Source of the DNA: a virus
Taxonomy: Duplodnaviria > Caudoviricetes
Direction: 5' to 3' (one strand)
IMG/VR virus record: IMGVR_UViG_3300039156_000048
Location: 37,756 to 101,755 of that record
Length of the DNA stretch: 64,000 bases
Made by a program: the position numbers and the translations under genes
Part shown: piece by piece, positions 1 through 64,000 of the stretch
Layout: the number at the start of each line of letters is the position of its first letter
Position numbering within the stretch: the stretch's first letter is position 1
Notes under the pieces: model-generated
The model's input: the letters and a program-made list of their open reading frames with translations, nothing else
The model's database searches: none
What the model was told of the DNA's origin: nothing

Positions 1-4
1 AGAG

Positions 5-820
5 ATGCGGGAGGTTATGAAAGGCAGCAACGAAGAAATCCTCGAATGGCTGGAAACTAACAGCACAGAGTTCGCGTCTTCAACGGCTGAAACGCAGGAG
101 AATATGCGTATAGGCTGGCAAGCAACTCTTGACCAGATGCGTGGATTTACCAAGACGTATTGGGATGAGGTTGAAGAAATTATCTCTCAAGGTGATACAG
201 CCATCATTGAGTTTCTGAAAGCAAATTCAGCTGAGTACAGGACGGCGGGAAAAATGCAGGCCGAAGCACTGGTCGATGAATGGCAGAAGAAACTTGATGA
301 TTTGAAGGCCGCGCTGACCAACACGTATCAGAGAATCAACGAAATGCCAACCGATAAATATGTAACGATTCACGTATCCACAGTTGAAAACGGCGGGGGA
401 GGGGGGAAGACACCAATCGACCCTCTTGTTGTCGCAGTGGGTGGTGGGGGTAATTTTGGCATGTCACAGCCTGGAAAAGTAACACAGATGGCCTTCGCGT
501 CCGGCGGACTTGTTGATTATACCGGGACTGCACAGGTCCACGGCTCGCCCACAAATCCAGAGGCGTTTCTCAGTGCTGTAGACACAAAGATGATTCGGGG
601 TCTGCTTGACGGTTTCAAATTTATTGTCCCCAGATTTGGGGGAATAAAGAGTCAGACCGGGGCGAACGGGAATGTCACGATTGAGGAAATCAATATCTCT
701 GTCGACAAACTTGATAATGATGCCGATCTTGAAGACCTCGCAAATAAGGTTGGAGAGAAGTTCGCAAAAGCAATGACAGTAAAACGGGGCGTGTCTGTCG
801 GTAACCTTAGGATCAAGTAA
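5..820 (+). CDS. Tail tape measure protein, C-terminal part (gene begins upstream of window)
   Basis: Helical/coiled N-part followed by a FASGG..YTG.A.VHG...PEAFL motif typical of TMP C-termini; lies directly upstream of Dit/Tal-like genes. Confidence 0.75.
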   Translation: MREVMKGSNEEILEWLETNSTEFASSTAETQENMRIGWQATLDQMRGFTKTYWDEVEEIISQGDTAIIEFLKANSAEYRTAGKMQAEALVDEWQKKLDDLKAALTNTYQRINEMPTDKYVTIHVSTVENGGGGGKTPIDPLVVAVGGGGNFGMSQPGKVTQMAFASGGLVDYTGTAQVHGSPTNPEAFLSAVDTKMIRGLLDGFKFIVPRFGGIKSQTGANGNVTIEEINISVDKLDNDADLEDLANKVGEKFAKAMTVKRGVSVGNLRIK

Positions 821-843
821 GAAAAGACCCAATAGAATAGGAA

Positions 844-875
844 GCTAAGACGGGAGTGAAAACTCCCGTCTTAGC
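844..875. other. Perfect 14-bp hairpin with GAAA loop (GCTAAGACGGGAGT-GAAA-ACTCCCGTCTTAGC)
   Basis: Exact inverted repeat in the intergenic gap; no U-tract. Confidence 0.8.
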
Positions 876-901
876 GTGGTAGAAGGAAAGGAAGGAGCCT
901 G

Positions 902-1969
902 ATGGATTTTACATTTTGCGGGATAAGCGCAGCAGACTGCGGTTTGCTCTACGTCCCAAAGGCAGAAAATATTTTTGTATGGGACAGCAACTATACAACA
1001 CACTCGTTAGAGGTTGACGGACACGATGGCGGATACTGGTACGGCTCAACCGTAAAACCTAAAACTTTTGATTTGGATTGTTATTTTGAGGATGTTACCT
1101 CATTGCAGATAAAAAAGGCACAAACCCTGTTCAATCGTGGAAGGACGGGGGAACTTATCTTTAGCGATCGACCGTTCCTGGCATATACGGCAACGGTGAC
1201 GGAATGGTCAAGACCAGAGATATATGGACTGAAGAACGGTCTGATTACCCTTCACTTGACCGCATATTATCCATTCGCGCTCATGGACAGATTGTTTGTT
1301 GCGGACTTTGAAGAATATGGGAGCGAATACGAGGAACTTGTCAGAGATTCTACGGGTGTACTGACAGAGGCAAAGACTCCAGTCAATATCATTGATACAA
1401 CACCGGCATTGACCACGGCTACACAATTCCTTTTATATAATCCAGGAGACGAAAAGGCCGACACTATTATCCGCATTGCTGGAGATGTCGGGACTGGGGT
1501 CTCCATATATAATGCCGCGACAAAACAGACATGTACGATCAAGGGCATTACTAAAGCATTGACCAGCACAGCCGGTAAGTGGCTGGAAATTGATTCAGGG
1601 GCCGGCAAGGTTTACTTGACAGATGGAACAACGCCCGTGATGTCTTTTCTTTATCATGATAACGGGTTTGTCCAGTTGGAAGGGGCTGCTCCCATTAATA
1701 GAGAAATAACAATATCTTACACAGGCAATGTAGTAAGTTCCAATGGAGAGTTTACTCCAGATATGGAAAACAAATACATCCTGATCAATGGCACATGGAG
1801 AAAAATAACGGATTATTTTAATGCTGATGATATGAAAATTAATTATACGTTTGGAGCTCCTGGAGCCGCAGTGTCTGATGTTGCGACAATGAACCTTGTA
1901 ACCGTAACCCCCGTCACAACGATGGAGATAACAAAACTTGAATTTTATTATTACCCGACATTCAAATAA
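902..1969 (+). CDS. Distal tail protein (Dit-like)
   Basis: N-terminal FTFCGI...GL...VDG.DG.Y.G...K..F pattern of siphophage Dit; lies between TMP and Tal. Confidence 0.75.
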   Translation: MDFTFCGISAADCGLLYVPKAENIFVWDSNYTTHSLEVDGHDGGYWYGSTVKPKTFDLDCYFEDVTSLQIKKAQTLFNRGRTGELIFSDRPFLAYTATVTEWSRPEIYGLKNGLITLHLTAYYPFALMDRLFVADFEEYGSEYEELVRDSTGVLTEAKTPVNIIDTTPALTTATQFLLYNPGDEKADTIIRIAGDVGTGVSIYNAATKQTCTIKGITKALTSTAGKWLEIDSGAGKVYLTDGTTPVMSFLYHDNGFVQLEGAAPINREITISYTGNVVSSNGEFTPDMENKYILINGTWRKITDYFNADDMKINYTFGAPGAAVSDVATMNLVTVTPVTTMEITKLEFYYYPTFK

Positions 1970-1983
1970 GGAGGATATGGCAG

Positions 1984-4900
1984 ATGGCTACTAAACGCAA
2001 TATCAACATATCCATCCATGACTATAACAGGAACAAACTTTGTGACATCTACAACAGCAACACACGGACATCCGGGCAGGCTTACAACATTGTAATAGAA
2101 AAAGAAGCCAGCGGGTACAAGCAACTCAGGTTTACCATCCCCTATAAAGTAATGGAAGGGAATGAGCTGGTTGATAACCATCGCGCACAGCACCTGAAAA
2201 ACGAGTACCTTGTTTCTGTCACGGAAAACGGGGCGACAGACTGGTTCTATATCAGTGAACCGAATATAGAACACAATAAAAAGACGCTAACGGTCAGTCT
2301 AACCTGTCAACACGTTTCGTCTTTACTGCGGATGCGTAACCTTTACCTTGAACTGGACGATACGAATGGGATCGGTACATGTTCCGCGTTAGCAACAACG
2401 ATACTGAATGGTACAGGATGGACCCTTGGCGATTGTGATACGTTTTATGAAGCGGATGGTGTGACAGAAAAAGTAAGAACACTAAAAGCATCCAATAAAA
2501 CAGGCGCATACCAAATGATTGTCAATCTTTGCAACCTTTTTAATGCAAGGCCCATCTTTAATGGAGATGACAGGACAGTTAGCATCATCACATTCAACCC
2601 TTTTCACAATCCACTGGATCCAGCTGTGCCACTCGTTGACAACATCGAGAAAGTTATTGAGTTAAATTACGGCAAAGTAATGGATGGTGTTTCCAGAAAA
2701 CTGGATACCAGCTCATTGATAACAAGGCTTCATGTTGAGGGTGAATATGGGGATGACGGGTATGTAGGAATCGAAAACGCACCCGCCAACACATCCGGGC
2801 TTGATTTTTTGACGGACTTTTCATACTTCCAAACACTTGGCTTGTTCACTGGTACCCATACAATCGCACTTTCAACCTACCTTTCAAATATATCCGTTGC
2901 AAAAGCGGCAGTTAAAGAAACAACAGCCTCTGTACTTGCAAAAGAGACAGATCTCATGGAGCTTTGGGGTACGTGCAACTATGGGTGCTTTGATGTTACG
3001 TCCAGGGTCAACGGGACAACATTGAATGTTTCCATGGCTTGCACAAATATGGAAGATACACCAACGCTTGAAGCTGGGCAAGACGTTGTGCTGATGAATA
3101 CAAACGGTACCCATCTGTATACAACGGTTGCAAGTGGCAGCTTAACTCAAATCGTGCTGGCCGACAGTATCTCTCTTGCCGCCCACACAAAACTAATTGT
3201 ATTCTTTACCCCGTCCAGCGGGGATATCGGTGGAAAAGAATCAGCCCTTGTTGCGTCAGAAAAAACAAGAGATGACGGATATGATGACCTGGATGGGGTT
3301 GACTCTCTTTATACCACATTATTTTCTCAGGCAACAGCACCGGTATCCGGTATGGTTGCCAATGACCTATGGGTCGACATTGATGCCAGCCCTATTGCTG
3401 TATACCGATATTTGAACAGCAACTGGAATACCAAGGTTTCCGGTATGACGGCAAGCTATGCGACGATTATTGGCAAGGCTCTGTCTCGCATAAATAATCT
3501 TTTAAATGGAACAGTTGATTCAGATGGCCTCTATGAACTAATGATTGACGCGGACATCCTTGCAAGGCAGATAGACGTTCTGTATGACACATATGACACA
3601 CAGATTGGCGTTGTCAACAGTGTTGAGACAGCATTTTCTACAGCCATGGGAGATATGCTTCGCGACGGATACTGGAACGACAGTAACTACATTGTTGGTC
3701 AGGAAGACAAATTATACGCAGACGCACAAGATATTATAGATGTTATGGCTCAACCAGTTGCCAGTTATTCTGTCAATATGGTTGACCTATATGAAGCATA
3801 TATGGCTTCGCCACAAAGACAGGAAGAAACGAGTCTTGTGGCAGACATTGAGACGAGCATCATTGACGGGGAATTGAGTATTACGGTTCCTGCAAGCGTT
3901 GTCGGGATTTCTTTCCCAACGCCCATACTGGATACGGACGGAGACCTTGAGTCAGCACAGATTGGCGACAGTATGAATGTTGCGTTCTCGCTTGAAAGCG
4001 GATATCTCCTTGCGGACGCAAATGGATATCTTGCTTCAGAATACGAAGTTCCGTCGTGGCAGGACATTGATATCGACTTCTGCGTCCACCTGATTGATGA
4101 AGAAATAGGCATATCTGACTGGGGTTTTATTGAAAAGATTTCAAAATGTTATGACAACCCTTGGGAGACTGATATCAACATCAGTACCAAAAAATCTGAT
4201 ATCAATGGCCAATCTTTTACCGACATACTTGCAAGTGTTGCGGCGGTCGCAGAAGAGGTTCGGGGTAAGGCCGATGTGTATGATAGATCTCGTGTTATCT
4301 CGGATGCAAGGACACTATCGGCAGACGCTCTTCAAGGAATTATTGACGTAAACAGAAATGCAATGCTGTCCACCATGTCAAACTGGGGGACTGACAACAA
4401 CGGGAATATCGTGTTTACGGCGCTGGACGAATCTTCTGCCATGATGCTGACCGGAAGCGGGTTCATGATTGCTAACAGCAAAACGCTTGAGGGCGATTGG
4501 AACTGGAGAACTTTTGGTGACGGAAATGGTTTTTCTGCGGATGAAATCAATGCTGGTGTTCTCAATGCAGGTATCGTGCAAATTTTAGGCACAGACCAGT
4601 TCTACTGGGACGCAGACAATATTTATATCTATGATACAAGTGAACCGATGAATCAAATCCGTATAGGGAGGTTTGACGGAACAAATTACGGCATTGGATT
4701 TACAGAAGATGGTGGGGCAACCTGGCAGACCGCAATAGGGTTTGACGGTACGCACATTGGAAGCAATGCTAATATCGACTTGACCGCAGGGGGGTCGATT
4801 ACCCTCGCCTCAAGCAGTGATCTTTCTTTCGGGACAGATACTCTTGCGGATTTATTGGCGGAAGCAGGGACCACACAGACAACAATTTTTTATCAAACAT

Positions 4901-6576
4901 CTACACCAACAGCAGTTGCCATAGGCGATATCTGGTACGACACGGACGCAACCCCAATAACCATTAAGCGTTGGAATGACTCGGAGTGGGTTGACATTAC
5001 CACCACAGCCTTGTCACAGGCACTAAATGCCGCAGGGGACGCACAGGCAACGGCTGACGGGAAAATAGTGACATTCGCGCAAGACGAGCCTCCAACGGCA
5101 GATGCAGTTGGTGATTTATGGGTAGACACAAACGACAATAATAAGTTGTATCGGGCAACGGCGGCAGGGAACAACTGGGCTTTATATAAAATCGCGGCAG
5201 GGTATGTCAGCACCAGCCACATCACCATCGACAACGATTTAATCGACATCGCTTCAGGAGGTTCCATCAACCTCGCCGCGGCCTCCCAAATCACCATCGG
5301 GACAAACCCGCTGGGCATTGGCAGCGTCAACTACTTTGCAAACACAACCGGATATACCATGTTTTCCGGGTCCGTGCTTGGCAGGAACGCGGACGATTAC
5401 CTGAACGGGTTTTACTTAGTCGGGCCTCCGTCCGCAGACGGTGCTTTAAGACTGAATAGCGTTATCACCGGAAATGGATACTGGACGGTCAGTTTTGATG
5501 TTCGTGGAACACAGGGGGTTGTGCTTCCGATTATTGTTGATATATGCGACTCAACCACATCGACATTCTACACCTCCGCTGATAACATATACACCCGAAA
5601 AACCCTAACGGTCAACGTAACGAACTGGTCAAGCGGGGTTTATAATTTCATTGATTTTTCTGGCCTTGGGTACGCTTACTATAAAATCCGCAATATCAAG
5701 GTCGAAAAAGGAACGCTAGCGACAGACTGGTCGCCGCATCCCGGCGAACTGCATAATTCATCCCTCACGCTTGACGCGACTGGCATTGCGTTGAAAACTG
5801 GCGGCACGTTCACCGTTGGTTCGTCCAACTTCGCCATCGATGCATCCGGCAATGTGTCATTGACAGGCACAGTTACAGCAACAAGCGGTTCTTTTAGCGG
5901 TACAGTTGTAACCAGCAATATTACTGCTACCGGAGGTTCGGTTGGCGGATTTACGCTTGATTCTATTCATATGTACTATGGTAATTATTATGATTCACAA
6001 TTTGTAGATTTAAGTAGATGGGGTCTGGCAGTTGGCCCTGATTTGAATACTGCGGCTGGTAATCAAACGTGGCATCCCGTGAGAATGACAACCTTAGCAG
6101 ATGGTGACTATGGGCACTTCATGGCTAAGAACGGAAATATAGGTATCGCCTCTTTTTCTCCTGACTCCTTCGCTATAAGGACATGGCCTAGCAATTTATT
6201 TTATGGGTCCGGAAATTCTGGTAGTGGTAGAAATACTGTAATGATAATAGGCACGGATGGAAACCTTTATATATCCGGTGCTGGATACGCTACAGGCGAT
6301 TGGCATGACCAAACCCCTGGTTATCAAGGCAACAACGCTACAGCAGAATTAAAACTTATCAAAAACGATTCAAAAGGCAATGTTGACCACTCTACTCTTC
6401 CGGATTTTGCCAAGCATACGATGTCAGTAAAAAAGCAAAACAAAGACGGTAAAGAGACTACAGAGAAGATTGAGGGACGTGGACTTGGTGCAATGATTTC
6501 AATATTAACTAAAGCCATACAGGAACTTGACGAAAGACTTGATAAATTGGAGGTAATAAATGGAAAAGCAATATGA
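1984..6576 (+). CDS. Tal-like tail tip/baseplate hub protein with long fibre extension
   Basis: Prophage tail endopeptidase-like N-terminus (ITRL..EG); repeated GD.W.DT units; Thr/Gly-rich beta region; C-terminal LTKAIQELDERL coil resembling intramolecular chaperones. Confidence 0.75.
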   Translation: MATKRNINISIHDYNRNKLCDIYNSNTRTSGQAYNIVIEKEASGYKQLRFTIPYKVMEGNELVDNHRAQHLKNEYLVSVTENGATDWFYISEPNIEHNKKTLTVSLTCQHVSSLLRMRNLYLELDDTNGIGTCSALATTILNGTGWTLGDCDTFYEADGVTEKVRTLKASNKTGAYQMIVNLCNLFNARPIFNGDDRTVSIITFNPFHNPLDPAVPLVDNIEKVIELNYGKVMDGVSRKLDTSSLITRLHVEGEYGDDGYVGIENAPANTSGLDFLTDFSYFQTLGLFTGTHTIALSTYLSNISVAKAAVKETTASVLAKETDLMELWGTCNYGCFDVTSRVNGTTLNVSMACTNMEDTPTLEAGQDVVLMNTNGTHLYTTVASGSLTQIVLADSISLAAHTKLIVFFTPSSGDIGGKESALVASEKTRDDGYDDLDGVDSLYTTLFSQATAPVSGMVANDLWVDIDASPIAVYRYLNSNWNTKVSGMTASYATIIGKALSRINNLLNGTVDSDGLYELMIDADILARQIDVLYDTYDTQIGVVNSVETAFSTAMGDMLRDGYWNDSNYIVGQEDKLYADAQDIIDVMAQPVASYSVNMVDLYEAYMASPQRQEETSLVADIETSIIDGELSITVPASVVGISFPTPILDTDGDLESAQIGDSMNVAFSLESGYLLADANGYLASEYEVPSWQDIDIDFCVHLIDEEIGISDWGFIEKISKCYDNPWETDINISTKKSDINGQSFTDILASVAAVAEEVRGKADVYDRSRVISDARTLSADALQGIIDVNRNAMLSTMSNWGTDNNGNIVFTALDESSAMMLTGSGFMIANSKTLEGDWNWRTFGDGNGFSADEINAGVLNAGIVQILGTDQFYWDADNIYIYDTSEPMNQIRIGRFDGTNYGIGFTEDGGATWQTAIGFDGTHIGSNANIDLTAGGSITLASSSDLSFGTDTLADLLAEAGTTQTTIFYQTSTPTAVAIGDIWYDTDATPITIKRWNDSEWVDITTTALSQALNAAGDAQATADGKIVTFAQDEPPTADAVGDLWVDTNDNNKLYRATAAGNNWALYKIAAGYVSTSHITIDNDLIDIASGGSINLAAASQITIGTNPLGIGSVNYFANTTGYTMFSGSVLGRNADDYLNGFYLVGPPSADGALRLNSVITGNGYWTVSFDVRGTQGVVLPIIVDICDSTTSTFYTSADNIYTRKTLTVNVTNWSSGVYNFIDFSGLGYAYYKIRNIKVEKGTLATDWSPHPGELHNSSLTLDATGIALKTGGTFTVGSSNFAIDASGNVSLTGTVTATSGSFSGTVVTSNITATGGSVGGFTLDSIHMYYGNYYDSQFVDLSRWGLAVGPDLNTAAGNQTWHPVRMTTLADGDYGHFMAKNGNIGIASFSPDSFAIRTWPSNLFYGSGNSGSGRNTVMIIGTDGNLYISGAGYATGDWHDQTPGYQGNNATAELKLIKNDSKGNVDHSTLPDFAKHTMSVKKQNKDGKETTEKIEGRGLGAMISILTKAIQELDERLDKLEVINGKAI

Positions 6577-6733
6577 TGTAACTTTTACTGAGCAGGAAAT
6601 TTCAAAAGTGTTTGATGCGCTGATTGATCGTCCCTTCAAAGAGGTTGCGCCGTTGGTGGCTAAACTTCAGGAAATATACAGGGCAAACTATGCTAACCCT
6701 GCCCAACACAAGCAAGAAGAAATCAAAGAATAA
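6560..6733 (+). CDS. Small 57-aa tail-associated protein (MEKQYDVTFTEQEISKVFDALIDRPFKEVAPLVAKLQ...)
   Basis: Not in ORF track; GGAGG RBS, overlaps the Tal stop, ends before a terminator. Confidence 0.65.
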   Translation: MEKQYDVTFTEQEISKVFDALIDRPFKEVAPLVAKLQEIYRANYANPAQHKQEEIKE

Positions 6734-6741
6734 GAAGATAA

Positions 6742-6776
6742 AAAAGGGGGCTGTTGAGAAATCAGCGGCCCCTTTT
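6742..6776 (+). terminator. Rho-independent (possibly bidirectional) terminator
   Basis: AAAAGGGGGCTGTTGA-GAAA-TCAGCGGCCCCTTTT stem-loop with A and T tracts. Confidence 0.75.
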
Positions 6777-6790
6777 AATTCCAACAATTC

Positions 6791-6813
6791 CTAACATTAG
6801 ATGAATAATGTCA
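6791..6813. promoter_or_regulatory. Palindromic site copy 1 (CTAACATTA-gatgaa-TAATGTCA)
   Basis: One of six intergenic copies of the same 9-6-8 motif. Confidence 0.7.
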
Positions 6814-6870
6814 TATTGAAAAGTGAGTGTTTTCAACGGTTTTCAGAGATTCAAAATTTTATAGAAGGAG

Positions 6871-9726
6871 GTGTTGCCGATGTATAAAATCAAAAGCATG
6901 CCCAAGTCTCTAATCCTTGGCTATTTTGGTGAGTCCAATATCAAAGAGTTCGAGGTTGACTGCACCGACTGGCTGACAGAGTGGCCGGACGGTACTATTG
7001 TAGTAACGTATCAGGCACCCAGTGAAACAAGAGCATATCCGCTGCCACCCTCGCAGTCAGTTGTGGGAGACGGTATCTTGACCATCATTGTCAGGAGCAA
7101 CATGACAAGCGAGGCGGGAAGCGGAACACTCAACATCCGTCTTGTCGATGACAACGCAACCCCGGAAGACCTAGATGACGATATTGGCAAGCGATCTGTT
7201 CTCATCAGGACTACCGTGCTTGAAAGCCATGAAACAGTTTTGGATGAAGCGCCGGACATCGTACGGGACTGGGTAGATGAAGCGACATTGCTGAACGCTG
7301 CTGTGACCGAAGAGGAAGCAGACAGGGTTGAAGCAGAGGAGGCAAGGGCTGTCTGGGAAGCCTATGACAACGCAAACCAGTATGAAGTCGGCAACAAGGT
7401 ATCCTATGAGGGCTCAAGTTATATCTGCGTCCTGGATTCACTTGGCAACCTACCGACAGACGAAACCTACTGGCTGATGATAGCCAGAAGGGGATATACA
7501 TATCTTCCGTCGTTTGAATTGGATGACGGTTATTTAATGGCTATGATTACAGAAACTTATAATCTTGGCAGAGTTGCCTATGTGAACAAGGGCGCATACA
7601 GTGCAGCGACTGTGTACGACAAGTATGACGTTGTTCTTTACCAGAATGGCAGTTATGCGTACATCAATGATACAAGCGCGGCAGGGAACGCACCAACCAA
7701 TGTGACTTACTGGGAGGTCATGCTGGATCCGACAGACATGAACCTTGCAACAACTGCTGCAAATGACGCGGCGCAGGATGCCCTTGATGGAATCATCGCG
7801 TCTGCCAGCGTTTCCGGGGATGACTTGCTGTTTACGACAGCAGACTCTACTGTTCATACGGCAACTGGCGCTATGGCAGATGTCAACGCTGCCACAGATG
7901 CCGCGAATACTGCAACGAATGATATGCGCTATATGCACCTGAAATATTCTGTAAACGAACCAACGGCAGATGGCGACATCAGTAATACTCCGGGCAATTG
8001 GCTTGGTATTTACATTGGTGTAAGCCATACCGCTCCAACCACATACACGTCCTACACTTGGCGGAAGATTAGCGGCATCCATGTTGGAGATGACGCACCG
8101 ACTGCCAATGAGGGCTTATGGGTGGATACCGATGAACCCGACATTTTAGTCAACAACCAAGATTTGCTGGACGCGATTGATGCGGCAAACAGTTCGGGCC
8201 CTGTGTCTGCAAGTAGAACAGTCGGGGATGGGACTCCCGGGACAACCGATACTTACACGATTGTTTATGGAAACGGCAACACGACCAGTTATGATGTCTA
8301 CAACGGCGCAGATGCCCCGTCTCTTGCGGGCGTGCACCAGTACATCATCCGGTGGGATAAGGTCAACGCAGAGTGTACACGCATGGGCGATGCCGCGGCG
8401 ATTACCACCGTGACCACGAATTTCGGACATTTCGGAGCGACCAACCCCACATACGATAACCCCTTCGATGAGTTATACCCCTGGAAATACCGCAAACTGT
8501 GCAAGGTTGACCGTGCCGCATACGCTTTGCTTGCGCCGGGAAGCGATATTACTGAAGCCGTCACGGCATGGGAAGGTGAACCGGGATTTACGCTTGACGG
8601 TACCGGAGACTTCGATGGCGTATACACACCCGAGTTCTGGGCAAGGGATTGGGAGGACGCAACCTACCGCTACATCGGCGTTGCGGACGGGCCTATTCCC
8701 GGCTGGCAGTATTTCGAGGCGACCATCGGCGGCAGGTACTTCGGCAGCATGGACGGGTCGAGCAAAATCACCTCAATCGCCAACGCCATCCCCCTTCGTA
8801 ACACGCTGATGAGTACCATGCACACCAACGTCACAAGCCAGGGCATGACGCTGGATGATATTTTTACGTGGTGCGCGGACAATGTGCTGATGGCGGTGGA
8901 ATACGCTTGCCTGAACAGCCAGCAAGTGCTTGGCAACGGATGCGATACTTTGTATCGTCAGTCCGCAGAAACCATTGGCGAGGCAGCAAGCGCAGGCGCA
9001 ACGCTCTTGAAACTCCCGAATGCGTTTGCGGCTTACTGTGTCGCCGGGGCCGTTATCGGCATCGGTACAGAGAATGGCGGCGAAACGGTAGACATCGTGA
9101 GGTTCGTTTCCTCCGCAGACCTTGATGCCGGTGACCCCCTGTTTGCCACGCACAAGGCGGTCACAATAACCCCTCTGACAAACCCCGTGACCACGGCGCA
9201 CTTTGTCAGCGTCCACGGGACTTACAACGCTCCCGACATAGAGATTGGAAGCAAGTCCGGGTATATTGGTAGCAATACGAAAGTCAATGCATATTATCGC
9301 GGCAGGGTGGCACATGGGAACTATTGGAGATATGTTCTTGGCGCATACCGTCAAACCGGGACAGGCGAGATTTGGGTTGCCAACAGCCGAACCGAGGCGG
9401 CGGCGTATGATGCGCTGAACACAGGCGTGCATCGTAACACGGGCAAGGCGTTGCCCACTACGTCAAATTACATCGCCACGCTTCACGCAGATAACTTGCT
9501 TCCGCTGGTTCCGTTTGCGGCCACAACCGGAGGCGCGGCAGGGAGCGGCGACCCAGTTGGAGACTATTGCTATGTGCCAAGTTTGGCAACCGGTAACACT
9601 ATCCTTCGCCTCGGTGGTTCCGCGCGCGACGGCGTGAGCGATGGGCGCTTTTGCGGTTATTGGGGCGCCTCGGCTGGTGTCTCGGCTTGGGGCATCGCCG
9701 TTCTGCCCTTCTTGAAAACCCCTTAA
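6871..9726 (+). CDS. DGR target protein: BppU-like/tail fibre receptor-binding protein with C-terminal variable region (probable C-type lectin fold)
   Basis: Baseplate-like N-terminus; two carbohydrate-binding-like repeats (Y..G..VSY.GSSY...GN.PT..TYW); C-terminal codons match the TR except at adenines. Confidence 0.85.
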   Translation: MLPMYKIKSMPKSLILGYFGESNIKEFEVDCTDWLTEWPDGTIVVTYQAPSETRAYPLPPSQSVVGDGILTIIVRSNMTSEAGSGTLNIRLVDDNATPEDLDDDIGKRSVLIRTTVLESHETVLDEAPDIVRDWVDEATLLNAAVTEEEADRVEAEEARAVWEAYDNANQYEVGNKVSYEGSSYICVLDSLGNLPTDETYWLMIARRGYTYLPSFELDDGYLMAMITETYNLGRVAYVNKGAYSAATVYDKYDVVLYQNGSYAYINDTSAAGNAPTNVTYWEVMLDPTDMNLATTAANDAAQDALDGIIASASVSGDDLLFTTADSTVHTATGAMADVNAATDAANTATNDMRYMHLKYSVNEPTADGDISNTPGNWLGIYIGVSHTAPTTYTSYTWRKISGIHVGDDAPTANEGLWVDTDEPDILVNNQDLLDAIDAANSSGPVSASRTVGDGTPGTTDTYTIVYGNGNTTSYDVYNGADAPSLAGVHQYIIRWDKVNAECTRMGDAAAITTVTTNFGHFGATNPTYDNPFDELYPWKYRKLCKVDRAAYALLAPGSDITEAVTAWEGEPGFTLDGTGDFDGVYTPEFWARDWEDATYRYIGVADGPIPGWQYFEATIGGRYFGSMDGSSKITSIANAIPLRNTLMSTMHTNVTSQGMTLDDIFTWCADNVLMAVEYACLNSQQVLGNGCDTLYRQSAETIGEAASAGATLLKLPNAFAAYCVAGAVIGIGTENGGETVDIVRFVSSADLDAGDPLFATHKAVTITPLTNPVTTAHFVSVHGTYNAPDIEIGSKSGYIGSNTKVNAYYRGRVAHGNYWRYVLGAYRQTGTGEIWVANSRTEAAAYDALNTGVHRNTGKALPTTSNYIATLHADNLLPLVPFAATTGGAAGSGDPVGDYCYVPSLATGNTILRLGGSARDGVSDGRFCGYWGASAGVSAWGIAVLPFLKTP
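9610..9713 (+). repeat. DGR variable repeat (VR)
   Basis: Ungapped 104-bp match to 9818-9921 with 16 mismatches, all at TR adenines. Confidence 0.95.
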
Positions 9727-9759
9727 AAGAGGGGTTCGGGGAGACGCTCTCTCCCCGAA
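9717..9759 (+). other. Hairpins immediately downstream of VR (DGR target-recognition cruciform candidate)
   Basis: TTCGGGGAGA-cgctc-TCTCCCCGAA (9735-9759) and overlapping AACCCCT-taaaag-AGGGGTT (9717-9736). Confidence 0.7.
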
Positions 9760-9817
9760 AATTGATTATATAAGGCTCGAAAGGTGCAGTGTCCCCGGGC
9801 GCTTGTTCTTCCTTCTA

Positions 9818-9921
9818 CTCGGTGGTAACGCGAACAACGGCGTGAACGATGGGCGCTTTTACGGTAATTGGAGCGACACGGCTGGTAACTCGGCTTGGAA
9901 CATCGCCGTTCTGCACTTCTT
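9818..9921 (+). repeat. DGR template repeat (TR), non-coding RNA template
   Basis: AAC-rich copy of the VR (6 AAC and 1 AAT codons, 21 adenines) located between target gene and RT. Confidence 0.95.
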
Positions 9922-10038
9922 TTGGTTCTTAAGTAAGAATCAGGCACCTGAGAGCCGCGCCCCTTGGCGAAAATTACACGACAGGAACGGGTTAGTAGGT
10001 TTATTCTCGACCGCCCGTAGTGCAAAAGAAGGTGTTTT

Positions 10039-11097
10039 ATGCCTAAGCGAACAGGCTTTTTATATGAGCAAGTCATATCGGTTGAGAACTGCGTATCAGC
10101 AGTAAAAGATATGACGAAAGGAAAAAGCAAAAACAAACGCGCAACAGAAATGAGGAACAACGCACAAAAGTATGGAGAAATGGTTTCCAAGATGTTGAGC
10201 AATGGAACTTGGAAGCCTTCTCCATATAAGGAACACACAATCGAGGAAGGTGTCGGCAGAAAAAGACGGAACATCAAAGTTCCGTGCCTTATCGACCAAA
10301 TCGTCCACCACGCAATCCTCAGGGTCACATCGCCACACATCATGCGCCGGAATTATTATTACAACTGCGGCTCAATTCCCAACGCTGGGCAGAAACGTGC
10401 CACAGATGCTATGAAGCGATGGATGTCTGCCGGAGAAAACAACAAGTATGGCGCACTGTTTGACATCAGGAAGTTTTACGATACATGCCCACACCCGGCT
10501 GTCATGAAAGCGCTTAGAAAAATCTTCAAGGATGAGAAATTTCTGGCGTTGCACCAAACAATACTCGACAGCATGGGCGATGGCCTAGCAATCGGGTTCT
10601 ATCCAAGCCAATGGTATGCCAACCTCGTGTTGATGTGGGTTGATTTTGAGATAAAGCAGAACACAAACCCTAGTTGCCACTATGTCCGCTACATGGATGA
10701 CATGTGCCTATTGTCAAGCAACAAGCGAAAACTGCACCAAACGAGAGTCGCTATCGGGAAACTGCTCGCATCCTGGGGTTTGGAGATGAAGAGCAACTAC
10801 AAGGTTTTTAAGGTTGGTGATGGCTTTGTCCCTTTTCTATCGTACCGATTCTATCACGGATACACGTTTTTGAAGAAAATACTGATGTACCGGATAGTGT
10901 CGAAGGCCAAGGCGTTCAGCCGGAATAAAACGCCGCACAATGCCATGGCAATGATGAGTTATCTTGGTCTGATAAAGCACTGCAACGGATGGACATTCTT
11001 TGTGGACAAAGCCCTTCCGTGTCTTAGTTTAAGGAAATGTAGGAGGATTATATCGTATGAGAGTAGAAATCAGCGAAATGCCCTCACAGCCGTTTGA
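10039..11097 (+). CDS. DGR reverse transcriptase
   Basis: DIRKFY, GLAIGFYPSQ (IGxxxSQ DGR motif), YVRYMDD catalytic motif; compact 352 aa with no maturase or endonuclease domain; adjacent to TR. Confidence 0.95.
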   Translation: MPKRTGFLYEQVISVENCVSAVKDMTKGKSKNKRATEMRNNAQKYGEMVSKMLSNGTWKPSPYKEHTIEEGVGRKRRNIKVPCLIDQIVHHAILRVTSPHIMRRNYYYNCGSIPNAGQKRATDAMKRWMSAGENNKYGALFDIRKFYDTCPHPAVMKALRKIFKDEKFLALHQTILDSMGDGLAIGFYPSQWYANLVLMWVDFEIKQNTNPSCHYVRYMDDMCLLSSNKRKLHQTRVAIGKLLASWGLEMKSNYKVFKVGDGFVPFLSYRFYHGYTFLKKILMYRIVSKAKAFSRNKTPHNAMAMMSYLGLIKHCNGWTFFVDKALPCLSLRKCRRIISYESRNQRNALTAV

Positions 11098-11368
11098 GAT
11101 ATTCAGGGTTGGGGAGGACGCAATCATCCGGTTCTGGGAGAATCCGGAAGAAATTGTCAAAGAGAACGCAAGCAACTGGGCGGTTGACGAATATAAACTG
11201 ACCGTGCCGTGGCGCAAAAACCTTGCCGCCTCAATCGAAGCAAACCTTTCCGTATGGATGGATATGGCGAAAGCTCAGGAGGGCATTACGCCACAAAAGA
11301 CGGTGGAAGAACGTGTCGCAACCGTTGAAGGGGTCGTGACTATGCTTGCGGAGGTGGTATTGCTATGA
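11057..11368 (+). CDS. Hypothetical protein, possible tail-fibre assembly chaperone
   Basis: 103 aa overlapping the RT end; C-terminal TVEERVATVE coil seen in post-fibre genes. Confidence 0.55.
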   Translation: MRVEISEMPSQPFEIFRVGEDAIIRFWENPEEIVKENASNWAVDEYKLTVPWRKNLAASIEANLSVWMDMAKAQEGITPQKTVEERVATVEGVVTMLAEVVLL

Positions 11369-11547
11369 CAGACATAGAAGCAAGGCTTGAGCAGATTGCT
11401 GTTGCCCTCAAGGAAAAGGCTGTTGAAACACAGTCGAGAAAAACAACCGCAAAAGAGGAATACGCAAAGGCGGACAATGTCTTGAACATCAAGTCCATCG
11501 AAGCAAGGCTGAGAATCATTGAAAAATACCTCGGCCTGACCAAGTGA
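11365..11547 (+). CDS. Small coiled-coil hypothetical protein
   Basis: ATGA overlap with previous gene, GGAGG RBS; IEARL repeated twice. Confidence 0.6.
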   Translation: MTDIEARLEQIAVALKEKAVETQSRKTTAKEEYAKADNVLNIKSIEARLRIIEKYLGLTK

Positions 11548-11570
11548 CTAACATTATACATGTAATGTCA
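11548..11570. promoter_or_regulatory. Palindromic site copy 2 (CTAACATTA-tacatg-TAATGTCA)
   Basis: Exact consensus, starts on the base after the stop codon at 11547. Confidence 0.7.
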
Positions 11571-11622
11571 GCTAATCCAAGGAGGAATAAACTATGAAAA
11601 CTTATAAAATGGCGGTGAGTAT

Positions 11623-12225
11623 ATGGCAGTATTAAAGTTTAAGGACGTAATGGGTAACTGGCACAGTATACCGGCGATACAGGGTGCGTCTGCTTACGAA
11701 CAGGCAGTAGATGGCGGCTATATGGGGACGTTGGAAGACTTCTATCTTGCGCTGAATGAGGTTAATGCCGCAGTACAGGCGGCTGGGGATGCAGAAGACT
11801 CAGCCTCTGCCGCCGCAGCATCCGCCGCACAACTGGCCGCTGGCGTGGCGAGTCCGGCGGGAACGTATGCTACTACTGCCGCTTTGGCATCGACTAACCC
11901 TGACCATAGCAAAATCTATGTGGTCACGGCTGATGGTCATTGGTACTACTGGTCTGGAAGTGCGTGGGCTGACGGGGGCGTGTATCAAGCGGTATCCCCA
12001 ATCTACGACTTGATGTTTGATATTAAGGACACCCTCCAGACACCCACCTTCAATGGTGGTAGGTTGACGCAAATCGCTCATACGAACCGTTCTACTTCTG
12101 CCGTTGTGAGAACAGACGTTTTTACCTATGGCCCCGGAACTGTCACGGAAACGAGAACGTTAGCGGGCGGTGCGTCCATTTCCTTTGTTAACAACCTGAC
12201 TACTTACGCGACGGAGGTGGTGTAA
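11623..12225 (+). CDS. Minor tail/fibre-like protein
   Basis: G.SAYEQAVDGGY.GT.EDF motif common in phage fibre proteins; WYYW.G..W.DGG.YQA motif. Confidence 0.6.
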   Translation: MAVLKFKDVMGNWHSIPAIQGASAYEQAVDGGYMGTLEDFYLALNEVNAAVQAAGDAEDSASAAAASAAQLAAGVASPAGTYATTAALASTNPDHSKIYVVTADGHWYYWSGSAWADGGVYQAVSPIYDLMFDIKDTLQTPTFNGGRLTQIAHTNRSTSAVVRTDVFTYGPGTVTETRTLAGGASISFVNNLTTYATEVV

Positions 12226-13014
12226 ATGGGACTTAATTTAGCGCACGTTATCAATCCTGTGATGCCCCAGCAAGCCGGGATTGACCTATACCGTTCCGGG
12301 ACAGCGGAAGCAACATATACTATCCAATATATGAAGTTTGGCTCTCGGTTCAGCCACGTAATTATCAAGAACGAAAGCAAAGATTATGACATTCAATTCA
12401 ATATCGACATATACGAATCCTACGCGGCGTATACCGGATTCATCGTCAAGGCAGGGGAGCAGTTCGAGGCAGACATATGCGGGCACGCGCTATGCTACAA
12501 GAAACTGACCGCCGTTGCTACGAATCCTCAATTTAGATACATGATTACCGGGCCTGTTACGAGAAAGAAATTTTACCCTGTTGGTTGGGACAATGTGGAG
12601 GAATTTACAGCTGGGGCTGTGGTTGGCACAGCGTCGTATGCAGATATGACAACATATTTATACCTGAAAGCCGAAAGAATAAGCGGGGTAAACGCAAATG
12701 TCCAGTGCGTGTCTGCGGAAGAAGTTGATTTCACAAGGCTGAAAACACTGTATGTGGATTGGGAGAACCTTGGCACAACGGGATCAGTCGGGAGGATTAC
12801 CGTTTCGAGTTGGGATGGTTATTCCTATGCGGGTGAGGTTGCTTTGTTTTCATCTTTTGACACCAGCAAAAGCGGTGCTTGGGCGAGAACAACAACCGCC
12901 ATTGATGTAAGCACGAAGATTGGTTATGGGAAGGTCACGGTAAAGGCTTTCGCAGAAGTCGCGGACGGAAGGGTATGCGAACTCAAAATCTACAAGATTT
13001 GGGGTGAAGCGTAA
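12226..13014 (+). CDS. Hypothetical beta-rich structural or carbohydrate-binding protein
   Basis: Abuts neighbouring genes; beta-sandwich-like composition. Confidence 0.5.
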   Translation: MGLNLAHVINPVMPQQAGIDLYRSGTAEATYTIQYMKFGSRFSHVIIKNESKDYDIQFNIDIYESYAAYTGFIVKAGEQFEADICGHALCYKKLTAVATNPQFRYMITGPVTRKKFYPVGWDNVEEFTAGAVVGTASYADMTTYLYLKAERISGVNANVQCVSAEEVDFTRLKTLYVDWENLGTTGSVGRITVSSWDGYSYAGEVALFSSFDTSKSGAWARTTTAIDVSTKIGYGKVTVKAFAEVADGRVCELKIYKIWGEA

Positions 13015-13814
13015 TGGGATGGCATGTAGATATACGCCCAAGCTGGACAACCAGAAAAATAGAACCCGCAGTCTGCTATTGCTTTGACGATTCAAGCCGC
13101 TCTGTTTACCTCTACGCACGGCCACACTTTGTCAATGAGGGCGTATGCGGGACATTCTTTATGAACTCCGGGAGCATCGGGGGCGCTCCGGGTCAGTACG
13201 GAGAAAAGTGTTCGTGGGCTGAAGTGGAGGAAATGGCGCAAGAGTTTATGTCCACGGGCACCGGTATAGACATACAAGACCATACGCACGGACATACGCC
13301 TCTTAATCCTGCTTCAAGGACGACAATAACGAACCTTGAAGCAGAGATACAGCTGGGGTTTACGACTTTCGCCCAACACGGGATATTCCCGAATTTTATG
13401 GCTTACCCTGGCGGAGCTATTAATTTAAGGGGAAAACAACTTTTACAGAAATATTATTTAGGCGCAAGAAATGGAAATGCCGCAGGCCCTATATGCAACC
13501 TTGACGATGTTGACCTCTACCAACTTGCTGGGCAAGGAGTTTATCTTGGGGACACTATGAAACTTACAAAATTAGAAGATTCGAGATACAGTATTGAAAA
13601 TCTTATAGAGGATTTAGACGAAAAACCAGGGATACATTTCGGGTGCATTCACAGCCTATACCCTGTCGGTGGGACACCGAACGGGGTACGGGAGGACGTT
13701 TTTCTTACTTCCATTCAAATGCTCAAAGCAGCTGGCATACGAATTATTTCAGTTGCTCAAGCATACAACGAACTTTCAAACCGAGGCCCCACTTGGTGTG
13801 CCGGGCCAACATAA
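13014..13814 (+). CDS. Polysaccharide deacetylase (NodB/CE4 family)
   Basis: CFDD, HTHGH and AYPGG motifs of CE4 esterases. Confidence 0.85.
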   Translation: MGWHVDIRPSWTTRKIEPAVCYCFDDSSRSVYLYARPHFVNEGVCGTFFMNSGSIGGAPGQYGEKCSWAEVEEMAQEFMSTGTGIDIQDHTHGHTPLNPASRTTITNLEAEIQLGFTTFAQHGIFPNFMAYPGGAINLRGKQLLQKYYLGARNGNAAGPICNLDDVDLYQLAGQGVYLGDTMKLTKLEDSRYSIENLIEDLDEKPGIHFGCIHSLYPVGGTPNGVREDVFLTSIQMLKAAGIRIISVAQAYNELSNRGPTWCAGPT

Positions 13815-13908
13815 TGTAAGGAGGACACATGGCAACAATCAAACTTGACAGCCTGCGGACGGGGTGATGCAAATGGGGAACTACGCGGTGAGATTCATCA
13901 ACACGATA

Positions 13909-13931
13909 TAACATTATAAGACAAATGTTAG
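13909..13931. promoter_or_regulatory. Palindromic site copy 3 (reverse orientation, 2 mismatches)
   Basis: TAACATTA-taagac-AAATGTTAG upstream of the endolysin gene. Confidence 0.55.
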
Positions 13932-13988
13932 ACAAACCATAAGATGGATTATGAAAGGACAAAGGTCCTTTTTTTGATTGGAGGAAAA

Positions 13989-15713
13989 ATGAAGCTATAC
14001 GAAACTTTACAAACAAAAAACAAGGGCTATATCCAGGCGAGGTCGATCAGACCAGTCGGGATTTTTGTCCACAGCACTGGGGCAAGCAACCCTGAGTTAA
14101 GACGATATGTAGATGCTCCTGAGTTGCTGGGGAAAAACCTGTACGACAATCATTGGAACAAGGGTACTGCAACCAAATCAATGCACGCTTTCATCGGATT
14201 GGACAAAAACAAGGAAGTTGCTGTCTGCCATACGCTGCCTTACAACATTGCTTGTTGGGGTGCGGGTGGTGGGTCAAAGGGGTCATACAATTATGATCCG
14301 CAGGCACACATCCAGTTTGAAGTGTGTGAAGACAATGCTCCTAGGAGCGGGAATCCGCCTACGGCAGAGCAAACCGAGTATTTCAAAAAAGCGTGGTTGG
14401 CGGCTGAAGAATACTGCGCCTACCTGTGCAAACTATTAAAACTCCCGGCTTCGTCCATTGTTGGGCACTACGAAGCTGCGAAACTTGGCTATGCCTCTTA
14501 CCATTCCGATCCTGAGAATTGGCTCAGGGTTTATGGCGACAGCATGGACAAATTCAGAGCGAGAGTTGCGAAACGTCTTCAGGGTGAAGTCGTTCAACCA
14601 GAACCCAAGCCCGATCCTAAACCCGAACCGCAACCAGAATCAGAGCAACCTAAAATTACTCTTCCCGCCACTATCAAACTACAAATTACTAAGCCTGAGA
14701 ATGCTAAATTCTTTGGGAAACCAATCGGCACAATTATCTCTTTACCGACTGAAGAATACATAAAAGGGGTTGTCCCCGCTGAAGTGGGGAACCCTCCTCT
14801 CGAAGCGGGCATTGCACAAGCAATTGTGGCAAGGTCACTCGCTCTTTCTGGCCGTTGGCCTGACGTCATCAGTGACACCACAAGCCATCAAGCCTATAGC
14901 GGAGAAAGAAGTGCCGATCCTGATTACTTCAGAGCACACCAGGCGGTTAAAGATAGCAAAGGAATTGTCCTTCTTTATAAAGGGAAGATTGCGTCTACCT
15001 TCTACGCTGATTCCAATGGCGGAAAAATGGTTGCTTCAGATATGCATTGGAATCAAAAAACTCCCTATGAACAACGAGAACACATCCCATACCTTGTCTC
15101 TAAAGACGACCCTTGGACTCTTGCTTCAGGTAAACCTTTCAATGGGCATCCTGTCGGCATGAGTCAACAGGGTGCAATTTGGGCGGCAAAAAATGGCATC
15201 AAGCACGAAGAGATTCTTGCCTTCTACTATCCTGGAACAGTCCTTTCTTCAAAGGTAGCGACCACTCCTGGCACCCCTCCGGTTACTCCTCCAGATTCAA
15301 AAGATTATCTTTATAGGGCAATGGTTGTTACGGCAAATCCGCTCTCTCTTAATATCTGGTCGAACACAAAAAAGGGATCAAGCCTTAAGAAAGTTCCGAA
15401 GGGTGCTTTCGTTGAAGTCTTGAAAGAGGTTAATTCCACCTGGGCCCAAGTAAGATATAACGGAACCATAGGATATTCCGATCGCCAATACCTAAAACCG
15501 CACAATGAAACCGGAACCTATCTTGCGACTGTTGTCACGATGTACCCATTGTCTTTAAACATCTGGGCAGCTGCCAATAAAGGTAAAAGCCTTGGAAAAG
15601 TTCCTAAGGGAGCTGTTGTCACGGTTCTTGGTGAGGTTGATTCAACGTGGGCGAAGGTTCAATACGGGAATATCATTGGCTATTCTGATAGGAAGTATCT
15701 GAAAAGGGTGTAA
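13989..15713 (+). CDS. Endolysin: N-acetylmuramoyl-L-alanine amidase + SpoIID/LytB lytic transglycosylase domain + two SH3b domains
   Basis: HSTG..SMHAF..H..HSDP amidase motifs; PE-rich linker; EEYIKGVVPAEV..AQAIVARS..HQAY..GH.VGMSQ.GA..EILAFYYPG SpoIID motifs; two LNIW...WA.V.Y...GY repeats; start moved to the ATG after a GGAGG RBS. Confidence 0.88.
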   Translation: MKLYETLQTKNKGYIQARSIRPVGIFVHSTGASNPELRRYVDAPELLGKNLYDNHWNKGTATKSMHAFIGLDKNKEVAVCHTLPYNIACWGAGGGSKGSYNYDPQAHIQFEVCEDNAPRSGNPPTAEQTEYFKKAWLAAEEYCAYLCKLLKLPASSIVGHYEAAKLGYASYHSDPENWLRVYGDSMDKFRARVAKRLQGEVVQPEPKPDPKPEPQPESEQPKITLPATIKLQITKPENAKFFGKPIGTIISLPTEEYIKGVVPAEVGNPPLEAGIAQAIVARSLALSGRWPDVISDTTSHQAYSGERSADPDYFRAHQAVKDSKGIVLLYKGKIASTFYADSNGGKMVASDMHWNQKTPYEQREHIPYLVSKDDPWTLASGKPFNGHPVGMSQQGAIWAAKNGIKHEEILAFYYPGTVLSSKVATTPGTPPVTPPDSKDYLYRAMVVTANPLSLNIWSNTKKGSSLKKVPKGAFVEVLKEVNSTWAQVRYNGTIGYSDRQYLKPHNETGTYLATVVTMYPLSLNIWAAANKGKSLGKVPKGAVVTVLGEVDSTWAKVQYGNIIGYSDRKYLKRV

Positions 15714-15715
15714 AA

Positions 15716-16009
15716 ATGAACAAGAAGTATTTTGAATTCTCTAAGGTAATTGTCCGGAGAGCGTTGATTGTTTTTCTTTCCCAGATGCTTTTAACAATGG
15801 CAATTATATTCTTCCGGCCTGAATCCGCAATGCAACTTGTCAGTTTGATGAATGCAGCGATACCACTGTACATCGTTATCTTTGGCGGATATTTCGGCAA
15901 GGCCGGTTTAGAGAATTATAACAAAATTAAGTTCCAAGCTATTGAAACAATGGAAGGCTGTGACCCTCTTGAGCCATCAAATATTTCTGATGGTGGGTAT
16001 GAGGTATGA
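15716..16009 (+). CDS. Holin-like membrane protein (2 TM)
   Basis: Two hydrophobic segments, directly after the endolysin. Confidence 0.6.
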   Translation: MNKKYFEFSKVIVRRALIVFLSQMLLTMAIIFFRPESAMQLVSLMNAAIPLYIVIFGGYFGKAGLENYNKIKFQAIETMEGCDPLEPSNISDGGYEV

Positions 16010-16020
16010 GGAGATAATAT

Positions 16021-16413
16021 ATGGAAAATTTAATTGATATCGGTTTGACAATTTTACAAGCACTGATTCTTGCTGTTGCCCCTATTCTTGCGGGTTACAT
16101 TATTCAGTTTGTGAAAGCTAAAGCAGCAAACTTAAAGCAGAGTACAGATAATAGTTTTATCTGGAATATTATTAATCTTATTGAGGGTATTGTGGCTAAT
16201 GTAGTTGCGTATGTCCAACAGACGTATGTAGATAACCTCAAGAAAGACGGCAAATTCAACGCTGAAGAACAAAAGATCGCATTCGAGAAAGCATATAACG
16301 GAGCGCTTGAATTAATCAGCGAAGAGCAAAAGGCTCTTATCGAATCTCTCTTTGGGAACTTTGGTGACTGGCTTAGTATCTTAATTGAGGCGGCTGTTCG
16401 TAATCAAAAATAA
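16021..16413 (+). CDS. Holin (LL-H-like)
   Basis: Single N-terminal TM; V..VQQTYV..LKK.G.F and IEAAV motifs. Confidence 0.7.
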   Translation: MENLIDIGLTILQALILAVAPILAGYIIQFVKAKAANLKQSTDNSFIWNIINLIEGIVANVVAYVQQTYVDNLKKDGKFNAEEQKIAFEKAYNGALELISEEQKALIESLFGNFGDWLSILIEAAVRNQK

Positions 16414-16430
16414 ATTAATGTGAGGCTTGT

Positions 16431-16898
16431 ATGACAGGAGAACAGATAACTGATATCCTAAAATTAATAAGCGGGGGCATAACCTCTGCTTTAGTTATTT
16501 TTGGGTTCCTTGTCGCTTTGATTAAACCGATAAGGGTTAAATTTACACAATGGATCAATAAACAAGCACGGACAGAGAATATAATCGGAAGGCTCGACAA
16601 CATTGACGCGACGATGAACAAGGTCAACCAGGATGTGGGGGAGATTAAAGTACAACTGGAAGATCATATTGCTAAGAATAATACAGATTTTCAACGCTCA
16701 CAAGCAGCACATATGATGTCTCTCAGATGCCAGATACGGGAGATTTGGACAAGAAACTACCCTAACAAGGAATTGACTATAAGGGAGCAAAGAGATATTT
16801 ATGACCTATATGAAGCCTACTCTTCTTTGGGTGGGAATGGGTATATTAAAAGCATTCTGGAAGAAATGAAGGAATGGAAAGTTATCACCAAGATATAA
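16431..16898 (+). CDS. Membrane-anchored coiled-coil lysis-cassette protein
   Basis: N-terminal TM, coiled coil, C-terminal Y..LGGNG motif. Confidence 0.6.
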   Translation: MTGEQITDILKLISGGITSALVIFGFLVALIKPIRVKFTQWINKQARTENIIGRLDNIDATMNKVNQDVGEIKVQLEDHIAKNNTDFQRSQAAHMMSLRCQIREIWTRNYPNKELTIREQRDIYDLYEAYSSLGGNGYIKSILEEMKEWKVITKI

Positions 16899-16912
16899 AT
16901 GGATAAAAAAAT

Positions 16913-16945
16913 AGGGGATACCGTAATTGGTATCCCCCTTTTTTT
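16913..16945 (+). terminator. Rho-independent terminator ending the late operon
   Basis: GGGGATACC-gtaatt-GGTATCCCC followed by a T run, with an A run upstream. Confidence 0.85.
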
Positions 16946-16970
16946 ATTATACTTTTATAAATGACAAGTG

Positions 16971-16999
16971 TTGACATAGGCACCGTGACATGGTAAAGT
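16971..16999 (+). promoter_or_regulatory. sigmaA-type promoter with extended -10
   Basis: TTGACA-N17-TAAAGT with TG at the extended position; upstream of the tRNA fragment and integrase. Confidence 0.7.
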
Positions 17000-17099
17000 T
17001 CTCCTTGGCAAACTGAACAATCAGTTGTCGAAAAAGGGGATTTTCCACAAGTAATCAGCAGGTCTCCGCCAAAAGTCCTTATAGAATAAGGAAAAAATT

Positions 17100-17158
17100 G
17101 CTGGTGTAGCTCAATTGGCAGAGCAGCTGATTTGTAATCAGCAGGTTGCGGGTTCAAG
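17100..17158 (+). pseudogene. Truncated tRNA-Thr(UGU), 5' part only; probable attP core region
   Basis: GCTGGTG acceptor 5' strand, D-arm, GCTGA-TTTGTAA-TCAGC anticodon arm, GCGGG-TTCAAG; the 3' T-stem and acceptor strand do not pair. Confidence 0.8.
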
Positions 17159-17259
17159 GAGATTCAGCCAAAAAACTGAGGAAAATCAACACTTTTTCGG
17201 CAAAAGTTAGGACAACTGATTGTACAAGTTTGACTACTGTAATCAGGAGTCCTACTTTT

Positions 17260-18153
17260 ATGACTATTACTGTTGATTGGTTATTCAAAAAATTCATTGC
17301 TGAGTGTTCTGTTTACAACAAGTCTTATCCAACAATTAGGTGCTATGAATCAAGCTTCCGAAAATTGCAAGCATTTAATCCTGCTATACTGAATGAACCG
17401 ATTCACAGTATCAGCAAACAGTTTGTAAAAAGTTACACTGTTTATCTTTCAGAACTGGATATCTCTACTGCGTCTGCCAATCATTACATAAGGGATTTAA
17501 GGGCATTCCTGTATTGGTGTATGGAAAATGAGTATCTTTTGCCGTACAAGATCCACTTGATTAAAGAGAATCAAACGTTGAAAGATCCATATTCAAGAGA
17601 TGAAATTGCCGTGCTGTTACGAAAACCATTAATCTCTGATCCATTTACCCAATGGAGAAATTGGGCTATCGTTAATTGGGTATTAGGGGTTGCGTCAAGA
17701 GCTTCGACTATCGTAAATGTTTCAATGAAAGATGTTGATTTTAAAGATGATAGAATTTTGACAAGACATAATAAGAATGGCAAAATATATTCAATTGTAA
17801 TGCCTCCCCTTTTAAAGAAGGTTCTCTTGGAATACTTGCGACACCGGACAGTTGATAGCGAATATCTTTTTTCTGCCGTGAACGGGGAACAGTTAAAGGT
17901 GGGGGGGTTAAGCCATTCCATCGCTAAGTATAATCGAAGCAGAGGGATTAACAAAACCTCAACCCACCTTTTTAGGCATTCCTTTGGGGTTCTCTGGGCG
18001 GAGAATGGCGGTGACGTATACAGGCTTCAAAAAATCTTTAACCATTCAGACATTCGCACAACCCAAAAGTATATTAATTTATACGGGGACAATAAGGATG
18101 ATGAAAAATTCATGGAGTTTAATCCGCTTCAATCCATTAAAAGAAAACCTTAA
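17260..18153 (+). CDS. int: Tyrosine integrase
   Basis: SAM-like N-domain; catalytic R (SRAST), K, HLFRH, H..I.TT.KY; AGGAG RBS before ATG 17260. Confidence 0.9.
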   Translation: MTITVDWLFKKFIAECSVYNKSYPTIRCYESSFRKLQAFNPAILNEPIHSISKQFVKSYTVYLSELDISTASANHYIRDLRAFLYWCMENEYLLPYKIHLIKENQTLKDPYSRDEIAVLLRKPLISDPFTQWRNWAIVNWVLGVASRASTIVNVSMKDVDFKDDRILTRHNKNGKIYSIVMPPLLKKVLLEYLRHRTVDSEYLFSAVNGEQLKVGGLSHSIAKYNRSRGINKTSTHLFRHSFGVLWAENGGDVYRLQKIFNHSDIRTTQKYINLYGDNKDDEKFMEFNPLQSIKRKP

Positions 18154-18767
18154 GCGGCTGAAGTATTCTTTTTATCATTTTTCAAACAACTTCTAATATA
18201 TTCTATCGTATCTGCCTCCCCGTTTTTCCTTCGATACTTATTGATAAAATTGGTGCTATGACCAATAGCGTCTGCCCATTGTCTTCCAGTTAACTTTAAC
18301 CCATCTACTTCTATGGGCAGAGTTGTTGATTTCCATCTTGTGTTTTCCACCGCGGGGACAAGTCGGCAGTTCTCTGGGGAATAGTTCTTGTTACCGTCAA
18401 TCCTGTCAATTGTCAAATCGTTTCTTCCTTTTGACTGAGAGACGTACCACTCATAGAATGCGAGAGGAGAGTTAAGCCATTCATCACATATCCTTATTCC
18501 CTTTTCTCCATACCATTTATAATCTCTCTTCCCAGGACTATAGCATCTACTAATCATCCCATTAAAGGTTACAGATATCCTTTTATCTTTAATATTCAGT
18601 CTTCTCGTACCAGTCAGCTCATGGATATTGTTGCATTTCTTTACGTCCTTTATCCATGCCTCTCTGGTCAGTATTGTTTCACCGCAAACAGAGCAAGTTG
18701 CGTAGATCATCTTATGGCCCCATTTATTTCTAAACCCAGCATCCTTGTAGTCTTTATATATGCTCAA
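18150..18767 (-). CDS. HNH-type homing endonuclease-like protein
   Basis: M.SRCY...Y..YG.KGI.IC.EW...TIDRID.N.NYSPENCR motif. Confidence 0.75.
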   Translation of the reverse strand: MSIYKDYKDAGFRNKWGHKMIYATCSVCGETILTREAWIKDVKKCNNIHELTGTRRLNIKDKRISVTFNGMISRCYSPGKRDYKWYGEKGIRICDEWLNSPLAFYEWYVSQSKGRNDLTIDRIDGNKNYSPENCRLVPAVENTRWKSTTLPIEVDGLKLTGRQWADAIGHSTNFINKYRRKNGEADTIEYIRSCLKNDKKNTSAA

Positions 18768-19448
18768 CTATTTACCTTCTTTATCTTTATTAACTGGACT
18801 CTTTACCACTTTTCGTTTTACTTTCTTCACGGGGGCAGTTGGCATTCTCCGCATTTCTCCGACCTCTGACCTGAAGGGTCTGCCGATATTCTGCTGAATG
18901 ATATAAGCAACACCGGCAGCAACAGCGTCACTCTCATCCGTATTTTTGTATTCATAGACCCCCACATAATCCCGCAGCGCTTCCCGCACATCATCCTTGG
19001 TGGCGTTCCCGCTTCCTGCAATGATGGCCTTGATGGACTTCGGCGCAATCTCGCACCATTCTTTTGGGTGGATATCCAGTTTCAAACAGGAGAAGTCTCT
19101 CGCAATCAGGAAGTCGGTGATGCCAACCACCTTATTAAGCGTCTGCGTTTCATTGGCAAAACGGCTGAAAGCGCGTTCCCTGACAAAGGTGACTTTCGAG
19201 CCTTCCGGAATCGCCTTGATGACGTTCTTCATATGGGTGAAGATACGCCCAAGCATATCCCCATGGGTTCCTTTGTATTTCTTGTTGTCGCATACGCTTG
19301 TGTCCACAACACGGATGCGGCCATTGTCTTCAAGGTGGAGTAAGGCAAACCCAGGCTGTCTGAGGCTCAGGTCTGCGCAAAATAAAAACTCCGGTATGAA
19401 GGGGGGAGTTTTTGAAGCAAGAAGGGTTGATTCGTTGACGGCTGTCAA
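18768..19448 (-). CDS. Holliday junction resolvase (RuvC-like)
   Basis: DLSLRQPG, ER, GNATKDDV, DESDAVA acidic motifs. Confidence 0.85.
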   Translation of the reverse strand: MTAVNESTLLASKTPPFIPEFLFCADLSLRQPGFALLHLEDNGRIRVVDTSVCDNKKYKGTHGDMLGRIFTHMKNVIKAIPEGSKVTFVRERAFSRFANETQTLNKVVGITDFLIARDFSCLKLDIHPKEWCEIAPKSIKAIIAGSGNATKDDVREALRDYVGVYEYKNTDESDAVAAGVAYIIQQNIGRPFRSEVGEMRRMPTAPVKKVKRKVVKSPVNKDKEGK

Positions 19449-19885
19449 TTACATTCCTCCCAGAATTTCCTGCGCTGTTCCTGCTCTTCAGCAGTCAATA
19501 TCTTCCCGTAAGTGGGGGACTTCCGGTTTCCGTCAATAACCATCCATTCGTCGTCTTTTGATGATGTACTGGTGAGTGTGATATCTGGCGAACAGTAACT
19601 GGTGCCGGTTTCCCATACGCTTGGGATGGTCGCTGTTTCTATGGGTTTCTTTTGATATAGCCCAATCAGTTTATTCAGATACCACACTGCCTTTTTGCTG
19701 TCACTCAGGTCATCTTCTTTTTTTCCCAGCCTGTCCATGTACTTCATGACAGACCCTTTGAGGAACCCGATATATTCCTCACGGCTGAGTTTATCTTCAA
19801 GATAGTCAATACATTCAATCTTCCCCTGATAATGGGAAGGGTGATTTACATATTCATAATCCGGACTTAGGCTTCTTTTCTCCAT
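19445..19885 (-). CDS. DUF3310 (SaV-like) protein
   Basis: VNHPSHY..IECID...GF..G...KY..R...K...KA.WYL. Confidence 0.8.
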   Translation of the reverse strand: MEKRSLSPDYEYVNHPSHYQGKIECIDYLEDKLSREEYIGFLKGSVMKYMDRLGKKEDDLSDSKKAVWYLNKLIGLYQKKPIETATIPSVWETGTSYCSPDITLTSTSSKDDEWMVIDGNRKSPTYGKILTAEEQEQRRKFWEECN

Positions 19886-20040
19886 TCATAATCCTCTCTT
19901 CTCTTTATTGTAAGGAAAACCCATGTGGTTTACCCAAAAAATTTCATATTCATAGTCCGTCATTTCATCAATGGATTTTGGTTTATGAAATAATCCGAAT
20001 TTCCTGTCGAACCAATATCTTATTTTTTCAATCATTTTCT

Positions 20041-20733
20041 TCATGCCAGTTTGTCCAATATAATTTCAGACCAGGATTCAAGCTTCCCCTCTTTGGCATA
20101 GGCACGAAGGGTGTCAAATGTGACCCATTCCCCGCTGAGTTTGTCTTTTTCTTTTACGGATATTTTGTTGTGTTGCAGCTTCATGCTGACCACCATCCCT
20201 AAGTGAACCCGACCGATGGCAGTCGATTGGTCGTAAATGTAACCAAGGCGTTCATAATAAGTAATGTCATCCTGAGCAAGCCCGACCTCTTCAGCCAGTT
20301 CCCGATACATGGAATCAACCAAGTCTTCGCCTTCGTCTATGTGACCGCCGATGCCGATGCTGTAGAGGCCGGTCAGCCTTGCATCACCCTCACCAAGCCT
20401 CTTTGTACAGAAGTATTGCCATTCACTTCCTTCATTTGCCTTATGTTTTAACACGACATAGTTGATGGGCTGCAAGTAGGTTTCATCCGATTCCGCTTTC
20501 CGCCGGGGGAGATACTCCATATTAGAGTGTATCGCCAGATTCAAAGGGGCGGTGATTGAGCGTGTCCCCATTGAGTATTTCACATAAGATTGTCTGTGAG
20601 GGATGAATTTCTCTTTTGTGATAAGATCACTAATCGCCGGGGACAGTTTTACAACCGCTACTTTCGTATCCCCATATTTTGCCGCCAGGTCTTCTTGCTT
20701 GAGAATGGTATCCTGTATTTTTTTTCTTGCCAC
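20041..20733 (-). CDS. NUDIX-family phosphoesterase
   Basis: GIGGHIDEGE...RELAEEVG Nudix box. Confidence 0.8.
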   Translation of the reverse strand: MARKKIQDTILKQEDLAAKYGDTKVAVVKLSPAISDLITKEKFIPHRQSYVKYSMGTRSITAPLNLAIHSNMEYLPRRKAESDETYLQPINYVVLKHKANEGSEWQYFCTKRLGEGDARLTGLYSIGIGGHIDEGEDLVDSMYRELAEEVGLAQDDITYYERLGYIYDQSTAIGRVHLGMVVSMKLQHNKISVKEKDKLSGEWVTFDTLRAYAKEGKLESWSEIILDKLA

Positions 20734-20839
20734 GTTTTGCTCCTATTTTATTACTTATAATTAGTCTGTTTGACATGCCACTCTGAGGTAAGGGAAACAC
20801 CTTACCGTGATGATAGAAGGTTCTATCTCCTGATTAGAG

Positions 20840-21166
20840 TCAGGACTTTTCCCTGTTTTTTTGAATCCTCATGCGTATTTGCTCCAGTCTCTGGGCTGCT
20901 GCACTTTTCTGCTCGGGTGTCATCACCCTGGGTTTCCGGATAGACACGTGAGTCTTGGGGAATGTAAATTCCGCACCCCACTCATCGACCCTGACCAACT
21001 TAAACTCATCAAAATCATTGACGATTTTCATCAGCTTGTTCATCATGGATTTGCTGGAGGTGGCAAGCACCGCGTTCGGCTCTGCTTCATTAAAGAGGAT
21101 GACGGTTTCCCGTTCAAACGCGGACAGTTCCTTTACTCTTTCAAAGGGTTTCTTTTCTGAATCCAA
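20840..21166 (-). CDS. Conserved phage hypothetical protein
   Basis: Clean ORF in operon with RBS. Confidence 0.55.
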   Translation of the reverse strand: MDSEKKPFERVKELSAFERETVILFNEAEPNAVLATSSKSMMNKLMKIVNDFDEFKLVRVDEWGAEFTFPKTHVSIRKPRVMTPEQKSAAAQRLEQIRMRIQKNREKS

Positions 21167-21284
21167 TATTTATTTCCTTTCTTATTGACAGGGAAGAGGC
21201 TCCGCCAAACAGATGACGGAGCATTGCCTGTTATGATTCTAAATTTCAGTGAATGGCGCTATTCAATTCACCCATATTTTAGCG

Positions 21285-23489
21285 TTATCTTATAGGGCAA
21301 GCGCCTGTTGAACAGTCCGGGTCATCTGAATCAAGTTCAGACACGCCAACAGTTTCATATTTCTGAAGGATTGAAGGGTCAAACGGGATAAACTCGGAAG
21401 ACATTTTATCAAATTCTTCTCTTGTAATTTCCTCGAGTGGGGCGAGGTGATAGGTTCCGCCATCAAGTGCAAGGAAGGAAACACCTACATATCGATCCCA
21501 CACTCTCTTGATATATTCCTTGACACTACCCCACTCTTCGGGACGGACAGTAATCGTGTTGCTTGAATTATGGTTTGTATAGGACTGTTGGAACATCAGA
21601 TATCTGTCAAGTTGGTCCAATGCCGATACGTCATTTTTTGTTTTTATCGCGCCAGATTGAATAGGAAAACTGAACACAAGCGTTCTCCCTTTATTCTCCT
21701 CATCATATTTCCAGCCGACATCAATCATTGCCTTGGCAAGGGCGTCATCAGCAGAAATCCTGACCCTGCGGATATAGTAGGGAGCATGAGCATCATGAAG
21801 CCCTGGTGATACGCCACCAGCAATGACGGACAGAGATCCTTCGGGCTTGACTGTAGTAACAAGAAGCGGTGTCTGGATCCTCAGTTCTTTTGCGTATTCA
21901 TCCGCTACATAATTTGCTTCACTTTCAAGGTCTTCCAGAAACAGCTCCTTATCAATAAGTTCCATTCTTGACGTGGCATCCTCATATCCCGTCATGCTGC
22001 AACCCGTCAGCCTGTCCCGCTTGTGTTTAAAGTCCCACTCAGGGAGCTCGAGGTCGATGAGCGTCATCCGCAGACCGGCTCTTGCTGACAGTGCCTGTGC
22101 TTTCATCAGGCCGTCATAGTCTTTAATCACGCCATCTTCACTGAACGCAGTTAGGTTGATGGTGGTTAAGTTGCATTGCTGCTTGTTATCCAAGAGGATC
22201 TCAGCGCAGGGATTGACCCCCTCCGCATTGAAGCGACGCTCACCCGCAGCTTTCAGATTAATGAAACCAGGTTCCCCGTCCAATTGGAGCATCAGGAACA
22301 CCAAGTCCATAAAATCATCAGACGGTTTCTCGAGAAAGCCGATAGAGTTATTGGAGAGCCTTCGATGTTCTATTCCCTGCCGGACTTTATTTTTTCCTTT
22401 GCTGAACTCATCAAACCACGGGGGAGGCTCAATCCCCATCTTGTAGAGTTGGGCAAGCACTTTTTCGTGTTGAGCAAAATGCTCGACTGTCCAAAAACCG
22501 TTGATGCCGTACTTGGCAAACAAAACTTCCAGGTCATCATCGTCAAAGAGGAACAGTTCGGCAGTCCTTCTTACACCGCCTGAAACCACGTTATTCCCAA
22601 TCAGGTTACCCATGTCAAGGATATGGATTGGTCGGACTCTCCCATAACCTCTCTCGTCTGGAACAATTGGAGCAAGGCTTTCATCTATTTTATTTTTCAA
22701 AACATTGTCAAAGCCATGGAACATTTCCATCAGCGGAGTTGGCCCAGAGGCTGTTCCGCCAAAGGTCTTCAGGCGCTCACCCCTTGGACGGACAGAGTTG
22801 AATGAAATTTTAATCGTGTGGATGTTCTCATGCTCAGGCTTTGTCAGCAGTTGGAAGTAGTGTGATAACGCGTCTCTCCATCCTTCCTTGCTGTCACCTA
22901 CATAGATTTTGGCAAAACCATTCGCCAGAAAGCGGGTATCGGTATCCTGCAAACGATGGTCTTCGGGAAGTGGTTCATAAGGGGAGAGAATCATATTCGT
23001 ATTGATGCGGATCGGCGGCAGCCCCGCCGCCATTTTCTTGGTACACTTGAATCCGACCCCGCTTCCAAGCATCAGCAGGTAAAACAGTTCAGCAAGGTCT
23101 TCCCATTTCTCAATGTTTGTAAAGCTGCAATTGAAATTTGCCATCGGGTAATCTTCAGCGACAGACGTACCACCAATCCACAGCGACCTTCCGGAAGGGA
23201 ATTGCCGTAAATTCCAGATACCGTCAAACAATTCTTCTGCTTCTTGCTTCAGCCAGTCCGTTGGGACAGGGATACCGATCTTGTTTCGATGGATATAGTC
23301 AAGGCCGACATTGTACTGGACAGTCCTGGCGACAGTCTCTTTCCAGGTTTCCCTTCGGCTTTTTTCGGGGAAAAACCTGGAATAAGTCCTGTAATAAGTG
23401 AATAATCCAATAGGGGACATGTGCTCCGGGTGCGGTGGATATTTTGATAAAAATTCTTCGGACAAAAATGCGGGGACGCTATAACTCAA
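21285..23489 (-). CDS. nrdJ: Class II (adenosylcobalamin-dependent) ribonucleoside-triphosphate reductase
   Basis: YRTYSR, NCSF, GGVRRTA, NPCAEI, TVKPEG, C-terminal CSTGACP. Confidence 0.92.
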   Translation of the reverse strand: MSYSVPAFLSEEFLSKYPPHPEHMSPIGLFTYYRTYSRFFPEKSRRETWKETVARTVQYNVGLDYIHRNKIGIPVPTDWLKQEAEELFDGIWNLRQFPSGRSLWIGGTSVAEDYPMANFNCSFTNIEKWEDLAELFYLLMLGSGVGFKCTKKMAAGLPPIRINTNMILSPYEPLPEDHRLQDTDTRFLANGFAKIYVGDSKEGWRDALSHYFQLLTKPEHENIHTIKISFNSVRPRGERLKTFGGTASGPTPLMEMFHGFDNVLKNKIDESLAPIVPDERGYGRVRPIHILDMGNLIGNNVVSGGVRRTAELFLFDDDDLEVLFAKYGINGFWTVEHFAQHEKVLAQLYKMGIEPPPWFDEFSKGKNKVRQGIEHRRLSNNSIGFLEKPSDDFMDLVFLMLQLDGEPGFINLKAAGERRFNAEGVNPCAEILLDNKQQCNLTTINLTAFSEDGVIKDYDGLMKAQALSARAGLRMTLIDLELPEWDFKHKRDRLTGCSMTGYEDATSRMELIDKELFLEDLESEANYVADEYAKELRIQTPLLVTTVKPEGSLSVIAGGVSPGLHDAHAPYYIRRVRISADDALAKAMIDVGWKYDEENKGRTLVFSFPIQSGAIKTKNDVSALDQLDRYLMFQQSYTNHNSSNTITVRPEEWGSVKEYIKRVWDRYVGVSFLALDGGTYHLAPLEEITREEFDKMSSEFIPFDPSILQKYETVGVSELDSDDPDCSTGACPIR

Positions 23490-23499
23490 ATAATCACTC

Positions 23500-24621
23500 T
23501 CATTTCTTATTATCTTTTTTAATCAAATAGTCAGGGGAAACAGCCTTGAAGCTGATATCCTTTATATAGTTTCTACAAACTACGCCCTCCCGTAACACAT
23601 CAGGGTTGATGGCGGATTTTCCGGTCGCATAGTTCAGGATATCTTCAACGTCCATTGGCATCTCAATCGTTCCTACAAGAGGAACCCAGGGGATGTCGCA
23701 GGCTTTTAAAATCGTCTCACCAATCGTGCAGGGAATCTTGCGGGTGGGGATAATCAGGTTGAAGGCATAGAACCTTACCTCATCCAGTTTGTAAGGGTTG
23801 CCCTGGACGCCCTGCCCAATCATTTCTCCCTGGATTGTCACCCACTCGTTCTTCCCGATGATCTTCCTTAGTGCGGCTTCCATATGGTATTTTTCCGCTA
23901 CGGCAAGGAACTTCACATCGTCCGTACTGCCGGTTACCAATCTTCGGTTTCGTGAACAAACACCAAATTCAAATCTCTGTTTTCGTGAAAACAGGGTCGG
24001 TTTCTTTCGGTGCAGAAAGACAGTCAGGCTCGAGCCATCCAATTTCTCCCGGCAGACGAAGGTGTCGGTTCCGTTAAAAACCCAGGGTACTGTCTGGATC
24101 CGTGTTTCATCCGTCTTCTTGACAAAGGAAGGAAAGCGTTCCGCTTGCTTCTTGAGTTTTGCGTTGCGGCGAAGCAGGAATTTTCCCAGTGGTCTTGTCA
24201 GCGGATTCTTCAGCAGCCTGCGGATATAGGGAATGTTGGTGCTTGTCACATTGACAGATTTCGGTTCATCATCCACTTCATCACAGTGCTTGACCCCCAG
24301 GATATCCGTGACATCCATCCCTTCGTGGGCAAGTTTCTGTTCTTTCTCCGGAAGAATACTTAAAGGAAAGCAAATACCTTCTGATAAAACGCCGGACATT
24401 TTCATGACTTTGATTTTATATTTCTTGCTTCTCAGAAATTCAAACTCTGGTTTCTCAGGCATCATACTGTCCGGTTCACAGTAGATGCATAGGTCACCGA
24501 CCTCATAGGCATCCTTCTGCACAATCACGTGCCACCCAAGAACGGTGGCAAGGACGATTCTATCTTTCCCTTCAATGGGATTCAGTTCCAGTATCTTCTG
24601 GACAGATGCTAACTTTCTCAA
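23500..24621 (-). CDS. ATP-dependent RNA ligase (DRB0094/Rnl5-like)
   Basis: N-terminal OB-like domain (LASVQKI..L.PIEG.D.I), KTDETRIQ, EKLDGSS adenylation motif, REGVV..SFK. Confidence 0.85.
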   Translation of the reverse strand: MRKLASVQKILELNPIEGKDRIVLATVLGWHVIVQKDAYEVGDLCIYCEPDSMMPEKPEFEFLRSKKYKIKVMKMSGVLSEGICFPLSILPEKEQKLAHEGMDVTDILGVKHCDEVDDEPKSVNVTSTNIPYIRRLLKNPLTRPLGKFLLRRNAKLKKQAERFPSFVKKTDETRIQTVPWVFNGTDTFVCREKLDGSSLTVFLHRKKPTLFSRKQRFEFGVCSRNRRLVTGSTDDVKFLAVAEKYHMEAALRKIIGKNEWVTIQGEMIGQGVQGNPYKLDEVRFYAFNLIIPTRKIPCTIGETILKACDIPWVPLVGTIEMPMDVEDILNYATGKSAINPDVLREGVVCRNYIKDISFKAVSPDYLIKKDNKK

Positions 24622-25208
24622 GTTCTCCTCCGCTGATAATCTTCATAGTGCGGTCGGGTTGAAAACGCCTTGCTCTCCTCAGGGTCAAGGAAGTCGCACT
24701 CGTTTTCAAACTCACACACCAAAGGATATTCCTTGGTAAAATCAATTTTCATATGATTACAGTGTGTGCAGTACACATGCTCGTCTTCCCCTATAACTTC
24801 ATTGTTGGGGAGTAATGCTTTAACTTCCCGAATCAGTCGCCGGAAGGTTCGTGCTTTTTCTGTCAGTTCTTTTTCTTCCTCAAACGAAGCGTCAAACCGT
24901 AGCCAGTCATCGAAGTTATTCTCAATGTCTGTAAGACCTTCCCGGATTAAATCCCGGAAGTCTAAAAAAGAACTGTATGTTTCAATAGTATCGGTTGTTC
25001 TGTTGATGATGGTCGTGTGATAGTAGGAAACGATGTATGAATCCACCCCTTCTTCGTCTATATGCAAGACAAAGGGGATGCTTTTTTGATACAGTGCGAC
25101 AATGGCGGCATTCAGGAAGTCAAGTGGGATATCCGTTAGATAGCTTCCACTCCCTTCATACTCACCGATTGTAACTGTTGTCCAACCTACTTCTGGTTTA
25201 CTGAACAT
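24618..25208 (-). CDS. Hypothetical protein
   Basis: GGAGG RBS, in operon; C-terminal Cys cluster. Confidence 0.55.
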   Translation of the reverse strand: MFSKPEVGWTTVTIGEYEGSGSYLTDIPLDFLNAAIVALYQKSIPFVLHIDEEGVDSYIVSYYHTTIINRTTDTIETYSSFLDFRDLIREGLTDIENNFDDWLRFDASFEEEKELTEKARTFRRLIREVKALLPNNEVIGEDEHVYCTHCNHMKIDFTKEYPLVCEFENECDFLDPEESKAFSTRPHYEDYQRRRT

Positions 25209-25245
25209 GTTCCTCCTTATATAATTCTCGTCAATTTATTCAAAG

Positions 25246-25398
25246 TTAATTTGTACTGACCCACCATATGCTTTCCCACCATCTGTCCCAAAGGTTCAGT
25301 CCCGGCGAAAGCCAAGATACCGCTGCAAGCAGGGCGAGGAACACAACAATAATTATGATGGCAAACCAATCAACTTTTTTGTGCCAAGAATCACCCAT
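25246..25398 (-). CDS. Small Trp-rich membrane peptide (50 aa)
   Basis: Not in ORF track; GGAGG RBS; MGDSWHKKVDWFAIIIIVVFLALLAAVSW... Confidence 0.55.
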   Translation of the reverse strand: MGDSWHKKVDWFAIIIIVVFLALLAAVSWLSPGLNLWDRWWESIWWVSTN

Positions 25399-25410
25399 GC
25401 TCCTCCTTGC

Positions 25411-25878
25411 CTAAGCCTTGTCAGGGCCATTTTTCTCATTCCATTGTTTTTCATTATCATAAAATCTATAGCACTTATGGCAGCCGAATTCTTTGGATTT
25501 TCTATACTCCTCGTAGGTTTCATGTTCTGACGCCTCTGACCCGCACTTCTTACATTTAAAATTCCCGTTGGCATCAAGCCCTTTCAGGGCATTAAGTTCT
25601 CTTATTTTTTCAATGGACGATTGCAGTACTTCTCTTTCTTTGAACAGGATGTCTTTCTGCGTTTCATATTCTCTTTTCAGTTGAAGGATCTCCCCATCAA
25701 TTGACCGCAGTTTTCTGTTTAGCGATTGGATGATGTCATAGTTTGTCATAATCTGCCTATTCCTGTCTTTTGTGATTTTGCGAATGCGAGCATTGCTTGC
25801 TTTGATTTCCTGTGGGGTAAAAAATTCTCGCTCAAGTTCATCATCCCAGAGGGTAAATCCGTTTTTCTTACCCATCAA
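25411..25878 (-). CDS. Hypothetical coiled-coil/zinc-ribbon protein
   Basis: Coiled coil then CxxC...CxxC. Confidence 0.5.
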   Translation of the reverse strand: MMGKKNGFTLWDDELEREFFTPQEIKASNARIRKITKDRNRQIMTNYDIIQSLNRKLRSIDGEILQLKREYETQKDILFKEREVLQSSIEKIRELNALKGLDANGNFKCKKCGSEASEHETYEEYRKSKEFGCHKCYRFYDNEKQWNEKNGPDKA

Positions 25879-26188
25879 ATTTCACAACCACCGCTCTGTC
25901 ATCCCAGTATTCGTCAGCACTGATTTTGCGGCTGTTTGCCCCGAACATCTCATTCCGTTCCTGTAGGTTCTCGTTCACTTCATCAAACTCCAGGCCATAG
26001 GATTCACACCAACGAACGGCATTCGCCAGGGACTCCCCTTCCCGGCAGGTAAAGAGGATGAGTTTGATACCACTGTTCCGCAGCCGAATCAGTTCCTCGA
26101 TGACTGGTTTATTGGGAAGACCAATCTCAGGCCACTTATTCGCCTCACACAGGCATCCGTCAAAGTCAACTGCGATAACCTTATCCAT
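25868..26188 (-). CDS. Small HAD-like hydrolase
   Basis: IAVDFDG motif, ILFTCR, DEYWDD. Confidence 0.75.
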   Translation of the reverse strand: MDKVIAVDFDGCLCEANKWPEIGLPNKPVIEELIRLRNSGIKLILFTCREGESLANAVRWCESYGLEFDEVNENLQERNEMFGANSRKISADEYWDDRAVVVKFDG

Positions 26189-26583
26189 TACTCACTGTCC
26201 TCTTCGCCAATCTCTTCTTCTTCCTGATCTTCCTCGTCAATCTCCAGTTCGATTTCATGTAGGTCGGCAGCGGTTTCTTTCCCGACAGGCTGGCCACCGC
26301 CGGTTGACAGCCAATCCTGGTCTTTGGGGGTGACTCCCTCGTTCAAGCGTTTCAATACAGTCAATGGATTGAAAGCGCAGGAAATCAGCATTCCATCCTC
26401 CAATAAAATAAAGGACTTTGTTTCGCGTCCTCTTGTCATGTCCACGTAGGTTTCACTCGCCTTGGCGTACCGTATCATCCGCTTGGTCTGTTCGGCTTTT
26501 GTGGGGAACACCCCAACAATCCGGTTCGCACAGACGATGTAGCCAAACCCGATGTGAATAAACTTCAGTATCGCTCCCGTCAA
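26188..26583 (-). CDS. remA: RemA/DUF370 family regulator with acidic tail
   Basis: IHIGFG.IV.ANRI...KRMI..AK...VD.T.GR.TKS.I pattern matching RemA/YlzA. Confidence 0.8.
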   Translation of the reverse strand: MTGAILKFIHIGFGYIVCANRIVGVFPTKAEQTKRMIRYAKASETYVDMTRGRETKSFILLEDGMLISCAFNPLTVLKRLNEGVTPKDQDWLSTGGGQPVGKETAADLHEIELEIDEEDQEEEEIGEEDSE

Positions 26584-26996
26584 ATAGTCTCCTCCTCTAA
26601 AGATTTATATCTCAGTTCTTTTGCGTGTTCAAAGCAGAGTGTCTTAATCCATCCGCCACTACGGGGTTTTCCTGGTTTTCCGCATTTCTCGCAGATTGTG
26701 TAGGACTCCTCTTCCGCATCGCACACAATTGTATACACATCATCATAGAGCCCAGTTTCCATACTTCCCAGATAGATCCGAAGACCGCCGAATTTCTCCT
26801 TCATCTGAATGAGTGAGAACCTTGATAAATCAACATCATGTCTCACATAGGCATCCGCAATCTTTTCAAAAGTCCGGAGGCACAGCTCTTTCCATCCTTC
26901 ACCTACATCATAAGCGATATCATAAGGTGTCCCGTCTTCGTTGAAGAGGTAGGGTGGGGTTCTTGATAAAATTACTTTTTCTTCATACCAGGCCAT
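26580..26996 (-). CDS. Conserved phage protein (KEKFGGLRIY family)
   Basis: KEKFGGLRIY and ICEKCG..G...GWIKTLC motifs. Confidence 0.65.
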   Translation of the reverse strand: MAWYEEKVILSRTPPYLFNEDGTPYDIAYDVGEGWKELCLRTFEKIADAYVRHDVDLSRFSLIQMKEKFGGLRIYLGSMETGLYDDVYTIVCDAEEESYTICEKCGKPGKPRSGGWIKTLCFEHAKELRYKSLEEETI

Positions 26997-27158
26997 TTGA
27001 TTCCTCCTTTGTAAATACGCAATTAAAAATCAATTTTCCTTCAGTAAATATGTCTCCTGCTGTTGACCATTTTTTCGCTTCAACAATGAAAGTCCCTATT
27101 ATTCCATCGTCGTCTTCGGCAGGGATGTGTATTTTTATTGGCAAATCTTCTCTTATTT

Positions 27159-27704
27159 TCATAAATTTCCCCAAATGTGGACCCGCACATCCGCCCTCTT
27201 GGTAATATAGAGGGACTGCATGACAGAATAGAGCAGCCATTGGATCTTCGCGAAGTACCGGTTAAAGAGCCTCGTAGCCTTCGGGGAAGTGATCTTTGCC
27301 AATAATTCAAGAAAGTCCAAGTCCTGCAAGGTATAGGTCACACACGGTGGGAAGTATGTTCTCGGGTTAAGGTCTGCTAAGGGACTGATCCCAAATTTTT
27401 CATAGTAATTCGTCGCTTCTTCCGAGGCATCTGAGGGAATCCTGGCGGATACGCAGTCCCCAACCAGGTCTCCAATCCGCTCAAGCGGGCCAATTAGCTC
27501 ATCAATCTCTGCCCCCTCATCATCATAGGCAATGTCAAATACCTCCCCGCCAAACAAGGCTCCCAGTGCTTCGCCACCTCCCATGATGAGCTGGGCAAGG
27601 CGGTAGTTTGTTCCATCCCCTACTTTTTCATAAAGGTTTGCGGTTTTCCATTTGTTGTCACTTGGGTCGGTATATTCGATGACGCTGTACAGGATTTTAC
27701 TCAC
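27159..27704 (-). CDS. Hypothetical protein
   Basis: Co-oriented ORF in operon. Confidence 0.5.
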   Translation of the reverse strand: MSKILYSVIEYTDPSDNKWKTANLYEKVGDGTNYRLAQLIMGGGEALGALFGGEVFDIAYDDEGAEIDELIGPLERIGDLVGDCVSARIPSDASEEATNYYEKFGISPLADLNPRTYFPPCVTYTLQDLDFLELLAKITSPKATRLFNRYFAKIQWLLYSVMQSLYITKRADVRVHIWGNL

Positions 27705-28005
27705 TCAATACCACCACCATTCTCGTTCTTGCCTCCTCATATTTATCACCATGTTTAGCGCAATTTTTGAATAGATTTCCGCCCAGCCCGGGTCGATGTC
27801 ACTGTCACAATAGGAACAAGTGCATTTCCGAGGTATAGGGTCATATTCCATAATAAAAGTGTTTGCCGGTGCCCCGCAGTGAGGGCAAGGGCCAAGTTTC
27901 TTAATTAATATTGATGCCATTTTCTTCCGCCCCGCTTTTATTTACCCCCGATGGGGTACAAAACTTGTTCTTTTCAGCCATTTGTACCCTATCGGTATGA
28001 AAACC

Positions 28006-31000
28006 TTATGATACCTTTTGGAATACTTCAACCCACAGCTCAACTTCGTCTTTCTTTTTGACAGCTTTCCCGTTGATGTAGGCGAAGGCAGGTTTCTTCT
28101 CCCAATGCAGGAGAGAGATGGTGTCACCGGCCTCAATCGGCTGGCTGTTGTAACTGGCTTTCCGCATCTTCATCCTGCCGGTGTTCCCGTTGCTGACGTT
28201 ATACAGGTACAGCTTGGGGGAATACTGCGTGTCAATGGCAATAACAGTGTAGTAGTTCTGCTTTTCAGGATAAGTGGACACGGGGGAGCCGAGGTACTCG
28301 GTTTCAAACTTCATCTTTTCCGCAGGCGTCATGGCTTCGCCATCCGTCATTTCCTCGATGGCTCTGAGGATTTCCATCCGTTCATCCTGGGTTTTTGGTT
28401 TCAGGGTCTTTGTGATGCGGTATTTGCCGGTGCTGAATTCCTCAAACAGGGTCAGCAGCTTGCCTTCGTTCCCGTATCTCCGGAAGTACCCCATCTTGAT
28501 GAGGATTTCAGTCTGGCGCTTGTCAACCACGCTGTTGATGGTGAGTTCCCTCAGCACATCAACAAATGACAGCCAGGTTGTCTGGCCTAACTGGTATAAG
28601 TCCTCAGCAGCAAGCCTTGACATATACTTCACGCTCGGCAAAGCGTCGGAGATTGTGCCCTCGTCCTTGTCAATGAAGAAGTCGCGGTTGTCCTGACCGA
28701 ACCTTGGGGGAGCAACCTTGATGCCAAAAGCTTGACGCATCTCATTCTTAATACGGCCCAAACGTTCCTTGTCCTGTTTTTGGCCGTAGATGCGGAGTGC
28801 CGTTGTGTAGAATTCATAGGGGTGATGTGCTTTCAAATAAGCTGAGTAGAGGGAATCCAAGGCCACACAGTAAGAATGCCCTAAATTGAAAGAATACGCT
28901 GCAGAATCCTCGACAATCTTCCAGACCTTTTCCGCAGCATCCTGGGCCTCTTCCTCTGTCGTTTTTCCATCTGCCATAACATAAGGGATGAACCCCGCCA
29001 TAAATTGCTGCATGTAAGAGTGGATGACGTCAGTCTTCTTTTTGCTGATGGCCTTGATGACCTTGTAGGCATCTGGGCCAGAGATTCCCGCTTTCATCAG
29101 GATAGTGAACACTTGTTCCTGGTACAGGAGCAAGGATGATGCCATTTCCGGTGTTTGTAACAGTGCATCAAGCGCAGGAATCCCGAAGGAGAATCGTTGT
29201 CTTGTCAGAAAAATCTCAAGCATCGACTGGAACGCGGGTCTGATTGCCGCAATGAACGCAGACAGCTCGACGATATTCCTCGGCTTGTATTGCATGATAC
29301 GCTTTGTGCTTTTTTCTCTTTCACACTGGTTCAGCCCTACGGTATAACCTTTTGCGTACATGTCCCATGTCTTGATGTCTTTTTTTGTCAGTTCTATGAT
29401 TTCGTCGGCGTTTGGTTGTTTTACCCCTGCAAGAGCAAAGGCTTCGTCGTTTAAACGAACAACATCCACACGCAGATAATCCCCTTTTACATAACCGCAT
29501 TGATCGGCTGTATTCCCATCGACCATGGCCGCATAAATAGGGGTGTCAGCATCTTTGCTTTTCAGCCTGACAACCCCGATTTCACGGCGAATGTCCCGGT
29601 CAAGCAGTAGGTGAGCGCAAGGGTGGGGGGAGATAGAGTTTACAACCCCCCAGTATTCTTTACTGGCTTCCACCATCTCAGAATATTCCGCAGAGACGTA
29701 ATCAGACATTTGGATTTCATCTTCTTCGTCTTCTTCTGCATATTTTACGGCGGTTTCGTATTTTTTGATCATGTCAGAAACGGCATTGCTGACTTTAAAG
29801 GGAATGTTTTCTGCCCGGGCGTACATTTTCCATGCGGAAAGAGCTCCCAGTTTTCCGTATGCGACCATTGGAACACAACCCCATTCGCCAAGGATGTCTT
29901 TGCTGGCGGATTGAAATGCTTCAAGGTTTGAAATGTTTGCGTCAATGTCCGGGAGAGACCCGCTGATCAGCCTATCTTTGGAAATAAATCTGTCAGGGTA
30001 CATCTTTAGAGGAACTCTGAGGCGGTTGACAGAAGTCAGCCCGAGCAACCTGTTGGTCACGAAGGATGCGGCACTTCCTCTGCCAGTCATGGTGAGGACG
30101 CCCCCACGCTTCTGGGCTTCTTCTACAATCTTCTTCAATGAAAGGAAGTAATCGGATGTGTTGGTTTCAGTCACCGTGGACATTTCATATTCAATTTCCA
30201 CCATGTCTGCCTGACGCTGTTCATCTGACACATCCCCGTACCACTTTTCATAACCTTCCAAGACCCACTGGCGATACAGTTCGTTACGTTCTTCTTGCGT
30301 CTTATCGGGAAACACATTCGGGAGTTTACGGCTTCTGTCAAGCGGGACATCATCGAACGTTAGGAAGATGTTGGTGTTCTCAATCGCCTCGTTGATTTGT
30401 GCGTCTGAAAGGATACCCTGTTTCTTAAAACGGGCAATGCAGGTTTCCGTATCCGGCATATCGTAATGCCAGCCATCTTCATTTTCGTAGTGGATGTGGT
30501 TTGCTTCCAACCTGAGCTGGCGCAAAGCTTCCTGTTCCGGATAGATCACATGGCTATCTGTTCCCATGATGATGGGAATGTTGTATTTTCGGTACAGGGA
30601 CAGGATGAACTTGTTGGCTTCCTTTTGCTTGTCCGTGTCGTGGTACTGTACTTCCAGCATAAAACTGTCCCGGAAGTGGTGATGGAAACGTTTGACCAAT
30701 TCTTCGGCATCTTCGTCTCCATAGCGCCAAATGCCACCAACACAAGCCGTGGTAACGAACACATCCTTGGGGTCCAAGGAAAACACCAGGTCGATGTCGA
30801 CACGCGGCCTGTAATGGAATCCTGTGATGTTTGCTTCCGAAGTAACTTCATTGATGTCACCAATCCCTTTGGCTGTCTTGGCGGCAAGGATAAGGTGAGC
30901 GTTTGTCTTGTCTTCTTTATTGAATCGGTCTTTAACGAAGTAAGCCTCCACAACGTATCTGAAGTGTAACCCATTGTCTTCAGCAACCATCTGCGTTTCC

Positions 31001-31161
31001 AGCCAATTATAGGCATTTCCGTGGTTGCATGAGCTGAGGATGGTTTGTCCGAGTTCTTTACACCGCGCGGCAAACTCCTGAATTGTGGAAGTGGAATCGG
31101 CAAGCAAAGCGTTTGAATAGGTGTTATGGATGTGGTATGCGCTGTAGGTTACTGGAAACAC
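28006..31161 (-). CDS. dnaE: DNA polymerase III alpha subunit (DnaE-like)
   Basis: PHP domain (H.H..YS, DSH), GRGSA, LPDID, KGDYL, YQEQ, YSFN..HS. Confidence 0.92.
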   Translation of the reverse strand: MFPVTYSAYHIHNTYSNALLADSTSTIQEFAARCKELGQTILSSCNHGNAYNWLETQMVAEDNGLHFRYVVEAYFVKDRFNKEDKTNAHLILAAKTAKGIGDINEVTSEANITGFHYRPRVDIDLVFSLDPKDVFVTTACVGGIWRYGDEDAEELVKRFHHHFRDSFMLEVQYHDTDKQKEANKFILSLYRKYNIPIIMGTDSHVIYPEQEALRQLRLEANHIHYENEDGWHYDMPDTETCIARFKKQGILSDAQINEAIENTNIFLTFDDVPLDRSRKLPNVFPDKTQEERNELYRQWVLEGYEKWYGDVSDEQRQADMVEIEYEMSTVTETNTSDYFLSLKKIVEEAQKRGGVLTMTGRGSAASFVTNRLLGLTSVNRLRVPLKMYPDRFISKDRLISGSLPDIDANISNLEAFQSASKDILGEWGCVPMVAYGKLGALSAWKMYARAENIPFKVSNAVSDMIKKYETAVKYAEEDEEDEIQMSDYVSAEYSEMVEASKEYWGVVNSISPHPCAHLLLDRDIRREIGVVRLKSKDADTPIYAAMVDGNTADQCGYVKGDYLRVDVVRLNDEAFALAGVKQPNADEIIELTKKDIKTWDMYAKGYTVGLNQCEREKSTKRIMQYKPRNIVELSAFIAAIRPAFQSMLEIFLTRQRFSFGIPALDALLQTPEMASSLLLYQEQVFTILMKAGISGPDAYKVIKAISKKKTDVIHSYMQQFMAGFIPYVMADGKTTEEEAQDAAEKVWKIVEDSAAYSFNLGHSYCVALDSLYSAYLKAHHPYEFYTTALRIYGQKQDKERLGRIKNEMRQAFGIKVAPPRFGQDNRDFFIDKDEGTISDALPSVKYMSRLAAEDLYQLGQTTWLSFVDVLRELTINSVVDKRQTEILIKMGYFRRYGNEGKLLTLFEEFSTGKYRITKTLKPKTQDERMEILRAIEEMTDGEAMTPAEKMKFETEYLGSPVSTYPEKQNYYTVIAIDTQYSPKLYLYNVSNGNTGRMKMRKASYNSQPIEAGDTISLLHWEKKPAFAYINGKAVKKKDEVELWVEVFQKVS

Positions 31162-31402
31162 CTCCTCTTAGGGGTAACTCCTCGTGGCATAGCTATTTGC
31201 AACAATTTCTTCCATTACACTTAGGAAGTCTTCAATATCATAGTTCTGCTCCTGATAGATTGCCATATCATGATGGAGATAGAATACCTCTATTATCCTC
31301 TCGCGCTCTCCGGTAATTTGTGACACATTGATTTCTCTAATGTTGTCAAGGTTAATAAAGGAATTTTTTATTCCATTTTTGCCACGCATTAAAACAATCA
31401 TG

Positions 31403-32038
31403 TCAGACCCTTTCAAAATAGGAGATGTCCCAATTAAATGAGGACCCGAATATCTTATAAACATCCTTTTTGTTGATATTTATGATGTTTGTAATTTTGA
31501 CCAGTTCTCCTTGTTTGTCTGTCATATCACCAGCCACACAAGTATAAGACCGTGTATCTACTGCCCTTAGATTATTAACGACTTTGACAACATCGCCAAC
31601 CTTCAATTCCCCTGGCTTAAATGGAGGTTTCTTCACCGGTTCAATGGGTGAAGGCTTCTTGTTCTTTCCCCACTTGGGGGCACCGGCAGCTTCCCTTATT
31701 GCATCATTGGACCCGAACAGCTTCTTGGTAACGGCAATGCAGAAGCCTGTATACTCATCAAATTCCGTATCTTCAGAGCAGATGGCGACCGTCTTGGTCC
31801 CGTCTCCCCAAAATACAATCGTCGCGGGGCTGCAATAAATCACCTTCTTTGGCTTCAGGACAGAAGGGACGGAAACTGTAGGCATATCAAACACTCCACC
31901 TTTCAAAAGTCTTTTTTCAATTGTCTTCATGAACTCATACCAGTCAGGGGTTATTGCCATCCCGGGAGAAACCCTGCTTTTGGGGTAGGTATATCGGTCA
32001 AAGCTGCGAGGATCTTCATTAAAGTATTTTATCGCCAT
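31403..32038 (-). CDS. Hypothetical two-domain protein with C-terminal KOW/SH3-like domain
   Basis: PATIVFW.DGTKTV motif; LKVGDVV domain related to the 63470 and 63756 ORFs. Confidence 0.55.
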   Translation of the reverse strand: MAIKYFNEDPRSFDRYTYPKSRVSPGMAITPDWYEFMKTIEKRLLKGGVFDMPTVSVPSVLKPKKVIYCSPATIVFWGDGTKTVAICSEDTEFDEYTGFCIAVTKKLFGSNDAIREAAGAPKWGKNKKPSPIEPVKKPPFKPGELKVGDVVKVVNNLRAVDTRSYTCVAGDMTDKQGELVKITNIININKKDVYKIFGSSFNWDISYFERV

Positions 32039-32359
32039 AAACTCCCCCTATTTCATCCTTTATATACATCGGCATTGCTGCCCACAGACACTCTGAATCT
32101 TCCCGGACACCCCACCAATCCATCGTATCCAGATAATTGGTTTCCGGACACCAGACCGCAATGCTCCCATCGGGCCCAGCGTCCCAGAGGGTGGGTAATC
32201 GTTTTGTTGGCTTCACCCACTGGCACCTGTCAAGGGCATCCAGAGTAATGGCGGCAACCGTCCTCATGGTATTGCCATCATGTTTTTTATATCCATCCAT
32301 TAAGTCCCAAAGGATATCCCGGATAATTTCGGAGACTTCCCGGTTCCCCATGTCGAGTC

Positions 32360-32911
32360 TCAAATGTACCTCCCGTAAACGTGGCCGGTAATCAGTCCGG
32401 CATCTGTCAATTTCTTCATCTGTTCTTCTACTTTCCTCCATATGTTCAGGGCAACTTCTGAATCCGGTGAGTCTCTGAGGACGCGCTGATAATCATAGTG
32501 TTGGCCGAAGTCCTCATCAATCACGCTGATGTGTAGGGCGTCATTAGTCGCGTCAATCTCAACACAAAAGGAGATGTCATATTTCTGGTCGAGCGTCTTA
32601 AAGCAAAACCACTTGTCTGCCTGTTTATGGAATCCCAAGCCGACCATCTCCTTATCAGGAAGAAGGTGGGCCTTGATGTTCCTGTTCATTCCCCTTTCAG
32701 TCAATGGAATATCATGATTAGAGAAATCAAATTCTTTCACGGCAAGTGCAACCTCTTTGAGTGCCCGCTTCGCTTCATCATCACTTACCTTGCTTTGGTC
32801 ATAAACGATGATTGGAAGGAAGTCTATCTTTTCTTCTGAGTCAAACAGACGGAGAATTTCTTTCTGTTTCGTTTTGGTCAGGTCTTTGAACTCAATTTTT
32901 ACTACGTCCAT
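32360..32911 (-). CDS. Hypothetical protein
   Basis: GGAG RBS before MDVVKIEF; DEDFGQHYDYQ motif. Confidence 0.5.
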   Translation of the reverse strand: MDVVKIEFKDLTKTKQKEILRLFDSEEKIDFLPIIVYDQSKVSDDEAKRALKEVALAVKEFDFSNHDIPLTERGMNRNIKAHLLPDKEMVGLGFHKQADKWFCFKTLDQKYDISFCVEIDATNDALHISVIDEDFGQHYDYQRVLRDSPDSEVALNIWRKVEEQMKKLTDAGLITGHVYGRYI

Positions 32912-33691
32912 TTTATTATCTCCAATACTTTCCGCACATAGGACAATAGTCCCAGTCAAGGCGAACGGCAGTTTCCCCACCGTCTTTATGTTGATAGGTC
33001 CCAACCATATCTTTCCAGTTCTTACAAAATATACAGGGTTCTTTAGGTTTTACCGGAGCGTCGAAAAGGGTATAGGGGTTAGGGCCTGTTGAGTAAGGGA
33101 CAATGGAAACCTTGGTATGGCAGTTTTCACATATCCAACCGTCCGTAACAGCCTTCATATAGGCTCCGCAAGCTGAACACATTCTCATTCTGATTACCAC
33201 CTATCCCAATTCTCTAATGATTCCTCTTCCTTTTTTCTTTTCTCTTTTAAAGCTATGATTCCAGCCTCTATGGCAAGGGCTTCCGGAAGTGCTTTGTTTC
33301 CATAACTCAACCAGGCTTTATAAAGGTCTTCTAAAATTGAAACGTATATACTTATCTCGTCTTTGTGTCTCTTTTTTCTGCATTCAGGGCATGGTTTACT
33401 TTTTGACAGTATGTTGGCCATAATGCAACCTGTGATTCCAATAAGACAGAGCACGGCGACCCAGGCAATTATAGCCCCCATTGCTTGCCATACTTCAATC
33501 GGCATCAATACCCTCCTCTCTTATGTAAAACAAACAGAGCGGTTTGCAGATTGAACATGACGCTCTCAATGGCATCATGCACTTCTTTGGCATCAAAAGG
33601 CTTCATACCCCCTCCGTTTATCATAATGAGAAGATTGTGCCTGAATTCGTCCAGCACAAGGAGATGTTTTCTCAGCTCCTTTTCTTTGTTT

Positions 33692-34636
33692 TTATTTTTT
33701 AACATGGCTGCCTCCCATAGCACGGTTCCATGCGGCTTTTGCGTCTTCTTTTAAGGCATCAGTCCCGCGTAATTCAGCCGGCGCGGTAAATGTAATGTGT
33801 ATCTTGCATTTTTTGCACACGACATGAACAATATTAGTCCACGAGTTTTCGTCATAAGTTTTTACAATTTCTGCCTTTCCCCCGCACCCGCACCGCACAA
33901 GGCCGTTTTCGTCCTTCGCCATCCACTTGTACCCCAACACATTAAGAGCCTTCAACACCTCAAACTGCTCCCCCGTCAGCCTTGGCTTGCGGATGATGCG
34001 GTCAGGATGATTGATGATTTCTGTCAGCCTGTCAATGCTCATCACATCCGCCCAACCGACACCGAATTTGTCGTACAGCAGATACCCTTGATCGGATACC
34101 ATGTACTTATATTTTTCTGAATCAAAGCAGAACTCTTCCCCCGGCTCCACGCCCAGTATTTCGTGCATCCTCATTTGCTTTCCTCCAGTTTCCTCCCGCA
34201 CATCCGGCACGATTGCACCCGGTCGGGACGGGGCAGTGTAGCCCATGGCGGTGTTCCATGTTTCTACGGCATATTCCGGGCTTGTCATATCTGACGTTTC
34301 CATTCCGCACGTCTTTTCACAAAACACCGCCCACCTGTCTCCGCCGCTTCCAGGCCCTTCAATATCTGGTAGGTGGAATAGGATTGCCTTTCCCCCGCAC
34401 CCGCACCGCGCAAGGCCGTTTTCGTCCAGTTTTTCACGTGCTGCCTTTTCTTCAATGGCTTCCTGAAACCATTCATAGGATTCATCCAAGCTGAGCACTC
34501 TGTCCCCAATATAGACTTTGAATGGCTCAAGTTTTACAGAACAGGTGTCCGCCGGAATTGTATAATCGCCCCCCATCGATAGGTCTGCGAACCACTCGAC
34601 TGATTCTATTTGCTCAAATTCCCTCAATTTCTTCAT
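33692..34636 (-). CDS. Mosaic protein with two Lar-like zinc-finger domains
   Basis: Two DENGL.RCGCGGKA...C..C...WN.AMG units; internal RBS and ATG. Confidence 0.6.
   Translation of the reverse strand: MKKLREFEQIESVEWFADLSMGGDYTIPADTCSVKLEPFKVYIGDRVLSLDESYEWFQEAIEEKAAREKLDENGLARCGCGGKAILFHLPDIEGPGSGGDRWAVFCEKTCGMETSDMTSPEYAVETWNTAMGYTAPSRPGAIVPDVREETGGKQMRMHEILGVEPGEEFCFDSEKYKYMVSDQGYLLYDKFGVGWADVMSIDRLTEIINHPDRIIRKPRLTGEQFEVLKALNVLGYKWMAKDENGLVRCGCGGKAEIVKTYDENSWTNIVHVVCKKCKIHITFTAPAELRGTDALKEDAKAAWNRAMGGSHVKK
33872..34427. repeat. 43-bp direct repeat (33872-33914 and 34385-34427), 1 mismatch
   Basis: TGCCTTTCCCCCGCACCCGCACCGC(A/G)CAAGGCCGTTTTCGTCC. Confidence 0.85.
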
Positions 34637-34823
34637 ATTCTCCTACGTCTTCGTATTCACATCCCGGGACGAATGACCGTTTCAGGTAGTCATGGCCTCC
34701 ATCCACAGAGATTCTCCCGCAGGAACAGGTCACAAAATCATGACGGTGCTTGCTCTCAATGGTGTCCCCGCAGGTCAAACACCTGACAGCGTTCTTAATT
34801 ATTTTCATCTTGAATTCCTTCAT
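34614..34823 (-). CDS. Conserved small zinc-binding phage protein
   Basis: N..RC..CGD.IES.HRHDFV.C.CG..SVDGG.DYL.R. Confidence 0.7.
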   Translation of the reverse strand: MKEFKMKIIKNAVRCLTCGDTIESKHRHDFVTCSCGRISVDGGHDYLKRSFVPGCEYEDVGEYEEIEGI

Positions 34824-34867
34824 TTTATGGACCCCTCAAACCCGTTGAAAACACTCACTTTCGCTCC

Positions 34868-34890
34868 TGTCATTTCTTATATAATGTTAG
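34868..34890. promoter_or_regulatory. Palindromic site copy 4 (reverse orientation, 2 mismatches)
   Basis: TGTCATTT-cttata-TAATGTTAG, intergenic. Confidence 0.55.
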
Positions 34891-35094
34891 GTAATTTTTA
34901 ATTAGGTTCCATTCGGAAAGTCAATTGCCCTTCCCGTTCCGTTGATGATTGTGATATCCCCCGATGAGGAACTCGTATACCTGTCTCTTGTTTCCGCAAA
35001 AGCGAATAGCAGTTGCTTGGGGAAGAGGACATAACCCTGTTCTTCCGCAAGCCTGCAAATCTCGCTCCACGGGATATCAATCTCCATCTTGCAT

Positions 35095-35832
35095 TTACCG
35101 GCCAAAGTCCCACCCCGCAATCGCTTCTTCGTCGTCCATGTTCTTGGTTATCTCCTGCAACAGGTGAGGGCAGATGCTTCGCATTCCGCAGATGTTGTTG
35201 CAGAAGTACTTGTCAATTTTCCCTGGGAATTCTGTGGTCATGATGATTTCTTCAATCAGCTCATGTGCCCACTTGATGGTGTCCTCATATTCAGACAGAA
35301 GGAACGGCACTTCCAGCATCTCGCCGGTGGCAATCATATTGAAGGCCATTGAATCCGGATATGTACCATACTTTGTAAAGTACAGCAAGGCATAGAGGTA
35401 GAGCTGCTTCTTATACAGTTGAAACTCCTTCTTCATAGAGGAAGGACTCTTGGTCTTATGGTCAACAATCACAACTTTGCCATTCTCAGTGGCCTTCAGA
35501 ACAAGGTCGATGATTCCCCTGAAGTTGTGGGGTCCGATTTTGGCAGTCAGGTTCTGCTCGGTTGAGATGGTCTCAAAGCCCTGGAACCCGTTGAAATTCT
35601 GAAAGTAGTCCAGACCGCGTTTGTAGTTAATTTCCCTCATGTTCACGGGGTAAGGGGGATAGGGGTTGACCACAGCGTCGTCAAACCCCATCTGGTACAA
35701 GCCGACACACTCTTCCGCCGTAACAATCTTCTTGCTGAACATTTCGAGGATGCTGTGAGCAAAAGTCCCATAGTCAGCAAAGCCGTTGCCTTCACCTTGA
35801 ATCTTGTCGAAGTAGTTCAGTTTGAATGACAA
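35095..35832 (-). CDS. PD-(D/E)XK exonuclease (RecB/Cas4-like); true start probably upstream
   Basis: GTFAH..LE, GIIDL...IVDHKT, QLYLY, C-terminal C...C....C; frame continues upstream with WSFS.LS.FEQCP. Confidence 0.85.
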   Translation of the reverse strand: MSFKLNYFDKIQGEGNGFADYGTFAHSILEMFSKKIVTAEECVGLYQMGFDDAVVNPYPPYPVNMREINYKRGLDYFQNFNGFQGFETISTEQNLTAKIGPHNFRGIIDLVLKATENGKVVIVDHKTKSPSSMKKEFQLYKKQLYLYALLYFTKYGTYPDSMAFNMIATGEMLEVPFLLSEYEDTIKWAHELIEEIIMTTEFPGKIDKYFCNNICGMRSICPHLLQEITKNMDDEEAIAGWDFGR

Positions 35833-35897
35833 CGGACATTGCTCAAAACTTGACAGAGCCGAGAAACTCCATACATGGTCTTGTTTAATCTTATTTT

Positions 35898-36536
35898 TTA
35901 CGCTGATGTTTTTATTCTTCCTTCCCTTAACTTCTTAAACACCCAGAAGTAGCTGTGGAATTTACGTGAGTGTTTTTGGTTGCGCTGCCAATCTGCAATT
36001 AGTCTGTTTTTTGCTAAAAGCACAAACAAATCCAATGACATAAACCCCGTATTGATCGCCCAATTATAGATGTCACAGTGCATCATGTATTGTTTTCCGC
36101 TTGACACCTTGTCTTGGCACTTCATGACTAAAATTCCGTCCGGAAGTAAGACTCGATGAGCCTCAATTATCGTGTCGGAGTATAGTTTTTGAAGTTCTTT
36201 TTCAGAAGAATAAGTGCCAAAGCGTTTGTTAATGATGTTGCCACCTGTTAAATCCAGAGATGGCCCCGTGGTTGCGAGAAATGGAAGGTCAATAATTATG
36301 CTCTGGAGAGAAGTATCTTCTATTGGTAAATTACGGCAATCGGCTTTCTGAATTCCGCCTACTTGAGGGTAAAGGTCATAACAAAGTCGCGGCTTCTCAA
36401 TTGTTCCATCTTTATAGAAGACACCTTTTGAGAATGTCGGGTCACAGTCAAATGTATTTGTAGAGAGATATAATTTAATGATATTGGATAGGATTTCTTC
36501 TTGGGAATAAGATATTGATTTAATTATTTCTGACAT
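35898..36536 (-). CDS. DNA methyltransferase-like protein
   Basis: DPTFSKG.FY, D(L)PF, RVL.PDG.L..KCQD, H.R..HSY; start moved to the ATG after GGAG. Confidence 0.65.
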   Translation of the reverse strand: MSEIIKSISYSQEEILSNIIKLYLSTNTFDCDPTFSKGVFYKDGTIEKPRLCYDLYPQVGGIQKADCRNLPIEDTSLQSIIIDLPFLATTGPSLDLTGGNIINKRFGTYSSEKELQKLYSDTIIEAHRVLLPDGILVMKCQDKVSSGKQYMMHCDIYNWAINTGFMSLDLFVLLAKNRLIADWQRNQKHSRKFHSYFWVFKKLREGRIKTSA

Positions 36537-36546
36537 TTTCTCCTTA

Positions 36547-38388
36547 TTATATAGGTTGTCCAGCCTGGTTTGCGTTTGACAACTGGATATTATATTCTTC
36601 AAAGCTGTCTGCTCTTGGGTTTGCTTGTGCGATTCCTTCTTTATCCCACTCATATTCCGTCATGTCGCCCATATCTGCCTGGTAAATTCGCCTGCTGTCC
36701 GGGGCGTAAGCGCACCGAATCAAGCGCTGAACGCCATCTTCCCTGTTCTTGATGATGCGAAGGTCTGGACGCTCAACTGATATGGCGGTATCACACAGGT
36801 TCACGATGGCTGAATTTCCAGATACATCATCTTTCCCAATGCTGTCACCCGCTTTTGTCTTTCGGGGGTGAGCAACAAGGATCACGGATGACTTGAACCT
36901 TTTGGCAAATTTCTTTAACGAACTGACGAACACCCCCTGCGCTTTCATTTCGTCCTCAGAGTCTGCAATGGAAGTCATCAGGTTGTCGACAAGAAACACG
37001 GATGCTCCATGCCGCCTTGCCGCAACAGAGAAGGTCTTTAAGATGGCGGTTTGTTCATCACTCTCAAAAACCTCGGTGTTGTCAAACAGGAAAAACTTTC
37101 CACGGTACCAGTCCCGGATGCGTTCCTGTATCTGTGGCTGGATGAATGGCACAGCCTTCCCCCTGATGGGGTCAGTCTTGACCGTGATGTAGTCTGAACC
37201 GGCGCATTGCAGGTTGATCCATGCCTGAAATTTTTCCTTTGACAATTCCCCTGAATACGCACAGACTTTCTTTCCCTGTTGGATTGCGTTCAGGAGAATT
37301 GATCCGGACAAAGTGGATTTTCCTTCACCGCTGCGGCCAGTAAGGAGAACCACGTCTCCTTCATGCAGTCCGCCGACAACCTCATCGAGGTCTTTGATTC
37401 CAATCCTGATGCGCGGCTCGGTGGTTGGGTCGATCGGCTCGACTTCACTCAAGTCAATGAGTCCCTTGATGGGGACAGGTTCCGCTGTTTCCACCATCTC
37501 CCTGAGTTTTTCCGCTCCGAAGAAGTAGAGGATTTCGTTTGCGTCTTTACAAGGTGTTCCGTCAGGTCTGTCAGGGTATTCCGTGATGAGATAGCATCGG
37601 TCTTCCCCGAAGCGCCGTGTCAGGTCAGTGACCATCCCCTTTCCGGGCTCGTCATTGTCCCCGAAGAGAACAATCTTGTTGAACTTTTCCAGGAAGTCCC
37701 AGCAAGGACTGATCCATTCCATGTTGTTGACGCCGGATGGTACACTTACGGCATTGGGAACCCCCGCTTCAATGAGGGACAAGGCATCAATCTGGCCCTC
37801 CGTGAGGCACAGGGGATAGGCAAAGGAACATTCATCCATCCCAAATAAAATAGGCTGTGTGTTTTTCTCAGCCCATTCTTTTCTTTCCCCATCTCTTGGT
37901 TTCCATGGATGCCTGTACTTGACGAAGACCAGTTTCTCTTTATTGTAGAACGGGAAAATGATGTCTCCATCGGTGGATGCCGTGACCCTGTATCGGTCAA
38001 GGGTCAGGCGGCTGATTTTCCGCACTGAGAAATACTCAATGATTTTATCGGTCAAGGGTAACTGTTCTATTTGTGGCAGCACATATTCCTTTTCTCTTTT
38101 CTCGAATGTAATCCCCCCTTTGTTTTTTACTCGTTCCCCGAAGTGTGAAGCGATGGCCTTGAAACCACCCTTCGCCCCGCAGCTCCCGCGTTTGCAGTTG
38201 AAGCTGCCGTCAAACATATTCATTGCGAAGGTGTTCCTGTCATGATTCCTGCCACCCTCGCAGAATGGGCACAGTATCGGGATGATTTCATCACCGTTGA
38301 AACCGAACGGGTTCAGGTGCTTTTCAGCAAAGGCGATAATCTCTTCGTTTCCCGGTACTGTCTGTTCCTGTTTTCCTTTATTCCACAT
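36547..38388 (-). CDS. Bifunctional primase-helicase (T7 gp4/Twinkle-like)
   Basis: Zn finger CPFC..C...C; TOPRIM EGQIDALS and DND..G; Walker A GRSGEGKST; VDNL; VAHPRK. Confidence 0.92.
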   Translation of the reverse strand: MWNKGKQEQTVPGNEEIIAFAEKHLNPFGFNGDEIIPILCPFCEGGRNHDRNTFAMNMFDGSFNCKRGSCGAKGGFKAIASHFGERVKNKGGITFEKREKEYVLPQIEQLPLTDKIIEYFSVRKISRLTLDRYRVTASTDGDIIFPFYNKEKLVFVKYRHPWKPRDGERKEWAEKNTQPILFGMDECSFAYPLCLTEGQIDALSLIEAGVPNAVSVPSGVNNMEWISPCWDFLEKFNKIVLFGDNDEPGKGMVTDLTRRFGEDRCYLITEYPDRPDGTPCKDANEILYFFGAEKLREMVETAEPVPIKGLIDLSEVEPIDPTTEPRIRIGIKDLDEVVGGLHEGDVVLLTGRSGEGKSTLSGSILLNAIQQGKKVCAYSGELSKEKFQAWINLQCAGSDYITVKTDPIRGKAVPFIQPQIQERIRDWYRGKFFLFDNTEVFESDEQTAILKTFSVAARRHGASVFLVDNLMTSIADSEDEMKAQGVFVSSLKKFAKRFKSSVILVAHPRKTKAGDSIGKDDVSGNSAIVNLCDTAISVERPDLRIIKNREDGVQRLIRCAYAPDSRRIYQADMGDMTEYEWDKEGIAQANPRADSFEEYNIQLSNANQAGQPI

Positions 38389-38854
38389 CCTTTTTCCTTT
38401 TATAGCGTTCCATTAAATCATCCCACTCGGTCACCGCATTGTGGACAAAGTAGGCAACATCACCTGTGCGCTTGCACTTTTCACATTTAATGAAGTACAT
38501 ATCCGTGTCATCAGAGTAATAGACGGTCGGCACCGCCCCGCAAACACAGTTTTCCGGATTCTTTGTGGCGGCTTCCCTGGCTTCCTGATGCACCTGATTC
38601 AGAAGAATGATTTTGAGAAGTCCTTTGGCCGCAAAATGCAGGAGAATAAAAGCCACAACGGCGCTGACTGCCGGTCTTGGATTTTTTGTGATGAGAAAGT
38701 GGAAGCCGCCAAGAGCGGCGGCTATCCACGGTGAACCAGGGTTTGCCAACTCGGCCAGTACAAGCTGGAACATTGACAGGTCCTCTTCTTCAGTCTCAGG
38801 CGACGTATCTTGAAGACCTTCCTGTTCCTTCTCTTTTTCCATTTCTGTTTTCAT
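38378..38854 (-). CDS. Membrane protein with C-terminal Lar-like zinc finger
   Basis: Two hydrophobic segments then CVCG..P...C..C...W. Confidence 0.5.
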   Translation of the reverse strand: MKTEMEKEKEQEGLQDTSPETEEEDLSMFQLVLAELANPGSPWIAAALGGFHFLITKNPRPAVSAVVAFILLHFAAKGLLKIILLNQVHQEAREAATKNPENCVCGAVPTVYYSDDTDMYFIKCEKCKRTGDVAYFVHNAVTEWDDLMERYKRKKDVE

Positions 38855-39455
38855 TTGTTTCAGTCGTCAGGTACCTCCTTGCCCTATCTAAATAACGTTT
38901 TGTAATGGTGTGGTCTATCCCGAACTTTCTCTCGATCTGGCTGACAGTGAGCCCCGCACCTATCAGCCGATATACTTTGCGTTCTTTTTCTGACGCTTTT
39001 CGGAGCAGGTCAGCTACGATAATCTGATTAGAAACGTTTTCCTCGAATGAAAAAATTAAATATTCACTGGGTACGGCAAAGTCCTCAATGGCAGAATAAT
39101 CATAGCAGGTATACTTATCATGGGGAAATTCCTCCCCGTATATAACCTTTCCTGTCCTAAGCCAGTTCATCGGGACAGTAATTGTCCTTGCGTCCGCTAA
39201 GACTTTTCGGCAGGCGTAAAAGACCGTTTTTCTCAAAGCATCAACGTTAATCGGGTCTGTGCTATTGGAGTTTTTGTGCTTCTTCAGAACAGCTAATGAT
39301 GCTTCCTGAACCATGTCATCAATAAGATCTTTATTCTCTTGATAGTGGCCTCCGATGGTTGCATACTGGAGAACATGCTTCTTGATTTCTGTTAATAAAC
39401 CATTAATGAATTCCGGATCATTCGCTTTATTAAGTTTTTCCAAATAGCCCTCCAA
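38796..39455 (-). CDS. Sigma-70-like factor
   Basis: Region 2-like DDMVQEA.LA; C-terminal HTH (ERKV..L...GLT.SQI). Confidence 0.7.
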   Translation of the reverse strand: MEGYLEKLNKANDPEFINGLLTEIKKHVLQYATIGGHYQENKDLIDDMVQEASLAVLKKHKNSNSTDPINVDALRKTVFYACRKVLADARTITVPMNWLRTGKVIYGEEFPHDKYTCYDYSAIEDFAVPSEYLIFSFEENVSNQIIVADLLRKASEKERKVYRLIGAGLTVSQIERKFGIDHTITKRYLDRARRYLTTETNENRNGKREGTGRSSRYVA

Positions 39456-39577
39456 ATTTAATGACGTTTATCGTCTTTGTGACCAATTTTGTTACTTGTG
39501 GTATCGTTAAATGGCGAAGGTTCTATAAACCGAGGGGGCGGTTTTCATCCCCGATAACGACTCGGTCCCGGGCTTAT

Positions 39578-40012
39578 TTAGAAAGGTAAGTCAGATCCGT
39601 CATCTTCCTCTTCATCATCATCCGGGGGCGGCGCCTGCTTGGATTTTCTGCTGGCGGACTGTGAAGGCTTTGAAGGCGCTTCATTATCTCCATCTGAACG
39701 TCCTGACAGGAATTCCATCCTGTCAACGTTGATCTGAAGAGCAGTCCGGGCAGTGCCGTCCTTTGCGGTATAATCCCGTGTTGAAAAACCACCTCCTACA
39801 GCAACTTTGCTTCCCTTTTTGAGGTATGTGTTTGCGGAATCCGCCTGTTTTCCAAAGACGGTGGCTTGAACGAAGGCCGTTACTGGCTGGCCGCTTGTAT
39901 CTTTCTGATTGGTTCGGCAAGCAACGGTAAACGAGCACATCTTATTCCCATTTGACAGATCGCGCAAGGTAGGGTCAGCAGTAAGATTTCCAATAGCGTA
40001 AGCATCTAGCAT
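39578..40012 (-). CDS. ssb: Single-stranded DNA-binding protein
   Basis: GNLTADP, FGKQA, KKGSKV, acidic tail ending DLPF. Confidence 0.93.
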   Translation of the reverse strand: MLDAYAIGNLTADPTLRDLSNGNKMCSFTVACRTNQKDTSGQPVTAFVQATVFGKQADSANTYLKKGSKVAVGGGFSTRDYTAKDGTARTALQINVDRMEFLSGRSDGDNEAPSKPSQSASRKSKQAPPPDDDEEEDDGSDLPF

Positions 40013-40089
40013 CTAATAAATTCTTTCCTTTCGGTTATACATTTGTGTTTAAGATTGGGTTTATGAGGTATCTATTAACTATAGTGCGT

Positions 40090-40977
40090 TTATGCCGCTT
40101 GAAGTGCTGTGTGGAGCTCCTTCATCTTGGCATGGAGTGCGTTTGTTTTTTCTTTGTCTTTTAAGCCGGTGTAGTTGATACTGCCGATAATCGGTTCAAT
40201 ATTTGCTTTTGCCCAGGCGACCTTCTCCGCAACTGCCATGCCTTTGGTGATAGCTTTTGCCCAGGTGCTGATGTCAGCAAGCTGTGGGTCTTCCTCCTCA
40301 GGGGTTTCCGCATTGGTGGCTAGAGTGTCCTTCTTCTTCCTTGTTTTGGGCTGTTCTACGGTTGGAGCAGGTAGGGCAGCATCATCATCGTCCCCTACAT
40401 CATCTGCGGCTACGGGCCTTGTAGTGCCCTTCTTGCCTATGCTGTACCTCACCTTTCCTTTCCTATCTTTCAGAACAAGGTAGCTGATTTCCCGTTTGTC
40501 ATTCACCTCAATGTCATCAACCTTCAAGGAGAAATAGGGCGCTTTGATTTTACCCCCTTCATCTGTATATTCACCGGATTCAAGAGCCACCATGACAAGA
40601 GGAGTTGTATACAATTCCCTTGCGATTCCCCAATTTACCGCGCTTCTTTTCATGGCATCACTCGCCTCACCTTTGACTGCTTCTGTATTACTCTCTGTTC
40701 CTACATCCTCCTTGCTGATCCATTCTTTTTTGTCCTTGTCCCAGACCTCAATCACGCCATACAGCGTCTCTCCGACCATCTTGTGTTTACGTTGCCAGTT
40801 CATCGGCCCATACGCTTCATCGAGAATGTCCATCACAACACGGGCATCTGTATACAACAGACAAATTGCCTTCTTTGTCTTTGTGATTGATTGGACCCTG
40901 ACTTTAATCTCGTGGGGTTGGAGTAACCTAATTATTCCGGTTGGTTCTTTCCCAATGGTTCCAGCTCCTGCCATCAA
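40090..40977 (-). CDS. Sak/Rad52-like single-strand annealing protein
   Basis: Y.DAR..M..LDE..GP.NWQ; KGEASDA.KR.AV.WGI.RELY. Confidence 0.85.
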   Translation of the reverse strand: MMAGAGTIGKEPTGIIRLLQPHEIKVRVQSITKTKKAICLLYTDARVVMDILDEAYGPMNWQRKHKMVGETLYGVIEVWDKDKKEWISKEDVGTESNTEAVKGEASDAMKRSAVNWGIARELYTTPLVMVALESGEYTDEGGKIKAPYFSLKVDDIEVNDKREISYLVLKDRKGKVRYSIGKKGTTRPVAADDVGDDDDAALPAPTVEQPKTRKKKDTLATNAETPEEEDPQLADISTWAKAITKGMAVAEKVAWAKANIEPIIGSINYTGLKDKEKTNALHAKMKELHTALQAA

Positions 40978-41026
40978 TACCTCCTTATTTTATTTTCATA
41001 TCAGTTGAACAGCTTAGAGACTCTTT

Positions 41027-41072
41027 CGTCCCTCTATATATATAGATGGACGAATAAGTCGATTTTCGGACA
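41027..41072. repeat. 46-bp direct repeat copy A (contains 28-bp near-palindrome); putative phage promoter or recombination site
   Basis: 44/46 identical to 44678-44723. Confidence 0.85.
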
Positions 41073-41128
41073 CCTTTTTGAAGAAAATTTATTAAGATTC
41101 GATTATGGTCGAAAATCCATTCAGCAGA

Positions 41129-41353
41129 CTATATATTCTCAAGATTCTCGATGGCATCCTGGACGCTGGAGACCGCATCATCAATCCTTTCGAGGGCTTC
41201 TTCGGTGTCTTCATATCGCTGAGAGCCTTGGAGATTCTCAGGGATATTGTCCAGGGCACTTTCCTCATCTCCTTGAACCCCCTCCAAATCCTCAAGAGAC
41301 TGGCGGAGATTCCCGATGATGCGGGTCACCTCCGTTTTTCGCTTCTTATTCAC
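41129..41353 (-). CDS. Small helical acidic protein
   Basis: MNK.R...DEE..A.DN.PENLQ.S.R motif. Confidence 0.6.
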   Translation of the reverse strand: MNKKRKTEVTRIIGNLRQSLEDLEGVQGDEESALDNIPENLQGSQRYEDTEEALERIDDAVSSVQDAIENLENI

Positions 41354-42300
41354 GCTTCCTTTTTCCTCTCTTCTTTGGCGTTCAGTTTCTTCCCCCAGGA
41401 AACGCTGTTCGCGGCACCCCGCAGCTCATCTTTCGTGGGATTGATGTAGAGCTTCGTGGTATTGCTGCTGGAATGGGAGCCCAGTTTCTGTGTGATACCA
41501 AGAGGATTCCTGCGGTCAACTTCTGTCAGGAACGTATGGCGCATGATGTGGACACCTGTTTCCAGCCCTAATTCCTTCTGTCGTGCGTTCATCCTCTCCC
41601 AGAGCATTGTCCGATTGAACCTCCTCCCGCTTCTTGTTGTGAACAATGGTTCATCGTCTTCGGCATGGCCTCTTTCCTCTAAGTATTTGTCTACATACTC
41701 CAAGGCATAGTCGGCCACATACACCCATTTTTTCGCACCCCCCTTCCGCTTGACATAGATGCTGCCGTTCCGCATCCCCTTATAATCCCCGACGTTCAGG
41801 CTGCACAGCTCACTGGCCCTGAATCCACCCGCCAGGAGCATTGCCACCATTGCCCTGTCACGAACATCAACTGACCTTGAAACCCTGACTTTGATCAGAG
41901 CAACGGCATCATCATTTGTATAGGCCAGCCGGTCGCCTTCATCATCTTCCGCTTCGTCCTTGATGATGCGGGACTTTTTCAGCACGTCACTGGCGTTCTT
42001 TTCCACATACCCCGCCTGGGTCATATACTCAAAGAATCCTTTGACGTTGGCTACATACAGGTTCTTGGACGGGGGAGAAGCATCCACCTGCTGATACCAC
42101 TCGTCCAGCATGTACCCCTTGACCTCTTTTGCATTCTTGGCGGACAGGCTGATTCCGTACTTGTCCGTCAGGAACCCGCTGAGACCGTGCAGGACACTCT
42201 CCCTTGACGCGATGGTGTTTTTAGACAAGCCTGCCGCCTTCATGTGGCGGCAGTACGCATCAATCGTATCGATTTGTTCCCGTTCTTTTGCAACGAACAT
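41350..42300 (-). CDS. Second tyrosine recombinase (XerC/D-like)
   Basis: RDRAM..L...G.R.SEL, RKGG, HIMRHTF, LG.H....T..Y. Confidence 0.88.
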   Translation of the reverse strand: MFVAKEREQIDTIDAYCRHMKAAGLSKNTIASRESVLHGLSGFLTDKYGISLSAKNAKEVKGYMLDEWYQQVDASPPSKNLYVANVKGFFEYMTQAGYVEKNASDVLKKSRIIKDEAEDDEGDRLAYTNDDAVALIKVRVSRSVDVRDRAMVAMLLAGGFRASELCSLNVGDYKGMRNGSIYVKRKGGAKKWVYVADYALEYVDKYLEERGHAEDDEPLFTTRSGRRFNRTMLWERMNARQKELGLETGVHIMRHTFLTEVDRRNPLGITQKLGSHSSSNTTKLYINPTKDELRGAANSVSWGKKLNAKEERKKEA

Positions 42301-42332
42301 AGTAACCTCCTTTGTTGTTCCCCTGTGGCTCC

Positions 42333-42683
42333 TTATTCAATGGGCGTCAGCGTCATCACTTCGTCCGGCTGAAAGCTGAACCATCCCAATGTTTTTCTCC
42401 CCCTCTGGGCACCCATGAGCCACATGTTCCAATTGTTCTTCTTTTCAACCAAGAGATAGTTGTCTGAACCCTGGAGATACGGCTTCTCGAATTTGAACTG
42501 GTCAACCTTATCAGGATTAGCACTGAATAAGAACGACAACATGATAACCAATGCGATAGCCCCAAAAGTGCCCGCAAAAAGCCCAAATCCCATAGCCGTA
42601 TCAGACCCTGTTTTGTTGTATCTCCATATTGACAGGATAATTGTAACCACGACAAACCCCAGGACAGATAAAAATATTCCCAA
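42333..42683 (-). CDS. Membrane protein (2 TM)
   Basis: Two hydrophobic N-terminal segments; GGAGG RBS. Confidence 0.55.
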   Translation of the reverse strand: MGIFLSVLGFVVVTIILSIWRYNKTGSDTAMGFGLFAGTFGAIALVIMLSFLFSANPDKVDQFKFEKPYLQGSDNYLLVEKKNNWNMWLMGAQRGRKTLGWFSFQPDEVMTLTPIE

Positions 42684-43729
42684 GTGAATTCCTCCTTATT
42701 TTGTTGTTGCTCACAAAAAACAATGCCGCTTCATGCAGTAAGCTTTTCAGGTTTATTGAATTATTAGTTTAGAATTTTTAGAGCGACCACAGTTGATTGA
42801 GTTGAGTCCAAACAAAGTCAACAATGGATGGCATAAACCCGACAAATACTGTTAGCGTGAAGGCAACAATCCCCCCAAAAACCATCATTGCAGAAAGGCC
42901 ATCTAACCAGTAACATCCTGAGATTTGATCGCTGATTTTATCCACCACAAACCCAAGGGCAACGCACACAGCAGAACCAATTAACAGTATCACTTATCGC
43001 TTCGCCTCCCATCCTGTGCCGAACAGTTGCATCTTGGCATACTGGTCAACCAGTTCAAGCACTGAGGGGGTCACTTTGTATGACCACACGGTCATGTTGT
43101 TCTCGTCCTTTGTCCATCCTATTGGCTTAATATATCGCTTGTAAAGGAACTGTTCCAAGGCCCTGTTTTTTGTCTCGAACGTTTCTGCGTTGAAGTCGTA
43201 TGCAATTGTATTGTTCTCCATAATCATTCCCTGAATCCTCTCTTGTTTCAATTTATTTATTGTGAGTTCCTGGTTGGAGTCCGCCGCTGATTACTTCAAG
43301 AAAAACAGGGGCACACACAGTATCCGCCTTTTCTCCGTCAAATGCAATCAGCATCCGGGGGTATATATTTTGTATAGTATACCCTTTAAGTTCCCCATAT
43401 TTGTCTGAGTAGATATCTTTTACACGGCATCCTGTCAAGAAATAGTTTCCATTCCTATCCTGAGGCCAAGTTTTCATATTGTTTCTCCTATCATTTTACG
43501 TCCCGTTTTTCTATTGGCACAAACTTCCACTCGGCCATAAGGATCAGAACGTATCCCCATGACGCACCTGTAATACACCAGATCAACCAAAGAAGCAGGA
43601 TGAAGGAGTCGGTGAGAGCAAAATAGACAATCGCCGCGATATGCAAAACCCATATCAGGTAGACTGTCCATTTGACCATGTGATAGAAGATTTCTCCGAA
43701 GGTTATGTTATTTTTCATGGCAGATACAA

Positions 43730-44263
43730 TCAATCGTACTCAGGCGATAACCTCGTATCCCAAAGGGACACTTTCGTTTTATTGGGAGAGTGGGGGACAG
43801 GTGAGAATTCTGTTGTAACATATACAATAGCTGGATTGCTCCAGTCCTCCTCTCTGTACTCGTAGAATGCTTCGACTTTATTTCCACCAATGGTTGTTGG
43901 AGTGGTGGTCGTACTCTTGTCCTGTTTCCGCGCCACCTTAATCAGTGAGTTGTTCCATGCCCTGTCAACCTCGCACACATCCCCCCAGTCACCGGACATA
44001 TACCGAATCAATGCCCTGAACAGGAAGTTTCTGAAGTGAGGGCTTATCTTATTATGTGTCCTTACTTCATCCGTGTAGTCTACAATTCCCCTGTCAAAGA
44101 GTGTTGTTGGCGGCAGATAGGGTTCTTCGTTATTGAGATATTTATCAAACGCAGTTTCCTGTTCCATGGCTTCTGACATTTTCATTAAGTCAGCAGAGTC
44201 AATTCCATTTGCCGCGTCATCTAATGTAGGGGTGCGGAAAGCAGTGCTTGTCATTGTCATCAA
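43730..44263 (-). CDS. Conserved hypothetical protein (GDWG family)
   Basis: R..SGDWG.VC..D...N motif. Confidence 0.55.
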   Translation of the reverse strand: MMTMTSTAFRTPTLDDAANGIDSADLMKMSEAMEQETAFDKYLNNEEPYLPPTTLFDRGIVDYTDEVRTHNKISPHFRNFLFRALIRYMSGDWGDVCEVDRAWNNSLIKVARKQDKSTTTTPTTIGGNKVEAFYEYREEDWSNPAIVYVTTEFSPVPHSPNKTKVSLWDTRLSPEYD

Positions 44264-44677
44264 GAATCCCCTTATATTTATTTGTTTTTATTTTGAGATT
44301 ATAAACTGAGAAGGTAGTTTAAGATGCGGCTTTCTTCTCGCAGTCAATCCAACCCATGGTGTACCCCGCTTCAAAGCCATCCTGGTATGTTGAATCCGTG
44401 CATCCTATGTTCTTCAGTTCCTCATATAGGAAAGAAAGCGTATCCATTACAGCGGCATAACCCGCAGAGCTTATGTTATCTGAGTCCCATCCTGCTATCA
44501 CGTTGATTGTGTTTTTGATATCCTCACGTATCTTCGCTGACCGTGACTGAGCTTCCTGTATATCTGTTATGGTTCCATCCATCTTACTGACTCCTTTTTG
44601 TTTTCTCCTCTTGTTACCTTTTGGCCTATATGTAGGTTCGTGTCTGCGTTGTTGAAAAAAGATTAGCTTGTGTTTTC

Positions 44678-44723
44678 CGTCTCTCTATATATATAGATGG
44701 ACGAATGAGTCGATTTTCGGACA
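44678..44723. repeat. 46-bp direct repeat copy B
   Basis: 44/46 identical to 41027-41072; intergenic upstream of a minus-strand gene. Confidence 0.85.
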
Positions 44724-45673
44724 GGGCAATTGTGAACAAACTGTGAATAAATTGTAAACGTCATCATGCCGGGACACCACATCCATATGTAAATTCTTGT
44801 CCAGATATCTCAAACCACTTTGAAAGATGGGGATAATGATGAGGAAAAATGCAGTTTAGTTCATCTTCTTTATATTTGTCTGTCTTCGGATAGGTCTTCT
44901 TTAAGTACGCAATCATTTCTTCATCAGATGTGATTTCGGTTGGTGCTTTGGTATAGAAGGTAAACTCCTTGGCATAGTCTGTCCTATCGTCATTTTCTCC
45001 ATAGTAGTAGAACCATATCTCATAGTACTTCATTTTGTTTCGCCTCCTTTTCTTTCATTTCCTCGTAGCAAACCCCACAATAAACGTACTCACCATCGGT
45101 ATGAAAGTCTTCATCGTGTACGTACCACCCGCATTCATCACAAGTAAACGAACCAGCATCAAGGCAAGCAGTGCACCACGTTTCTTCATGATTCCCACAA
45201 AGAACATTCCACCCCTCAGTCAGTTCTTCTTTGCAGCTATCACATAGATCATTTGGCATATGGATCCTCCTTTCTATTAACTTAGCAGCAGAGAGATTCC
45301 GTTTCCGGGAACAGGGGAGAGGTCCCGCCAGTTCAGTATCTCCAATGTTTTTCTATCAACCTCCTCACAATTGTACAGGGAATGGAAGCCGTTGAGTTCT
45401 TCGTCATCCCCCAGGAACACCGGCATCTGTCTCAATTCCTCATCCGTATAGCCTTCTGCGATGGTATTAAGCATACCGATGAGTTCAAATACGCTGATGG
45501 ACGGCATTATGTCAGGCATAATCATCCCCCTCATCATCGTCAACGGAGAAGTCAACATCCTCACGGTCTGTCATGATTTCATTCGCCATGGTAATGGCAT
45601 CCCATTTGCTGTCGGCATCAATGGTGTAAGACTTATTGATATAGGCGCTGACTCGATATAACATAGCCCCTCC

Positions 45674-46237
45674 TTAAAAATGATAGTCGATAGAGCCGAC
45701 AACATAATAGGTTTTGCCAATTTCCGCACGTCGGAGAAAGGTATCAAGTGGAATGAGTTCCGACTCTACGCCGTCATATTCGTCTGCTAAGTCAATATAG
45801 AATCCTCCATCATCGAGGTAGGCACTCTTCAAGCGATACATCAGAAACCCCATGTCAAGGTCAATAGGTCGGTAGTCTGCGATAAAATCTGACAGGGTGA
45901 CGGCCTTCGCCTGATCAAGCAAACTTTTAAAATTTAAAAATTTGTTTTCAAAATAGGACTCCTTAAACCCTTCTTTCAGGATGAAAGTTCTCTTTGTCTC
46001 ATCCGTCTCAACGGGGCGCTGGTTACAGGAAAGATCTGAGAAGAGCCATTTGAGTGACTCGCTTGGATTGGGGTCATCGTCAACATAATCCGCATGACTG
46101 GTAGTAAACCAGTGTTCAAAGTAATCATCCGGGCTAATCGTATTGTTTTCCTTTGCAATCTCAATGAGTTCCGTGATATCCCCATCATCTCTATCAGAAG
46201 AGGGAAGTAGACACACCTTAAAAACTCTGCTGTGCAT
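45674..46237 (-). CDS. Hypothetical acidic protein
   Basis: AGGAG RBS; MHSR...DYH motifs. Confidence 0.55.
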   Translation of the reverse strand: MHSRVFKVCLLPSSDRDDGDITELIEIAKENNTISPDDYFEHWFTTSHADYVDDDPNPSESLKWLFSDLSCNQRPVETDETKRTFILKEGFKESYFENKFLNFKSLLDQAKAVTLSDFIADYRPIDLDMGFLMYRLKSAYLDDGGFYIDLADEYDGVESELIPLDTFLRRAEIGKTYYVVGSIDYHF

Positions 46238-46272
46238 TTTGTTTCTCCTTTATTCTTTTGTTGTTTTTTGTG

Positions 46273-46698
46273 TCAGATAGAAGTCGGGAAGGGGTGGATG
46301 CCGCCGTTCAGCTCGTCAATAACTACCCCGCCGCCGGTATACATCAGGATGTCATTGCCGTACCAGACGGCAAGGTAGAGGTCTTTGCTGGAAAACTGGA
46401 TATGCAGGTCGCTGAAGATTCCCCACAGGTTGGCAACCAATTCATGTGCCATGGCTGGGTCAAGAGAGAAGACAATACGGCTGCTTGCCTCCAGGTTCAC
46501 CATGACGTCACCGTCTTCATCGACAAAGGCTTTTGACTGACTGAGGTCGAAGATGATTTCCATGTTGTCGTCTTTCCTCAGCTCCATCAGGAGCAGGTTC
46601 ACCACCAGGGCGGAAGTTTCCTCATTCTGGGATGCGGAAACGGGGATGATTGAGCAAGCCAGGATTAAGGCAAGCAGGATGATGCTGATTTTCTTCAT
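46273..46698 (-). CDS. Secreted or membrane protein with signal peptide
   Basis: MKKISIILLALILACSIIPVSA signal peptide. Confidence 0.6.
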   Translation of the reverse strand: MKKISIILLALILACSIIPVSASQNEETSALVVNLLLMELRKDDNMEIIFDLSQSKAFVDEDGDVMVNLEASSRIVFSLDPAMAHELVANLWGIFSDLHIQFSSKDLYLAVWYGNDILMYTGGGVVIDELNGGIHPFPTSI

Positions 46699-47058
46699 GG
46701 GTAATATTTCTCCTTTTCTTTTGTTATTGCTTGTTTTGCTTCTTCTATTGTTAGATAGATATCAAACGCGGTTGAACACAAACAGGTAGAGTCTTCGTCA
46801 AACTCATACAGGACAATCATGTAGTCATTTTCCATTTTCTGAATGTCCCAGATATCGTTATCACAAAACTCCCACCCATCATGTTCCCTGAAAGATTGTG
46901 GGTCTCCGTCTGGGCCAATAAAATCCCTCACTTCCATGTAGTTGTACAAGCCAGTTTCCGGATTCAATTTGCGGAGGATAGACTCCATCTTAATGTAGTT
47001 CATTGTTATATCTCCTTTGGAATAATTCTTGATGGGTTATTCTTGTAAACAACCGCTG

Positions 47059-47565
47059 TCAACACAGGAAGACCTCCTCTCCAGACCCCAGCACCTTAAG
47101 TAAGGCAGAGCATACGAATTCAAAATTCTGCTCCAAAATCTCCTCTGTTTCGTCTTGGGCGGAACGAAGAGCCGCCTTGATTTCATCCATGGTGGCGGTC
47201 ACGGGGAGTTTTCGGTAAGCATCTGCTTCATTTGAAAACTCAGAGGATTCTTCCATAATCTTCAGCACACCCTCAATAACGTCATCCAAGAGTGAGCCAT
47301 CTAACTGTAAGTGGAAGAAGGCGTCTTCGACTAAGGCATCATCTTCGTCTATGTATTGATAAACCAGGCATTCGATTTCACCGTTTCTCCTTGTGATTGA
47401 GCATGATAGAGGTTCTTTCAGGGACGATCCATAGGCAGTGAAATCCTCCTCCCCTGCCAATGCTTCTGCCAGTATAGATTCCGACTCTTTGTAGAAATCA
47501 CTCACTCTGTACTTAGAGCAACTATCACCACCTATATTGAGATCAATGTCTTTCACAATACACAT
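47059..47565 (-). CDS. Hypothetical protein, FxC-tailed (ends EVFLC)
   Basis: GAG GTC TTC CTG TGT TGA. Confidence 0.7.
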   Translation of the reverse strand: MCIVKDIDLNIGGDSCSKYRVSDFYKESESILAEALAGEEDFTAYGSSLKEPLSCSITRRNGEIECLVYQYIDEDDALVEDAFFHLQLDGSLLDDVIEGVLKIMEESSEFSNEADAYRKLPVTATMDEIKAALRSAQDETEEILEQNFEFVCSALLKVLGSGEEVFLC

Positions 47566-48359
47566 CCTTACTCCAGGAACGCAAGACTAAGCAACCGTTC
47601 CTGATCCACCGTGACAAAGACCTTTTCGGAAAGGTATTCTTCAATATCGCTATAGTCCTCGTCATCTATCTCATATCCTAAATAACTAAGATGATTTGAT
47701 AAGTCTTCCGCCAGATTGTCAAAGTACTCCCCACTCACCGAATCTTCCCAATTCTCAATCAGTCTTTGGATTTTATCCATGAGAGAACCAAGACTTCTGC
47801 ATTGACTTCGCAATGTACCTATCACACCCTCCCATGTATAAAAGTGGTATTGAGGCTTTATTAAGGTTTCAAAATCCCCCTCTTTGTTTTTTGTCAACTC
47901 ATCACGGCGGAGCAGGTAGTTGTCGATGTGCCCTGTTATGTGTTTCCATCTTTTCTCATAATGGTGACTCTCACAGGCATCATCACACCGGGAACAACAG
48001 AGACGGTAATCACAACCCTCACAGTCCTCGTCGTCCACTGCATCAGTGAATCCCTGAACGGCAGCCATTGCCGCCTTCATCAAGGTGTCCATCAGTCCGG
48101 GGGTGAGGTCGCCATCCCCCATAACCGCAAACCCAAGACCTCCCATTTTTCCCATAGGACCAAAAGATTTCATTCCATCCATGTTATTGTTCCCCCATAT
48201 CATCTATTAATTGAGCCTTGAAATTCCAGTCCAGTCCGTCAAATTCATCATAGATTACATTTGAGATCGCCTCAGATTCTGAGTCAGCATCCGTGATAAA
48301 TTCGTCGTGCACAAGAATACATTTGACTTTGAACATTGCCATTGGACTTTTCCTCCTTT

Positions 48360-49571
48360 TTACCAGTCACAATCAGACTCTGGTCTACAATCGTCACAAC
48401 GCAGGGAATTCTCATAGAGGGGAACATCGCCGCAGTTAATGCAGAAAGGAGTAGCTCCCACACAGATCGACCTGTTGAACTCGCCGCTGTCAAACTCCTC
48501 TCTGAGTTCAGTAGTGAAAGATGTCCGGACACAATCCACGTAGTAGTAATCCGGATAGTGCAGATTGTCCCGTTGAGCAATAATGTTGGCACGGCCTTTG
48601 CTGGGTTTTGCCCACTGGTTCTCAAACCAGTAGATTGTGGACAGGATGTCGTGGACCTCCTTTCTGAACAGCCGGTACAAGGGGTCATTGCCGTTTTGCA
48701 CCGGATACATCCTTGACTGGACGAAGATTTTCCCGCTTGGATGAATCATGAACATCTGCCGCTGGAACTTCTCCCTCAGGCACAGTTTTGTCATGTCACC
48801 GGGAAGGGAGTCAACCGTGTAGGCAACCACAGAGGGACCATCCACCAGATAGCTGAAAGTACCAGAGGCATACTGGCCTTCTGGTTCCCCATCATCATTT
48901 CCGCTGATGCTGTGGCAGCTTGACCAGGTGTTCCCATTGGACATGAGCGCATAGTCAGCAGGGTTCAGGGACAAGACAAAGGGGTGCTCCATGGTGTAGG
49001 GACTGATGGCGTTGGTATAGTCATTGAAGGGGCGGATGAGGTCAGATCGCTTGTTCAGGTCAATCCCGATGGCCTCGAGGTTCTTCAGGACAAGCCGTGA
49101 GGATTTCATTCCAACGGAAGGCTTGATGAACAAATCGGGGATGTAGTTCACGCCCCGGTCAATCCCTCTCTGGGTAATATTCTTTTCATTGAGAAGGGTA
49201 TTGCTCAGTTCCGTCAAAGCGGCCAGCATTTTTCTCGATTTGTTGTTTTCGTCTGTTGCCGGGAGGGTATCCATTTCCTCATACAACAGGTGAATCATTT
49301 CCTTGAGGTTGGTCACCGCAGCCCTCGTATCGGTGGTGCGGGTCTCGATAATGCTTGAGACAATCGCGAGAGCGTCGGGGTTCCATCCGGGATGCTGGCT
49401 GAACGCATCAAGGAGACCCCTTTTATTTTTCTCCCACTTGGTTACGTTGGCACGGACCCCATCCATTGAAAAATCAAGGCTGCTGTATTGCAACGCAGAC
49501 TTGAGAGCATTAAGGGCAGTTTCATACTGCATATCTGAAACAGACTCTAATTTTTCCGCAACTAAAGACAT
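48360..49571 (-). CDS. Hypothetical protein, paralog of 56433-58274
   Basis: LS.NPADY.LMS.GN.W.SCH, SR.YP and LHYPDY shared with the paralog. Confidence 0.7.
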   Translation of the reverse strand: MSLVAEKLESVSDMQYETALNALKSALQYSSLDFSMDGVRANVTKWEKNKRGLLDAFSQHPGWNPDALAIVSSIIETRTTDTRAAVTNLKEMIHLLYEEMDTLPATDENNKSRKMLAALTELSNTLLNEKNITQRGIDRGVNYIPDLFIKPSVGMKSSRLVLKNLEAIGIDLNKRSDLIRPFNDYTNAISPYTMEHPFVLSLNPADYALMSNGNTWSSCHSISGNDDGEPEGQYASGTFSYLVDGPSVVAYTVDSLPGDMTKLCLREKFQRQMFMIHPSGKIFVQSRMYPVQNGNDPLYRLFRKEVHDILSTIYWFENQWAKPSKGRANIIAQRDNLHYPDYYYVDCVRTSFTTELREEFDSGEFNRSICVGATPFCINCGDVPLYENSLRCDDCRPESDCDW

Positions 49572-49983
49572 CTCTTTGTTTCTCCTTATTTTTGTTTTTT
49601 GACTTTTATTTGTTAGAGAGGGTGAAGGGGGTTACCTTAGGATGTCAAACTTGTATCTGAGATGATTGTTGTACCATTCTTGGGGGTAAGCGTCTTCGAC
49701 GATTGTCTTATCTTCGTCATTAACATATTCCTGATAGACTCCCAAAGCCATATCCCAGATTGCTTCCATTCCGTGATCTGATGGATTCTCTCCTTCCGCA
49801 TTCAAGGTGTCTAAGATACAGTCTACCATCAGCACAATTCTGTATGCGTCATCTACCCCAATAAGATTGTCTTTGATAAACGAGAATCCCAGGGCGGCAT
49901 TTTTTACTGTCCAGCTTTTTAGCCACCACAAAGTACCATGACCATATTCTTTAGGTATATTACTCATATTTTCCTCCTTTCTT

Positions 49984-50256
49984 TCAGCAGATGAACCGTG
50001 GCCCTTTTAGGTCGTTGTATGGAATGTTCTCTCTCAAGCGGCCAAACTCAAGGTATCCAGTTCTAAGTTTGGCAATATTGGTGGGGTACATAAAACTACA
50101 ACGCATCGCCGCAAGGGAACGAGCAGTTCTATAGTGGTCCCAACGAAACCCTAAAGCCTCACATTCTTCCATTAGTTCTGAGAATTCATCAGCGTTATTA
50201 ACCATAATTGATGCGTCTTGCGAATCGAGGACTTCCTTGACTGAATTATAGACCAT
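49984..50256 (-). CDS. Hypothetical protein, FxC-tailed (ends PRFIC)
   Basis: CCA CGG TTC ATC TGC TGA. Confidence 0.65.
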   Translation of the reverse strand: MVYNSVKEVLDSQDASIMVNNADEFSELMEECEALGFRWDHYRTARSLAAMRCSFMYPTNIAKLRTGYLEFGRLRENIPYNDLKGPRFIC

Positions 50257-50466
50257 TCCTTATCTCCTTTTTTTCGTTGAACAGTTGCCGGTGCAGTTCG
50301 TTGTAGTCTATTCCTCGTGCTATAGAATTCCCCTCCTTATCAAACAGCGTGTAATAGTCTACGTCGTTGAAAATGTTGGAGACATTGATGTGCTTGACGA
50401 TTTTCGCCCCCTTGTGCTGGGTGATGAGCTTGTCTCTCCAGTGGATATCTCTTCTTGCCATCTCAA

Positions 50467-50787
50467 TCACATATTCCTGGAGAGGTCCCTGACAGTGGGC
50501 GAATCCCCGATCCACATATCACGCTCAAGGCCAAGGCCCATGAGCGGCTTCACGTTCTGCAATTCCGACAGCATTACATAACCCCATTCCGCATCTGTGA
50601 TTTTGCAGTAACCATAAAGCATCCAGTCGCCGTCTTCCTGGAGTTCCCCCTCAGTAATCAGCCAGGTGCCAAGCCCATAGGGGTTGAAATACTTGACGAT
50701 GACCCTGGCATTCATCCCCAAGCCATCCTGGGAGTGGAAGGGAAATTTCTTCAGTTCTTTTTCAATCTCTTTTGTTAGCAGTTTCAT
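50467..50787 (-). CDS. DUF2958-like protein
   Basis: LLTKE...P...QD...KYFNP.G..TW..TE...E.GY..LSEL. Confidence 0.7.
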   Translation of the reverse strand: MKLLTKEIEKELKKFPFHSQDGLGMNARVIVKYFNPYGLGTWLITEGELQEDGDWMLYGYCKITDAEWGYVMLSELQNVKPLMGLGLERDMWIGDSPTVRDLSRNM

Positions 50788-51030
50788 GTTTGTTTTCCTC
50801 CCTATAAATTATCCCTGTCTTTGATCCTGTTCACGAAGTCGTCAATGTCATAGTATTTTTCTGAAAGGCTTTCCATCCGGTTGAGCAGTAAGACGGACAA
50901 GTTACGAGAACCATCTGTCGAATAGTAGATGTAGAAACTTTGAATTGTGTTGAGATTAAAGTAACGGTCGTGCCTGTCTAATTTCCCCTTGAGCACTTCA
51001 AACATAGAATTCCTCCTTTCTTCTTGTCAT

Positions 51031-51055
51031 AAAAAAGACCCATGTCATATGGGTT
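51031..51055 (-). terminator. Putative terminator (minus strand)
   Basis: ACCCAT-gtcat-ATGGGT stem with T6 tract on the minus strand. Confidence 0.5.
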
Positions 51056-51083
51056 AGGAAACGATTATGAGACTCTATTTTTT

Positions 51084-51587
51084 TTATAAAGCATCACAAT
51101 CTTTCAGCAACTGTTCAATGTCCAAGGGAGTGTTGGTTTCCTTTACAAGCCCGTTAAGTTCTTCCGCTCCCCAAATATCCACGTTTGCACCATTCCAGTA
51201 CCATTCAGCGCCTTCGTGACACCAGTACCACAGGGTAGGTCTACTCATTGTCGCTATTAGTCTTTTGCAACCCTCATAGTCATTGTAATCAATGAACAGC
51301 CAACGCATACCAAGGTTATATAATGCTTTTAGTGACCGCTTCTGCACTTCTGTTACTCTGGGTATATGAATGATACAAGATGGCGGTCGGTGATTGACGA
51401 TTGCAACAACTTCACGGGGACTCGGTACTCGTTTGTGATCTTCAACAGCCCTAAATACATTTCCCTGTGCATCAAAATTGTAGTACTTCACTTCTTGCCA
51501 AGGTCCCTCTCTAAACCCAAATGTTTCTCCGGGCTCGGTCTCGGTGATTTTGTGCATCCGTGTTGGATAATTTCTGACTAAATCCAT
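51084..51587 (-). CDS. Hypothetical protein, paralog of the middle domain of 33692-34636
   Basis: RMH.I...EPGE.F.F...NH...II..PR.T..Q...LKAL..LG..W shared. Confidence 0.6.
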   Translation of the reverse strand: MDLVRNYPTRMHKITETEPGETFGFREGPWQEVKYYNFDAQGNVFRAVEDHKRVPSPREVVAIVNHRPPSCIIHIPRVTEVQKRSLKALYNLGMRWLFIDYNDYEGCKRLIATMSRPTLWYWCHEGAEWYWNGANVDIWGAEELNGLVKETNTPLDIEQLLKDCDAL

Positions 51588-51616
51588 TTTTCTCCTCCTT
51601 TTTTGTAACAATCCAC

Positions 51617-51639
51617 CTATCATTAGGGTACTAATGTCA
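51617..51639. promoter_or_regulatory. Palindromic site copy 5 (CTATCATTA-gggtac-TAATGTCA)
   Basis: 1 mismatch to consensus, intergenic. Confidence 0.65.
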
Positions 51640-51653
51640 GGTGAGAAAATCAG

Positions 51654-51914
51654 TCAGCAAACGAACACATCAAAATTGATTAAACAGGTACAGTTGGGGC
51701 AGATATGCTCGTCATTGACGATTGTAAACAGGTTCTCGTCTGACAGGCTGATGCCGCATTTGTCACAGCAATACAAATCAAACACACACTTCTCGCACCA
51801 ATCCTGGTTAATATCGAAGACCCAATAGACGTTTTGAAGCCCATGCCTGGAGAGACCCCCGCAGTGCTCACACTCTGAATACTCAACCCCGTCGACTATT
51901 TTTAACGGCAGCAT
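51654..51914 (-). CDS. Zinc-ribbon protein, FxC-tailed (ends DVFVC)
   Basis: Four CxxC pairs; GAT GTG TTC GTT TGC TGA; GAGG RBS. Confidence 0.7.
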   Translation of the reverse strand: MLPLKIVDGVEYSECEHCGGLSRHGLQNVYWVFDINQDWCEKCVFDLYCCDKCGISLSDENLFTIVNDEHICPNCTCLINFDVFVC

Positions 51915-52158
51915 ATATCCTCCTCTATTTTCCAGCCCAATAGATAATTCCTTCATCTATTGCAAAGAACCTTCCATCCGGGAAAATTGATTCATAGCCC
52001 AAGTAAGCACCATTCCTCATCTGCTTGCTGTCGATCACAATGTTATATTCTTTCCCATCACGCGCTCGATACCTAACCTTTTCACCCTTTTCAAAGAAAA
52101 CATCTTTCCCATTCTTCGCCCCGTGGCGTGTAACGTATAGTTTCATCAAATTCTCCTC

Positions 52159-52500
52159 CTATTCATTTAACCCCATCGCCTTATTCGCCGCTTTAATTGC
52201 TGCTTCCTTTGTGTCAAAAAGTCCCGCACTCCCATCACAAATTGCTCCAATCTGCAACATACAGTTACTGATATCGTCGCACTCAACCCAGTATCCAATT
52301 TCGTCATTGCCAAGAAGAATAAGCTTGTGTCCACAACCACACGGCATGAGCCCTGTGTTAGGATCAGGCATTCTAAAGGCTCCAAGCACACCAGCCGCTT
52401 CATCGAGTTCGCATGAGTCTTCTTCATGCCCTTGCTTTGAAAAATACCGGACAAAGCTATTGATAACCTCTACCGCTTCTGCTTTTGTCATGTTAGCCAT
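52159..52500 (-). CDS. Lar-like zinc-finger protein
   Basis: LMPCGCG...WVEC....C...EAAI.A.N.AM. Confidence 0.6.
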   Translation of the reverse strand: MANMTKAEAVEVINSFVRYFSKQGHEEDSCELDEAAGVLGAFRMPDPNTGLMPCGCGHKLILLGNDEIGYWVECDDISNCMLQIGAICDGSAGLFDTKEAAIKAANKAMGLNE

Positions 52501-52771
52501 TATCTTCCTCCTTTATTCCCCGTGAACGATTCCATTTAGCGTCTGCTTCTTCTTGTGTGTCACACCATCCTGTGTAGACACACCCCTTCACACAGGCAAC
52601 AGCCTTTTGATACCCTAAGCGGAGTCTCTCGGCTTTTGAGCCACACCCGCAAGGAGCAAGCTCGGGTTTTTTGCATTCAAATGTTATGGAATCTCCTGGT
52701 TCATTATGTAGTTCAACGGTTGCGCTGATTGTCTTAAAATCTGGATTCATACATTCGCCGTATCCATCCAT
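52493..52771 (-). CDS. Lar-like zinc-finger protein
   Basis: LAPCGCGSKA...C...C...EEA..KWNR. Confidence 0.6.
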   Translation of the reverse strand: MDGYGECMNPDFKTISATVELHNEPGDSITFECKKPELAPCGCGSKAERLRLGYQKAVACVKGCVYTGWCDTQEEADAKWNRSRGIKEEDNG

Positions 52772-53470
52772 CCATTGATTTCTCCTTCCTTATGACATAA
52801 ATCCCTGTTCCAGTTCATGAACAATAATGTGTGTGGGTTCGTCACGGTATGCCATTTGATACACCACCGTCCGAAGTTCAGCTTCTTCCCCATACATCCT
52901 TGGATCCTCCTCAATCGTAGCAATGGGGATCTCTGACCCACTCTCATCAATCAGGGTGAGCCAGATAGCAGGATAGTCCGGGTCAGGAGACGCTTCCGCT
53001 ATTAGCGTACCAAACTGCGTCTTTACTTTGATGTTTGGTATGTCCATCTTATAAATCCTCGATTCTGTATTCAAATTCCCCGTTGTCGATTGCGTCTTCA
53101 AGCGCCAGATCCTGCAACAGTTCCTCATCCGGTGAGGAGATCCAGGCTTTGTGCTTTAAAGTCACGGTTACAAGGTAGTCCTTCATGATAACATCATCCA
53201 TTTGTGATTTCTCCTCCGTTTTTATATTTGCTCCATATAGCAGGCAGAGCACAGCTCAGAGCCATAGGAATCCTCGTCCACCATCTTCTTTCCACACAAG
53301 GGACAGACCACCTCTGCCCCTTCCAGAAGTTCTATGTCATAATACATATCACCGTCTTTTTGCATCTCCATGATGGCGTCTCCAACCGCCCCCTGTTCGC
53401 AGTCAGACTCAACGTCATAGGTTTGGTCTATGTAGATGCGGACTCGGTATTTTGCCATATTTTCTCCTTT

Positions 53471-53656
53471 CTAACAGATGAACCCATCATCTATTTTTGC
53501 TCTTTCTTCTTTTATGAATAGTCTGTACTCCATTTCAGCTTCTGTATGGGTCAGGGAACAGATACTATCTGTGGTATATCGGAACGCTTCCTCCAGTGCC
53601 TTTCCTCGGTCTGATGCCCAGAATGCTTCCCAGTCAATCTCTATGGTTGGTAGCAC
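53471..53656 (-). CDS. Hypothetical protein, FxC-tailed (ends DGFIC)
   Basis: GAT GGG TTC ATC TGT TAG. Confidence 0.65.
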   Translation of the reverse strand: MLPTIEIDWEAFWASDRGKALEEAFRYTTDSICSLTHTEAEMEYRLFIKEERAKIDDGFIC

Positions 53657-53668
53657 TATAACCCCCCT

Positions 53669-53788
53669 TTAACATATAAATTTGTCTTCCGGTTCTGTAT
53701 CGGTTTCGGTTTCCCCATATTGTATAAACTTTGCATAAAATTCTTGAAGAAGGGCGCATACATTACGAGTAGGATCATAAGTCGGCAT
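53669..53788 (-). CDS. 39-aa ORF absent from the ORF track, FxC-tailed (MPTYDPTRNVCALLQEFYAKFIQYGETETDTEPEDKFIC)
   Basis: GAAGGAG RBS, fills the gap between neighbours, GAC AAA TTT ATA TGT TAA. Confidence 0.7.
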   Translation of the reverse strand: MPTYDPTRNVCALLQEFYAKFIQYGETETDTEPEDKFIC

Positions 53789-53800
53789 ATTTTCTCCTTC

Positions 53801-54124
53801 CTAACATCTGAAAATTTCTTCATCATCATCATCGTCAAGGGCAACATAGGTACAATATCTAACAGGGTTATCATTCCCAAATCTGAAGATAAAGTATCTG
53901 TATTTGTAGTCGTAATAGAGCTCTTCAAACCCGTCAACTTCATGCAGCATTTCCATATAACCCACAGCAGAAGCGCTTTTATTTTTAATGGTGGATGTCC
54001 TTAGCCTTTCTGAATTAAAGATATTCCCTCTGTCTCCCTGTATCCAAGCATCATCAAGTACGCGGCAGATTACATCAAAGTCTTTTGAATAGCTGACCCC
54101 CTTTACATACCTTGTGTTCAACAT
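53801..54124 (-). CDS. Hypothetical protein, FxC-tailed (ends EIFRC)
   Basis: GGAGGTGA RBS before MLNTRY; GAA ATT TTC AGA TGT TAG. Confidence 0.7.
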   Translation of the reverse strand: MLNTRYVKGVSYSKDFDVICRVLDDAWIQGDRGNIFNSERLRTSTIKNKSASAVGYMEMLHEVDGFEELYYDYKYRYFIFRFGNDNPVRYCTYVALDDDDDEEIFRC

Positions 54125-54135
54125 AAACTCACCTC

Positions 54136-54447
54136 CTAACATTTGAAATGATCGCCTTCTTTGACCACCCGGAAAAGAGCATAGCACACAGGGAAATTCC
54201 CCTTTCCCAGAAGCCATTCCTTGTTTATATCCCAGCAATATTCTGTGAGGAAATGCTTCGAGACAGCCTCAAACCATGTAAGGGGAGGGGCAGAATTGAT
54301 CTTCTGTCTCCACTTGTCAGCCAGGTCGCTGATAACGCGCTGCATTCTTCCCCAGTTCCATTCGGACTCAATCAGACAATAGTCGCCGCCATTATACTTG
54401 CCGAACACCGCGACTTCCTGGAGCTTCTCTCCATCCAAATCCTTCAT
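54136..54447 (-). CDS. Hypothetical protein, FxC-tailed (ends DHFKC)
   Basis: AGGAGG RBS; GAT CAT TTC AAA TGT TAG. Confidence 0.7.
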   Translation of the reverse strand: MKDLDGEKLQEVAVFGKYNGGDYCLIESEWNWGRMQRVISDLADKWRQKINSAPPLTWFEAVSKHFLTEYCWDINKEWLLGKGNFPVCYALFRVVKEGDHFKC

Positions 54448-54462
54448 AATTCCTCCTTGTCT

Positions 54463-54780
54463 TCAGCATAGAAAATAATCTTCCCTTTTGGAGAGAGCGA
54501 ACAAGGTAAACCGTTGAAATTCTTCAACGAGAGCGCCGGTTTCGTCCGCATTGTAGTAGGTTTTACCAGGAACTATAGAATCAAAGAAAAAATCGGACAA
54601 GGGAAAATCAAGTCTGGCAGTCTCTCTACGGAACTTTTCCAGGTAAATGTTGACAACATGGTCCTGACCCCAGGTTTCCATAACCCTTTTGCATTGGGCG
54701 ATTTGATTCGGGGCCCAGTAGAAGATTTTGAGCAATTTCCACAATCTTCCTTTGCCGTCCACATAATTATTCGATGGCAT
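54463..54780 (-). CDS. Hypothetical protein, FxC-tailed (ends DYFLC)
   Basis: AGGAGG RBS before MPSNNY; GAT TAT TTT CTA TGC TGA. Confidence 0.7.
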   Translation of the reverse strand: MPSNNYVDGKGRLWKLLKIFYWAPNQIAQCKRVMETWGQDHVVNIYLEKFRRETARLDFPLSDFFFDSIVPGKTYYNADETGALVEEFQRFTLFALSKREDYFLC

Positions 54781-54791
54781 TTTCCTCCTTT

Positions 54792-55148
54792 CTAACACTT
54801 GAACGTCTCTGTGCCCTGGTCTGTTTTCTCCACGGAATAAAGGGAGTAGAATCGCCTATAGGGTGGAGTTGTGTAAGGATAATATCTCAGGAGGTATTTG
54901 TTGTCCTCGACAAATGCATCTGCCCAACACCCGCACATATCTGACGATATCTCATCGTAGGAAAGACCCTGGTTGTAGGGGTTTATCCTTTGTTCATAGA
55001 AATATTCTATTAATTCGTATACAGCCCGTTGACAGTTCCCAAGTGGATCGGAAAGAGTATCAAGGAAGTCAAGCATGGCTGTTTCAGTATATGGAATTGT
55101 TATGAGGTGTCGATAATTCCAAGACAAATGGTCGTCATATGGCGGCAT
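54792..55148 (-). CDS. Hypothetical protein, FxC-tailed (ends ETFKC)
   Basis: Start MPPYDD overlaps the PcfJ gene end; GAG ACG TTC AAG TGT TAG. Confidence 0.7.
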   Translation of the reverse strand: MPPYDDHLSWNYRHLITIPYTETAMLDFLDTLSDPLGNCQRAVYELIEYFYEQRINPYNQGLSYDEISSDMCGCWADAFVEDNKYLLRYYPYTTPPYRRFYSLYSVEKTDQGTETFKC

Positions 55149-56406
55149 CTTCCTTTTCTCCTTTCTTATCATCCTTCTGGACTTTCGCCACCCATCGCTT
55201 GATGAACGCATTCATTTTCTCGTTGGACACGGGGGAGTTACAGGCCAACCTTGCCTGTCGGAGGGTCATGTCATCAGGGAAGAGTTCAAGGGTCACAAGG
55301 GAACGGTCAGGAGCACGTTTGCTCCGCATGAACATCACAATGGAGTGCCCTGAGATGATCGACCGGATATAGGAGCCGACACAGTTACGCTGCTGGATTC
55401 CTTCATTGATTAGATCTTCAGCAGACTTTGGTGCGATGATGATGTATTCATCTTCCTCATACTCAAATCGTTTCAGTTTTTCTGCGATGGCATCAAACTT
55501 ATCATTGTCGATTTTGTTGCGGACGGAACTGAAATTCCGCTGCATTACATCATGCTCCCGTTTCAAGCTGTTGCTGTCCAGCCTGGGCTCCACCTCACAT
55601 TGTCGGCACATGGACAGGTAATCAGACAGCAAGTCAATGCCATCGTCTAAGCGAATAGCCTGATAAATATCAAGGCGGTCAAGGTAGGACAGGAGTGTTG
55701 GCAGGGTATAGTGGCCGGTGTTCAGGATGCTCTTTACTTTGCGGAGGATGATTCCCCATGAACTGTATTGAACATCCCGCATTGAAATCAACGCATCAAA
55801 GTTCTCCTTTGTATTGGCATACTTCCCAGCCGTGATACGAAACTCATTCCATGCCGAAATCGAGTCAATGTTTCTTATAAACTCAGAAGACAGGATATAA
55901 GGAGGAAGCCCTGTAATTTCCCTTAAGGATTTTCCTTTCTTAAAATTCCGCTTTAGTAACTCAAACACATTGTCCGGGCTTCTGTACCCCACAACCATCG
56001 AGTGAAAAACCCGCACAATCCCGGCTTTAACCACCTGTTCTATCCCGGGAACAAGGCTATATAGTTTATAATATCGAACGCTTGCAATTTTATCGGTATT
56101 CAAGTTACCATAAAAGTACCTTCGATGGGCGTTGGTTTCCCCAACGTTTCTTTTATATTCTTCAAGTCCGGAATAGGGGTACTTCTTGGCAAGCTCCTCC
56201 AAGAAAAAATCAACAGCCTCGATTGATATGGGGGATCCCTCACGACCATAGCCCGTGTTTTGATGGATATCGGTGGGTTTCTTCGCATCTTCAAACATTT
56301 TTCTCAATCTTTGGAGCTGTCCAATAATCTCCCGTTCACGGGTACCAATTCTGGGGTCTCCCTTATAGTATGGGGAAAGATTGCCATTCATGACCAGTTC
56401 ACTCAT
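55135..56406 (-). CDS. PcfJ-domain protein
   Basis: DYL.M...P...LK.EHD; DL..EG..Q.NCVGSY; F.R....P..S.VT.E. Confidence 0.8.
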   Translation of the reverse strand: MSELVMNGNLSPYYKGDPRIGTREREIIGQLQRLRKMFEDAKKPTDIHQNTGYGREGSPISIEAVDFFLEELAKKYPYSGLEEYKRNVGETNAHRRYFYGNLNTDKIASVRYYKLYSLVPGIEQVVKAGIVRVFHSMVVGYRSPDNVFELLKRNFKKGKSLREITGLPPYILSSEFIRNIDSISAWNEFRITAGKYANTKENFDALISMRDVQYSSWGIILRKVKSILNTGHYTLPTLLSYLDRLDIYQAIRLDDGIDLLSDYLSMCRQCEVEPRLDSNSLKREHDVMQRNFSSVRNKIDNDKFDAIAEKLKRFEYEEDEYIIIAPKSAEDLINEGIQQRNCVGSYIRSIISGHSIVMFMRSKRAPDRSLVTLELFPDDMTLRQARLACNSPVSNEKMNAFIKRWVAKVQKDDKKGEKEDAAI

Positions 56407-56432
56407 TTTTGTTACGCTCCTTTGTTATTTAT

Positions 56433-58274
56433 TCAAGCTATTACTGGTTCTTGTACAGGTTCCTCGCTAACAGGCTCCTCTTCTTCTTCTGCTGCCAAGC
56501 GTTCCGCTTCCGCTTCCTCATAGCACCTTGGGCACATCCCGTCATACCTCTCCATTTCAGAGTAGGGCCTGACCTCTCCGCACTCACTGCATGTATAGAT
56601 ACAATCGTTGCAGTAGAACTCACCATCAATCTCGGTCACATCATCGACGGAGACATCCTCATCACAGCCATGGCAGCAGGTAAAGAGCTCGTTGTAGCAG
56701 TCCTCACAATACCAGTCACCGTTATTCTCATTCTCCATCATATTATCTATATGATAGTCTTCTTCACAGTGACTGCACATGGTAAACCTATTATCGTAAC
56801 AGTCATCGCAATACCACTCATCATCAGGCCCCATCCGGCCATTATCATCCTCTGTACAAACATAGATGTTGCAGCCGTAGCACTGCCTATAGTAACGGTC
56901 ATAGCAGTGGTCACAGACCCAGGCTTCCCCATTTGTCGTGTCTATGTGGTGGGAATCATCCCGTGCATAGAAACCCTGGCAGTACTCGCACTCTACATCT
57001 TCTTCTTCATCATCCTCGGGTTGATCTTCCCGCCTGTTCCCCTTGCACCACTCACAGGAGAGACCGTCCGAAGTTTGAATTGTATGGTTTCCGCATTTGA
57101 TACAGAAGGGCTTCTTCCCCGCAGTAAAGTGGAGGGAACCGGCATAACCCTCACGAAAACCAGCGGAGTCGCCGGTGCTGCTGAAGCGGTCATAGTCCGG
57201 ATAATGCAGGTCATCTTCCTGTACGACATAGGCCGAGGCCGTTCTCCACCCGTAACCCAATGATTCCGTCACTTCTCCCTTGAACACATCTGTCAGCAAA
57301 GTTTCTGTTGTTTCTTTGAACATCTTCCGGTAGACTTCGTTTTCCGCATAAGGGTAGATCCTGGAAGCAAAGTAGGAGAGCTCATTGTTGTTGATGAAGA
57401 CAACCCGCCTTGCGATCTTGGGCTTGAGGGTAATCTCTTCGTCTGTTGTCTTTTCCGGAACGACGAAGCTGATGGTGGTCATCTTGTCCACCATGTAGGA
57501 GAGACATCCCGCCTTGTAACAGCCCCCATGAGTCCCATCGCTTCTGGAGATATGCGGGGCGATGATATGACAGCTTGTCCATGAATTCCCGTAGGACATC
57601 AGCAGGTAATCCGCAGGATTCACAGAAAGAAGGAAGCGATAGTTCCGCTTCTGGAGTGCCAGCGACTCTGTCCATTCCGTATACCGCCGTTCAATATCAC
57701 CCAGGGCCATGATCGTCGGGCTGAAGCTTTCAATCAGCTTCTTAAACAAGCGGCTGTATTTCATACCTTTTTGGACTCTGGTATATCCAAGAGGTTCCTT
57801 TATCAAGGCCAACTCCTCTTCGGATTCGGCGGTCTCATTTTGGAACAGTGGCTTTGGATAGTCTAAAGATAAGGTTCCATAGCTTGATTTCTTGAGCAAG
57901 TCAATGACGGTGTTCAGGTCAACCTGGTCTCCCCCCTCAGAAAAGTAGCCAATTGTGTCCAGCAGGGTCTGATACGCCGACATCCTTTCGCCTTCTGACT
58001 TCATGTAGGAATAATCCACCGGGATTGACAGGCGCAGCATTTCCTCATCCCAGTATTTGGATTTCCGCAAGGACTGGATGAGAGAATATTTATTCTCTAC
58101 CCACAGGTGTGCATTTGCTTTGACTCCTTCGTCTGCCTCGATCCCAGTAAACTCAAAAACCTCGTTCATGAATTTGACCGCTTTATCTTCCAGTTCCAGG
58201 ATATCCTTCTCCCTTGTCTTCTCCCTTGTCTTCTCCACCTGTTCCGGTACGATTTCTTCAACCAATTCAATCAT
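56433..58274 (-). CDS. Large hypothetical protein with C-terminal tandem zinc ribbons
   Basis: N-domain paralogous to 48360-49571; about 12 CxxC motifs in the acidic C-terminal region. Confidence 0.75.
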   Translation of the reverse strand: MIELVEEIVPEQVEKTREKTREKDILELEDKAVKFMNEVFEFTGIEADEGVKANAHLWVENKYSLIQSLRKSKYWDEEMLRLSIPVDYSYMKSEGERMSAYQTLLDTIGYFSEGGDQVDLNTVIDLLKKSSYGTLSLDYPKPLFQNETAESEEELALIKEPLGYTRVQKGMKYSRLFKKLIESFSPTIMALGDIERRYTEWTESLALQKRNYRFLLSVNPADYLLMSYGNSWTSCHIIAPHISRSDGTHGGCYKAGCLSYMVDKMTTISFVVPEKTTDEEITLKPKIARRVVFINNNELSYFASRIYPYAENEVYRKMFKETTETLLTDVFKGEVTESLGYGWRTASAYVVQEDDLHYPDYDRFSSTGDSAGFREGYAGSLHFTAGKKPFCIKCGNHTIQTSDGLSCEWCKGNRREDQPEDDEEEDVECEYCQGFYARDDSHHIDTTNGEAWVCDHCYDRYYRQCYGCNIYVCTEDDNGRMGPDDEWYCDDCYDNRFTMCSHCEEDYHIDNMMENENNGDWYCEDCYNELFTCCHGCDEDVSVDDVTEIDGEFYCNDCIYTCSECGEVRPYSEMERYDGMCPRCYEEAEAERLAAEEEEEPVSEEPVQEPVIA

Positions 58275-58298
58275 TTTGTTATCTCCTTTTGTTATTTG

Positions 58299-59435
58299 TT
58301 ATAACCTGATGGGGTATGCCCAATAGTCTTCCAGAACTTCCCGTACTGCGCCTGCCACATCTTCGACAACAATGTCTCCGACCCAGTAGCTTGTGAGTTT
58401 GTAGATCAGGAGACGGCATTCCTGCATCATGTAGTCCTCGTCCAATTCCAGTTCGTCGAATTGCTCTTCCTCTTCATCTTCAAAGGGAACCTCATCTACT
58501 GGCCTGGGTTTCTGAACCGGTGCTGTCGTAGCTGGCGGAACTGCCCCAGTTGTCAGCTTGGGAACCGTTCCGCTTGTCGGAAGCGTCGTCGCCGGGGCGG
58601 GAGCCCCTTTCATGAAGTTCTTCCCGCCGTTCCAGTATTCATCATCATCATAGTCATCATATTTCTCCCACCAGCGGGAGCCGGCATACTTGCTCTTGTA
58701 GGTATAGATGACCGCATCATAAGCGTAGGCGCTGTTGCTGCGCTCATCCGTAACAAGTCTGCCAATGGCGTCGACAGTTTTCTTCATATCTGAAACCCGG
58801 ACATACTCGCTGTTGGTATGCGGCCTGAAGTACCCGCTGGATAGATTGACCGCCGCCCTGTCCAGATAGGGAGCGATGATGCTGATATCAGAGAAGGTTC
58901 CGAAGGTTTCCTTATAGCCCGTGGCTTCTGTCACCAGTTCCGCGAATGATACATTCCCACAGTCATAGAACACCGCGTCATTGTCTCCCTGTCTATCTGC
59001 TTCGATAATGAAGTTGACTTTTGGCATGATTTTTGATCGGGTAAAAGCAGTCGCACCACCACCGCCTGTTTCCTCATCATGGGTAAAGAGGATGTGGCAG
59101 TCATGGGTTTTGAGCACCTGCATATTGATCCATACCCCAGCCCTGTCATCTCCGCCGATGCCTTGGGGGGCCATCATAAATTCCCCATCCCTTGACTTGC
59201 AGACAGTCGGCAGGTCCTTGTGAACTGTGTCAAGGTGGCACACCAGCAAAACCGGAAGAGTGCCAGGAACATACAGGAACTCATCTGTGCTGATGACCTT
59301 TTTGCCGTTGAGAATGAATACCTTCTTCAGATAGTCGTGCAGATCGTTCTGTGCGAGCTCAAAGATGAGGTCAATGTTGGCTTCATAATTCCCCGTTGTT
59401 GATTGTGCCTGCTTTTGTGTTTTGTTCTTACTCAT
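58299..59435 (-). CDS. M28/M20-like zinc exopeptidase
   Basis: HLDTVH, GGDDRAG, DEE.G..G, GTFSDI, NLS.GY..PHT..E. Confidence 0.8.
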   Translation of the reverse strand: MSKNKTQKQAQSTTGNYEANIDLIFELAQNDLHDYLKKVFILNGKKVISTDEFLYVPGTLPVLLVCHLDTVHKDLPTVCKSRDGEFMMAPQGIGGDDRAGVWINMQVLKTHDCHILFTHDEETGGGGATAFTRSKIMPKVNFIIEADRQGDNDAVFYDCGNVSFAELVTEATGYKETFGTFSDISIIAPYLDRAAVNLSSGYFRPHTNSEYVRVSDMKKTVDAIGRLVTDERSNSAYAYDAVIYTYKSKYAGSRWWEKYDDYDDDEYWNGGKNFMKGAPAPATTLPTSGTVPKLTTGAVPPATTAPVQKPRPVDEVPFEDEEEEQFDELELDEDYMMQECRLLIYKLTSYWVGDIVVEDVAGAVREVLEDYWAYPIRL

Positions 59436-59444
59436 ATCTTCTCC

Positions 59445-59780
59445 TTATGCTCCCTGTGCCAGTTGTACTTGTTGTTCCGCGATTCGAGCTGCCTGTTCCT
59501 GTTCCTGTTTTTCCTGATCTTCCTTGAGTGAAATTTCTCTTACCTCCAGCATCTTTTTGTTAAACCGGTTGTAATCAACCCCTGGTTGGATGAAGTGCTT
59601 CTGGGCGTAGCCGTCAATCTTTTTCAAGACCAGCCACAGGTAAGGCATCTTTTTTCCTTTGTACTCTTTGATCTTTCGCTTGACGAAAGGCAGGTTCCCG
59701 TAGTCTTCGGAGAACATGACCATCTCAATGGCTTCGTTGAGCCCCAGTTCCGGAATCAGTTCAGCAATTGGTTTCCCCAT
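59445..59780 (-). CDS. Hypothetical protein
   Basis: AGGAG RBS before MGKPIAEL; track start at 60110 is doubtful. Confidence 0.55.
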   Translation of the reverse strand: MGKPIAELIPELGLNEAIEMVMFSEDYGNLPFVKRKIKEYKGKKMPYLWLVLKKIDGYAQKHFIQPGVDYNRFNKKMLEVREISLKEDQEKQEQEQAARIAEQQVQLAQGA

Positions 59781-60199
59781 TTTGTTTTCTCCTTTTGTTA
59801 AATTTGTTTGTGGGTCAAAGATTGTCGGGGAGGGACAGTAGAGGTCGTCGTCGTTGTAGAGGTAGTAGGTGAAACTCCTGGGCCATAACCCTGAGACTCT
59901 GGACGGAATCAAGGGATCATATTCCTGATTGAATAAGGCACGTTCATGATTTATCGTCCAAGTAACGCTGCCATTGTGCGAAATCCTGAATTCATTGGTT
60001 GAAAAAGATATCCCGTCAGGAGTAAAAGAAATTCTAGTACAATCTATTGAAGAGGACGTGTCGATTCTCAGTTCAGCAGGGTTGATTGGTTGCGATATGA
60101 ATGGCGGCATCAGGAGTCATCAAAGGCATTTTGGATCAAAGCACAGCAAAGCATAGCCTTCTCCTTCTGAATTATTAGGTTTTATCAGGTTATTTTAGA

Positions 60200-60478
60200 T
60201 CAGCATTGAAAGGTGTTTTCTGGATTTCCTCTGTAGATATAGACGGGAAGTTCCTTATAGAACATTGGTGGATCCGGGAATGGGTCTGCTGAACGCTTGA
60301 CTCGAGTATCCCAGTCTACAAGCACCATAATATGGGCCATATCCGTTGAAACCGGATACTGATAATTCTTATCGTATGGCTTGAGAAGGTCGCTGAATTC
60401 CATCATGACCTTTTCATCGGGAACCCAGACATTGATTTTTCTGTCGAGGAATTGTTGAATCATTTCATCTTCTGTCAT
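60200..60478 (-). CDS. Hypothetical protein, FxC-tailed (ends NTFQC); paralog of 60490-60831
   Basis: AGGAG RBS before MTEDEM; shared MIQ.FLD.KIN.W.P and LPVYIY.G. Confidence 0.7.
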   Translation of the reverse strand: MTEDEMIQQFLDRKINVWVPDEKVMMEFSDLLKPYDKNYQYPVSTDMAHIMVLVDWDTRVKRSADPFPDPPMFYKELPVYIYRGNPENTFQC

Positions 60479-60489
60479 TTTTTCTCCTT

Positions 60490-60831
60490 TCAGCATTGGA
60501 ATATGTCTTCTCGTTTCCCCATATAGATATAAACTGGAAGACCGCTGTAAGATTTCAGTGGGGGGAAGAGTTCCTCTGAACATTTGATGTAGTCACTATA
60601 TTTGTTATAGAGGAGAATGTTGGATTTTCTGCCTTTGACTTGAGCTTCGTATCCAGGAACGCCAAAACCCCTTCCGTAGGGAAGGCAGAATTTGTCGATC
60701 AGGAGCATAACCTGTTCATTGGGTGTCCAGATGTTGATTTTCTTGTCAAGGAAAAGCTGGATCATCGTTTCCGTATCGGGAATGTCATATGGAACCGAGC
60801 GGTTGTGCAGTTCAATCTCTAAGAGTGTCAT
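60490..60831 (-). CDS. Hypothetical protein, FxC-tailed (ends DIFQC)
   Basis: GGAGG RBS; GAC ATA TTC CAA TGC TGA. Confidence 0.7.
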   Translation of the reverse strand: MTLLEIELHNRSVPYDIPDTETMIQLFLDKKINIWTPNEQVMLLIDKFCLPYGRGFGVPGYEAQVKGRKSNILLYNKYSDYIKCSEELFPPLKSYSGLPVYIYMGKREDIFQC

Positions 60832-60841
60832 GGTAACCTCC

Positions 60842-61162
60842 TTATCTTATGAATGTGGGAGCTTCTTCAAGTGGTTGCCCCCATTTGAGCAGGGCAATCT
60901 TAACAAAAGCATAATAACCGGCAACTTTATTGTCCCTTTGTTGGATAAGTGCTTCTTCAAATGTTGGATAAACGCCAAGCACATTATAATTGGCACAATC
61001 ATCTCCTTCGGTGTCAAAATTATAAGCAATAAAAATATCAAAGTCGCTTGTATCCGCTTCGATGATTATGTTCAAATCATCATCTGTGAATTTGAAGGAG
61101 AACTCCTTGCCATTTTTGCTTGAAAAACAGTCTGTACTATGCTTCCGCCGATAAATCTTCAT
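60842..61162 (-). CDS. Hypothetical protein, paralog of 61182-61499 (ends PTFIR)
   Basis: Shared MKIY...DFD.F...VLG.Y.TFEEA...IALL.WGQ.L. Confidence 0.7.
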   Translation of the reverse strand: MKIYRRKHSTDCFSSKNGKEFSFKFTDDDLNIIIEADTSDFDIFIAYNFDTEGDDCANYNVLGVYPTFEEALIQQRDNKVAGYYAFVKIALLKWGQPLEEAPTFIR

Positions 61163-61181
61163 AAATTCTCCTTTATTTGCC

Positions 61182-61499
61182 TTATCTTACAAACTGGGGG
61201 CACCCTGCAAGTTCCTGCCCCCAGTTGAGTAGGGCGATTCTTGCAAGGAAATATTCGTCACGGATACTGAGATTTTCATTCTCCTGTCGGGCATAAGCTT
61301 CCTCAAATGTCGTATAGATACCCAACACCTTGATTGGTTCTCCCACAAATTCTTCATAACGACCAAAAACAAGAAAGACATCAAAATCATCCGTATTTAT
61401 CTCACTTATATTGTTATGATAGTCAGGGTGAAAGGTTATCCATTCGTCTTCTTTGTTGGAATAATAATCATCACGTTCATTTATACTATAAATCTTCAT
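61182..61499 (-). CDS. Hypothetical protein, paralog of 60842-61162 (ends PQFVR)
   Basis: Tandem duplication with near-identical RBS region (TAAATCTTCATAAATTCTCCTTTATTT). Confidence 0.7.
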   Translation of the reverse strand: MKIYSINERDDYYSNKEDEWITFHPDYHNNISEINTDDFDVFLVFGRYEEFVGEPIKVLGIYTTFEEAYARQENENLSIRDEYFLARIALLNWGQELAGCPQFVR

Positions 61500-61517
61500 A
61501 AATTCTCCTTTATTTAC

Positions 61518-61540
61518 CTAACATTATGTCACTAATGTCA
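61518..61540. promoter_or_regulatory. Palindromic site copy 6 (CTAACATTA-tgtcac-TAATGTCA)
   Basis: Exact consensus, intergenic. Confidence 0.7.
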
Positions 61541-61546
61541 TGTTCG

Positions 61547-61864
61547 TCAGCAACGGAAGAAGAAGGTTTCAATTGGACCCGGAGTCAATTTCTTGAAGGT
61601 ATAAAGCGGCCTATTATCGCTTCCGTCTGTGATATCGCAAGTGTCTTCATCCACCCAGGTCATCCTAAGCGGCGGTGGCATCCACATTCTCCCCCGGATG
61701 ATGTTCTCAAACCTTAATTCAAGAGACGCAAGGGAAGCTATCGCTTCTATCATGCAAACAACCCTTCCGGGAAGAAGCTGGGTCTTTATTCTTTCCCAAT
61801 TTCCGTCGTCATTCCGTCCAGGCTGGATTGCGTACAGGTCGAACACAAGACTATCGTCGAACAC
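61547..61864 (-). CDS. Hypothetical protein, FxC-tailed (ends FFFRC)
   Basis: GGAGG RBS; TTC TTC TTC CGT TGC TGA. Confidence 0.65.
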   Translation of the reverse strand: MFDDSLVFDLYAIQPGRNDDGNWERIKTQLLPGRVVCMIEAIASLASLELRFENIIRGRMWMPPPLRMTWVDEDTCDITDGSDNRPLYTFKKLTPGPIETFFFRC

Positions 61865-61882
61865 TTAGATTCGCCTCCTTTT

Positions 61883-62218
61883 TTACGACAGTGCTTTCTC
61901 TATTGCTAAGATAATATCTTCACAAATCTCTTTAACGGGCCTCCCTGCGAGGACATCAGCAAATATCATCTGGGAATTATAAGGGGGTGTATTTATTTCC
62001 CATAATACCCCATCGGTATCCACCGTGATTTCACATATCGGAACTCCATTCTTTTTCTCTCGGCCACAGATTCTAACACCGTCTGTCTCATAAAATTCCT
62101 CAGAGTCAACCCACGGAAATTTTTGAGAAAGGGATAGAAATTCACAGATTGCTTCCGCACAATCTCTCCAGTTTGCAATAGCAATATAAGTTTCAACCTT
62201 TATATCTTCTGTTTTCAT
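61883..62218 (-). CDS. Hypothetical protein
   Basis: AGGAG RBS, in operon. Confidence 0.55.
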   Translation of the reverse strand: MKTEDIKVETYIAIANWRDCAEAICEFLSLSQKFPWVDSEEFYETDGVRICGREKKNGVPICEITVDTDGVLWEINTPPYNSQMIFADVLAGRPVKEICEDIILAIEKALS

Positions 62219-62227
62219 ACTTCTCCT

Positions 62228-63439
62228 TTAGTCCCCAGACGCTTTGAAGTTGTAGATCGGGGTAAGGCGCTCGATCATGGTCGCCGTGTCCTTGATAGCG
62301 TCCATGATGCTCTCCATAGGCTTGTAGGCCATCGGCGCTTCATCAAGAGTCTCCGCGTTGACAGTTGTCGAATACACATCTTTCATTGTTTCTTTGAATT
62401 CCTCAACGGATAGGCCGCGTCTTGCCTGACCTCTGGACATCAACCGGCCTGCCCCGTGAGGAGCCGACTGGTTCCAGTCATCATTCCCCTTGCCGACACA
62501 CAGCAAGGATCCGTCCCGCATGTTCATGGGAATAAGGATGCTCTCACCATCCTTGGCGGAGATTGCGCCTTTCCGGAGGGTCCTGTCATCATCGATATAA
62601 TTGTGAACCGTGTGAAAATTGAGGTTCGGACTGTCCCAGTTCATCTTGTTCAGCAGGATGGTTGCGATCTTCTTCCGATTCATCTTCGCCCAATGTTGGG
62701 CAATCCTCATGTCATGCAGATAATTCTCCATATCCTGCCCTTCTAGGTAAGCAAGCTGATCGGGGATGGTGGGGGAGCAGGCTTTTATATTCCGAATCAT
62801 GAGAGGGATTTCACTTTGCCTGCCTTCGTCCTTCATCTGTTTTGCAAGCGCCTTGATATCAACCTGGCTTTTCTCCTTCATCCTTGAGATGGCAAGGTTC
62901 TGATAGTGGGTGGCAACCTGCACCCCCAGGTTCCGTGAACCGGTGTGGATGACCAGATACAAAGTACCCTCAGCTCCTTTGTTTATCTCGATAAAATGAT
63001 TGCCGCCGCCGAGCGTGCCAAGCGAGTTGAGGATTCGGTCTTGGTTTTTGACATATCGCCAACAATTCAGATTCAAAAGCGTTGCCGTTTGCGTGGGATA
63101 GTCGAACGGAGAGCTATGAACATTGAATCCAGCGGGGATGTTATAGTGGACAACTCCGTCAAATTCTTTCATGTCAAATTCCCCTTCATGAACCGTCAGC
63201 GGGACTGTCATCATACCGCATCCAATGTCAACACCAACTAGGTTTGGGCAGACTTTATCCCGGATCTTCATCGTTGTCCCGATGACGCAACCTGCCCCGG
63301 CATGGACGTCTGGCATAATCCGAATGTTTGCATCCTCCGCAAAGGGCTGGTTGAGTAGTTCCTTGATTTGTTCAACGGCAGTCTCTTCGACCAGTTCCGT
63401 ATAGACCTTTGCTTTTCCGTATTTACCTTCAAGAATCAT
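62228..63439 (-). CDS. rtcB: RtcB-family RNA ligase
   Basis: MPDVH.G.G..IG, GVDIGCGM, LGGGNHFIE, HTGSR, HNY, RKGA, HGAGR, DEAP.AYK. Confidence 0.95.
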   Translation of the reverse strand: MILEGKYGKAKVYTELVEETAVEQIKELLNQPFAEDANIRIMPDVHAGAGCVIGTTMKIRDKVCPNLVGVDIGCGMMTVPLTVHEGEFDMKEFDGVVHYNIPAGFNVHSSPFDYPTQTATLLNLNCWRYVKNQDRILNSLGTLGGGNHFIEINKGAEGTLYLVIHTGSRNLGVQVATHYQNLAISRMKEKSQVDIKALAKQMKDEGRQSEIPLMIRNIKACSPTIPDQLAYLEGQDMENYLHDMRIAQHWAKMNRKKIATILLNKMNWDSPNLNFHTVHNYIDDDRTLRKGAISAKDGESILIPMNMRDGSLLCVGKGNDDWNQSAPHGAGRLMSRGQARRGLSVEEFKETMKDVYSTTVNAETLDEAPMAYKPMESIMDAIKDTATMIERLTPIYNFKASGD

Positions 63440-63469
63440 AGCTGTTTGTTTTCTCCTTTTGTTATTGTG

Positions 63470-63736
63470 TCAGCACTGGAACACTTCGCCAGGTTTGTCC
63501 GCCAGCAGGATCAGTGAGTCCTCATGCCAGTTGAAGGGAATGTCTTTCAACCGATGATAAAACTTTGTGTTATTCCAATTCCGCTGTACAGAATCAGGTA
63601 TCGGGTCAACACGCGTGACGGTTGCTTCCATCCCAGCATAGTCGAGCATGGAGTCAACGATATTTGTACACTGCCATAATTCCGCATGACTCCGTATGCG
63701 GACAACATCACCCACCCGAAGTTCACGCTGTTGCAT
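63470..63736 (-). CDS. KOW/SH3-like small protein, FxC-tailed (ends EVFQC)
   Basis: L.VGD.V.I...M..YAG....V; GAA GTG TTC CAG TGC TGA. Confidence 0.7.
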   Translation of the reverse strand: MQQRELRVGDVVRIRSHAELWQCTNIVDSMLDYAGMEATVTRVDPIPDSVQRNWNNTKFYHRLKDIPFNWHEDSLILLADKPGEVFQC

Positions 63737-63755
63737 TTATCAACACCCCCCTTTT

Positions 63756-63998
63756 TTAACACTTGAACACATCAGTAGGGTCAAATACCAACCCGTCTTC
63801 GTACCAATAATAGCAACCATTGTCAATATCGAGTTTGACGGAGAAACTTATACGCTTCCCAGTCCATCTTGTGCTATCCCTTGACAGAACACTCACAACT
63901 CTCCCTTGTCTCCCCGCGTATTTGACCATATCTTCGTCAATATCATAGCATCCTTCCAAATCATTCTTGATTTGAATAATATCTCCAACTTTCAACAT
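63756..63998 (-). CDS. KOW/SH3-like small protein, FxC-tailed (ends DVFKC); paralog of 63470-63736
   Basis: LKVGD..I...M.KYAG..G.V...W.ED.L; GAT GTG TTC AAG TGT TAA. Confidence 0.7.
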   Translation of the reverse strand: MLKVGDIIQIKNDLEGCYDIDEDMVKYAGRQGRVVSVLSRDSTRWTGKRISFSVKLDIDNGCYYWYEDGLVFDPTDVFKC

Positions 63999-64000
63999 AT

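Follow-up and report, generated by a model that had tools for sequence, protein, structure and literature searches.

The window analysed is a stretch of 64,000 nt (C1:37756-101755) from a 101,755-bp virus record, C1. The source is an uncultured phage of about 102 kb, temperate in appearance, and its host probably belongs to the anaerobic Clostridia (anaerobic gut-type bacteria). Fourteen open reading frames in the window encode aa sequences that end in F-x-C, and they are referred to here as FxC genes (Table 1). They form, together with several larger genes that lack this ending, an array just upstream of the replication module (Pol III alpha, primase-helicase, RNR and SSB). No structural genes are found beside the FxC genes, and the plus-strand block that encodes a 2,411-aa tail-length protein is far from them. 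The array is a fast-changing set of genes.

The minus-strand position of all 14 ORFs, their stop coordinates and their last five residues are as given in the initial annotation. The same is true of the run of six consecutive FxC genes (stops 53471 to 54792), of the acidic residue (D/E) at position -5 in 11 of the 14, and of the codon counts (Cys TGC seven times and TGT seven times; stops TGA eight, TAG four and TAA two). It should be noted that several real starts lie downstream of the start of the longest ORF, e.g., in 53801-54124 and 54792-55148, and that FxC gene 3 has 100 aa if begun at the upstream ATG 51956. The 39-aa ORF, FxC gene 5, has an ATG start and a good Shine-Dalgarno sequence, and consists of a predicted helix, an acidic linker and the tail. 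The TAG stop of FxC gene 4 sits within TAGAAAGGAG, the Shine-Dalgarno sequence of the next gene. A comparison of FxC gene 7 with the cluster representatives in a 5.8-billion-protein database gave no match other than the protein itself.

Table 1. FxC genes and tail-less genes of the array; coordinates are window positions, or positions of the virus record where prefixed C1
Feature	Coordinates	Strand	Length (aa)	C-terminal end	Stop	Remarks
FxC gene 1	47059..47565	-	168	GSGEEVFLC	TGA	no Pfam or PHROG family
FxC gene 2	49984..50256	-	90	LKGPRFIC	TGA	
FxC gene 3	51654..51914	-	86	NFDVFVC	TGA	Cys-rich, CxxC repeats
FxC gene 4	53471..53656	-	61	KIDDGFIC	TAG	GTG start
FxC gene 5	53669..53788	-	39	EPEDKFIC	TAA	mini-protein
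FxC gene 6	53801..54124	-	107	DDDDDEEIFRC	TAG	poly-Asp linker
FxC gene 7	54136..54447	-	103	KEGDHFKC	TAG	
FxC gene 8	54463..54780	-	105	KREDYFLC	TGA	
FxC gene 9	54792..55148	-	118	QGTETFKC	TAG	
FxC gene 10	60200..60478	-	92	NPENTFQC	TGA	family B
FxC gene 11	60490..60831	-	113	KREDIFQC	TGA	family B
FxC gene 12	61547..61864	-	105	IETFFFRC	TGA	
FxC gene 13	63470..63736	-	88	KPGEVFQC	TGA	family A (SH3-like)
FxC gene 14	63756..63998	-	80	DPTDVFKC	TAA	family A (SH3-like barrel)
Three further family A paralogs	C1:227-481, 493-738, 750-992	-		AVFRC, DEFMC, GEFKC		outside the window (locus L001); with tail
NPADY-motif paralog	48360..49571	-	403			without tail
PcfJ-like protein	55135..56406	-	423			landmark within the array; PF14284, E 2e-25; without tail
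NPADY-motif protein	56433..58274	-	613			C-terminal LIM/PHD-like Cys repeats; without tail
M20/M28-like (PepT-like) metallopeptidase	58299..59435	-	378			no lid domain, metal-ligand motifs conserved; without tail
RtcB RNA ligase	62228..63439	-	403			PF01139, E 2e-63; without tail

With the three paralogs at the other contig end, the FxC genes on the record number at least 17. Chance had been estimated to yield far fewer than one such gene, and with F and C making up 3.9% and 1.6% of residues, 0.09 are indeed expected among the 143 called genes. In 120 IMG/VR phage loci taken as an external null, six of the 4,189 genes that were called have this ending. The enrichment of the tail is therefore far beyond chance in the phage genome, and every Cys-ending gene credibly called in the phage has F at position -3. 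Internal F-x-C sequences are not enriched, with about 22 seen and about 18 expected, and thus the free C-terminus matters. The earlier statement that no FxC gene is found left of 47 kb is correct for credible genes only. Four ORFs in that region do end in F-x-C (10096, 23072, 27080 and 45680), but three of these are not called as genes. The fourth, 10096-10311, was kept by a crude gene caller; it is antisense within a plus-strand gene block and looks like a spurious call.

An all-against-all BLASTP comparison places the 17 proteins in 12 unrelated groups: family A with five paralogs (stops 63470 and 63756, and the three at the contig start), the family B pair (stops 60200 and 60490), and 10 singletons. 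The protein bodies are thus unrelated except for two paralog families, as had been proposed. No significant Pfam family was found for any of the 17, nor a PHROG family for any of the 10 that were tested. Another FxC-rich genome was detected neither by scanning IMG/VR with the junction pattern nor by scans that used relatives of the array genes. The tail was found only in this one phage lineage, and thus no co-occurrence argument is possible.

When each of the 12 independent families is counted once, F and C are present in all 12 and D/E at position -5 in 10. Position -2 is occupied only by I, K, L, R, Q or V, there is no preference at position -4, and D, E, G, P and T are abundant among the residues that precede the tail. 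Variants in relatives alter the x and linker positions (Q/R, I/V/M, A/P, K/E) and keep F and C; those of FxC gene 11 end in DVFQC and DMFQC.

Family A displays the add-on character of the tail. It is a widespread SH3-like domain, with 195 matches at E<1e-3 among 1.84 billion representatives. The domain in distant homologs ends at W-x-W-x-x-x-[ML] without F-x-C, and a protein of an Enterococcus Saphexavirus has the domain at its N-terminus, also without F-x-C. The extra D-P-x-D-x-F-x-C is found only in the family A members of this phage lineage. An AlphaFold2 model of family A built on 48 sequences has a barrel with pLDDT above 90, and pLDDT below 50 for the last three residues. Thus the portable tail of the initial annotation is, in family A, an addition outside the fold, and the distant homologs end before it. 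The family B model (FxC gene 11) is a low-confidence mixed alpha/beta structure, and confident structural evidence of tail exposure is confined to family A.

The reading that we prefer, and to which we give about an even chance, is that [ED]-[DE]-x-F-[IKLRQV]-C-COOH is a short linear motif of the C-terminus, portable between proteins, and that a single shared partner reads it. A flexible and often acidic linker would join the tail to small accessory proteins of 12 or more unrelated kinds. The tail would be their common handle, with the Phe placed into a hydrophobic pocket of the putative reader and the terminal Cys and its carboxylate gripped by that same protein. Exchangeable bodies may in this manner be routed to one partner, for hub docking, timed removal or loading. 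The analysis shows the enrichment, the unrelated bodies, the terminal-only position and add-on nature of the tail, its predicted flexibility, its conservation in relatives and the plasticity of the array; from there we infer the existence of a reader and its role.

The tail may instead be a flexible arm whose last Cys is chemically active rather than part of a docking epitope, although we consider this unlikely. The Cys might be a metal ligand that completes a site in a partner, a thiol or persulfide carrier, or a point of covalent capture or modification, with the Phe and acidic residues positioning it. Cys is invariant and always the very last residue, and the tail is predicted to be flexible in the family A model, both of which agree with such chemistry. 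The array proteins are also richer in Cys (2.7%, versus 1.4% in the remaining genome), zinc-finger-like proteins and a metallopeptidase are found within the array, and the host, probably strictly anaerobic, would have a reducing cytoplasm. In addition, HypE is reported to swing a C-terminal PRIC-COOH cysteine as a carrier (PMC12130793); one of the FxC tails is PRFIC. However, the Phe at -3 is as strictly conserved as the Cys, which suits a recognition pocket, and one family A relative ends in QFQY, where the Cys is replaced. No thiol-loading or thiol-using enzyme is identifiable.

At the DNA level no conserved word accompanies the tail. With the paralog pairs left aside, as well as the tight junctions that share the ribosome-binding site of the next gene, the junction identity is 0.34, and no junction word is common across families. 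Unconstrained junction nt that are only 34% identical place the conservation at the peptide level, and selection on the peptide had indeed been claimed in the initial annotation. In related strains, bodies are swapped or lost while the tail and junction remain. Strains X5 and X11 have a deletion of the gene downstream of FxC gene 2, and FxC gene 2 still ends in F-I-C, now with TGT TAA as the Cys codon and stop. The body of FxC gene 7 is replaced or diverged in strain X5 and its tail is kept. Such changes agree with a handle that stays constant while the heads vary. In strains X11 and X15, FxC gene 7 is deleted and the tail of FxC gene 9 is recombined with that of gene 7, with the joint from 54142 to 54799. 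This deletion by recombination of two tails shows that the repeated junction also has a consequence at the DNA level. Tails that act as recombination microhomology in related strains are an observation absent from the initial annotation.

Recombination is also at the center of an explanation that we consider distinctly improbable, whereby the tails are a by-product of how the array is built. Tandem duplication and recombination would take place at a repeated unit of tail, stop codon and ribosome-binding site; bodies would diverge or be swapped, and the 3′ end would be kept as a recombination and translational-coupling junction that is unread by any protein. This agrees with the run of six consecutive FxC genes, with paralogs in tandem, and with the many stops that directly abut the next Shine-Dalgarno sequence, the TAG stops being within TAGAAAGGAGG or TAGGAGG. 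The X11/X15 joint is a deletion between tails that share CTAACA[T/C]TTGAA, and in strain X5 the junctions persist where bodies differ. However, the low cross-family junction identity leaves nothing beyond what F, C and the stop need, and the codons for x, -4 and -5 differ. In about half of the FxC genes the stop precedes a long spacer and touches no Shine-Dalgarno sequence, while array genes without F-x-C are equally tight at their junctions and have no tail. Without selection on the peptide, F and C would have disappeared as well from bodies whose divergence has reached saturation.

TAA stops are rarer in FxC genes, with 3 of 17 versus 75 of 128 in other genes. This avoidance of TAA, which a pure mature-protein signal does not predict, is a separate observation that the initial annotation does not contain.

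A nascent-chain or termination signal is very unlikely in our judgment. F-x-C in the ribosome, combined with a stop read by a single release factor, would modulate termination (by a pause, coupling to the next gene, or low readthrough), and the selected function would be translational. The motif strictly abuts the stop codon, and the avoidance of TAA holds in both stop contexts. Where the stop touches the next Shine-Dalgarno sequence, FxC genes have TAG six times, TAA twice and TGA once, versus 4, 18 and 3 in other genes; where a spacer follows, they have TGA eight times and TAA once, versus TGA 42, TAA 57 and TAG 4. In other phages, TAA use is normal in the genes that end in Cys (21 of 36), and TGTTAA and TGCTAA are not avoided genome-wide. 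However, the stop codon sample is small, and a genome-wide avoidance of CTAG explains part of the link between the Cys codon and the stop. We know of no described arrest or termination motif of the F-x-C form. The in-frame extensions after the stop are short or unrelated, and thus readthrough would give no consistent product. Coupling to a downstream start is absent from half of the FxC genes, and a binding epitope better accounts for the acidic linker and for the D/E at -5.

A single, very divergent paralog family with a fold that includes the tail, named in the initial annotation as a case against its proposal, is highly improbable: all members are small proteins of one array, and several share a hydrophobic strand, a turn (G/K-x-x-D) and then xFxC at the end, but the proteins form 12 BLASTP groups, 10 of them without pairwise similarity, vary from 39 to 168 aa, and include a 39-aa member that is barely more than helix, linker and tail, while family A is an all-beta SH3-like barrel with tail-less distant homologs and tail pLDDT below 50, and family B is modelled, at low confidence, with the different, mixed alpha/beta secondary structure.

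To return to the shared-partner reading, the initial annotation had proposed readers inside the cluster, namely the M28-like peptidase, PcfJ and the NPADY proteins. This proposal is not supported. Homologs of the peptidase and NPADY proteins are found together in 118 of the 120 other loci, and PcfJ in nine of these IMG/VR loci, all without an excess of F-x-C (the six of 4,189 genes above). Nor was another shared tail found in the 41 loci examined of the 120 peptidase/NPADY loci. The peptidase and NPADY module is widespread in other phages, in which no shared tail was found. A host protein, or a phage protein specific to the lineage, is more likely to be the reader than the conserved array enzymes.

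Nowhere in phage genomes is the pool of unknown function larger than among the small early proteins, which are also the usual origin of host-takeover and anti-defence factors. A broader interpretation, which we offer tentatively and would sooner doubt than affirm, is that this lineage has an undescribed protein-addressing system. A five-residue acidic-x-Phe-x-Cys-COOH handle, present on rapidly exchanging small effector-like proteins, would bring the whole set to a single reader, which may be the virion, a hub of the host, or a protease or adaptor, and this may be one case of a wider, unrecognised phage habit of placing lineage-specific C-terminal tags on accessory proteins. If so, a dozen unrelated proteins would act via one partner through a transplantable five-residue tail; a single peptide bait could fish out that partner, and 17 orphan genes would become one tractable experiment. 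There would also be practical use for a tag this small and portable that functions in anaerobic Firmicutes. Should C-terminal tags specific to each genome prove common in phages, they would provide a new principle for the functional grouping of unannotated genes.

No described system like the FxC tail was found. Several known systems share features with it. C-terminal degrons, which include the ssrA tag ending in LAA-COOH, the ClpXP C-motifs and the non-polar ends recognized by Tsp/Prc, are likewise portable, terminal-only signals that place unrelated proteins under one protease. Such a role would suit the timed removal of early proteins or silencing in the lysogen. However, we know of no degron with F-x-C, and no protease or adaptor was identified for the tail. 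An L-A-A-type end or a basic MuA-type C-motif, as in ssrA/ClpXP-type degrons, is present in none of the 17 tails. The C-terminal cargo-loading peptides of encapsulins and the capsid-targeting sequences of T4 are cargo tags for HK97-fold shells. They too are short common tags on unrelated cargo with one structure as the reader; they differ in sequence, and the FxC genes lie beside replication genes, away from structural genes.

HypE has a comparable flexible C-terminal tail and invariant last Cys (PMC12130793). It differs in that it is a single enzyme family in which the Cys is a chemical carrier, and the other 16 FxC tails are unlike PRIC. A HypE-type carrier is not supported, as only PRFIC resembles PRIC-COOH and the Pfam annotations made here contain no Hyp-like genes.

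Class II PDZ ligands end in hydrophobic-x-hydrophobic-COOH, DegS senses the YxF-COOH of outer membrane proteins, and bacterial PDZ proteases are mostly extracytoplasmic. The FxC tail is similar in being a terminal-only motif that closes a disordered stretch and has acidic residues ahead of a hydrophobic or aromatic one at the second or third position from the end. All 17 tails have F two residues ahead of the last one, and Cys in that last place is non-canonical. A terminal Cys has a documented precedent in the DDWC-COOH of the Ca_V2 channel, a non-canonical motif bound by the PDZ domains of Mint and RIM, in which the aromatic residue is at -2 and not at -3 (bioRxiv 10.1101/2024.02.26.582151). 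The PDZ reading in the initial annotation did not lead to a phage-encoded reader: PF13180 and PF17820 have no match in the phage record, with positive controls detected. Inspection of the 17 proteins revealed no N-terminal signal peptide and no export signal.

The C-terminal tail of SSB is an acidic hub motif, D-D-D-[IL]-P-F-COOH, whose free carboxyl end binds the pockets of partners. A flexible acidic linker, an aromatic residue and a free carboxyl end are common to both tails. An SSB-type tail as such was rejected, as the acidic run to [IL]-P-F is absent from the FxC tails and only the SSB of the phage itself (window 39578-40012) ends in this manner, with DDGSDLPF. Phe is the last residue in SSB, whereas the FxC tail has Cys last and Phe at -3. 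The arrangement is also reversed: SSB is one tail-bearing protein with many readers, while in this phage many unrelated bearers have one tail.

Fourteen minus-strand ORFs that end in F-x-C-stop were described in the initial annotation. All were recovered in a listing of window ORFs of at least 30 aa, and the tail residues and codons given for them match on re-reading. The window comprises bases 37,756-101,755 of one virus record of 101,755 bp (C1), and a simple gene call on the whole record revealed three extra FxC genes at the opposite contig end, giving 17 in the record. The record is classed as linear, has a CheckV completeness estimate of 64% and no terminal repeat, and contigs of relatives are 101.5 and 110.2 kb; the two ends therefore need not be contiguous, and 17 FxC genes is a minimum. 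With residue frequencies of 3.9% for F and 1.6% for C, 0.09 FxC-ending genes are expected in the 143 called genes. Terminal FxC is thus enriched over the null (17 vs 0.09), and in 120 loci from other large phages only 6 of 4,189 called genes end in FxC. Internal F-x-C in this genome is at the expected frequency. F is at position -3 in all credibly called Cys-ending genes, the sole other Cys-ender being an antisense ORF that has no ribosome-binding site. The shared ending is genuine, and chance is a very unlikely explanation for it. Coordinates of the features are listed in the table.

Features of the phage record and of compared loci (window coordinates unless marked C1, the whole record, or L, a fetched locus)
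Feature	Coordinates	Strand	Remarks
Extra FxC gene	C1:227-481	minus	simple gene call, whole record
Extra FxC gene	C1:493-738	minus	simple gene call, whole record
Extra FxC gene	C1:750-992	minus	simple gene call, whole record
66-aa protein gene	C1:2-202 (locus L001)		two-transmembrane protein; between family A FxC genes of the two contig ends
Partial tRNA-Thr(UGU)	17105-17170		attP-like; beside putative integrase
Putative integrase	17260-18153		taken to be so; beside attP-like tRNA fragment
Phage SSB	39578-40012		ends DDGSDLPF, canonical acidic hub tail
Second tyrosine recombinase	41350-42300		Phage_integrase, E 1e-23; within replication module, apart from gene 17260-18153
NPADY and peptidase genes	56433-59435 and 48360-49571		also IMG/VR loci L075-L153, L274-L314
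613-aa NPADY protein	56433-58274		
Small FxC protein with CxxC repeats	51654-51914		
39-aa FxC mini-protein	53669-53788		
Spacer past FxC stop	51600-51653	minus	
Spacer past FxC stop	61500-61546	minus	
151-aa protein, Enterococcus phage vB_EfaS_PHB08	L002 5998-6453		directly after DNA polymerase I gene; FxC tail absent

The shape of the motif was taken over 12 independent families. F at position -3 and C at position -1 are found in 12 of 12, and D or E occupies position -5 in 10 of 12. Position -2 is limited to I, K, L, R, Q and V, position -4 accepts any residue, and position -6 is E, D, G or T (with one F). In many cases the stretch before the tail is acidic or abounds in G, P and T, for example DDDDDEEIFRC and TETDTEPEDKFIC. 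In variants from relatives F and C are kept, and changes fall on the x and linker positions.

Family A, which consists of SH3-like FxC proteins, was used as a profile against 1.84 billion representative proteins and gave 195 relatives at E<1e-3, of which many are repeated units within large proteins. Distant relatives have no FxC; their domain stops at W-x-W-x-x-x-[ML] and is followed by unrelated sequence. The additional D-P-x-D-x-F-x-C is displayed only by homologs P0002-P0009, which belong to this phage and near relatives of it; one of these homologs terminates in QFQY. AlphaFold2 models from a 48-sequence alignment show a confident SH3-like barrel (pLDDT above 90), with the last three residues below 50. 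The nearest PDB folds, SPbeta YorP, PetP and the Mind bomb repeats, are all weak matches. On this evidence the FxC tail is an addition to the family A domain. In Enterococcus Saphexavirus phages a 151-aa protein has this domain as its N-terminal half, and the N-terminal SH3-like domain is conserved in about 40 Saphexavirus-type records.

[quoted passage not shown] An unlikely alternative is that the tail serves terminal-Cys chemistry; the Cys is invariant over the families, and so is the Phe two residues before it.

For the comparison of strains, contigs from four runs were aligned to the array (the minus-strand gene region at 47-64 kb), and 40 of about 1,400 differences were covered individually. 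Deletion of 54142-54799 joins the body of the gene with stop 54792 to the 54136 tail and its stop codon; it is a recombination between two tails, with loss of two FxC genes. One strain has replaced or strongly diverged 54136 and 54463 bodies, with tail, stop and junction retained. A deletion adjoining 49984 leaves F-I-C in place, now with codons TGT TAA, and two strains have a family A copy directly after the 54136 gene. The overall pattern is that of a constant handle carried by changeable bodies. The repeated tail also supplies microhomology for gene gain and loss. That the tails are a mere by-product of array evolution at such repeated junctions is considered rather improbable.

When the positions dictated by F, C and stop are set aside, junctions have a mean identity of 34%; higher values are confined to pairs of paralogs and to tight junctions with the ribosome-binding site of the next gene in common. 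Thus no DNA word is common to the junctions, in agreement with the initial proposal that selection is on the peptide and not on a DNA element. Promoter-like and terminator-like sites are no more frequent than at shuffle level. The spacers just past two FxC stops (see table) both contain TGACATTAGT in palindrome-like sequence.

In FxC genes the choice of Cys codon is linked to that of the stop (Fisher p = 4e-4): every TGC precedes TGA, and most TGT codons precede TAG or TAA. TGC-TAG is missing because CTAG is avoided genome-wide, being about five-fold under-represented in the whole record (42 observed vs 216 expected). TAG stops of FxC genes sit within TAGGAGG or TAGAAAGGAGG and lengthen the Shine-Dalgarno sequence of the next gene; the TAGGAGG-type stretch presumably matches the 16S rRNA 3′ end, as in Firmicutes. 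TAA terminates 3 of 17 FxC genes vs 75 of 128 other genes, at tight and loose spacing alike. This shortage is not a general trait of Cys-ending genes, since it is absent from the Cys-enders of other phages, and avoidance of hexamers or other k-mers does not account for it. A signal at the level of termination is thus kept alive by a TAA shortage that is otherwise unaccounted for, but the products of stop-codon readthrough or gene fusion, i.e., in-frame extensions past FxC stops, are inconsistent, and we give this explanation little chance.

An all-against-all BLASTP of the 17 FxC proteins separates them into family A (five tandem paralogs), family B (the pair 60200/60490) and ten mutually dissimilar singletons, which makes a single hidden paralog family very improbable. 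The bodies had been described as mostly unrelated with only two paralog pairs; apart from families A and B the bodies are indeed unrelated, and with the three extra genes one of the pairs becomes a group of five. Pfam gave a significant family for none of the 17 proteins, and PHROGs for none of the 10 tested. Homologs of protein 54136-54447 and of family B are confined to this phage lineage, and the family B model is poor, with mixed alpha/beta structure.

Candidate readers had been proposed within the array: the M20/M28-like peptidase, the NPADY proteins and PcfJ. The peptidase retains its metal-ligand motifs, has no lid domain and falls in a large phage family that carries no name (2,602 matches). 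The two NPADY proteins are paralogs, and their protein clusters are almost wholly viral. A peptidase gene and an NPADY homolog lie no more than 10 kb apart in 118 of 120 fetched IMG/VR loci (PcfJ is in 9), and no FxC excess was found in these loci, nor any other shared C-terminal pattern in the 41 NPADY loci tested. The pair thus stands as a conserved phage unit of its own and not as an FxC-dedicated reader, contrary to the proposal: a two-gene module of large uncultured phages, with no Pfam name. A phage-encoded PDZ reader finds no support either, PDZ_2 and PDZ_6 being absent from the phage record. Complex prediction with peptidase residues 1-245, two Zn and the 39-aa mini-protein scored 0.05, which is no answer and counts neither way. 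Towards its C-terminus (residues ~450-590) the 613-aa NPADY protein has an array of CxxC repeats with a weak LIM/PHD zinc-finger match (PDB phmmer E 2.6e-4), and a small FxC protein has CxxC repeats of the same style.

The array is upstream of, and on the same strand as, a replication/nucleotide module with Pol III alpha, Toprim-DnaB primase-helicase, class II RNR, RNA ligase, a Rad52-like protein and SSB. If the contig ends were joined, the stop codon of the 66-aa gene would lie 3 nt ahead of the start codon (ATG) of gene 63756-63998. Exact copies of the tRNA-Thr(UGU) fragment occur in more than 120 GTDB genomes; most are Clostridia from gut, rumen or digesters, and many belong to the Christensenellales. 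The host is therefore probably an anaerobe within the Clostridia. Relatives come from terrestrial, manure, wastewater and bovine metagenomes in six studies; no RNA datasets are listed among the public runs with relatives.

Relatives and other FxC-rich genomes were sought in several ways. Neither megablast with the array as query to the phage collection nor tblastn with a 524-aa protein encoded in the plus-strand block (genome 19-27 kb) gave a match. Searches for related loci in IMG/VR, JGI metagenomes and GTDB genomes, with PcfJ, the 613-aa protein or alignments of family A as query, recovered no relatives. A junction scan of IMG/VR for TTYNNNTGTTAGRAAGGAG returned 70 single background matches and no enriched contig. 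The initial annotation knew of no described system like this, and a full-text literature search likewise found neither a system with the FxC motif nor any account of such C-terminal tails in phages.

The nearest precedents are varied. One is the hub-docking tail SSB-Ct, and the SSB encoded in the same genome as the FxC tails itself ends in this textbook C-terminal docking tail. Others are PDZ ligands (the animal DDWC-COOH motif among them), cargo-loading peptides, C-terminal degrons and the terminal cysteine of HypE.
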